28,139 nt of DNA from positions 1 through 28,139 of the forward strand of contig DXJG01000017.1 of assembly GCA_019056805.1 (NCBI GenBank), written 5' to 3'. Both the position numbers and the translations under genes were made by a program. A model generated the notes under the pieces. The model was not told where the DNA came from, did not search any database, and saw nothing but the letters and a program-made list of their open reading frames with translations. Below are positions 1 to 28,139 of the stretch, piece after piece. How positions within the stretch are numbered: the first letter of the stretch is position 1; each line of letters begins with the position of its first letter. Source of the stretch: Candidatus Baldrarchaeota archaeon (GTDB taxonomy: Archaea > Asgardarchaeota > Baldrarchaeia > Baldrarchaeales > DXJG01).

Positions 1-182
1 CCTTCAATCTAAGAAGCTTCAAGAACCTAACAATAAACATCGTAGGGAAAGGATACTTTAACACCCTAAGCAACGGTGAAAAAGAAAAAATAAGATCTCT
101 AATGAAGAAGAAAACACATAATTCAAAGAAAACAACAAAAACCCGCAAAGAAACCACATAAACAAATCTCAAACACAACACC
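1..182 (+). repeat. Left copy of a terminal inverted repeat (partner 27958-28139)
   Basis: Base-by-base comparison with the reverse complement of the window end gives 174/182 identity. Mismatches are at positions 26, 59, 75, 94, 99, 135, 167 and 170, all transitions. Similarity stops abruptly after position 182. Confidence 0.97.
3..161 (+). CDS. 3' end (52 codons) of an unknown protein entering from outside the window
   Basis: Open frame FNLRSFKNLTINIVGKGYFNTLSNGEKEKIRSLMKKKTHNSKKTTKTRKETT* ending at TAA 159-161. The same frame and stop are kept in the right-hand copy, with 3 synonymous and 3 non-synonymous changes (G/S, R/K, T/A). Family not recognised. Confidence 0.6.
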   Translation, partial: FNLRSFKNLTINIVGKGYFNTLSNGEKEKIRSLMKKKTHNSKKTTKTRKETT

Positions 183-352
183 CACAAATAAACCCCTCGA
201 CCCGTAGTTTCACCACTTCACCTAACGACACTAAGCCCTTAAACTCCACGTTTAAGGCTTAACGCGCGCTTAGCCTCAACAACCTCAAAAATCTTACTAC
301 TTAACTCCTCACTCTGTCCATTACCATCCATTTAACACAACACTTCATCATT

Positions 353-384
353 GATTTAATGATTTATTGATTTATCGATTTAAT
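353..384. repeat. Four tandem 8-bp units GATTTA(A/T)(T/C); possible DNA-binding-protein array
   Basis: gatttaat gatttatt gatttatc gatttaat read directly in intergenic sequence. Confidence 0.8.
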
Positions 385-486
385 AAAACAATACTATAAC
401 AAAGTATTAAACTTCTACTATACAAAATTAACACAGAAACCTAAATCCACAAATATAATCCTCACAATGTTAATGTAGTATTTCAG

Positions 487-542
487 CATTACAGTATTAT
501 GTTACATCAACATTACATTATTACATCATTTTATCATAATGC
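487..542. repeat. Degenerate 8-nt-periodic array around (C/T)ATTACAT
   Basis: cattacag tattatgt tacatcaa cattacat tattacat cattttat cataatgc. Related units at 770-777 (cattgcat) and 780-787 (atgtaatg, reverse complement of cattacat). Confidence 0.5.
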
Positions 543-884
543 TATTATTCCACCAAACTAGCAGGTCAAAATATATAGGTTAACTTAGAAACAATAGTTG
601 ATGCCGATACGTCGAGGATCAACTACCTCCAAAGAAGACAAAATATCGATTCTTATCCGAGTTTGTACCTCTACCACGGAAGTGTTTAATTTTAGCTATT
701 TTACCTACCTTAGAAGCCCCATTCCTCCTAGTTCATTAGCTAGACCTCATCGGGAGCTTTCACAACGAACATTGCATTGATGTAATGTATAGTTGAAACG
801 TTGTTGTATTACTTTTCTCCGCTACGGGTATGTGTTTATGGTAAAAATTCGAACTCCCGTATGAAAACATGAATGGTGATCAAA

Positions 885-1109
885 ATGTGCACAAGAAAAA
901 TATACACAAAAAAGAACCCTCCAGTGTTCATATTAGGGCAACTGCAGAAAGCAGTGTGGCAAGGTGAAGTGGCTAAAAAAGAACTTAAAAGTAGCATATG
1001 GAATAGAATACTTCCTTGGAGGAGAAGATACTACATGCACATTATACGGGAAGGTGAAACAGCTAAGAAACGGCTCGAAGAACTCTGGGAGTCACTGCCA
1101 GACGAATAA
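885..1109 (+). CDS. Small basic hypothetical protein (~74 aa)
   Basis: ORF 873-1109. GGTGA at 875-879 sits 5 nt before ATG 885, which suggests that start. No family recognised. Confidence 0.5.
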   Translation: MCTRKIYTKKNPPVFILGQLQKAVWQGEVAKKELKSSIWNRILPWRRRYYMHIIREGETAKKRLEELWESLPDE

Positions 1110-1186
1110 TTTAATCTCCTCTCTTTTTCATATACTCTTCATATGCCCTTGTTAACTCTTCTGATTTTGCCAAGAAGAACTGATTC

Positions 1187-1396
1187 TCATACATTGCTAA
1201 CCAAGACCAGTGGGTAGGTCCCAAGAGAATTAATGAAATTGTGAGGACCAGATCCCAAACGTTGCGTATCAGTGAAAACTAAGGTCGAACGAACCAGCAT
1301 GAATGTGACAGTTGAGCGTAAACATCCTTCTCCACATCTACTAATCTCATAAAATATCTCGCCATTTACACGACGCTTAAAGCCCTGAGGCAACAA
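1187..1396 (-). pseudogene. Possible degenerate C-terminal fragment of a DDE transposase (IS4/IS5/IS701-like)
   Basis: FKRRVNGEIFYEISR fits a Y-x2-R-x3-E-x6-K-type motif with F for Y and R for K. No upstream D residues or IS ends were identified. Confidence 0.3.
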
Positions 1397-2207
1397 CGCT
1401 TCAACAACCCAGAGGCATTATAAACACTTATCTTAAACAAGAGAAAGATCCTTAGACGTGACCCTATCCTGAATTCATCGCCAAAAAACAAAATACTTCC
1501 TCTGATTACATTTAAGTTTCATAATAACACCGTAAATACATAACAACTACTATAAATAATTAGTTCTTGATTTAAAACTTGCAGAATAGCCTCGTCTTTT
1601 GGCGGAACTTCAATGTAAGGGGACCCTAGGAAACTTTATTGTTAAAATTGAGGCAAGACTACCAGCTAATGGGTATATGATACCAACGCAGATAGCTGCA
1701 TTATTTGAAACAAGGGCGCTTAAACTAAATGCATCACCCACCTACCCACCCCCCTTATATGTATTAGGTAATGGTATAGGTATATATTGCGTTTGTCGGC
1801 TTAAGTGTACGTAAACCCTAGGTATCATAATAATATTTCTCTTGAGGTCGGTTCCCTTGACTCTAATAGTTTTTCAGTTCCTCCGACACATTTACCCTAC
1901 AGGTTAACGAGGAAAATTGCTGCTGATTACGCCCTTAGAAGCAAAATCTCCACCAAAGTGGGGAGGATGTCGATTTTTAAGCTCGGCCTCTGTACATCTA
2001 ATTTCTTTTGATGAATATAGATGTTGTCATGCTGGAGGAGTGTGATGCGAGAAGCTTGAAGAAGGGAGGTTTGAAAACGGTAACAATGGTAACATAACCA
2101 TACAACCAAAACGGAAAATATCACTAAGAATAAGGATGAGGAACTCGTAAATACATTTACTTTTATGTGGTAACAATAAGGTAATTAATGGTATCAGAGG
2201 TGATGTG

Positions 2208-2620
2208 ATGTTTACTTGGGAGGAACGTGCAAAAAGGGTTAAAGAACTTAGAGAAAAAGGATACACCTACAGAGAAATAGCAAAAAAGATGAAATGTCTT
2301 TTAGAGACATATCGAGGATTCTAAAAGGGGAAGAAAGGAAAGATGAAATAGATAAGCTTATGGAGAAAGTGAACGCAATCGAGAGGTGGATAACCCTTAG
2401 CAATAAGCAAGTGAACCTACTAAACAAAAAGGTGGAGGAAATCGGAAAAATCCTAGCCGATCCATACGAAAAATACAAGAAACTAAACAAAGAATCGGAA
2501 TTCGTAGTAATAGAGAAATATGTATGCCCTCAATGCGGACAGGCTGGATACGTCACCGTAAAAGTAAAATGCACAAAATGCGGGTACGAAAACTGGTGGG
2601 GCCACTGGAAATTCACATAA
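2208..2620 (+). pseudogene. HTH + coiled-coil + Zn-ribbon protein split by a -1 frameshift near 2282-2294
   Basis: SD GAGGTGA, then ATG 2208 gives MFTWEERAKRVKELREKGYTYREIAKKM (frame stops at 2322-2324). The -1 frame continues MSFRDISRILKG, completing an HTH, then a helical segment and CPQC...CTKC. Confidence 0.8.
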
Positions 2621-2762
2621 AACCCACACCAAGCCCATAAACAAAACCCACAAAGCACCCCTATCACAAACCAACCCAATAATCATAAAACCCTATCTAT
2701 ATCTTATTACCTAAGTAACAAGAACAAAAAGAAAAAATCAAAAATAATATTAAACCTGAAAA

Positions 2763-4370
2763 TTAAGAACAATAACCACATAACTTCAAAACCATATGCT
2801 CAAATCTCAGTAAAACATCTATAAAAGGAGCCAACATTTTAATTTTCCCAAAAATATTCCTCAAATTATCAATATCCTCCTCTTTAATCGCTCCCATGAC
2901 TGGTACTAAAACCAAATAAAATCCAACAAAAATCATCACAGCTAAAAACAAGTTAACTAAACAGCCAAACAAAGAAAAATAAGTAACCACCACAAAAACA
3001 GGAATTGCCGATAGAAAAGCAGCCAAATAAATCTTCACAACACTCTTCACGTCAAAACTCATACCAAACCTACACACAGCAACCCGCAACGCATACGCCA
3101 GCGACGTAACACCCGATATAATCATCGACACAATTAACCCCGGAACACCGTAAAACATTGTCAAAACCAAACCCAAAGGAACCCCAACAAAACAATTCAT
3201 CAAACTAATCCTAAAACTTATCTCCGTTCTACCAATTCCATTAAAGAAACTACTGACTACTAACGAGAATCCTATGTAAAGATAAGTTAAAACTAGCAAC
3301 GTCAAGAAAAACGGTGCCAAACTATACTTCACGCCGTAAAGAAAATAAACCAAGTCCTTAGAAATCAACGCAACAAGCATAGACGCCGGAACAATAACCA
3401 ACAAAATATACTTCAACGAATACCTAAAAAACTTCCTCAACTCACCTCTTTCCTTATTCAAATCAAATTTTGAAAAAGCAGGAAACAAAGCCGTAGATAT
3501 CGGAATCGCCAAAACACTAAGCAAAGAAAGAAAATTAGAAGCAACCATATAATTTCCTATCTCAAAATCTGAAGTAAACCACGCCAACACCATAGACCGA
3601 AACTGGCCTAAAAAGCTCAACAAGAGAACAGAAGAATAAAGAGGAACACCAAACCTAAACATAAAACGCAAATCCTCAAAAAAATTAAACTTCAAACCAG
3701 GATTACTATGCTCCCTATAAATCCTATAAACAATCAACACACCCAACAAACCCGCCACAACATAACTCACCATATGACCAACAAGCGCACCCATAATCCC
3801 AAAACCCAAAACAATAAGAAGTGGCGCCAAAACAACCTTCACAACAGACTCCGTCACCGAAGTCGCCGCACTCAACTCCATCCTATCCAAACCAACAAAA
3901 ACACTCTTAGTCGTGTTAAACAGTATCTGACAAATAATCAACAAAGACACTAATCGAATAAAAAACCCTATACCCGGCCTCTTCAAAACATACAAAGCAA
4001 AAAAATCTGAAAAAACAAACGAAACCAAAAAAAGCAAACATCCTACCGACAACTTAAACAAAAACCCATTTCTAATCAAACTCGCAACCCTAGCTTTCTC
4101 CCCTTCAACCCTGAACTGAGCCAAATACTTAATCAAAGCAGAATTAACACCAAAATCAGCAAACAATAACAAAAACCCGGGAACAATCAAAGAAACAGAA
4201 TACAAACCATAACTATCTGGACCCAACAAACGAGCAATAATAATCGAAGCCAACGCCAAAACAAATGTCGCAACCGTACTCCCCGTGAAAAGAAACAAAC
4301 CACCCCTAACAGAAACCTCCGCAACCTCCACAATCTTATTCAACGACCCCCTAGAATCATTTGCACTCAT
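2763..4370 (-). CDS. Wzx-like oligosaccharide flippase (MOP/polysaccharide biosynthesis exporter family)
   Basis: ~535 aa, ~14 hydrophobic segments, IARLLGPDSYGLYS, FADFGVNSALIKY and LFPAFS motifs. ATG 4370 follows GGTGGTGA (the ORF track extends to GTG 4385). Confidence 0.93.
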   Translation of the reverse strand: MSANDSRGSLNKIVEVAEVSVRGGLFLFTGSTVATFVLALASIIIARLLGPDSYGLYSVSLIVPGFLLLFADFGVNSALIKYLAQFRVEGEKARVASLIRNGFLFKLSVGCLLFLVSFVFSDFFALYVLKRPGIGFFIRLVSLLIICQILFNTTKSVFVGLDRMELSAATSVTESVVKVVLAPLLIVLGFGIMGALVGHMVSYVVAGLLGVLIVYRIYREHSNPGLKFNFFEDLRFMFRFGVPLYSSVLLLSFLGQFRSMVLAWFTSDFEIGNYMVASNFLSLLSVLAIPISTALFPAFSKFDLNKERGELRKFFRYSLKYILLVIVPASMLVALISKDLVYFLYGVKYSLAPFFLTLLVLTYLYIGFSLVVSSFFNGIGRTEISFRISLMNCFVGVPLGLVLTMFYGVPGLIVSMIISGVTSLAYALRVAVCRFGMSFDVKSVVKIYLAAFLSAIPVFVVVTYFSLFGCLVNLFLAVMIFVGFYLVLVPVMGAIKEEDIDNLRNIFGKIKMLAPFIDVLLRFEHMVLKLCGYCS

Positions 4371-4451
4371 ATTACTAATCACCACCCAAAACCGTACATG
4401 TCATTCAAACACTCCATCAACAACCTACTAAATTAACAACATGCAACAAAA

Positions 4452-6125
4452 CTAGCTCATAAGATAAACCAAATAGGTATTTCCTGCATCAAAAACACGA
4501 TTCGAGCCAACAAGCAAAGAAGCTTTTTCCAAACTTTCAACTGCTAATGAAGCATCAACATAAAAATATGGGAAAGCGTAAAGTCTAGGGGAAAAAACAA
4601 TCAAACCAGCATACCTATAAACTTGATCTGCAGGTACACGACTAAACCAAATGAACTTCGATGCCCTAATACTACTATTATACTTCACAGCAAAAAACAT
4701 AAACTGAGGAACATCTTTATCAGGAACAATAACCCTCCTAGAATCACCATAAAAACAAATAACATACCTATAAACCTCTATTTCAGAACTAGAAGGATGA
4801 TAAAAGGAAACAATTGAAAACTTAACCAGAAAAGAACAAAACAACAGACCAAAAACAGCAAACAACAATAGAAACCTACCAAAAACCTTAACCACTCTTC
4901 CCCCAACCCTAAGAAAACTAAAGGAGAAAGGTAATGTTAAAGCTAAAGGCAAACCAACAAAAATAAAAAATCTATCATAAACACCAGAAACACCAAAAAA
5001 CACCAAAGGAAAAACAAAACAATTAGAAACAATCCACAAAAGCAAAAACCTACCAGAAACATTCCTGCAACCCTTTACAAAAACATAAAACAACACGCAA
5101 ATAAAAATCAAAATCGTTTCTAAAAAGCCAAGAAAAATCTTCAAAACAACAATAAAACGATAAGAAGGAGAAAAAACTTCAAGAAAACCAAAAGAAAAAA
5201 CATAAAACAAAAACTCAACACCCTTAGCAGAAACAACATTCCAAACACGAAAGACATACCCTAAAATACTCAATTTCAAAAAATCCATCAAAAACCACAT
5301 AAAACCAGAAAACAAAAAAACGAGAAAAACTCTAACAAAAAAGCTTCCAAAACCCAGAAACGAAAACCAAAAAAGAAAGTTCACACCCAAAACAACAGGA
5401 GTAAGGGGATGAACAAAAAACAAACATAACAAAACAACACCAAAAAGAAAAATCCAGGAAAAAACCTTCCTAAAAGACTTATTACCACCACGAACAAAGA
5501 TTTTAGAGGAAATTAAACACCCGACACAGTAAAGCATGAAAGCAAAGGCCTGACGGCAAAAATGATCTTGATGAGCCCAATAAAAACTCATGAAAAAAAG
5601 AACAGAAAAGCCAGCAAATCCCTCTTTATCTAATTTCCTAAAAATACAATAAACCAAAACACTAGTAAAAATATAGAATAGGAGGCGAAACCACTTCATC
5701 AAAAACCAAACATCAAAACCAGAAACGAGACAAAAAACACTCCATACAATTAAAAACCCAGGACTTTCGTGCCCATGAGCAAAAACACCACCCCCACCCC
5801 TCAAAAAATCAACGACACCAGCACCATAAAAATAAACATCAGAAAACCAAGGATTAACAAACAAACCTTCAAAAGTCAACCAAATAAAAAACACCAGCAA
5901 AAAACTTGAGAATTTCCTCAAGAACCCAAAGCCAAACAAAACAGCATATAAAAGAACAATAACACCAAACCAAAACACAAAAGACAAACCGGAAAGAACA
6001 ACAAAAACACCGGGAGACAAAGAATCAAAAGAACGAAAAGAAACAAAAACTTCAAAAATAGCCAAAAGCAAACCCAAACAAAAAATAACAAAACAAAAAG
6101 AAAAACTGTATTTCAACCAATACAC
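4452..6125 (-). CDS. Polytopic membrane protein with a C-terminal soluble domain; candidate glycan polymerase or GT-C-like transferase
   Basis: 557 aa with more than 10 TM segments and polar loop motifs (SDVYFY, HESPGF, HQDHFCRQ, FVHP). Lies next to the flippase. Function is inferred. Confidence 0.7.
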   Translation of the reverse strand: MYWLKYSFSFCFVIFCLGLLLAIFEVFVSFRSFDSLSPGVFVVLSGLSFVFWFGVIVLLYAVLFGFGFLRKFSSFLLVFFIWLTFEGLFVNPWFSDVYFYGAGVVDFLRGGGGVFAHGHESPGFLIVWSVFCLVSGFDVWFLMKWFRLLFYIFTSVLVYCIFRKLDKEGFAGFSVLFFMSFYWAHQDHFCRQAFAFMLYCVGCLISSKIFVRGGNKSFRKVFSWIFLFGVVLLCLFFVHPLTPVVLGVNFLFWFSFLGFGSFFVRVFLVFLFSGFMWFLMDFLKLSILGYVFRVWNVVSAKGVEFLFYVFSFGFLEVFSPSYRFIVVLKIFLGFLETILIFICVLFYVFVKGCRNVSGRFLLLWIVSNCFVFPLVFFGVSGVYDRFFIFVGLPLALTLPFSFSFLRVGGRVVKVFGRFLLLFAVFGLLFCSFLVKFSIVSFYHPSSSEIEVYRYVICFYGDSRRVIVPDKDVPQFMFFAVKYNSSIRASKFIWFSRVPADQVYRYAGLIVFSPRLYAFPYFYVDASLAVESLEKASLLVGSNRVFDAGNTYLVYLMS

Positions 6126-6265
6126 CTAGCACTCTAACTTTTTAACATACGTTTGTTGCTGCATTTATAACCTCCATCTTCGTGGCTAGAAAAGCATTGC
6201 TAGCATGCTTAATTAATTCGGTATTGGATATAATAACCTTTAACAATGGAGGAATATTTTTCACT

Positions 6266-7696
6266 TTATGAGTGTAACTTAATCCTAAAAATTCTGTACT
6301 TCTCGCTATAATTCATTCTTTTTATCAGAGTAGGGGACTGATCGTAAAATACGTTAAGGGATTTACCGTCTGTATCATGAGGAAGAGGCAATCCTAAGCA
6401 CGTAAGTATTGTGGGAACTATATCATATACACTTATGTTACCGATTCCTACATTCTTTAATAAATCGTCACCGTAAGCTATGAATATTCCGTCCTTATGA
6501 TGGTCAACATGGTTATAGCTTATCAACTCATTTATTTCGTTAGAACACCAGCTATCTTCCCTAGGGACACATATCAGATCTGGCGCGTAACTCACGTAAG
6601 GCCCCCAGTATATGTCCTGTGAGTAATAAATTCTCTTGATATATGGAATCTTAGAAAGAATTTTATATACTTCTTCGCATGCATTTTTACTAACACAGTA
6701 AATGCCCCATGAACCGTTTTCTATCATGAAGGCCTTAGAACGAGCGTAATCTACTGTAATTTCCTTTGATAATAACTTCCTGAGAATCCTCAGTCCATAT
6801 TTTACAATTTTATTCTGCAACGGCTTAGGCAGCAAATGCAACCTAGTCTCTTCCACAAATGGTGTTATTTTAGGTTTATTAGTAACTGTAAGAAGCCCGT
6901 AGTCCCTTAGAACAGCGTTTACTTGGACAACATATTTATAAAATTTAAAACCATGATCAGAAACTACAAAAATAACTTCGCTATTTTCATGCAACTTTTT
7001 AATGTACTCATCTATAATGTTAAATATTCTGGCGACCTTGTTAAGACCTCTACCGAATTGAAGCTCTGGAAATCTATGTTGGATCCAATCAAGCTCACTG
7101 AAAACTATAATGAATAGGTCCCAGTCAAAATTTTTTATAAGATCATATAAGGCGTTTCCTTCTAGCTGGAGATTCTCTACAAGCATGTTAACGTATTCAT
7201 CGTCGCTAATTTTGCTTGAAAACCATATATGAGGGGGCCTTCTCATCAACTCTTTATATTTACTCAGAATATTCTCTGGATATGCTTTAATTTTAGGTGC
7301 TGCCCAGTCGGTCACAACAATATACTTTTTCGGAGATATAGCCTGCAATGGATACGTAAGCGGAACATTAATTACGATACTATTTAAACCATGCATAGAA
7401 AGCATTTCAAAAACTCTAGGATATTTTACTGATAAACTGCTTGCTAAACTAAATTTAAATCCTTTAGAGATTCTTCTTACATCATGAAAACCATATACTC
7501 CGTGCTTACCAGGATTAACGCCAGTAAATATACTTGTCCAAGCTGGCGGGGTGTACGGAGGTATAGTTGATTTTAAAATACCTCTTACGCCATTCGAGCA
7601 TAGTTTCCTCAAATGAGGCATAGCGCCAAACTCAAAGATCGCGTTTAGAAACTTCCAAGACATGCCATCCAGGCCGATGAGAGAGATTTTCTTCAT
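6266..7696 (-). CDS. Alkaline-phosphatase-superfamily, nucleotide pyrophosphatase/phosphodiesterase-like enzyme (paralog 1)
   Basis: LIGLDG, STIPPYTPPAWTSIFTGVNPGKHG (Thr nucleophile region), SELDWIQH, VVSDHGF, DHH. No signal peptide. Confidence 0.92.
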   Translation of the reverse strand: MKKISLIGLDGMSWKFLNAIFEFGAMPHLRKLCSNGVRGILKSTIPPYTPPAWTSIFTGVNPGKHGVYGFHDVRRISKGFKFSLASSLSVKYPRVFEMLSMHGLNSIVINVPLTYPLQAISPKKYIVVTDWAAPKIKAYPENILSKYKELMRRPPHIWFSSKISDDEYVNMLVENLQLEGNALYDLIKNFDWDLFIIVFSELDWIQHRFPELQFGRGLNKVARIFNIIDEYIKKLHENSEVIFVVSDHGFKFYKYVVQVNAVLRDYGLLTVTNKPKITPFVEETRLHLLPKPLQNKIVKYGLRILRKLLSKEITVDYARSKAFMIENGSWGIYCVSKNACEEVYKILSKIPYIKRIYYSQDIYWGPYVSYAPDLICVPREDSWCSNEINELISYNHVDHHKDGIFIAYGDDLLKNVGIGNISVYDIVPTILTCLGLPLPHDTDGKSLNVFYDQSPTLIKRMNYSEKYRIFRIKLHS

Positions 7697-7729
7697 ATGC
7701 TTTAACCCACGTTCGAATCGTATAGTTAA

Positions 7730-8325
7730 TGCTTACTCTTAACTCTGGACCTTACATATGGGTCTGTAGATTTCACGTAAAGTATAATTCACGATCTCCT
7801 TGATAATGCTTCTTCAAATCTGCATCTTTCTTTCGCCAAGTGATAACATTCGATGAAATCTCTTTATGATTTTCCAGAAGGATGATGTTTTTATTAATAG
7901 ATCTTATGATAGCAAGGCTTTGAACGCAAAATTATTATGCACGTTCCTGATGCTTTTTACATCGAAAGGAGGAAGTATTATTCTCAAAGGTATAAAGGTA
8001 TTCTTATTAACATCTGTCGAGAATGAACATGTGGCTGGCGTAAAATATTCTTCTCACATCAACTACGACTTTGACATTGCACAGCTCGTAGAGATAGCTA
8101 AAGACCCCGTGCTTCGATGTACTTAACAGCTAATATATCCTCTAAATGTGCGATCCTATTCTCTGTCTCTCAGCAAGCTATGGGGTGTCCTCCGAGGGGG
8201 TAATCAACATTTTCTTTTTCCTATTTTTCGTAAAGGATGAAGAAGGGTTCCCTTAAATCGTACCGCTTGAACATTCTGGCTACATTTAAATCACTTCTAA
8301 AGTCATCAAAGCTGAAATGGTAATT
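7730..8325 (-). pseudogene. Decayed polysaccharide deacetylase (NodB/CE4-like)
   Basis: Fragments in different frames, in the expected order: HFSFDDFRSDLNVARMFKRYDLREPFFI (SFDD at ~8302-8317), YPLGGHP (8185-8193) and GVFSYLYELCNVKVV (8088-8102). Multiple stops and frameshifts. Boundaries are approximate. Confidence 0.55.
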
Positions 8326-8331
8326 ATTAAA

Positions 8332-9498
8332 TTATTCAGATTTGAGAGCTTTTCTATAAACAACGGCAGTCTCCCGGGCTGTTTTCTCCCAAGTAAACTT
8401 AAGAGATCTTTCGTAAAGCTTGTTACCCAAATATTCGATACATCTTGGATCATTTATCAATTCAAGTATCCTTATAGACAGAGCTTTATAGTCTAATGGA
8501 GAAACATAAATGCCATATTTGCCGGCGATCTCATGGAATGTTGGTATGTCAGATACTATTACTGGTTTTGCACAACTCATAGCTTCCAGCACAGGCATAC
8601 CAAAGCCCTCATGCCACGAAGGATAAACAAATACGTCAGCGGCGCAGTAGACAAAGGGTAAATCTGCTTCCTTGACGAAGGGGATAAATACAACATAACC
8701 TCTAAGATGAGGGTCTTTGTTAACAATTCTGCCAAATCTTTCAAGATGACCCGGACCAGCCAACAAAAGGCATATTTTGATGCTTTTCTTCCTTAACTCA
8801 TGTATTGCACGAATTATTGTCTCAACATTTTTAAACGGTACAGCTGCTGATAAATGTACTACTATTTTTGTATTATTTTTTATATTAAGGGAGTATCGCT
8901 TTTTGATATATTCGAGAGAATAATTTTTATCAATCCTTCTAAATATACTATGATCAACGCCATGATGTACCACAAACACCTTATCGGGATTTATATGAAG
9001 CTTTTCTACTAGAATTCGTTTGCATTCATGCGAAACAGCAATGATGGCATATAATGGCTTTACAAGTTCTCTCCAGTTAAAGATAGCCAAAGCCCTAAAA
9101 CCTAAAGTAAACGGGGCGTAACTCCTTATGTGCGATTTCATCTTGCGCCAGAGATTTGGTGGGAGGATGAAGGGATAAACTCCGTGATTGGTAATCACCG
9201 CGGGGACTTGAAGATCCAGAGCTCTTAGTATGGAAAGTATTAATGGCGGACCTTGATTGATGAACGGTACACCTAAAGGACCGATATCGGTTAGATGAAG
9301 TAAGTCAACATCCTTAATTTCCCGAAGAAAGAGGAAGTTACGATAAAGAAAATATTTCCTGAAATTAAATTCCGTGGTATCCAATATTACAGGTTTGTAT
9401 CCGTACTTTGGAAGTTCTTTCGTCAAGTTCTCTGTGTATCTTCTTATACTCAAATGAGTTCGTTTCTTATCAAATATTATGCCAAGTTTTATTGGCAA
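8332..9498 (-). CDS. GT4 (GT-B fold) glycosyltransferase
   Basis: VVHHGVD and ADVFVYPSWHEGFGMPVLEAMSCAKPVIVSD (E-x7-E motif). Confidence 0.95.
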   Translation of the reverse strand: MPIKLGIIFDKKRTHLSIRRYTENLTKELPKYGYKPVILDTTEFNFRKYFLYRNFLFLREIKDVDLLHLTDIGPLGVPFINQGPPLILSILRALDLQVPAVITNHGVYPFILPPNLWRKMKSHIRSYAPFTLGFRALAIFNWRELVKPLYAIIAVSHECKRILVEKLHINPDKVFVVHHGVDHSIFRRIDKNYSLEYIKKRYSLNIKNNTKIVVHLSAAVPFKNVETIIRAIHELRKKSIKICLLLAGPGHLERFGRIVNKDPHLRGYVVFIPFVKEADLPFVYCAADVFVYPSWHEGFGMPVLEAMSCAKPVIVSDIPTFHEIAGKYGIYVSPLDYKALSIRILELINDPRCIEYLGNKLYERSLKFTWEKTARETAVVYRKALKSE

Positions 9499-9525
9499 TG
9501 AGCTCTCCCTTATTTGTGTTTAAAC

Positions 9526-10407
9526 TCACTTTTTAGCTTCTATCATAATAAGCGGCAAGAACTTTTTGTAGAAGGTAAGTATTATTGGAAAAATGAAATC
9601 GATGCATGATAGTAATTTTAAGGGGTAAGAAAATCTGCTGAAGACCCACATAAAATCTTGAACTCTTTGTTTTATCTTTACTTTCGAAAAGCCTGCTTCA
9701 AGAAAGAGTCTTTCTACTGCCTCCTTAGAAAAACCTTTTTTAGCATGTATGTCAGCTAATTCTTCCAAGTTTCCCAGATTTTTAAATCTTATTGCCTTCT
9801 CTAGAAGATGCCGTAAGAATGCTCCTTTATATCTTTTCATAAAATATCTTAAACAGAACTTGTAATACAGTAAATTTAGAAATTTAAAGATAGGACCTTT
9901 TTCATAAACTTTTCTCAACTCATATATATTTGGCTCATGAAACGCTATGAAATATCCACCTAGGACTAATATACGATTAACTTCATAAATAAACTTACGA
10001 AGATTGGGCAAATGATGAAGCAAAGAATACGTAGTCACAATATTAAATACACATGACCTAAATGGAAGATTTTCTACATCAGCTCTGATAAAATTCACTT
10101 GGTTTCTACGATAAAATAATTTTTCTTTAGCTTTTAATAGCGATTTACTAGAAATATCTATTCCTACATTAAATTCAAAAATCTCCACTAATTTTTCAAG
10201 AACATTACCTGAACCACAGCCTAAATCAATAGCTCTTTTTATATTTTTCGACAGACACGCTAGTACTTTGGTTATGTGATAGGCTTCAAAAATGTTAAAA
10301 ACTTCGCTATGTAGGAATTCGTAACTATCAAACATATTAAACTTCTCAATATTTGCTTTTTTTACTAAGTATTCTAGGCTATGTTCCTTAAATCCTTTTT
10401 TTGACAT
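9526..10407 (-). CDS. Class I SAM-dependent methyltransferase
   Basis: AIDLGCGSG motif I, VGIDIS, ADVENLPF, SLLHHL, RILVLGG. Confidence 0.93.
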   Translation of the reverse strand: MSKKGFKEHSLEYLVKKANIEKFNMFDSYEFLHSEVFNIFEAYHITKVLACLSKNIKRAIDLGCGSGNVLEKLVEIFEFNVGIDISSKSLLKAKEKLFYRRNQVNFIRADVENLPFRSCVFNIVTTYSLLHHLPNLRKFIYEVNRILVLGGYFIAFHEPNIYELRKVYEKGPIFKFLNLLYYKFCLRYFMKRYKGAFLRHLLEKAIRFKNLGNLEELADIHAKKGFSKEAVERLFLEAGFSKVKIKQRVQDFMWVFSRFSYPLKLLSCIDFIFPIILTFYKKFLPLIMIEAKK

Positions 10408-11575
10408 AAGACATTATCCTCTTTGTAATGCTAGAGGCTGAGAAGTAGTTTATTATAAAGTAGCGTGCTCTCCTGGCATGATTTAATATATAGGAGAAGT
10501 TCCGTATCAGATAGATTATTGTTGAAGCTAGTTGCTCAGGTTCGGCAGACTTGGCAAGAACTATCGCTTTTTTGCAATCAGTACTTAGACCGGCAATCCA
10601 CCTATGTCCTGGGAGGTCAGTTACTATAACTGGTCTGCCCACAGCGAGGGATTCTACTAATTTTGTTGGACATTGGTTCTTCCACCAAGGTTTGTCCGGT
10701 AGGGGAACTATGCACGCATCCGCAGCATATATGTATTTCGGAACCTTCTCATAGCTAACCGGCGGGAGGAAAATGACATACTGATCAAGAGAGCTACCAT
10801 AGACATACTCCATTATTTTACTTTTGTCAGGTCCTTCACCTAAGAGAACAAGCACAACTTTCTTTGCATGGTATCTCTCATTTACAAGTTTTACTGCCTT
10901 TATTGCTTCAAGGAGTCCTCTATCTAAGGTGATCGAACCGTGGTAAAGTACTACAAACTTGTCCTCAATGCCAAGTTTCTTCCTCAAATCATAGCTATTC
11001 TTTATCGAGTTCTCTAGAAAAACCTTCTCGGAGATAGGCGAAGGCATGACAAACAGTTTGCGAGCGGGAATTCCCACTTTCCTTGAAATATTTATACACT
11101 CTGGAAGGGATATTGCGGTAACTAAGTGAACTATGCGTTTTATTAACACAAGCGTCGATAAAAAACGTAGCTCCGTTAATATTCCTCGTATCCCCTTCTT
11201 ACCTACTGGGACACTTATCACATTAAGCACGAAGAGCGGCTTACTATTCAGAAGCAGGTAAGGGTAAAGGAGTACAGCAGGGATCGCTGTTACATCGTCA
11301 AAAAATACGATATCAGCACCTCGGCCTAGAATTAAGAGGTACTTTGTAGATTTAAAAAGAAAGTATAACCAGGAAATCACCGGAAGATCGCGTTTAATCT
11401 CTATGCAATTCAGAATTAATTTTTGGTTGAGATATTGCCTAGTCTTTGACCTACTGCTTGGTATAATAGCGTATGTATAGTTACTGAGTTTGCTAAAGAC
11501 CTTTAACAAGCTTAATAAGGAGGCGCCATGCAAAGTGTCAAGCAGTTTCTCGCTCCATATAACGAGGCACTTCAT
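10388..11575 (-). CDS. GT4 glycosyltransferase
   Basis: VLYHGS...RGLLEAI, LGEGP, ADACIVP...PTKLVESLAVGRPVIVTD. Overlaps both neighbouring genes. Confidence 0.92.
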   Translation of the reverse strand: MKCLVIWSEKLLDTLHGASLLSLLKVFSKLSNYTYAIIPSSRSKTRQYLNQKLILNCIEIKRDLPVISWLYFLFKSTKYLLILGRGADIVFFDDVTAIPAVLLYPYLLLNSKPLFVLNVISVPVGKKGIRGILTELRFLSTLVLIKRIVHLVTAISLPECINISRKVGIPARKLFVMPSPISEKVFLENSIKNSYDLRKKLGIEDKFVVLYHGSITLDRGLLEAIKAVKLVNERYHAKKVVLVLLGEGPDKSKIMEYVYGSSLDQYVIFLPPVSYEKVPKYIYAADACIVPLPDKPWWKNQCPTKLVESLAVGRPVIVTDLPGHRWIAGLSTDCKKAIVLAKSAEPEQLASTIIYLIRNFSYILNHARRARYFIINYFSASSITKRIMSYVKKRI

Positions 11576-12288
11576 AGACTCAACCTGCTGATAAATTTTA
11601 TTATCTTTTTGTAATTTTTGTAGACCGAGGAATTTTGTGTGCTTAGGTACATCAATGGCACTTTACCCTTATATGCCCTAAATAAACATCTCCCGAGAAC
11701 TCTCATAAAATTTACATACTTTCTCTCCTCAGGAACGGACTTTCTGTTGAGGTATCTCCTTAGTAATTCATCGTACTCTGCATCAAGAATGATTGTGGCT
11801 GAATTTTTAAACTGTAAAGCTAAGACAAAATCAAGGAGCATTCTTGCTATATATAGTATTTTTTTGGTACTAGTTACGACTTTAAAGAAGTAAAGCGAAT
11901 CAGCATAAAAGTGCCAAAGAAATCTGTCGGCAACTATGACGTAATTTAAGAGTAAGAAGGGTAAAACCTTTACTGTATATACTATTAACGTTGAAACGAA
12001 CTGCAAGAGAAACCAGAGATTCTTACACCTCCTGATAACAGGTGCCAGAGGTACTTTCACCTTATACCCGAGAGGAAGCTTTCTGAACTCGCAGTAACTG
12101 GTTTTTGAGAAAAGCTTTTTTAGGAGATAGATTATGAAATGGTCAGTTCTTATACTGATCTCCCTTATCTTACAACCTTTTTCTCTAAGATAAGGAACTA
12201 ATAGCCTTATATGTGTGGTTTTTCCGACTCCTTCTGGACCATAAAATGCTATGATTTTAATAGTTTTGGAACTCATGTCACAAAGCAC
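11572..12288 (-). CDS. Thymidylate-kinase-like P-loop kinase (paralog 1)
   Basis: IAFYGPEGVGKTT Walker A, VIVADRF, IILDA...RYLNRK lid-like region. The real start may be ATG 12276. Confidence 0.85.
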   Translation of the reverse strand: MLCDMSSKTIKIIAFYGPEGVGKTTHIRLLVPYLREKGCKIREISIRTDHFIIYLLKKLFSKTSYCEFRKLPLGYKVKVPLAPVIRRCKNLWFLLQFVSTLIVYTVKVLPFLLLNYVIVADRFLWHFYADSLYFFKVVTSTKKILYIARMLLDFVLALQFKNSATIILDAEYDELLRRYLNRKSVPEERKYVNFMRVLGRCLFRAYKGKVPLMYLSTQNSSVYKNYKKIIKFISRLSL

Positions 12289-12341
12289 CCTGTCCTTAGA
12301 GCTTTTGCATAGTAGTTATATTCAGAATAGGATACCATAAA

Positions 12342-12359
12342 ATCCTACTTAAGTAGGAT
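12342..12359. promoter_or_regulatory. Perfect 18-bp palindrome, possible operator
   Basis: ATCCTACTTAAGTAGGAT is self-complementary and lies 54 bp upstream of the kinase ORF. Function is inferred. Confidence 0.4.
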
Positions 12360-12425
12360 AAGAATTTCTTAGTTCTCTCTAATTTTTGTTATCATTCAAT
12401 TATTCGTGATCAGGAGACACCATTA

Positions 12426-12488
12426 TTAGCTGACGACCTCAAGCAACTATCTCTTGAGGTCGTCCACGTTGAATTTTCTTAGATACCT
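12426..12488 (-). pseudogene. Remnant of a GT4 C-terminus
   Basis: RYLRKFNVDDLKR*LLEVVS* aligns without gaps to the end of the 14126-15319 GT4 (SILRKFDTEDIKRRLLDVFT*): 10/20 identities and the same stop position. Confidence 0.55.
12432..12464. terminator. 12-bp perfect stem with 9-nt loop; possible terminator or processing hairpin
   Basis: GACGACCTCAAG-caactatct-CTTGAGGTCGTC, 100 bp downstream of the 12564 GT4. No adjacent U-tract, so the role is uncertain. Confidence 0.35.
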
Positions 12489-12563
12489 TTACTTTATCAA
12501 CATGTTCGTTTTATGATACATGGCTTCTAATAGCTGTTTCTGGTTGCTAATTTTGTGAAATAA

Positions 12564-13619
12564 TTACTTCAGTTTCTGACCATACTTTGCGTGAGCTACT
12601 TTGCGTATCGCTTGACCAAATTTTTTGGCGATTATATCCCATGAATATCGTTCGGCTACCTTTCTGCACTTTGTTGCAAGATCTAGATACGACTCTGGCT
12701 TCTTATACCAAAGATTTAGTAAGCCAATAATACACCTTATAAAGGCATTAATATTACGATAACATACAACATACTTCCTCAATACATTATTCCTAAGCAT
12801 TATGTCCCGAACAGCGCCACGAACGTTAAAAGCTACTGTTGGTACCCCTGCAACAAGAGCTTCTAAGACGACAAGTCCGAAGGATTCATACCTACTTGGA
12901 AATAGCAACACATGAGACTCAGCAAGCACCTTAGCATATTCTTGAGGGGACAACCAAGGCAATATCTCAACATTCGGATAATGCCTAATTTTTTCATATA
13001 ACTTGGTTAGAAACCCGTACGATATAATTATAAACCTAATTCGATTACCAAGCTCTTTAGCTAATGTATGGGCTATTGCAACGAATATATCAGTACCTTT
13101 ATTCCAAGAGGCCCGTCCAGGGTAAATTACTGTGAACACTTCATCCTTTTTCCTTGGCCTGAACATGTCCACATCTATGCCTAACGGAACATAGACCGCC
13201 TTAATTCCGAGTCTCTCACAATGTTTGAAGTCATCCGTGTTGAGGACATGGATTATCGCTCTTAATCTGCGGGAATACAGGAATATCTGCAGTGGATATA
13301 CTAAATCATATAGTATATGAGTAGGTCTCACGGGATAATCGATTGTAAGCGGTGCATGAGCACCTACTACGATGGGAATATCAGTTTTAATAAAACCAGT
13401 TAAGGTTGATTTATCGAGCAGAGGCGGAACAAACCTGGCATAGTATAAAACATCGTATTCGCTTATTCTTTGAGTTGGGAGATCAATTATGAACTTTTTA
13501 GGCATAACGTGCGCTTCAACACCTTCGTTTTTCAATGCCCTATGAAGCGGTGGTGGACACCAGTTGGTGAGAAGCTTGAGCATTCTATTAATGCCCCTAA
13601 AACCTAACGTTTGTAACAT
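12564..13619 (-). CDS. GT4 glycosyltransferase
   Basis: VYVPLGID, GRASWNKGTD, LLFPSRYESFGLVVLEALVAGVP. Confidence 0.93.
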   Translation of the reverse strand: MLQTLGFRGINRMLKLLTNWCPPPLHRALKNEGVEAHVMPKKFIIDLPTQRISEYDVLYYARFVPPLLDKSTLTGFIKTDIPIVVGAHAPLTIDYPVRPTHILYDLVYPLQIFLYSRRLRAIIHVLNTDDFKHCERLGIKAVYVPLGIDVDMFRPRKKDEVFTVIYPGRASWNKGTDIFVAIAHTLAKELGNRIRFIIISYGFLTKLYEKIRHYPNVEILPWLSPQEYAKVLAESHVLLFPSRYESFGLVVLEALVAGVPTVAFNVRGAVRDIMLRNNVLRKYVVCYRNINAFIRCIIGLLNLWYKKPESYLDLATKCRKVAERYSWDIIAKKFGQAIRKVAHAKYGQKLK

Positions 13620-13641
13620 GTTTAGATTTTATTGACACGTT

Positions 13642-14095
13642 TCATCGCCCCATATCGGAGCTCAATTCTGGAAACCGGTACGAGATTGGGCCCATAACAA
13701 ATGTTATCAGCAGTTGCACAAGGACATTATTGGAGACCAATCGAGAGTAGCACCTAACGCCATAGACCTTATATCCCAATCGCCTGAAGTCGCGCGCCCT
13801 ACATGAAGAGAAGTGCTGAGATGAGGGGGAGACACAACCCTCGGAAGCGGTGTGGTTACAATAGCTACTCTTCTTGCAACCTTTTCGCACTCAGCGATTA
13901 ACTTTAACCCTTTAGGGCGAGGGACGTGCTCAATTACCTCAGATGAAATTATAGTATAAAGCCCCTATCACGGAACGATAGATGACCCTCGTCGCATATG
14001 TGAAATGCGTTGTACACCTTTACAGTATATATCTCAAACTCTTCACCCTCCACGAGTTCCAGAACTACTTCATCCAAAGCCAAAATACTGGCCAT
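13642..14095 (-). pseudogene. Frameshifted class I SAM methyltransferase
   Basis: Fragments MASIL..., ICDEGHLSFRDRG, YTIISSEVIEHVP (13923-13943), KGLKLIAECEKVARRVAIVTTP and RARDFRRLGYKVYGV lie in order across at least three frame changes. Motif I is eroded. Confidence 0.75.
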
Positions 14096-14125
14096 TTTAC
14101 CATCCTTCAACCTAAACTGAGTTCC

Positions 14126-15319
14126 TTAGGTGAAGACATCGAGTAGTCGTCTTTTGATATCCTCAGTGTCAAACTTTCTGAGGATACTCTCCCTCAAGCT
14201 TGCCCCGATATCGGTAAGTTGGTCCTTAGATAGGGATAGAGCCTCTTCTATCCTATCAACAAGCTCGTCTATATCGCCTGGTGTAAATATCATTTTTTCT
14301 GCGTAAGTCCCTTGAACTATCTCTGGCACCCCACCAACCCTAGAGACTATCGGTATAGTGCCCGCAAGCATCGACTCCGCAACGGCGTAGGGCAGAGGTT
14401 CCTCTAATATTGAAGGAAATATTAATCCACAAACCCCCGAGTGGAGCTTTAGTAATTCCTTGTGTGGAAGCCAGCCAACAATCTTGTAGGGACCACCGAA
14501 CTTCTTGTTCAGCGAACTTATGATACCTCTATTTTTGTCTCTAAAGTTTCCAGCCAAGAGAAACTTAACACCATGTTCATTATGGAGTAAGTTCGCTGTC
14601 GCCTTCAAGAATATGTGGAACCCCTTGTAGTAACTGTCTCCGCCCACGTAGAGGAATGTTGGTTTGTTCAAGTATTTTTCAATTAGAGACACATCTGGCA
14701 AGGGATTGTAGATTACTCTTACTTTATTGGCTAACTTGGGTAATTCACATCTTACTATCTCGGCCTGTCTCTTGGAGACGCAGATTACCTCATCTGCCTT
14801 GGCAATCCAGCTTTTAACGAACCCATTTAAGGGGGTCATTAAGGAGCTTAGAATCGATTTAATTACGCTCCCGTTTTCCAAGACCTCAAATCTAGCAGAC
14901 CTACTTATGTCATGAAATATACTTGAGTCGTCCACATTGTAAGGATAGGGGATAACTGAGCAGTAGGTTACTGGCTGATAATTATGAAGATGTACTATAA
15001 CTTTCTTATCGTATTTCTTTGCCAGAGGTATGATCGGGTATGCGACTCTGGGGATGTAAACTATCTCGCTTCGTTTAACAAGTTCCTTTAGTTGTCCATC
15101 TGATCCTAATATTCTTGCCCAAAGATAAATTTTTGAAGGGACATCTAAGAGTGGATAGTAAGTATACTGGATACCGCTTATTCTTTCAATGTTCTTCATT
15201 CCCGTCATAACCGTTATACTGAAGCCCTCATCTCTTAACAACTTCAGTATTAAGTGTGTAGCGAGCTCAGCACCACCGTAGGGCCAGTACTTCTCAGATA
15301 TCGTAAGTATATAGCTCAT
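14126..15319 (-). CDS. GT4 glycosyltransferase
   Basis: YGGAE N-terminal motif, VIYNP, YVGGDSYYKGF, FPSILEEPLPYAVAESMLAG. Confidence 0.94.
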   Translation of the reverse strand: MSYILTISEKYWPYGGAELATHLILKLLRDEGFSITVMTGMKNIERISGIQYTYYPLLDVPSKIYLWARILGSDGQLKELVKRSEIVYIPRVAYPIIPLAKKYDKKVIVHLHNYQPVTYCSVIPYPYNVDDSSIFHDISRSARFEVLENGSVIKSILSSLMTPLNGFVKSWIAKADEVICVSKRQAEIVRCELPKLANKVRVIYNPLPDVSLIEKYLNKPTFLYVGGDSYYKGFHIFLKATANLLHNEHGVKFLLAGNFRDKNRGIISSLNKKFGGPYKIVGWLPHKELLKLHSGVCGLIFPSILEEPLPYAVAESMLAGTIPIVSRVGGVPEIVQGTYAEKMIFTPGDIDELVDRIEEALSLSKDQLTDIGASLRESILRKFDTEDIKRRLLDVFT

Positions 15320-15552
15320 TCTGCGTAGCCACTATAGTGTTATAGGGGTTATATATCTAAATCTTAATCAATAGTGCCTCTTCTAAGATCGAATCATTAT
15401 AAATGTTCTCGATGATCTCTGAATGAAAACATGCTATATACTCGCTAAGCAGTGTTTATACCTTCGCGGTTGAAACCAAGATCTGTACAACACCAATATT
15501 ACACGCGAATTTCTAGTACCATAACTTACAACTAATACTCGCTCATATTACT

Positions 15553-17298
15553 TTAGCTCCGATAATAGATTGTGTATGGTCCACTGTCAAATACCTTACA
15601 ATAATCAAGTTCGACGATTGCCCTAATCTCGACTAGCTTTCTGAGAGCCTCGGGTGAGGTGTAGCCAAGCGGGTTCCTTAAATCTATGAAGCTGATTATG
15701 TACATATCACGTTTACTGAGAGTCTCAAGTCTAAGCTTCTCTATTGATGGATAATCTTTTGGGTCCATCAAAACAAAAAGAAGACCGGGGTAATCAGACA
15801 TAATCAACCCATGTTGTTGTGGCAGATAATTCTTTATGATTGGCTTAAGGTTAATATAAGCTGGGCTTGGTTGCCCTATTTCCTTAAAGCCTATAGTTGG
15901 ATCGTAAAGATGTCTTGGGTAATATATATGTGTATATGGCGATAAGAACGACATGAATGACAGAAAGAATAACAGGAAAAATGTTAATACTCTAATGCTG
16001 AGTTTTTTAGACTTTAAGAAAGTTGAATAGAGGATGGATGCATAGAAAATTATAATCGGCATGGCATAGTAACGGATATTAAGAGCATGCTCACCTCCTA
16101 CGATGAATGTTATAAATATTACCGCAAAAGAAGAAGTAGAACAAAGCATGAAGAACTTTCGTTTATCATAAGCTTTATCTTTTATTAAACTATACAAAAG
16201 GTGCATACTCATAACTGGAGTTGCAAACCATAGGATTATGTCGCGTAACCAAAGAAGGGTATTGAGCGGTTTCAGCGTTAAGATACGTGGAAGGTAGGGA
16301 ATTCCTCGTTGTAAGGCTTCCCTCGTTTCAGCCTCACTTAGTTTCAAATGAATTAGTGATGAAATAAAAGATGGTAGGGAGGAGACTACAGGACTTGGAT
16401 GTAATATTTGAAAATTCCATAGATAGGCTGTAGCAAAGGGTATAAGGAAGAACAATAGAAGGCTCCTTCCATTACTCCCATGATACTTTCCTTTAATAAA
16501 AGCGGAAAGTAAGTACACAGACACGGTGAACCACAGTAAGAAATTTATATAAACTAATGGACGGGACGAGTGTGTTAGAGGCAATAACAATAGGAAAAAG
16601 TATAGTATAACGTTTGATTTATTCAAATTTCTAGAAACAAAACATTTGGATAGTAGGTAAAAAGTAAGAAAGCATAGAGTAAGCGAGAATTCACGGTGAT
16701 AAAAATGCAACGAAGCATATATTGCATCGGGAGATGTTGCAAAAAATAAACAAGCTAACAGCAATTCTTCACTTTTAATAACTTTATCGTTCAGAACCTC
16801 CCTTACAAATATTAGTACAACTAACATCATGACAACGCCATTTATGAGAGGTAAAGAAATGACCGTGCAAAGGGGTTGTATGTTTGTGATTAAAGTATAC
16901 ATCGCCGCAAATATTGAAAACAGGGGATAAGACGATACATGAAGTAGAAATGCCGGCGAATCTGGACGGTTAAAGTTTAAGATGAAGTGGCCATCATTAA
17001 GTATCATCTTAAAGAAGACAAGTTCATTGTAAGAGTCATAAAATGCAGGGACTTTAAAACGAAATGACACCATATAAATGGATGACAAAAGGATGAAGAA
17101 AGATATGAACATAGATAAGGTAAGTTTTTCTTCTAAGCTCTTGTTTGGATTCGGCATGTAAAATGTTATAATTAAACTAATGCTAATCAAGGTAGAAAGC
17201 ACATAATATGCCCAAGGCAGGAGTATCTTAGCGAAAAGTAAAAGTATCATGCCCAAAAAAAACATATAAAATGTTAACAAATAAAACATGGGCTTCAT
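15553..17298 (-). CDS. Polytopic membrane protein with a C-terminal soluble domain; candidate glycan polymerase or GT-C-like transferase
   Basis: 581 aa with many TM segments and loop motifs FYDSYNE, SSYPLF, LHFYHRE, LTHSS. Architecture parallels 4452-6125. Confidence 0.7.
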   Translation of the reverse strand: MKPMFYLLTFYMFFLGMILLLFAKILLPWAYYVLSTLISISLIITFYMPNPNKSLEEKLTLSMFISFFILLSSIYMVSFRFKVPAFYDSYNELVFFKMILNDGHFILNFNRPDSPAFLLHVSSYPLFSIFAAMYTLITNIQPLCTVISLPLINGVVMMLVVLIFVREVLNDKVIKSEELLLACLFFATSPDAIYASLHFYHREFSLTLCFLTFYLLSKCFVSRNLNKSNVILYFFLLLLPLTHSSRPLVYINFLLWFTVSVYLLSAFIKGKYHGSNGRSLLLFFLIPFATAYLWNFQILHPSPVVSSLPSFISSLIHLKLSEAETREALQRGIPYLPRILTLKPLNTLLWLRDIILWFATPVMSMHLLYSLIKDKAYDKRKFFMLCSTSSFAVIFITFIVGGEHALNIRYYAMPIIIFYASILYSTFLKSKKLSIRVLTFFLLFFLSFMSFLSPYTHIYYPRHLYDPTIGFKEIGQPSPAYINLKPIIKNYLPQQHGLIMSDYPGLLFVLMDPKDYPSIEKLRLETLSKRDMYIISFIDLRNPLGYTSPEALRKLVEIRAIVELDYCKVFDSGPYTIYYRS

Positions 17299-17421
17299 AA
17301 TTTCAATCCTTCTAATTATTTAAAATGAAATGACAATGATAGGTTTAATTCTTTTTATGTAAGACACAGTTAACGAATTTCAAACCAGGATCTTAATGTT
17401 AGAAATCATATAGATTATCGG

Positions 17422-18843
17422 CTAAAGAGCGTGTCTAATATTCCTTTTCCCTATCGATGCTGTCTTGATCTTTTTAATGACCTTCCAATAGCTTACATAA
17501 TCTCTTTTACCATGTAATTGAACACCGAGTCTTTTACACAAAGATTTCACATTTCCATCCGTGTCGTGGGGTATAGGTAGGCCTAGAAGGCTCAGTATTA
17601 AAGGAGCCACATCCCAGGTCCTTAGCTTCATAACATGTTTATCAACATCTAGGTCTTTCCCTGCTATTAGTGTTATGCCCTTCAGGCTGTGTGTTATGCT
17701 AGAGTCTAAACCATAGCCTAACTTTGGCCAAACTATTAAGTCGGGAGCTCTTTTTATATAAGGACCGTAGTAAAGCTCATTTGGAGTATAGACGTTCAAA
17801 GCACTACATTCCTTCAGTATGTTTATTACTTTCTTCTTCAAGGTAGGAGCTGTATATATGTATCCTGGGTCGGGCAGTAGAACCTCACAATCCTCATACT
17901 TTAAAGAGTGGAAGGCTCTGGTAGTCTTCTTTCCTATATTTATTCTCTTAAACAATCTTTTTGCATAATGCCTAACTTTAGGATGCCTTAATATTTTAAT
18001 GAAGCAACCCGGTATATGTAATGTCCTATTTCCAATCACTTTAAATGCTACCCCAGCCTCACCTAGCCTCCTACATTTCATATTAGATTTTTCTAAAATA
18101 CTTTTAAGATCGATAGCGTTAGAATTGAGACTAAATCCATGGTCTGAAACTATGAGTAAATACTCTGCAGTTTCATAAATCTCCCTAATAAATGAATCTA
18201 TAAGTTTCATAAGTCTGGATGCTCGAGAAGTAATGTTTCCAGACAGTATTTCTCTTCCCTCTTCATGCATTAGCCAATCAGTTTCACTAATTATTACGAA
18301 AAGTAGATCATAATCGTACTTTGCGAGTTCTAACACGCCATTCAAAAACAACTCGGTTTTATTTTCCTCCAATTTTCTATTAACATCAAAATAATCCTTA
18401 TATTTTTCAAATCGTCGAGGGTATATCGTTAGTTTGGGGCCGATCCAGTCAGAAACTATAATTGCGTTTCTAGCAGTTGTAAAGTTAGCTGGATACGTCA
18501 ATGGCAAGTTAATAATTATACTTTTTAATCCATAAAAATCTACAATTTCATGTAAACGAGGATACATAACATCGAATATTGTAGCAAATCTTACATGATA
18601 TTCTTTAGCTGTTTTTGTTACTATATAAAAACTAAATATTCCATGTTTTCCCGGATTAACACCTGTAGCGATACTCGTCCAAGCTGGAGGCGTCCAAGGA
18701 GGAATCACAGATTCCAATACCCCTTTTGCGGAACTGGATAATAGATTCTTAAGAAAAGGCATAACACCATTGTCGATAAATCTGTTGAGGACTTCCCAAG
18801 AAACTCCGTCAATACCTACGACAGCAACTTTGTTATTTCTCAT
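17422..18843 (-). CDS. AlkP-superfamily NPP-like enzyme (paralog 2)
   Basis: VVGIDG, SVIPPWTPPAWTSIATGVNPGKHG, SETDWLMH, IVSDHGF. Clearly homologous to 6266-7696. Confidence 0.92.
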   Translation of the reverse strand: MRNNKVAVVGIDGVSWEVLNRFIDNGVMPFLKNLLSSSAKGVLESVIPPWTPPAWTSIATGVNPGKHGIFSFYIVTKTAKEYHVRFATIFDVMYPRLHEIVDFYGLKSIIINLPLTYPANFTTARNAIIVSDWIGPKLTIYPRRFEKYKDYFDVNRKLEENKTELFLNGVLELAKYDYDLLFVIISETDWLMHEEGREILSGNITSRASRLMKLIDSFIREIYETAEYLLIVSDHGFSLNSNAIDLKSILEKSNMKCRRLGEAGVAFKVIGNRTLHIPGCFIKILRHPKVRHYAKRLFKRINIGKKTTRAFHSLKYEDCEVLLPDPGYIYTAPTLKKKVINILKECSALNVYTPNELYYGPYIKRAPDLIVWPKLGYGLDSSITHSLKGITLIAGKDLDVDKHVMKLRTWDVAPLILSLLGLPIPHDTDGNVKSLCKRLGVQLHGKRDYVSYWKVIKKIKTASIGKRNIRHAL

Positions 18844-19033
18844 GAATTTGACACTCTTTTACAACTATATTATAATTTCTGTACAAGGTTCTAATGCCAA
18901 CGTTCTTTTAACCAATGTAGCTAATTTCAAACTCTAGGAATCGCAACTAACACCTATATCAATAAATTTATCGGTATGGACCAAGATATACTATCAAGTC
19001 TACGATAGCAACTTGGTACAACATTTTTAACCT

Positions 19034-20077
19034 TTATCTTTTGAAATGCTTGAAGAATATTTTCAATAAAAGCCATACGTACCCATATGACACTATAATT
19101 CTACATGAAATTACAAAGAAACATGTTATCAGTTTCATAATCCACCCCCTAGTTGTAATCAGGTAGTACATTATTGATGGTAACATGTATAGAAGAATTA
19201 ACAACTGATGAGTAACCAGTGCAAAAATCACAGCAATCGGTAAAATGAAGTAATATATTAGTCGTAGCGTGTAAAAAATATCCCCCTCCTTTACGAACTC
19301 ATGAACAGGTCTTTTTGGAAATCGATAAAAGTAGTAATGGAGAGTTGACTTAAAATAGTTCCACGTGCTTTTAACATTCTTTTTTCTAAGATTAAAATTT
19401 GTTTTCACGTCATTTCGGCGTAAGTGTATGCAATGAATCGTGTTATCGATTAATATTTTCCAACCTGCCTTACGAATCCTCACGAAATGCGCAGCTGCTT
19501 CCCAACTATCAAAGGGATACCCTCCTTTTTCGTAAAAGGGGCCCATAGCTTCTATTACCTCTGGACGAATTAACGAGGAAGTATGTTCTGCAGATTCAGC
19601 ATATCCATATCTCTTTGGTAATCTACTCATATATATCTTTTCGATGAAAGTAGGATTTTCCCTTACATTAGGAGCGTGGGCCCATCCAATTCTCGGATCT
19701 CGGTAAAAGTGTGATAGTAAGGTTTTCAATATTCTTGGAGGCACAATAACGTCACTTTCAGCCCAGAAAACAAAACCTTTCTTGTATTTTAAACAAACAT
19801 TTCTTACATGACCTAAACCTTTCTTACAAGTTCGGTCTATTATGATACTTTCGTATTCTGACTTAAATTTCTGTTTGAATTCTTTAAGCATCTCATAAGT
19901 CCCATCAGTAGAGCAATTATCAACAAAGACAAGTCGTAAAAGGTTCTTCGGATAATCGATATTATATAAGGCTTTAAGTGTATAGTTTAGACACCATTTG
20001 CTATTATAGACTGGCATGCAGATAGTTATGAACGGTAGGCTCTCTTGAGGATCCATGACCAACATCCAGTCTTTCAT
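19034..20077 (-). CDS. GT2 glycosyltransferase with C-terminal membrane helices
   Basis: ITICMPVYN, FVDNCSTDGT, FWAESD (variant DxD), C-terminal hydrophobic segments. Confidence 0.92.
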   Translation of the reverse strand: MKDWMLVMDPQESLPFITICMPVYNSKWCLNYTLKALYNIDYPKNLLRLVFVDNCSTDGTYEMLKEFKQKFKSEYESIIIDRTCKKGLGHVRNVCLKYKKGFVFWAESDVIVPPRILKTLLSHFYRDPRIGWAHAPNVRENPTFIEKIYMSRLPKRYGYAESAEHTSSLIRPEVIEAMGPFYEKGGYPFDSWEAAAHFVRIRKAGWKILIDNTIHCIHLRRNDVKTNFNLRKKNVKSTWNYFKSTLHYYFYRFPKRPVHEFVKEGDIFYTLRLIYYFILPIAVIFALVTHQLLILLYMLPSIMYYLITTRGWIMKLITCFFVISCRIIVSYGYVWLLLKIFFKHFKR

Positions 20078-20259
20078 TTTACAACATGGTTTTGAACTAA
20101 CATTATGATATTGCTAACTAAGCACTTCGAAGCAACTTTATCAATAGTTGAAATCATATGTTATTGTAAGGCTGTCTATGTTATCATCTTACGTAGATAG
20201 GCTACTATCTAACCTTTGTTATGACTGGTAAAGTTCTGAGAGATCATGTAGGGGTCTCG

Positions 20260-21261
20260 TCACAACGCCTTTATATATCTCAAAATTATTCCTATACCCT
20301 TGATGTTGGTTAGTGGTAATTTGATTATTTCGTTTAGCGTGTTTTGTTTGTTTTGTAGTCCTTTGGTTATTTTTTCAATGTAGCATTTGGTGATTTCTAG
20401 TAAATTTGGCTTGTATGGTGGGTAATTATTTTCTACATTGCTAAGTAGGATCTGGCTGGTGTTCGTTGAACCACCTATTAGAGTTTTTAAATATTGTTCT
20501 GTGAGGTTAAGTGTTGAGGTGAGGCCCTCGGTTTCAGCTAGCTTGATGAGCCTTTCTCGCGATTTTAGTTCTCTTAATCTGTAGTGAATGTCAAGTATGT
20601 CTGCTAAGTTTATCCTTAGTTCCTTGAGTATAGCGTGGGCGGCGGTTATAAGTGTGGAATATTCTATTGATGGTATGGGCAGTTTGATATCCACGTCGTT
20701 GTGTCTCACTTTGATGAGGTACTTACTTTTTAGGACGTTTTTTGTGTTTACATAGCTTATACTTGATGCTGCTAGTTTATAATGCACGTCTACCATTAGA
20801 TTTACGCCTTTTACATATTTGTATAGAGTTGTTTCTGCGGGCCCCCATCCTTCCACCTTTAGGTTTAGCTCTATCTTTAGCAACTTAATGAGTTGCTTGT
20901 ATTGGCTTTTTTCAACTAAAAGGTCGATATCGTCTCCAACGTAGATGAAAGGCTTGATAGTTTTGACGACGACTAGTTCGATGTTATGTTTTTTGGCTAG
21001 CTTACATATACTGTCCAATAGTATCAGATCTAGTACGAGTTTTTTCCTTAGCTTTTTTTCTTTTCTCCTCAGGGGACTTGGTAGGTTTATTGGGATTTCT
21101 AGTTTTTTTATTTGTTCCATAAAGAGTATTAACACCTTATTTTTGGATGAGAGCTCGGCTAGGGTTTTAAACTTTGTTCTTATGGCATTTTTTTCATTGT
21201 TTGTTAGCTCTTCTTTTGTTAGTGTTTTCATTAGGAGTTTTGTTAGGGTTAGAGGTTTCAT
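20260..21261 (-). CDS. Nucleotidyltransferase family protein (DNA pol beta fold)
   Basis: VVKTIKPFIYVGDDIDLLV with a D-x-D pair, later VDVHY and AAHAI. ATGA overlap with the upstream GT4. Confidence 0.8.
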   Translation of the reverse strand: MKPLTLTKLLMKTLTKEELTNNEKNAIRTKFKTLAELSSKNKVLILFMEQIKKLEIPINLPSPLRRKEKKLRKKLVLDLILLDSICKLAKKHNIELVVVKTIKPFIYVGDDIDLLVEKSQYKQLIKLLKIELNLKVEGWGPAETTLYKYVKGVNLMVDVHYKLAASSISYVNTKNVLKSKYLIKVRHNDVDIKLPIPSIEYSTLITAAHAILKELRINLADILDIHYRLRELKSRERLIKLAETEGLTSTLNLTEQYLKTLIGGSTNTSQILLSNVENNYPPYKPNLLEITKCYIEKITKGLQNKQNTLNEIIKLPLTNIKGIGIILRYIKAL

Positions 21262-22457
21262 TTTACCGTCTTTAGGTAAAGGTTTATGTGTTTTTTCGCT
21301 ATGCTACTCCAGTTATGTTGTTGTTTGAGGATTTTCATTTTCCTTTTTAGGGCTTTGCAACTTTTTTGGTTTAATAGGATCATCTCCACGGCTTTTCTTA
21401 ACTCCTCTTTATCATTTGGTTTTATCAATAGCATGTAATCTCTGTATTCGAGGAATCTAGGCATTTTGGTTGCTATCACAGGCTTTTCGTGCGCTATGGC
21501 TAGTGATAGAGGCCCACTTGCGGCTAGTATGTTTTCATCGAGATAGTTGAGGATTACAAGGTCAGCTTTGACGTGTAAATATTCGATTATTTTCCAGGGG
21601 TTGTTTATGAATAACTTTATTTTGTCTTGTAGTGCCATTTTGTTAATTTTGTTGATAATTTTTTTGAGGTATTTTGGGCTTTCTGGTGATGTTACGGGGT
21701 TGCATGAGCCAGCGATTATTAGGTTTAAGTTTTTTATGTTTTTTGAAATAGTATTGAATGTTTCGATTATTATTTCTATTCCTTTGTCGGGTCTTATGGT
21801 GCCGAATGTTAGGATTGTTTTTTTAGTTTTTTCTTCATTGTACTGTGTGTGTTTTGTCTGGGGGATTCCGTGCGGGATTACATAGAGCTTTTTCTCTGGG
21901 ATTCTGTATTCGTTCGTTAGTATATGTTTCATTATGTTGAGGTGGATAATGATAGCGTTAGATAGTGCGCATAGGATTTTTATGTAGGTGAATGCGAACA
22001 ACTTAAATAATGTTATTGAGAGTTTTGTTTTGTGGAATTTTTTGAAGTTATTGGTTAGGGTTTTAAGCGGTGTGAGGCCGTGTAGGGTTATTATGATTTT
22101 TTTGTTGCTGATTTTTAAGAGTAGAAGTAGTAAGAGTAGGTGGGTGGATTTTAATCCCCGTCCATAGAGCCAGTATTCGTGATGTACATGTAATAACTTT
22201 ACGTTGTCTTTGACTGCTTGTTTGAATACTTTAAACGGATATATTATAGATTTATGGTTCCATGAAAATTTTACGGTTAAGTTCTTTTTGATTTGGTTTG
22301 TGGTAGGCTTTGTAATGGAAGGGGGTCTGTGTGCGTATATTATGATTTTGAGGTTCTGTGTTATTGAAGATATGTTTGTGTAAAGGTATTTTGAGTAGTC
22401 AGCTAACCCACTTAGTTCGGGGGGGTAACTGGTTACTACTCCTATTTTAAAAGCCAT
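21258..22457 (-). CDS. GT4 glycosyltransferase
   Basis: SYPPELSGLADY, VIPHGI, FGTIRPDKGIE, ASGPLSLAIAHEKPVIAT. Confidence 0.92.
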   Translation of the reverse strand: MAFKIGVVTSYPPELSGLADYSKYLYTNISSITQNLKIIIYAHRPPSITKPTTNQIKKNLTVKFSWNHKSIIYPFKVFKQAVKDNVKLLHVHHEYWLYGRGLKSTHLLLLLLLLKISNKKIIITLHGLTPLKTLTNNFKKFHKTKLSITLFKLFAFTYIKILCALSNAIIIHLNIMKHILTNEYRIPEKKLYVIPHGIPQTKHTQYNEEKTKKTILTFGTIRPDKGIEIIIETFNTISKNIKNLNLIIAGSCNPVTSPESPKYLKKIINKINKMALQDKIKLFINNPWKIIEYLHVKADLVILNYLDENILAASGPLSLAIAHEKPVIATKMPRFLEYRDYMLLIKPNDKEELRKAVEMILLNQKSCKALKRKMKILKQQHNWSSIAKKHINLYLKTVK

Positions 22458-23392
22458 ATTGCTAAGACTCCGTAGATAAATCCTACTACGACTGTGGCTG
22501 TGAATAATATTGATAATGCCATGTGGATAAGTGTTCTTTTAGGCTTCTCGAGGAGATGTTTGGGGTATTTGAAGGCTAGTTTTTTAATTATTTCTTTGAG
22601 GTATTTACGTTCCACATTTAACGTTGTTGACTCTTCGTATGTCGTTTTGAGCAATGCTTTGGTTATGCCTTGGTTGAAGGCTCTTTTAATGAGATAGCTC
22701 AGCCTTATTCTATGTGCCAATATTCTATGGTGAATTATGGCTTTTGGATTGTATAGTATACCTTTGTTAAACTTTTTTAGACATCTGATGCAGAATTCTG
22801 TTTCGTCGCCCTGTGTTAGTTTTTCCCTTTTAAGTCCTAAGTTTTCGTTGAATAAACCTATGATGTTAAAAATTTCTCTCTTGAAAGAGATGTTTGAACC
22901 AAATGTGTTACGTACTTCGGTGATATTATTGGAATGCAGGGGGTTCGAGGTTAATCCGATGAGCCAGTAGAATTCTTCGGGTAGCCACCATGGTATTTTT
23001 CCCAATGGATATATAGGACCTCCTATGCCATAGGATGATGGATATTGGTTGTAGGTTTTCACTAGTTCTTCTACCCATTTGCCGTCAGCTATAGCATCGT
23101 CGTCCATAAAGCAAACGATTTCACCTTTTGCATTTAGGATGCCAAGATTCCTACTTGTTGAAATCCCTTTTTTACCTGAGTTGAGGAGCAGTCTAATGTT
23201 GTTTTTAGCTATGTTTTTCATTTTTTTGTGGAGTGTTTTGTAAAGTTTATGATTGTTATCTACGACCAATAATATTTCTATGTTAGGATATGTTTGTTGT
23301 AGTATGCTGTTTATTGCTTCCACTAGAAATTTTTTGTTTTCAGATTTATGAGTTGTTATGATGACCGAGACCAGGGGTTGTTGTGTTTTCAT
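22442..23392 (-). CDS. GT2 glycosyltransferase resembling haloarchaeal AglG-type hexuronosyltransferases
   Basis: VSVIITT, FMDDDAIAD, WLPEEFYWLIG, RNTFGSNISFKRE, GDETEFC. The AglG likeness is from recalled motifs and substrate is not established. Confidence 0.88.
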   Translation of the reverse strand: MKTQQPLVSVIITTHKSENKKFLVEAINSILQQTYPNIEILLVVDNNHKLYKTLHKKMKNIAKNNIRLLLNSGKKGISTSRNLGILNAKGEIVCFMDDDAIADGKWVEELVKTYNQYPSSYGIGGPIYPLGKIPWWLPEEFYWLIGLTSNPLHSNNITEVRNTFGSNISFKREIFNIIGLFNENLGLKREKLTQGDETEFCIRCLKKFNKGILYNPKAIIHHRILAHRIRLSYLIKRAFNQGITKALLKTTYEESTTLNVERKYLKEIIKKLAFKYPKHLLEKPKRTLIHMALSILFTATVVVGFIYGVLAIWLLK

Positions 23393-23410
23393 GCTCTGGT
23401 TTCTATAAGT

Positions 23411-24118
23411 TTATGTTAGTATCCTTATGATGTTCAGATGTGTTTCAGCTATGTTTTTGTTATCGGTTTTTTCGATTGGTACGTTTAATATTTTGGCTAT
23501 TTTTTTGTATAGTAATCTTTGGATTTCTATTAATTGGCGGGGTTCGCATATGTTGTTTCGTCTATTTTTAATGGTTTTGTAACTTGAATCTAGCATTATT
23601 AATTTTGTCTTGTCTTTTGCGAGTATTTTTAATAAAGTTTTCACGGGTATGCTTTGTAAGATCTCGAGGCTTTTTGTGGCTATTGTCATGTGGATTATTG
23701 TGTCTGGCAGATATCTGTCAGCTATTATTGTATAGCCAAAAAGTCTAGGTATATATACGTTTATTATCAGTTTAGTGATAACACTAATAAGTTCTAGCCA
23801 TGACCAGATGGTTCGACTTATACTGTTTGAGTAGGCAAGTATATGTGTAATTATGGCATTGGTAGGGAGTCTTAGTACGCTTTGTGGTGATATTTTTTCT
23901 AGGAATTTTAGCATGATGTAAGCTAATGTGTGATTATTCTTTATCCAGACATGTTTTACTTTAAACCCTTTTCTCTTAAGTTTATATGCCAGTAGTCTAG
24001 CATGTGTGGTTTTTCCAGCACCATCAGGGCCGAATATCGAAATAATATGGACTCTTCTTCCTACATGTGATGATATAGGTTTGTGAATGCCTTTTTGATC
24101 GTGAGGAAATGTTGGCAT
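23411..24118 (-). CDS. Thymidylate-kinase-like P-loop kinase (paralog 2)
   Basis: ISIFGPDGAGKTT and IIADRY. Start placed at ATG 24118 (235 aa, matching paralog 1). The longer ORF call overlaps the real gene 24190-24510. Confidence 0.83.
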   Translation of the reverse strand: MPTFPHDQKGIHKPISSHVGRRVHIISIFGPDGAGKTTHARLLAYKLKRKGFKVKHVWIKNNHTLAYIMLKFLEKISPQSVLRLPTNAIITHILAYSNSISRTIWSWLELISVITKLIINVYIPRLFGYTIIADRYLPDTIIHMTIATKSLEILQSIPVKTLLKILAKDKTKLIMLDSSYKTIKNRRNNICEPRQLIEIQRLLYKKIAKILNVPIEKTDNKNIAETHLNIIRILT

Positions 24119-24189
24119 GTCTGTATGACTTACGTTAGTTATGGGGATAGTAAAATAGATTTTGGAGAATTGAGAGTGTTCGTTATGAT

Positions 24190-24510
24190 TTATGTTTCTT
24201 TTTCTTCTTTTGTTTCTTGGGTTTCTAATTGTTTTAGTTCTTGTTCTAGTTCTTTTTCTATTTCTTCTATTGGTTTTGGTGGTGGTGTTGTTGCGAGGGT
24301 GTAGCCTATCCATGCTAGAATGAATAGTACTGCGGTCATTGCTAGCCATACTATTGTTATGGGTATGGTTATTAGGTTGATGTTTGGTGTTGGTATTATG
24401 TTTTGTAGGTTTGGAAATAGGATTAGTAGGAATCCGTAGACTGTGTATAGTATCCATATTATTATCGCTGCAACGAGCATGCCTCCTCCTATAATTCTAT
24501 CTTTACTCAA
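24190..24510 (-). CDS. Small two-TM membrane protein with a TTPPPKP + acidic coiled tail; DPM2-like candidate
   Basis: 106 aa: two hydrophobic helices, then AWIGYTLATTPPPKPIEEIEKE. Starts 27 bp downstream of a Dol-P-sugar synthase-like GT2. Confidence 0.8.
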   Translation of the reverse strand: MSKDRIIGGGMLVAAIIIWILYTVYGFLLILFPNLQNIIPTPNINLITIPITIVWLAMTAVLFILAWIGYTLATTPPPKPIEEIEKELEQELKQLETQETKEEKET

Positions 24511-24536
24511 AACTCATTCACCTCTACCTTTCTTTT

Positions 24537-25256
24537 TTATTTTGGGGTTGGTTTTGTTATGGCTGTTTTTAGGTTTGTGGTTATGTTTTTTATTATTTGC
24601 AGTGCTATTATTATTCCGTGTTTTATTTTTAGTTTTTTCATACCTAGACGTTTTCGATATTTTATTGGTATTTCTATGATCTTTTGTTTAAGGCTTTTTA
24701 TATAGTTGTTTATTTCTACTTCTATTTCGAAGTGTTTTGACATTGGTTTCCAGTTTTTTATTGTTTGCCATTTTATTGCGCGTAGTCCTGTTAGGGGGTC
24801 TTTCATTTTTACTTTGTTTAGGTAATGGTGTAGTGTTTTTAGTATTAGGTTTCCCAGACCATATATATCTGTTAGGTAGTTTTTTAGGGTGTGGGTGTGG
24901 AATCTGTCTCCTGTTACCATGCCTACGTCTGGGTTTTTTTCTAGGATTTGTATCATTTTTGCTGCTGGTTTTGCTGGGTATGTGTGGTCTCCATCGGTTA
25001 TTATTATGTATTTTGGGTTGTGGTTTTTTTGTTTTAGGTGTTGTATTGCTGTTTTTATTGCGTTTCCTTTTCCTTTTCCTTTTTGTTGTATTACTTCTGC
25101 TCCTAGGTTGCGGGCTATTTGCTGGGTTCCGTCGGTACTTCCTCCGTCTACTACAAGTATGTGGGCGTTTGGGAAAACTTTTTGGTATTCTTTTATTGTG
25201 GGTCCGATTCCGGGGGCTTCGTTTAGGGTTGGTATTATGATGGTGAGTTCGGTCAC
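24537..25256 (-). CDS. DPM1-like GT2 (polyprenol/dolichol-phosphate glycosyltransferase)
   Basis: IIIPTLNE, VVDGGSTDGT, GKGNA, ITDGDHTY, GDRF, DPLTGLRA, FEIEVE, EIPIKYRKRLG. Soluble 239 aa. GTG start after GGAGGAGG. Confidence 0.92.
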   Translation of the reverse strand: MTELTIIIPTLNEAPGIGPTIKEYQKVFPNAHILVVDGGSTDGTQQIARNLGAEVIQQKGKGKGNAIKTAIQHLKQKNHNPKYIIITDGDHTYPAKPAAKMIQILEKNPDVGMVTGDRFHTHTLKNYLTDIYGLGNLILKTLHHYLNKVKMKDPLTGLRAIKWQTIKNWKPMSKHFEIEVEINNYIKSLKQKIIEIPIKYRKRLGMKKLKIKHGIIIALQIIKNITTNLKTAITKPTPK

Positions 25257-25355
25257 TACGCCCCTCCTCCGTTCCCCTTTCCTTTTTCTCTTTGATTGTG
25301 TAAAATTAGTTCTTTGAATTTAATGGGATTGTAATTTAGATTTTGGGAATTGGAG

Positions 25356-25419
25356 TATTATATATATATATAGCCCAGGATAAAATTGGGCTACGGGTGG
25401 TTTTTTGTTGTTCCACCCG
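25356..25419. promoter_or_regulatory. Putative promoter/operator region: TA run plus two abutting 7-bp inverted repeats
   Basis: TATTATATATATATATA, then TAGCCCA-N9-TGGGCTA (25371-25393) and CGGGTGG-N12-CCACCCG (25394-25419), about 100-160 bp upstream of the first cluster gene. Confidence 0.4.
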
Positions 25420-25798
25420 CAAGTTTTGTCGTTTGTTGTTATTTGTAATGGTACCATACTATATGGGTAATTATATGTTATTGGGTTTGTGGTATATAAG
25501 GTTTAGTGTGGGTTGTTATTTGTATGGTCTTATATGTTCTGGGTTGTTTTTATTGTGTTTTGATGTTTTTTGTCTGGGTATTCTTGTTTTAAAGATGTTT
25601 TATTATATATTGTTGTAATAAATATTGCATCATTTTTGATAACGTTTTTACCAAGATTTTTAGGTTAATTTGTTTTCTTGTGTTATTATTGTTTTAGAAT
25701 TTAGTATATGTGTTTATGTTGAAAGGTATAAAGGGTCAAACTTAGGATTTTTATTTTTGGTTTTTGAATGTTGTAAAACTGTTTCTGGGAGATGGTTG

Positions 25799-25954
25799 AT
25801 GATTATAGAAATTGTGGATGAGAATTTTGAGAAGAGAGTTGGGGAGTGAGGGAAGTTCGCTGTTATTTTTCATGGTGTGGTTGAATACAGTTGTGGAGGG
25901 TATTTGGTTATGTTTGTTAGTGTTTGTGTAGATGATAGGATAGGTGTGTTGTGA
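25799..25954 (+). pseudogene. Possible thioredoxin-like remnant
   Basis: MIIEIVDENFEKRVGE*GKFAVIFHG...LVMFVSVCVDD resembles a thioredoxin N-terminus and the V-x-V-D strand. In-frame TGA at 25847, no WCxxC. Confidence 0.3.
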
Positions 25955-26045
25955 TGGTTGAAGTTTAAGGTTTGTTAAGCTGTGTGTTTTGGATTGGACA
26001 AAAGATATATATTGCTTTATGGCAATATGTCTTTATGGTGGTTTT

Positions 26046-26321
26046 ATGATTAGGGCAAAGATTGATGAGAGGCTTGAACGTAGGTTTAGGGAGTTGGCTA
26101 TGAAGAGGTTTGGTTATGGTAAGGGTGCTCTTAGTAAGGCTGTTGAGGAGGCTATTTTAAAATGGGTGTCTTTGGTTGGGAGGGAGGAAGTTATTTTTGA
26201 GGGGGATCCTGTGGAAGCTATAGATGGGTTGCTTTCAGATGTTAATATTGGTTCTGTGAGGCTTCAACATAAAATTAAGGAATTTTGGATGGGTAAGGTT
26301 GCTGGAAATGTATCTGGTTGA
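26046..26321 (+). CDS. Ribbon-helix-helix (CopG-like) antitoxin
   Basis: MIRAKIDERLERRFRELAMKRFGYGKGALSKAVEEAILKW has a beta-alpha-alpha pattern. ATG 26046 follows GGTGG. Overlaps the PIN gene. Confidence 0.8.
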   Translation: MIRAKIDERLERRFRELAMKRFGYGKGALSKAVEEAILKWVSLVGREEVIFEGDPVEAIDGLLSDVNIGSVRLQHKIKEFWMGKVAGNVSG

Positions 26322-26721
26322 TACAAATATTTTTCTTGAGGTATTGCTTTCGCAGAGAAGGAAGGATGAATGTAAGAAGTTTCTTGGTATGTTAAGGAAT
26401 GGAAAGGTGGAGGGTGTGGTGACTGATTTTACAATTCATTCAATAATAGTTTTGATGGATGGGCTTGGGAAGTTGGATGAGTTAAAGGTGTTTCTTTCAA
26501 GTCTTACAGCGTATAAGGGGCTATATGTATACACTACTTCCATATTTGATGAGGTAAATGCTGTTGAGGTTGCTAAGAAAAATAATTTGGATATGGATGA
26601 TGCAGTGCAATATGTAGCTGCTCTTTCAATAAATGCTGATGCAATAGTTTCTTTTGATCATGATTTCGATAATCTAGGAATACCTCGGAAGGAGCCTAAA
26701 CAAATAATTAAGGTGGTTTAG
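26308..26721 (+). CDS. vapC: PIN-domain (VapC-type) ribonuclease toxin
   Basis: YLVDTNIFLE, LDMDDAVQY and IVSFDHDFD carry the acidic PIN residues. 14-nt overlap with the upstream antitoxin. Confidence 0.92.
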   Translation: MYLVDTNIFLEVLLSQRRKDECKKFLGMLRNGKVEGVVTDFTIHSIIVLMDGLGKLDELKVFLSSLTAYKGLYVYTTSIFDEVNAVEVAKKNNLDMDDAVQYVAALSINADAIVSFDHDFDNLGIPRKEPKQIIKVV

Positions 26722-27091
26722 GACAGCTAGCTGTGTTGGTTATATTTTTATAATGTGCTGAGAAAGTGATAAGAATTGTTGGGAAACTTAAATCCGTTTT
26801 GAGATGTTTAATCTAGGTTTAGGAGATGAATGGACCTTAAACTATGTTTATTGGAAAATATGAAGTAATAGTTCCTGATGGTGGTTATCTACTTAAGTTT
26901 AGTTTAAGTTTTAGTGTGATGTTTATATTTGTATATGAGAATAGAAATATGAACCTCAATTCTGGTTAGCAGCTGTTAACCAGAGAGGATATTGAAAGAT
27001 GTTGTCAAGTTTTGGAATGGGTTGTGTTTGCTGGTTGTTGTGTGATGGTTGGTTTTATATATTTTGTTTTGTATTTTATTTTGGTGGTTTG

Positions 27092-27445
27092 ATGGTTGAG
27101 CTTAGTGATAAGGTTAAGGAGTTTATTACTAAAACTGTTAGGGAGGAAATTGTGAAGATTCTACCTTTAACCATTGTCACTAGGGAAGATTTACGATTAG
27201 CGATTGAAACAATGAATAAAAGGTTTGAGAATCTACAAAAAAACTTGGATAGGCGTTTTGAAGACTTGCAGAAATATTTGGATAGGTGTTTTGAGGCTGT
27301 TAATGGTCGTTTTGAGGATATGAATCGTAGGTTTGAAGATATGAATAAAAGGTTTGAGGATATGTTTCGTTTGCTTCGGTTAATGTTTATTGTTTTGTCT
27401 CTGCTTATTGCTGTTTTTGGCTTTCTAGGGATGTATATTGTTTAG
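27092..27445 (+). CDS. Membrane-anchored coiled-coil repeat protein (117 aa)
   Basis: ATG 27092 follows GGTGG. VTREDL, RFE-based repeats, C-terminal TM helix. Confidence 0.8.
   Translation: MVELSDKVKEFITKTVREEIVKILPLTIVTREDLRLAIETMNKRFENLQKNLDRRFEDLQKYLDRCFEAVNGRFEDMNRRFEDMNKRFEDMFRLLRLMFIVLSLLIAVFGFLGMYIV
27221..27370 (+). repeat. In-frame tandem repeats: 2 x 33 nt followed by 4 x 21 nt
   Basis: RFENLQKNLDR / RFEDLQKYLDR, then CFEAVNG / RFEDMNR / RFEDMNK / RFEDMFR. Confidence 0.9.
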
Positions 27446-27471
27446 TTAATATTTCGTGTTATTTAGTTTTA

Positions 27472-27846
27472 ATTAAGTTTAAGTATTCTAGGGAGATGAA
27501 TGGCAGGCTGCATAGGTGGAGTTTCCGCAAATTCCAGTTCATCATAGAATATAAGGCTAAGTTGAATGGAGTTCCTATAATTTATGTTGATGCTAAAGGT
27601 ACTTCCACTTACTGCCCGATATGTGGGGCAAAACTAAGCCCGAATGGGCACAGAACATTAAAATGTAAAAAATGCAGATTAATCGCTGATAGAGACATTA
27701 TAGGCACTTGGAACATTAGGTTAAGAGGTTTAAAGCAGATAGATGTGGGGAGCCCCGTTCCCCCCGAAAGCCCGTCGATGAACCCTGAGACGGGAAGACT
27801 CTCCGCTACAAATATATCAAAAGTTATAAAAGTAACGGAGAGTTAG
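27472..27846 (+). pseudogene. tnpB: 5'-truncated TnpB of an IS200/IS605- or IS607-type element
   Basis: KYSREMNGRLHRWSFRKFQFIIEYKAK, VDAKGTSTYCPICG, CKKC and DRDIIGTWNI (Zn ribbon and RuvC-III). The N-terminal ~two thirds, including RuvC-I/II, and tnpA are absent. Confidence 0.92.
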
Positions 27847-27850
27847 AACG
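27745..27850 (+). ncRNA. Candidate omegaRNA/sotRNA scaffold at the IS right end
   Basis: GC-rich island with stems CCCGTC/GACGGG (27771-27794) and CTCTCCGCTAC/GTAACGGAGAG (27799-27842, 10/11 paired). Position at the tnpB 3' end matches known TnpB guide-RNA loci. Ends are not defined. Confidence 0.45.
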
Positions 27851-27957
27851 GTGTGAAACGTTTAGGTATTTTGTTTGAGTGTGTTTTGATGAGAATTGAT
27901 GTTGTTGTATAATTTCCATGTAAGTTGCTATGGTGATAAGTTTTGTTTTTAGTGATA

Positions 27958-28139
27958 GGTGTTGTGTTTAAGGTTTGTTTATGTGGTTTCTTTGCGGGTT
28001 TTTGCTGTTTTCTTTGAATTATGTGTTTTCTTCTTCATTAAAGATTTTATTTTTTCTTTTTCACTGTTGCTTAGGGTGTTGAAGTATCCTTTCCCTACGA
28101 TGTTTATTGTTAGATTCTTGAAGCTTCTTAGATTGAAGG
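27958..28139 (-). repeat. Right copy of the terminal inverted repeat (partner 1-182)
   Basis: Reverse complement matches 1-182 at 174/182 positions, in exact register with the window ends. Confidence 0.97.
27979..28137 (-). CDS. 3' end of the paralog of the gene at 3-161, entering from outside the window
   Basis: FNLRSFKNLTINIVGKGYFNTLSNSEKEKIKSLMKKKTHNSKKTAKTRKETT*. Confidence 0.6.
   Translation of the reverse strand, partial: FNLRSFKNLTINIVGKGYFNTLSNSEKEKIKSLMKKKTHNSKKTAKTRKETT

Follow-up and report, generated by a model that had tools for sequence, protein, structure and literature searches.

Mirror-image strand skew in the flanks of an exchanged glycan gene cassette of an Asgard archaeon

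The window analysed here (28,139 nt) is one entire contig of a Baldrarchaeia-like Asgard genome of 1.9 Mb, and it holds a single glycan-biosynthesis gene cluster. The left arm (2400-6150) carries two minus-strand genes: a Wzx-type oligosaccharide flippase (2763-4385; Polysacc_synt, 5e-34) and a 557-aa polytopic membrane protein (4452-6125), the last gene of this arm, for which no Pfam family was found. Both genes are intact and under purifying selection; dN/dS against relatives is 0.29-0.39 for the flippase and 0.40 for the membrane protein. The core (6266-20077) is a glycan cassette encoded wholly on the minus strand. By Pfam it contains two phosphodiesterase-family genes, four GT4 genes, one GT2 gene, a methyltransferase, a P-loop kinase-like gene and an unknown 581-aa protein; these have no close relatives (best match 58% identity), and the named matches are from TACK archaea. 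The right arm (20100-27500) starts with minus-strand glycan genes (20260-25256) assigned by Pfam to NTP_transf_5, GT4, GT2, P-loop kinase-like, small membrane protein and GT2. On the plus strand follow a putative antitoxin, a PIN-domain toxin (PIN, 2e-10) and a coiled-coil membrane protein (25989-27445).

Keto skew, defined as (G+T-A-C)/N, was calculated on the plus strand segment by segment. The initial annotation had described a mirror-symmetric skew, and this description is exact: the left arm is A/C-rich (-0.47, z -28.6), the core is neutral (6200-20100; -0.01, z -1.3) and the right arm is G/T-rich (+0.32, z +27.1). All six of its hand-counted 60-mers are reproduced on recount; A+C is 52/60 at 121-180 and at 5281-5340, and G+T is 25 at 12001, 44 at 21661, 49 at 25021 and 47 at 27061. 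AT skew and GC skew co-vary along the window. The block edges lie between genes, as had been proposed. Skew goes from about -0.5 to 0 in the left junction (6126-6265; step near 6150, D = +0.52) and from 0 to about +0.3 in the right junction (20078-20259; step near 20300, D = +0.31). In the left arm the skew is greatest beside the core. The right arm is weakest beside the core (+0.2-0.3) and climbs to +0.45 at 24.6-26 kb, 4-6 kb out. At the left arm, on host contig C9 and in the relative L028, skew instead decays outward; the right-arm gradient calls for a further assumption, for example replacements of differing age nested within one another.

Each arm also holds a small neutral block. In the left arm, this is at 600-2400 (-0.07), bounded by a sharp downward skew step near 2600; it has no long ORF, no Pfam match and no paralogue in the genome, and is probably a later insertion or replacement. 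In the right arm, it is the segment 27496-27900 (+0.03 at 27500-27900) with a C-terminal fragment of a Cas12f-like TnpB (27496-27846, plus strand; Cas12f1-like_TNB, 7e-19). The fragment is of neutral composition, is 83% identical in nucleotides to C17:336725-337022 and is a later insertion into the arm. Outside these blocks, the distal left-arm piece (1-500) is again skewed (-0.33, z -7.4); a 77% match links its positions 272-336 to C17:338633-338697, in the 5' part of a flippase pseudogene that lies at the C17 contig end. The contig ends form a 192-nt inverted repeat (1-192 and 27948-28139; 94% complementary). A second comparison gives 95.6% over 182 nt, with differences mainly transitions. 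The left copy, which extends to the exact contig end, is A/C-rich on the plus strand, and the right copy is G/T-rich (+0.47).

The skew is independent of gene direction and peaks at silent sites. At four-fold degenerate sites read on the plus strand, base frequencies are A.64, C.21, G.06, T.09 in the left arm and A.37, C.15, G.18, T.30 in the core; in the right arm they are A.14, C.08, G.26, T.52 for minus-strand genes and A.21, C.03, G.18, T.58 for plus-strand genes. The skew is therefore a property of the DNA strand and not of the transcript. In coding sense, third-position keto skew is +0.73 (flippase) and +0.67 in the two left-arm genes, -0.08 to +0.11 in ten large core genes, -0.34 to -0.79 in right-arm minus-strand genes and +0.50 to +0.64 in right-arm plus-strand genes; coding strands are accordingly G/T-rich in the first and last of these groups and A/C-rich in the right-arm minus-strand genes. 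Protein composition is shifted, as the initial annotation had noted. The F+V+G+C+W share is 32-45% in left-arm proteins (45% in the 557-aa membrane protein), 19-22% in the core and 8-17% in right-arm minus-strand proteins. The T+P+H+Q+N+K share follows the reverse trend and reaches 31-44% in the last group.

The left arm is present in three metagenomic relatives (L028, L029 and L030) with 83-87% nucleotide identity and equal skew; each time it is joined to a different unskewed core. The L029 homologue of the 557-aa protein is 72% identical. L029 aligns with the window from 3144 to 6085, about 40 nt from the left junction (skew edge near 6140); its next 8 kb are neutral and unrelated. L030 aligns only at 2726-3781, a truncated and frameshifted flippase remnant; the 10 kb ahead of it belong to another neutral core, again unrelated. 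The arms of L029 and L030 are 93% identical, while their cores have no homology. In L028, the arm runs on beyond the flippase gene with a different sequence, and the skew is kept. Because the same skewed arm is joined to differing cores, with breakpoints at the skew edge or within the truncated flippase gene, the core is a swapped cassette. This directly supports an earlier suggestion that the core is a recent neutral insertion between two old arms. Comparison is confined to the left junction; for the right arm, the best protein identity is 46%, with none in the genome collection and at most 29% in 40 relatives.

In a further relative, G004, contig C68 has an A/C-rich arm containing the orthologue of the flippase together with NTP_transf_5 and kinase homologues; the arm ends abruptly, giving way to at least 28 kb of neutral DNA. 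In the window, the NTP_transf_5 and kinase homologues lie across the core from the flippase, in the same orientation as in G004 and with opposite skew. Skew is thus set by position and is not carried along with the gene.

Strand-biased substitution is still active in the left arm. The window served as outgroup for polarising substitutions along the lineages of L028 and L029; all are read on the G/T-rich strand. A>G occurs at 0.087 per site against 0.027 for G>A (Fisher p = 5e-4), and C>T at 0.062 against 0.019 for T>C (p = 3e-3). At third codon positions, A>G (0.25) and C>T (0.235) exceed the reverse changes (0.026 and 0.033) 7-10 times per site. Keto gains and losses are near balance (41 to 31), a sign of equilibrium.

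The window is one case of a genome-wide process. About 20% of the host genome length (about 380 kb) lies in skew patches, and sharp steps number 22 up and 3 down (11 to 0 with a stricter cut). The steps occur at tRNA genes and cassette edges; of the eight sharpest, four coincide exactly with tRNA genes, which point in either direction. The layout of arm, neutral core and arm recurs at a second glycan locus (C17:268-278 / 278-294 / 294-306.6 kb), around a core with HEPN-MNT, a Cas6 fragment and CARF (C9:529-551 / 551.5-558 / 558.6-566 kb) and on C18, where the arms reach 30-40 kb. The initial annotation had allowed that the host might flip its keto skew as a matter of course, or that skew might track transcription; the former is the case and the latter is not.

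These data bear on the possibility that the window arose by structural accident or is a replicon of its own. One arm may have been inverted, the arms may be foreign and derive from a source with skewed DNA, or the contig may be a linear element (plasmid or virus) that ends in inverted repeats and carries its origin internally. The 192-nt repeat exactly at both contig ends and a mirror symmetry that spans the entire contig would fit such an element. This group of readings is nevertheless very improbable. The same layout is found within large chromosomal contigs and in G004; the window shares its flippase and TnpB remnants with the end of chromosomal contig C17, and its genes are for glycans, apart from a PIN pair and a TnpB fragment, with none for replication, partition or virions. 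The arms have no similarity to each other past the 192-nt repeat. Neither random inversion nor random insertion of skewed DNA is compatible with steps that run upward 22 to 3, and the right-arm genes keep their G004 orientation despite the opposite skew; both results speak against the inverted arm proposed earlier.

An origin inside the window had also been proposed. The polarity is indeed origin-like, but the window contains no Orc1/Cdc6 gene, tRNA or Rfam RNA, and a search for ORB-like motifs gives 7 matches against 9.2 expected. The two Orc1/Cdc6 copies of the genome are located elsewhere (C6:~62 kb and C9:~46 kb). Upward steps, which lie at tRNA genes and cassette edges, number at least 22 in the 1.9-Mb genome, too many for origins. 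A site of repeated cassette exchange, and not a classical replication origin, is the best reading of the window.

A broader form of replication initiation is unlikely but has several points in its favour. Here, the steps would be sites of bidirectional synthesis in each cell cycle, either many weak origins or R-loop- or D-loop-primed starts at tRNA genes and island borders; the exposed lagging-strand template near the start would be deaminated, and the core would be too young for skew. The G/T-rich strand follows leading-strand travel as at bacterial and eukaryotic origins, and the bias is continuous and close to equilibrium. Near-saturated silent sites require very many events or a process acting in every generation, which replication-type initiation fits at least as well as occasional exchange. 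The long C18 arms are also accommodated, and recombination-dependent, origin-independent replication is documented in archaea (review PMC12999951). A weaker upward step about 2 kb upstream of the C6 orc1/cdc6 indicates that origin firing may leave the same footprint; however, one such step may be due to chance (roughly 10% expectation), and the second orc1/cdc6 (C9:45 kb) has none. In addition, skew decays within 4-10 kb at the majority of steps, and the step in the window consists of two half-steps that coincide with recombination breakpoints.

The favoured reading, to which we assign a probability of about 0.5, is that the window is a replacement-type flexible genomic island for surface glycans, with a swapped 14-kb core (6.2-20.1 kb) and older flanks under a strand-asymmetric bias from outward recombination-primed synthesis. 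The core would have been exchanged recently via homologous recombination, its composition still ordinary, while the flanks would be older residents held near compositional equilibrium by a continuing transition bias. C>T and A>G would be favoured on the strand that runs 5' to 3' outward, meaning the minus strand in the left arm and the plus strand in the right arm. We infer that DNA synthesis primed by recombination most likely begins at the exchange point and proceeds outward, for example during break-induced replication or gap repair of a homing-like kind (SDSA). The nascent or displaced strand may remain single-stranded for long in a thermophile, or may be copied with G.T-type errors, and so gain G and T. 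Each arm would be traversed in a single direction; a heterologous cassette that is new, or is traversed both ways, would stay neutral. The neutral later insertions within the arms support this reading. The same process would act at each exchange or break hot spot of the genome, including tRNA genes and defence cassettes.

Two other recombination-based mechanisms may be considered. Biased gene conversion by the mismatch endonuclease NucS/EndoMS is improbable; G/T-type mismatches in recombination heteroduplex would be cut and converted and A/C-type mismatches tolerated, giving a fixation bias whose sign depends on the invading strand and is mirrored across the exchange point. A NucS gene is present (C9:111129-111464, 106 bits), the skew is associated with exchange sites and it lies purely on the keto/amino axis, which is reportedly the axis of NucS specificity. 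GRINS, the closest bacterial analogue, are most common in Streptomyces; Actinobacteria also depend on NucS. However, the predicted sign rests on an assumed invading strand and an assumed resolution of the cut heteroduplex, NucS is widespread in archaea without such skew, and the genome also encodes a MutS_V-domain protein. Ends-out integration of linear donor DNA, with homology arms drifting in mirror image, is more doubtful still. Single-stranded 3' tails, formed by the plus strand at the right end and by the minus strand at the left, would be deaminated before pairing, or G/T-rich tails would be favoured by the recombinase; RecA-family proteins prefer TGG/GT-rich single strands (PMC3763553). 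By our own derivation the polarity is correct, and a core that is never single-stranded would be neutral with sharp edges at the homology boundary. This mechanism predicts maximum skew at the fragment ends, whereas the maximum lies beside the core at the left arm, C9 and L028. Steps at tRNA genes without a cassette and arms of 30-40 kb are hard to explain, and the expected events are too few for silent-site saturation.

In replication-associated asymmetry, the leading strand is G/T-rich and skew jumps upward at origins. The window resembles this in jump sign, GC/TA co-variation, independence of gene direction and silent-site maximum. It differs in its far greater amplitude (A.64 vs T.09 at four-fold sites), in the shortness of its domains (kilobases only), in the dozens of jumps across 1.9 Mb, which sit at tRNA genes and cassette borders, and in a locus without an Orc1/Cdc6 gene or ORB excess. 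In animal mitochondrial DNA, C>T and A>G changes in its single-stranded state make the heavy strand G/T-rich. The two transitions, the strand and the effect on protein composition are the same, and the four-fold amplitude is comparable; however, the window is part of a cellular chromosome in which many foci are each flanked by two mirrored arms, while the mitochondrion has a single-replicon gradient.

GRINS are repeats of >500 bp that are >80% identical within one cluster; their skew changes sign within about 1 kb, and they are described in bacteria and a few eukaryotes (2021, PMC8256042). Like the window, they carry GC and TA skews that are correlated and intense (well above 0.15), that lie in functional coding DNA and that peak at third codon positions, together with amino-acid shifts between Gly/Val/Cys/Trp and Pro/Thr/His/Gln and a tie to gene conversion or exchange. 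The window arms, in contrast, are archaeal, unique in sequence except for the 192-nt end repeat, 4-8 kb long and of fixed left/right polarity around a neutral cassette. Meiotic double-strand-break hotspots show strand-asymmetric mutagenesis of resected flanks (Hinch et al. 2023, PMC7615360); they share a kilobase mirror-image asymmetry around a recombination initiation point, with C and A affected on the exposed strand. The forward strand is exposed left of the break (PMC7615360), which would make the plus strand G/T-rich on the left, whereas it is A/C-rich there in the window. Since this polarity is opposite, damage to surviving 3' tails at a focal break is not the sole cause.

Replacement flexible genomic islands are glycan, O-chain or S-layer clusters swapped by homologous recombination (Lopez-Perez et al. 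2014, PMC4033161). As in the window, a surface-glycan cluster differs wholly in gene set at one locus in close relatives, exchange is via conserved border genes, and a mostly silent-site substitution anomaly is concentrated at the borders. Their border signal is an extra peak of synonymous SNPs with no strand polarity reported (PMC4033161), whereas keto/amino skew at the cassette borders in the window is close to saturation over kilobases and opposite in sign on the two sides. In this Asgard archaeon, flanks rewritten in mirror image would thus mark a site of recurrent gene-cassette exchange.

The window is an entire contig (C8; 28,139 nt) of the host genome, which comprises 1.92 Mb in 18 contigs with 35.5% G+C. 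All genes between 2763 and 25256 lie on the minus strand and form part of a glycan-biosynthesis cluster. The left arm carries a Wzx-type flippase gene; the other minus-strand genes encode a polytopic membrane protein (557 aa), two phosphodiesterase-family proteins, five GT4 and four GT2 glycosyltransferases, one methyltransferase, an NTP_transf_5 protein and two P-loop kinase-like proteins (11572-12288 and 23411-24457). The kinase-like genes are too diverged (27% identity to each other) to be used as a pair for a substitution spectrum. To the right of the glycan genes are a PIN-domain toxin with its putative antitoxin, a coiled-coil membrane protein and a C-terminal fragment of TnpB.

Keto skew on the plus strand, (G+T-A-C)/N, divides the window into an A/C-rich left arm (2400-6150; skew -0.47, z -28.6), a neutral core (6200-20100; -0.01, z -1.3) and a G/T-rich right arm (20100-27500; +0.32, z +27.1). 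With |z| of 27-29 in the arms, chance is ruled out as the cause. The counts of 60-mers made by hand in the initial annotation are all reproduced exactly, and the skew edges lie between genes as it had claimed, in the intergenic gaps 6126-6265 and 20078-20259. GC skew and AT skew change together along the window; in size they reach 0.4-0.5 and 0.4-0.6, respectively, in the left arm, and 0.2-0.68 and 0.1-0.5 in the right arm. The arms are not inverted copies of each other, as the only match between them is a 192-nt end repeat. Two neutral interruptions are found inside the arms: the TnpB fragment and a block at 600-2400, which has no paralogue in the genome and no Pfam match.

Four-fold degenerate sites, read on the plus strand, are richest in A in the left arm (A.64, C.21, G.06, T.09) and are more even in the core (A.37, C.15, G.18, T.30). 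They are richest in T in the right arm, both in minus-strand genes (A.14, C.08, G.26, T.52) and in plus-strand genes (A.21, C.03, G.18, T.58). Both gene orientations in the right arm share one DNA-strand bias, and minus-strand genes are biased oppositely in the two arms; transcription-coupled skew is therefore ruled out.

Skew peaks at third codon positions, which in most arm genes surpass the other two, and the bias extends to the proteins. The residues F, V, G, C and W together make up 32-45% of left-arm proteins, 19-22% of core proteins and 8-17% of the products of right-arm minus-strand genes; T, P, H, Q, N and K make up 10-13% in the left arm versus 31-44% in right-arm minus-strand genes. 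The flippase reaches 32-39% F/V/G/C/W and one glycosyltransferase 39% T/P/H/Q/N/K. Homologues from outside the lineage have a composition intermediate between the extremes of the two arms. The PIN-domain (VapC-like) gene overlaps an upstream 110-aa ORF by 23 nt (25989-26721), which is a typical toxin-antitoxin layout; both genes are recoded G/T-rich by the right-arm bias.

A metagenome scan with the flippase as query recovered three loci (L028, L029 and L030) related to the left arm. Their arms are 93-96% identical among themselves and 83-87% identical to the window, and their third-position skew (+0.77 to +0.88) is stronger than that of the window. L029 matches window positions 3144-6085; the match ends about 50 nt before the skew edge and is followed by 8 kb of unrelated neutral DNA. 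The match of L030 is confined to 2726-3781, the 3' part of the flippase gene, which is truncated and frameshifted there; ahead of this remnant is a third unrelated neutral core, of 10 kb, which has no homology to that of L029. Three unrelated cores (those of the window, L029 and L030) are thus found behind a common left arm, and they contain GT4, methyltransferase or kinase-type genes. Among the explanations proposed in the initial annotation, the recent insertion of a neutral core between old arms is supported by these loci, and the comparison indicates that the core of the window is a recently swapped cassette. L028 provides information on the opposite side: its arm extends 3.3 kb beyond the flippase gene with decaying skew, in sequence unlike window 1-2700. 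This continuation supports a later arrival of the neutral 600-2400 block than of the arm. In L029, a P-loop kinase homologue beside the arm (7605-8258) has no DNA-level homology to the window and a third-position skew of +0.28; the remaining core is at about 0 to 0.08, except for one gene at +0.22. The kinase homologue may be a cassette gene that is starting to take on the bias of the arm.

More distant relatives are few. The 40 related genomes contain no close orthologues of arm or core genes; the best match is a flippase with 47-48% identity in G004, a genome from a different family of the same order. The flippase homologues P0002, P0008 and P0009 are 60-82% identical, and the named homologues of the window flippase include one Baldrarchaeia MAG. 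Core genes also lack close relatives (best match 58% identity), and their named matches come from TACK archaea. For the right arm, no relatives were found in protein, genome-collection and 40-relative searches. Glycan-gene loci of other Asgard families are neutral in a small sample (n=15); in the same sample, same-genus and same-order loci are skewed.

The bias is still active. Differences between L028 and L029 were polarised by parsimony, with the window as outgroup, and read on the G/T-rich strand. Per-site rates over all positions are 0.087 for A>G against 0.027 for G>A, and 0.062 for C>T against 0.019 for T>C; at third codon positions the corresponding values are 0.25, 0.026, 0.235 and 0.033. 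Both contrasts are significant by Fisher's exact test (A>G versus G>A, p = 5e-4; C>T versus T>C, p = 3e-3), and errors in parsimony polarisation would reduce them and could not produce them. In the same set G<>T transversions are balanced, and keto changes come close to the balance that equilibrium predicts, with 41 gains and 31 losses. Selection on the arm genes is purifying (dN/dS 0.29-0.40).

G004 also bears on how the skew is established. Positions 1-12 kb of its contig C68 form an A/C-rich arm, in which skew is independent of gene strand and which gives way abruptly to at least 28 kb of neutral sequence. This arm contains the flippase orthologue, which is also G/T-rich in the coding sense, followed directly by NTP_transf_5 and kinase homologues. 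In the window, homologues of these last two genes lie across the core from the flippase, oriented as in G004 but with the opposite skew; at 27-31% identity they could be paralogues. Unless they are paralogues, this arrangement indicates that skew is written in place according to the side of the exchange point on which a gene lies. With the same reservation, inversion of one arm of the window, another proposal of the initial annotation, is rejected as the explanation.

Local skew is common in the host genome. The SD of 1-kb keto skew is 0.109, compared with about 0.03 expected from sampling, and some 380 kb (20% of the genome) is in 2-kb windows with |skew| > 0.15. Strongly skewed genes are found on either strand with skew of either sign, and the skew of oppositely oriented neighbouring genes is still correlated genome-wide (r = 0.46). 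The initial annotation had named two observations that would count against its reading. The first, routine flipping of skew in the host, is found in the form of these patches; the second, skew that follows transcription, is not.

The layout of A/C-rich arm, neutral core and G/T-rich arm recurs at three further places. On C17 (268-278, 278-294 and 294-306.6 kb) it belongs to another glycan locus, whose core includes a paralogue of the flippase. On C9 (529-551, 551.5-558 and 558.6-566 kb) the core is occupied by a HEPN-MNT pair, a Cas6 fragment and CARF genes. On C18, arms of 30-40 kb flank a 3-kb centre. Beside these last two, the C9 core includes an ORF-free stretch of 1.7 kb (552942-554634), possibly a CRISPR array, for which Rfam at the gathering threshold gives no match.

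Sharp steps in keto skew are strongly directional: 22 rise and 3 fall from left to right (1-kb half-windows, difference > 0.3), and above 0.4 there are 11 upward and no downward steps. The three downward steps include one within the window, at the edge of its neutral block. Four of the eight sharpest steps are exactly on tRNA genes, in either orientation, and three are at cassette edges, including that of the window. Two of these four tRNA genes contain introns and were detected by Rfam alone (102 nt each; C9:10334-10435 and C17:70458-70559; 51 and 58 bits). ARAGORN detected neither, even when allowing for introns, and each lies exactly on a top-ranked step.

The initial annotation had also suggested a replication origin inside the window. 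The upward polarity of the jump is that of an origin, but at least 22 comparable jumps occur in 1.9 Mb, several of them on tRNA genes. Genome-wide, only two genes match the Cdc6_C family, at about 62 kb on C6 and about 46 kb on C9, and the window contig has none; likewise, Pfam finds no orc1/cdc6 among the ORFs of the window. Matches to an ORB-like consensus, which may not be that of Asgard origins, number 7 at up to 3 mismatches against 9.2 expected. The core has no repeat family, and the window has no tRNA or Rfam RNA. A classical (Orc1/Cdc6-type) origin in the window is therefore rejected.

On C6, a weaker upward step (59100-61416; third-position skew from -0.44 to +0.41/+0.49) is found about 2 kb upstream of one orc1/cdc6 gene; the other such gene (C9:45031-46218) has no step. 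The C6 step could be a true oriC with the same footprint, or chance. Replication initiation in a broader sense is kept as a live explanation of the skew pattern: very many events are needed for the observed bias, the skew profile of the right arm rises outward, and the C6 step lies close to an initiator gene. An extended version is unlikely, namely that the skew steps map the DNA-synthesis start sites of the lineage. These would be fixed, number dozens per 2 Mb, be recombination- or R-loop-primed and origin-independent, and lie at tRNA genes, at island borders and near orc1; the glycan locus would be one of them, having only just received a new cassette. If true, a close relative of eukaryotes would have a eukaryote-like, multi-site replication landscape.

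The polarity of the skew restricts the possible mechanisms. The strand that gains G and T always runs 5' to 3' away from the exchange point; in the left arm this is the minus strand, which gained them through A>G and C>T. In human meiosis, the single strand that survives and is damaged on the left side of a hotspot break is the forward one, and C and A are lost from the forward strand on the left and from the reverse strand on the right (PMC7615360). Damage to resected tails at the focus would make the plus strand G/T-rich on the left; the opposite is seen, and such damage is therefore ruled out as the main cause.

Three geometries, derived here by argument rather than by computation, are compatible with the polarity. 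In the first, synthesis would begin at the focus and proceed outward, through origin firing, break-induced replication or homing-like gap repair; in gap repair, each 3' end would copy across the heterologous cassette into the far arm. Ends-out integration of a linear donor fragment, by way of its 3' tails, also fits the polarity. So does strand-selective handling of G/T-type versus A/C-type mismatches in heteroduplex DNA, and a NucS/EndoMS gene is present in the genome. Gap repair or outward synthesis is favoured because it would explain the neutral core (which would be either new or crossed in both directions) and the sharp inner edges at the homology boundary with outward decay, and because it covers tRNA genes as well as cassettes.

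The contig ends carry an inverted repeat of 192 nt (1-192 and 27948-28139; 94-96% identical), which reaches the last base at each end; differences between the copies are mostly transitions. The repeat could border a 27.7-kb segment that is able to invert, or be no more than the point at which the assembly broke. The right end of C17 (334400-338768) contains scattered pieces of a flippase pseudogene with stop codons, 78-83% identical at the nucleotide level to window 2695-4344. The TnpB fragment is also present there in another copy, which shares 83% identity with window 27475-27772. This region looks like a graveyard of earlier cassette exchanges. The shared remnants suggest that C8 adjoins C17; the window contig is therefore probably chromosomal and located near that end, amid the remnants of earlier exchanges.

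The bias also affects gene prediction. ORFs on the T-poor strand are inflated because stop codons are rare there. The 348-aa ORF at 23411-24457 has an N-terminal extension of 130 residues rich in T, N, K, R and H, which overlaps a plausible 106-aa membrane protein (24190-24510) in a different frame; the true start of the kinase-like gene is probably near 24050. Long false ORFs are also found on the opposite strand, e.g. 24737-25240 and 20945-21328. A local, strand-polar substitution bias can thus be strong enough to recode functional proteins, with consequences for homology searches, phylogeny and, since the T-poor strand has few stop codons and hence long false ORFs, gene calling in these genomes. 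For uncultured archaea, the skew also offers a sequence-only marker of exchange hot spots: an abrupt rise in keto skew, split by neutral DNA, points to a recently replaced cassette and locates its borders. As the polarity excludes the best-documented recombination footprint and favours outward DNA synthesis or strand-selective mismatch processing, metagenomes can be used to test how DNA is replicated and repaired in the prokaryotes most closely related to eukaryotes.

Cassette exchange by itself is ordinary. Glycan replacement islands with a border peak of silent substitutions are known from bacteria and from one archaeon (PMC4033161). The window, L029 and L030 likewise carry different clusters of the same function at one locus in close relatives, and the Wzx flippase, GT4 (five), GT2 (four), methyltransferase and phosphodiesterase-family genes of the window correspond to the surface or glycosylation function of such islands. 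What the window adds is comparative evidence that a skew edge is a recombination breakpoint, together with a polarised substitution spectrum, a genome-wide count of upward versus downward steps and an argument from polarity against the resected-tail model.

A linear replicon with terminal inverted repeats would share the 192-nt end repeat, but the window has no replication, partition or structural genes; the remnants common to the window and chromosomal contig C17 also argue against it. The strand geometry is the opposite of that published for resection asymmetry at double-strand break hotspots (PMC7615360). A 2026 survey of archaeal skews does not mention Asgard archaea or local keto skew (PMC12999951), and no description of such mirror skew, nor anything closer than these systems, was found in the literature searched. 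The arms resemble the unexplained GRINS of bacteria: mean |GC| and |TA| skews exceed 0.15, are positively correlated and peak at third positions, and proteins shift between Gly/Val/Cys/Trp and Pro/Thr/His/Gln. GRINS are also defined by a duplicated region of more than 500 bp that is more than 80% identical to another region of the same cluster (PMC8256042), whereas the sole internal repeat of the window is the inverted end repeat; in addition, GRINS lack the fixed polarity of the window skew. The two may have a common cause, and the skew of the window is a local strand asymmetry tied to exchange hot spots.

Follow-up and report, generated by a model that had tools for sequence, protein, structure and literature searches.

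An archaeal surface-glycan gene cluster that may combine sulfating and phosphate-decorating enzymes

A gene cluster of Candidatus Baldrarchaeota archaeon raises the question of what an archaeal glycan pathway does with an unusual set of phosphoryl-handling enzymes. The window, meaning the whole stretch of DNA that was analysed (28,139 nucleotides), is an entire contig (C8) of a genome of 1.92 Mb in 18 contigs. Between positions 2763 and 25256, the ORF list places 18 genes in a row on the minus strand (17 large ORFs and one small ORF), a run that far exceeds chance. An ORF and Pfam survey confirmed the layout described by the first-pass annotation, namely a co-oriented cluster in which eight glycosyltransferases (GTs; five GT4 and three GT2 by Pfam), a flippase (Wzx-type) and two membrane proteins (both polytopic) lie among two NPP-like enzymes (PF01663, AlkP fold), two thymidylate-kinase-fold paralogs, one Pol-beta nucleotidyltransferase (PF14907) and one SAM methyltransferase. 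The cluster also holds a small ORF with two transmembrane (TM) segments. The overlapping stop and start codons noted there are present at four junctions (11572–11575, 10388–10407, 21258–21261 and 22442–22457), and, also as noted, no nucleotide-sugar synthesis genes were found in the window. The locus is an archaeal surface-glycan gene cluster of 18 genes. The argument below builds on what is observed: the genes present, their folds and conserved catalytic residues, the fusions and the statistics of gene neighbourhood.

The machinery for glycan assembly and export is readily recognized, with all coordinates here and below on the minus strand. A Wzx/MOP-type lipid-linked oligosaccharide flippase of 540 aa (2763..4385; PF01943, 5e-34; PF13440, 4e-31) has roughly 13 hydrophobic segments. 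The coding strand of its gene shows extreme G+T skew. The GT4 (GT-B) enzymes are encoded at 8332..9498 (GT4a; PF00534, 4e-27; PF13439, 5e-13), 10388..11575 (GT4b; PF13692, 2e-18), 12564..13619 (GT4c; PF13692, 2e-20), 14126..15319 (GT4d; PF00534, 2e-20; PF13439, 1e-7) and 21258..22457 (GT4e; PF00534, 2e-17). Two GT2 genes lie at 19034..20077 (GT2a; PF00535, 3e-15; C-terminal TM segments near residues 266 and 311) and 22442..23392 (GT2b; PF00535, 4e-24; 16-nt overlap with GT4e). The third, GT2c (24537..25256; PF00535, 1e-19), encodes a soluble 239-aa protein that is a candidate AglJ/DPM1-like dolichyl-phosphate hexose synthase; its best NCBIfam match is TIGR04182 AglJ (1e-46), and this match, like that to a dolichyl-phosphate hexose transferase model (1e-23), falls under the curated cut-off. 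The small ORF (24190..24510; 106 aa) carries two hydrophobic segments.

Two large polytopic membrane proteins, memA (4452..6125; 557 aa, about 13 TM segments and a C-terminal soluble part) and memB (15553..17298; 581 aa), are encoded directly downstream of the first and second PF01663 genes, respectively. Neither has a Pfam match, nor has memA one in NCBIfam, and the two are dissimilar both from one another and from the membrane proteins encoded beside PF01663 genes elsewhere. The language-model neighbours of memA are archaeal hypothetical membrane proteins, with small shares annotated as DUF2206, PMT_2, DUF6541 or AftA_N, and the Atlas neighbours of memB are of the same kinds. As a lead only, taken solely from these neighbours, memA and memB may be GT-C-like glycosyltransferases.

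The two PF01663 proteins, NPP1 (6266..7696; 476 aa; 2e-34) and NPP2 (17422..18843; 473 aa; 8e-33), are predicted to be cytoplasmic AlkP-fold enzymes, as no TM segment or signal sequence was found in either. NPP1 retains D10, T49, D203, H207, D247, H248 and H399, which points to Thr49 as the nucleophile and to a complete bimetal site. NPP2 likewise keeps seven of seven catalytic-site residues, and this AlkP/NPP site is intact in 32 of 32 aligned copies, truncated copies aside. The closest characterized sequence relatives are hydrolases (phosphonoacetate hydrolase). NPP1 is 48% identical to a protein (P0004) whose gene adjoins a GT4 gene with TauE near, and it is placed in a GT-adjacent clade outside the clade sandwiched between sulfate-activation genes. 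NPP2 groups with paralogs from Pyrodictium and another locus (L031), which reside in sat/TauE neighbourhoods.

The archaeal PF01663 clade is genomically tied to PAPS synthesis, by way of sat (ATP sulfurylase), cysC, TauE and DHH pApase genes. On a different contig of the same binned genome (C17), outside the window, sat, a PF01663 gene and cysC form an operon accompanied by two further PF01663 paralogs. The same trio is present in Pyrodictium delaneyi together with TauE and GT-adjacent paralogs, locus L031 has the order TauE, sat, DHH, three PF01663 genes and a sulfatase-like gene, and Thermococcus camini carries one PF01663 copy 1 kb from sat and another inside a GT/flippase cluster. Among 81 Thermococcales genomes, the clade and sat are both present in 58, the clade only in 0, sat only in 2 and neither in 21, such that clade copies occur in 0 of 21 genomes without sat and at least two copies occur in 27 of 60 with sat; in 151 genomes of the archaeon's own phylum the corresponding counts are 57, 5, 17 and 72. 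Both sets of counts are mostly driven by the sat-linked ortholog, and Fisher p-values for the co-occurrence are overstated because related genomes are not independent samples. Because neither NPP1 nor NPP2 belongs to the sat-sandwiched clade, their tie to sulfate runs through paralogy and co-occurrence.

A comparable cluster is known from Pyrococcus yayanosii (PYCH_17520-17560), where copG, sat, a DHH pApase, a type I phosphodiesterase (PF01663) and cysC are arrayed in that order (PMC8268124). The C17 operon resembles it, and NPP1 and NPP2 are paralogous to the operon's PF01663 protein with seven identical site residues. They differ, however, in belonging to other clades, in having glycosyltransferase genes instead of sat as neighbours, and in the large membrane protein gene that comes after each of them. 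A search of the genome for canonical sulfotransferases (PF00685, PF13469) gave none. The Halobacterium salinarum proteins Agl30 and Agl31 (VNG1056C and VNG1057C) are AlkP-superfamily N-glycan sulfotransferases (PMC11980604), which, like NPP1 and NPP2, come from an archaeal glycosylation cluster lacking a canonical sulfotransferase, and which act on a lipid-linked glycan. Unlike NPP1 and NPP2, they are arylsulfatase-like and not PF01663 members, a distinction drawn from their published description.

The kinase-like proteins are equally distinctive. TMPKL1 (11572..12288; 238 aa) is a P-loop protein with a sub-threshold match to the Pfam Thymidylate_kin family (PF02223; 20 bits against a cut-off of 27). 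Its AF2 model (pLDDT 93) retrieves only dTMP kinases among the top Foldseek matches (TM by query 0.6–0.67), and hhalign aligns it to the genome's own TMPK with 98.3% probability. Its P-loop paralog TMPKL2 (23411..24118; 235 aa; 27% identity, E 7e-22), also sub-threshold in Pfam, is the genome's top match to the kinase-family profile (3e-76) and likely starts at 24118, which is Met114 of a long ORF reaching 24457, rather than at 24457. The family shares its fold, P-loop and (D/E)R(Y/F) motif with thymidylate kinase (PF02223; Sulfurisphaera tokodaii ST1543, PDB 2PLR). In contrast to that enzyme, TMPKL1 has a helix/beta-hairpin/helix insertion between strands 2 and 3 and does not keep the thymine-binding F..DR segment, and the family lies under the Pfam cut-off and is seen only in glycan loci, fused to GT2 or methyltransferase domains. 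Because a separate housekeeping dTMP kinase is encoded on contig C9, neither TMPKL1 nor TMPKL2 is the cell's tmk.

This unnamed family comprises 733 cluster representatives, is present in 9 of 400 genomes of the archaeon's own phylum and has a glycan context in all neighbourhoods examined with usable flanks. Glycosyltransferases neighbour the kinase-like gene in the window and in L019, L020, L021, L027 and L028, among others. Fusions join the domain to GT2 in three proteins (P0160, P0161 and P0222) and, in both domain orders, to a methyltransferase in two (P0130 and P0244). A Pol-beta nucleotidyltransferase gene adjoins the kinase-like gene in five loci (L018, L020, L021, L027 and L029), where the kinase copies are nearer TMPKL2 than TMPKL1, and a PF01663 gene does so in three (L019, L027 and G309:C216). 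The first-pass annotation would have been undermined had these families failed to meet in other glycan loci, and they do meet. The combination of enzymes is not accidental, given that the family occurs in glycan loci only, has nucleotidyltransferases, PF01663 enzymes and methyltransferases as recurrent neighbours, and includes fusions with GT2 or methyltransferase domains. No description of this kinase–nucleotidyltransferase module was found in the literature searched.

The nucleotidyltransferase gene (20260..21261; 333 aa; 4-nt overlap with GT4e) is present in a single copy in the genome. Its product matches PF14907 (1.6e-7; 31.6 bits against a cut-off of 31.2), its Atlas neighbours are archaeal PF14907 clusters, and its relatives adjoin kinase-like genes in L018, L020, L027 and L029. 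It shares a superfamily and a glycan-cluster setting with the phospho-alcohol transferases LicD, fukutin and FKRP, and had been proposed to be of their type. This assignment is not borne out, as no LicD (PF04991) match was found at E ≤ 0.01, matches in the PDB are generic and weak (Pol X palm), and no CDP-alcohol pathway genes lie near. A side-by-side pairing of thymidylate kinase with PF14907 nucleotidyltransferase is also known from the phosphonate cluster family GCF 540, where the two flank a PEP mutase (PMC8942020); unlike in that family, no PEP mutase match exceeded the cut-off in this genome. The class I SAM-dependent methyltransferase (9526..10407; 293 aa; PF08241, 7e-19) is translationally coupled to GT4b and TMPKL1 through overlaps of 20 and 4 nt.

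Several arrangements of chemistry could account for this gene set. PF01663 also takes in true phospho-substituent transferases, the GPI ethanolamine-phosphate transferases, which have an AlkP domain and multi-TM architecture. On this precedent, NPP1 and NPP2 might act like PIG-N, EptA or LtaS, with Thr relaying a phospho-alcohol or sugar-1-phosphate, the PF14907 protein might be LicD-like, and the kinases might phosphorylate the glycan or recycle NMP, yielding a phosphodiester-decorated glycan. The conserved Thr/Ser nucleophile with its full bimetal site, the polytopic membrane protein gene after each PF01663 gene, and the kinases and nucleotidyltransferase, which point to phosphate chemistry, all suit such a scheme. 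Phospho-transfer retains some likelihood because the family includes these transferases and because Thermococcus kodakarensis has an N-glycan bearing myo-inositol phosphate (PMC11407970). Nevertheless, we consider this account unlikely: the PF01663 clade co-occurs with sulfate activation and with no phospho-alcohol pathway, CDP-alcohol synthesis genes are absent from the window, the nucleotidyltransferase has no LicD match at the threshold given, and memA and memB resemble neither each other nor their counterparts elsewhere. Moreover, known phospho-substituent transferases work outside the cytoplasm, whereas NPP1 and NPP2 carry neither signal sequence nor TM segment. Recycling of NMP by the kinases, as once suggested, is itself unlikely because the thymine-binding segment is not retained and relatives are fused to GT2 or methyltransferase domains. 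The earlier interpretation as a whole is partly supported: the enzyme families do recur together, but a sulfated glycan is at least as likely as a phospho-decorated one because the PF01663 clade is tied to PAPS synthesis.

NPP-family enzymes hydrolyse pyrophosphate and phosphodiester bonds, and this chemistry would fit supporting hydrolases that clear PPi, NDP, NDP-sugar or PAPS/APS breakdown products, pulling GT and sulfate-activation reactions while the kinases handle nucleotides locally. Their nearest characterized relatives agree with such a role, and PPi degradation, a pyrophosphatase function, has been speculated for the sat-linked ortholog (PMC8268124). We find this improbable, in that each locus has two to four diverged PF01663 paralogs, each usually beside a glycosyltransferase, a pattern that points to substrate-specific tailoring and away from a single housekeeping hydrolysis; the fusions and the missing base-binding segment of the kinase-like domain, alongside a normal tmk, also sit poorly with it. 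Alternatively, the kinase might phosphorylate the non-reducing end and the methyltransferase methylate that phosphate to set chain length, as does the chain terminator WbdD of E. coli O9a, which likewise couples a kinase to a SAM methyltransferase in a glycan cluster. The overlapping TMPKL1, GT4b and methyltransferase genes, the fusions in both orders and, in L027, a methyltransferase gene two positions upstream of the kinase-like one agree with such a cap. It is quite doubtful, however, given that the kinase of WbdD is protein-kinase-like in fold and not of the TMPK type, that WbdD systems export by ABC transporter, which this locus lacks, having a Wzx flippase instead, and that methylation of a sugar hydroxyl accounts for the methyltransferase equally well. 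No coiled-coil ruler domain was seen either, in a comparison made with WbdD as generally described.

We tentatively favour, at somewhat short of even likelihood, a Wzx-dependent surface-glycan cluster with a sulfating PF01663 module and a phosphate-decorating kinase/nucleotidyltransferase/methyltransferase module, a model for which we infer all substrates and products. The product would be an N-glycan or exopolysaccharide assembled on dolichyl phosphate, which the AglJ-like Dol-P-hexose synthase GT2c may start or supply, seven other GT2/GT4 enzymes would extend, and the two GT-C-like membrane proteins would probably complete outside the cell. The two TMPK-fold kinases with a remodelled acceptor site, the Pol-beta nucleotidyltransferase and the SAM methyltransferase would install a phosphate-based group (phosphate, methyl-phosphate or nucleotidyl/phosphodiester) on the glycan or its carrier. 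NPP1 and NPP2, with their predicted Thr nucleophile and full bimetal site, would draw on PAPS or APS supplied by the products of the C17 sat–PF01663–cysC operon to sulfate the lipid-linked glycan. Sulfate transfer is not known for any PF01663 enzyme. If this model is correct, NPP1 and NPP2 would be functional counterparts of Agl30 and Agl31, the sulfotransferases of the AlkP superfamily.

Contig DXJG01000017.1 (C8) makes up the full window of 28,139 nucleotides and belongs to a 1.92-Mb genome of 18 contigs with roughly 36% G+C that is 91% complete. The nearest relatives of the window proteins are archaeal, and an AglB/STT3 oligosaccharyltransferase is encoded on contig C6 of the same genome, in which a search for SSU rRNA gave no match. 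Positions 2763–25256 carry 17 large open reading frames (ORFs) and one small ORF, every one of them on the minus strand. Pfam and NCBIfam assignments identify five GT4 and three GT2 glycosyltransferases, the final GT2 (GT2c, 24537–25256) being closest to AglJ and Dol-P-hexose synthases. The same assignments reveal a Wzx/MOP flippase (2763–4385), two PF01663 proteins of the AlkP fold (NPP1, 6266–7696, and NPP2, 17422–18843), a class I SAM methyltransferase (9526–10407) and one PF14907 nucleotidyltransferase (20260–21261). The cluster also encodes two P-loop proteins with sub-threshold thymidylate-kinase matches (TMPKL1, 11572–12288, and TMPKL2, 23411–24118) and two polytopic membrane proteins that belong to no family (memA, 4452–6125, and memB, 15553–17298). 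Genes overlap at four junctions, and no nucleotide-sugar synthesis genes are found within the window. The first-pass annotation had described the cluster correctly in all countable respects. The locus is a genuine and unusual archaeal glycan cluster that is rich in tailoring enzymes.

The contig itself has an uncommon composition. Two mirror-symmetric blocks of extreme keto/amino strand skew span positions 1–6200 and 20200–28139 and enclose a neutral 14-kb core, with the minus strand G+T-rich in the left block and the plus strand G+T-rich in the right. The skew peaks at third codon positions (for example, GC3 skew of +0.81 in the flippase gene and −0.68 in the GT2c gene) and therefore has a mutational, not a selective, origin. 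The block borders lie in intergenic gaps at 6126–6265 and 20078–20259. Extreme-skew windows of 1 kb are rare genome-wide (23 in about 1,900), and they are also clustered around a glycan/sulfate region on contig C17. The two ends of C8 (1–182 and 27958–28139) form a 182-nucleotide inverted repeat of 95.6% identity that is found nowhere else in the genome, and the contig may represent a linear element of its own, or an inverted-repeat-bounded segment, instead of ordinary chromosome. To the right of the cluster, overlapping plus-strand ORFs of 110 and 140 amino acids (25989–26721) resemble by look a ribbon-helix-helix antitoxin and a PIN-type toxin, and a plus-strand ORF of 116 amino acids (27496–27846) shows, also by look, a Cys-rich Zn-ribbon pattern of the kind that characterizes the C-terminal region of TnpB.

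TMPKL1 and TMPKL2 are paralogues (27% identity, E = 7e-22). A word-index protein search with TMPKL1 returned no match besides the query itself; an exhaustive profile search recovered 733 cluster representatives, 275 of these below 1e-10. An AlphaFold2 model built from a 95-sequence alignment is confident (pLDDT 93), and thymidylate kinases account for all of its best matches among PDB entries, Swiss-Prot models and AFDB clusters (TM score by query of 0.6–0.67). Profile comparison with hhalign matches the family to the genome’s own 201-residue dTMP kinase, encoded on contig C9, with 98.3% probability. Family and enzyme correspond at both the P-loop and the (D/E)R(Y/F) motif, which read GPEGVGKTT / GPDGAGKTT and ADRF / ADRY in the two window proteins. 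The two window proteins fall short of the cut-offs for PF02223 (20.1 and 19.3 bits versus 27 bits) and for the thymidylate kinase family TIGR00041 (17.5 and 20.7 versus 83). Moreover, the F..DR segment after strand 2, which binds thymine/dTMP in thymidylate kinases, is not kept: the LFAADR of the cell’s own enzyme lies opposite a family consensus of lW..lE.iS in the hhalign alignment, and a helix/β-hairpin/helix insertion is predicted in its place by the AlphaFold2 model. The fold and motifs match but the thymine-binding segment is replaced, and a separate dTMP kinase is encoded on C9; the kinase-like proteins thus form a divergent sister group to dTMP kinase and are distinct from the cell’s tmk.

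Other identities for the kinase-like proteins fare less well. Terminators of the WbdD type carry a protein-kinase-like domain joined to a methyltransferase, whereas the window kinases are predicted to have the TMPK fold and have no match to any protein-kinase family in Pfam. Assignment as sulfotransferases or APS kinases was rejected, as neither appears among the best 50 PDB matches, all of which are dTMP kinases except for an adenylate kinase at rank 43; a true APS kinase is encoded on C17. The long ORF of TMPKL2 includes a 113-residue N-terminal extension (24119–24457) of very low complexity that is rich in T, N, K, R and H and arises from an A+C-rich coding strand. The family profile begins only past Met114, and for that reason the extension is probably not translated.

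The kinase-like family is rare, with a member in 9 of 400 genomes of the phylum (E ≤ 1e-12), and the gene has a glycan context in all neighbourhoods examined with usable flanks. In other genomes, the gene order is GT4–kinase–PF01663–GT4–GT4 at locus L019 and GT2–GT2–GT4–GT4–kinase–nucleotidyltransferase–GT2 at L020, and at L021, from the same genus, genes for a sugar aminotransferase, WbqC and PIG-L precede Pol-beta nucleotidyltransferase–kinase–GT4–GT4–GT2. The series flippase–nucleotidyltransferase–kinase is present at L018, and L027 reads GT2–methyltransferase–unknown–kinase–nucleotidyltransferase-like–GT4–GT4–PF01663–DUF2206. GT4 genes flank the kinase on both sides at L028, a methyltransferase–kinase fusion is followed by PF14907 at L029, and PF01663 lies alongside the kinase at G309:C216. 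Three representatives have the kinase domain fused to a GT2 domain and two have it fused to a SAM methyltransferase, and both domain orders occur. From these neighbourhoods and fusions, we therefore draw a recurring core of kinase and Pol-beta nucleotidyltransferase, often with a methyltransferase, set among glycosyltransferases. The first-pass annotation’s central proposal, a shared place for these enzyme families in glycan synthesis, thus holds, since neighbourhoods elsewhere repeat the kinase, nucleotidyltransferase, methyltransferase and PF01663 genes among glycosyltransferases.

Copies adjoining a nucleotidyltransferase in other genomes are nearer to TMPKL2, and TMPKL1 is the copy that is translationally coupled with GT4b (10388–11575) and the methyltransferase. 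Radical SAM proteins are encoded no more than a few genes from the kinase-like gene at L019:6346–7410, L018:11567–12427 and L028:17977–19077, two of the three with a SPASM domain and none of them in the window. One phosphonate cluster family has a PEP mutase flanked by a ‘thymidylate kinase’ and a PF14907 gene (PMC8942020). A phosphonate link was dismissed for the genome of the window, whose sole PEP_mutase match is under the cut-off. Literature searches for PF14907/NTP_transf_5, COG3379 and kinase plus glycosyltransferase returned no papers on a kinase–nucleotidyltransferase module in glycan loci. The kinase family is sharply defined, with its 733 representatives and the glycan loci in the neighbourhoods examined, yet nobody appears to have studied it.

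The nucleotidyltransferase passes the PF14907 (NTP_transf_5) cut-off marginally (31.6 versus 31.2 bits). It is a single-copy protein in the genome with few close homologues, of which the closest four all carry PF14907, and its Atlas neighbours are archaeal PF14907 clusters. The first-pass annotation had likened this enzyme to LicD/fukutin proteins, an analogy that gained no support in any test: PF14907 alone was reported, with no match to LicD/fukutin PF04991 at E ≤ 0.01, and a PDB profile search yielded just the palm domain of Pol X as a weak match (E of about 0.1). The analogy is possible at the superfamily level. A complex prediction for TMPKL2 with the nucleotidyltransferase scored 0.00, a value without weight either way.

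NPP1 and NPP2 score 120.1 and 114.9 bits (gathering cut-off of 23) against PF01663, the type I phosphodiesterase/nucleotide pyrophosphatase family in the NPP clade of the AlkP superfamily, and fall in a large archaeal clade whose members are annotated as ‘alkaline phosphatase family protein’. Alignment to phosphonoacetate hydrolase maps the NPP1 site to D10, T49, D203, H207, D247, H248 and H399, residues that are kept in NPP2 and in all full-length relatives; Thr49 is the predicted nucleophile and the six others are predicted bimetal-site ligands. Signal sequences and transmembrane segments are absent from both proteins. Of the genome’s seven PF01663 genes, five lie on C17. In a PF01663 tree, the copies sandwiched between sulfate-activation genes, next to sat, form their own clade (100/100 support), and NPP1 and NPP2 are placed in glycosyltransferase-adjacent clades.

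The memA gene follows that for NPP1 and the memB gene follows that for NPP2. A conserved pair of PF01663 protein and membrane partner is without sequence support, because memA and memB have no detectable similarity to each other or to the large membrane proteins encoded alongside PF01663 at other loci. Small shares of the clusters among their language-model neighbours carry DUF2206, PMT_2, DUF6541 or AftA_N, which hints, as a lead only, that memA and memB are GT-C glycosyltransferases. Such a role would agree with the candidate Dol-P-hexose synthase encoded in the cluster.

Sulfation is common among archaeal glycans. To our knowledge, no sulfotransferase for archaeal glycans is known outside haloarchaea, and we know of no PF01663 enzyme that transfers sulfate to a glycan. 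On C17, an operon for ATP sulfurylase (sat), a PF01663 protein and APS kinase (cysC), with two more PF01663 paralogues nearby, occupies positions 301396–308070 (L025:5396–12070). This operon and its paralogues adjoin DUF1616 genes, an ABC ATPase gene and genes for large unannotated membrane proteins, and a second flippase gene is also on C17 (285547–287157). The C17 region is probably a second, sulfate-linked glycan region. Pyrodictium delaneyi has the same sat/PF01663/cysC trio, together with TauE and two glycosyltransferase-adjacent paralogues, and locus L031 reads TauE–sat–DHH followed by three PF01663 genes and a sulfatase-like gene. Thermococcus camini has one PF01663 copy at a distance of 1 kb from sat and a further one within a glycosyltransferase/flippase cluster.

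The phyletic pattern of the PF01663 clade follows that of sat. Among 81 Thermococcales genomes, 58 have both, none has the clade only, two have sat only (one of these a broken sat) and 21 have neither. For 151 genomes of the window’s phylum, the corresponding counts are 57, 5 (three from genomes that are at most 90% complete), 17 and 72. The Fisher p-values for co-occurrence are tiny but overstated, as the genomes are related and the samples are not independent. Of the 60 Thermococcales genomes that have sat, 27 carry extra PF01663 copies of the glycosyltransferase-associated type, usually 6–30 kb from sat; the 21 genomes that lack sat carry none. Canonical sulfotransferases were not detected in the genome of the window: PF00685 had no match, and PF13469 had none above the cut-off. 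PAPS_reduct (PF01507) was discarded as an indicator of assimilatory PAPS use, the family being too broad.

In a study of the five-gene PAPS cluster of Pyrococcus yayanosii, the PF01663 gene was merely speculated to remove PPi, no sulfotransferase was found and the consumer of the Thermococcales PAPS operon was not identified (PMC8268124). Precedent for an AlkP-fold consumer comes from Halobacterium, in which the sulfatase-like AlkP-superfamily proteins Agl30 and Agl31 were established as N-glycan sulfotransferases by genetics and heterologous expression (PMC11980604). The PF01663 proteins of the window are known to share only superfamily membership with Agl30 and Agl31. Sulfotransferases of that type would depend on sulfate activation in the same genome, for which sat and cysC are present on C17, and the PF01663 clade co-occurs with sat.

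Taken together, the sat/PAPS neighbourhoods, the phyletic pattern, the missing canonical sulfotransferase and the Agl30/Agl31 precedent make sulfate use the most economical reading of the glycosyltransferase-adjacent PF01663 paralogues, which would modify the glycan by using activated sulfate. We rate sulfate chemistry for these AlkP-fold enzymes as plausible, somewhat short of an even chance. Two alternatives remain live: the PF01663 enzymes may instead transfer phospho-substituents, or they may hydrolyse by-products. Phosphate chemistry had been proposed for the cluster by the first-pass annotation; it is retained only for the proposed decoration by the kinase, nucleotidyltransferase and methyltransferase, and for the AlkP-fold enzymes the co-occurrence with sat leads us to revise it to sulfate. 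Alongside sulfate transfer by the PF01663 proteins, the kinase/nucleotidyltransferase/methyltransferase module would add a phosphate-based decoration. In its most ambitious form, this model holds that one locus combines two undescribed glycan-tailoring chemistries. Cytoplasmic PF01663 proteins would be sulfotransferases of a new kind, with a Thr nucleophile, and would supply the PAPS consumers so far missing from Thermococcales, Pyrodictium and this lineage. A TMPK-fold kinase working with a Pol-beta nucleotidyltransferase, frequently joined by a methyltransferase, would provide a new route to phosphate capping or phosphodiester decoration of lipid-linked glycans. We consider this combined proposal doubtful as a whole.

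Present annotations are misleading for both families, in that the kinase-like genes are called ‘thymidylate kinase’ and the PF01663 genes ‘alkaline phosphatase family protein’. The glycosyltransferase-adjacent PF01663 paralogues are concrete candidates for the missing PAPS consumer, and Thermococcus species amenable to genetics offer a means of testing them. Identification of the acceptor of the kinase-like family would extend the known kinds of phosphorylation of glycans or their carriers.
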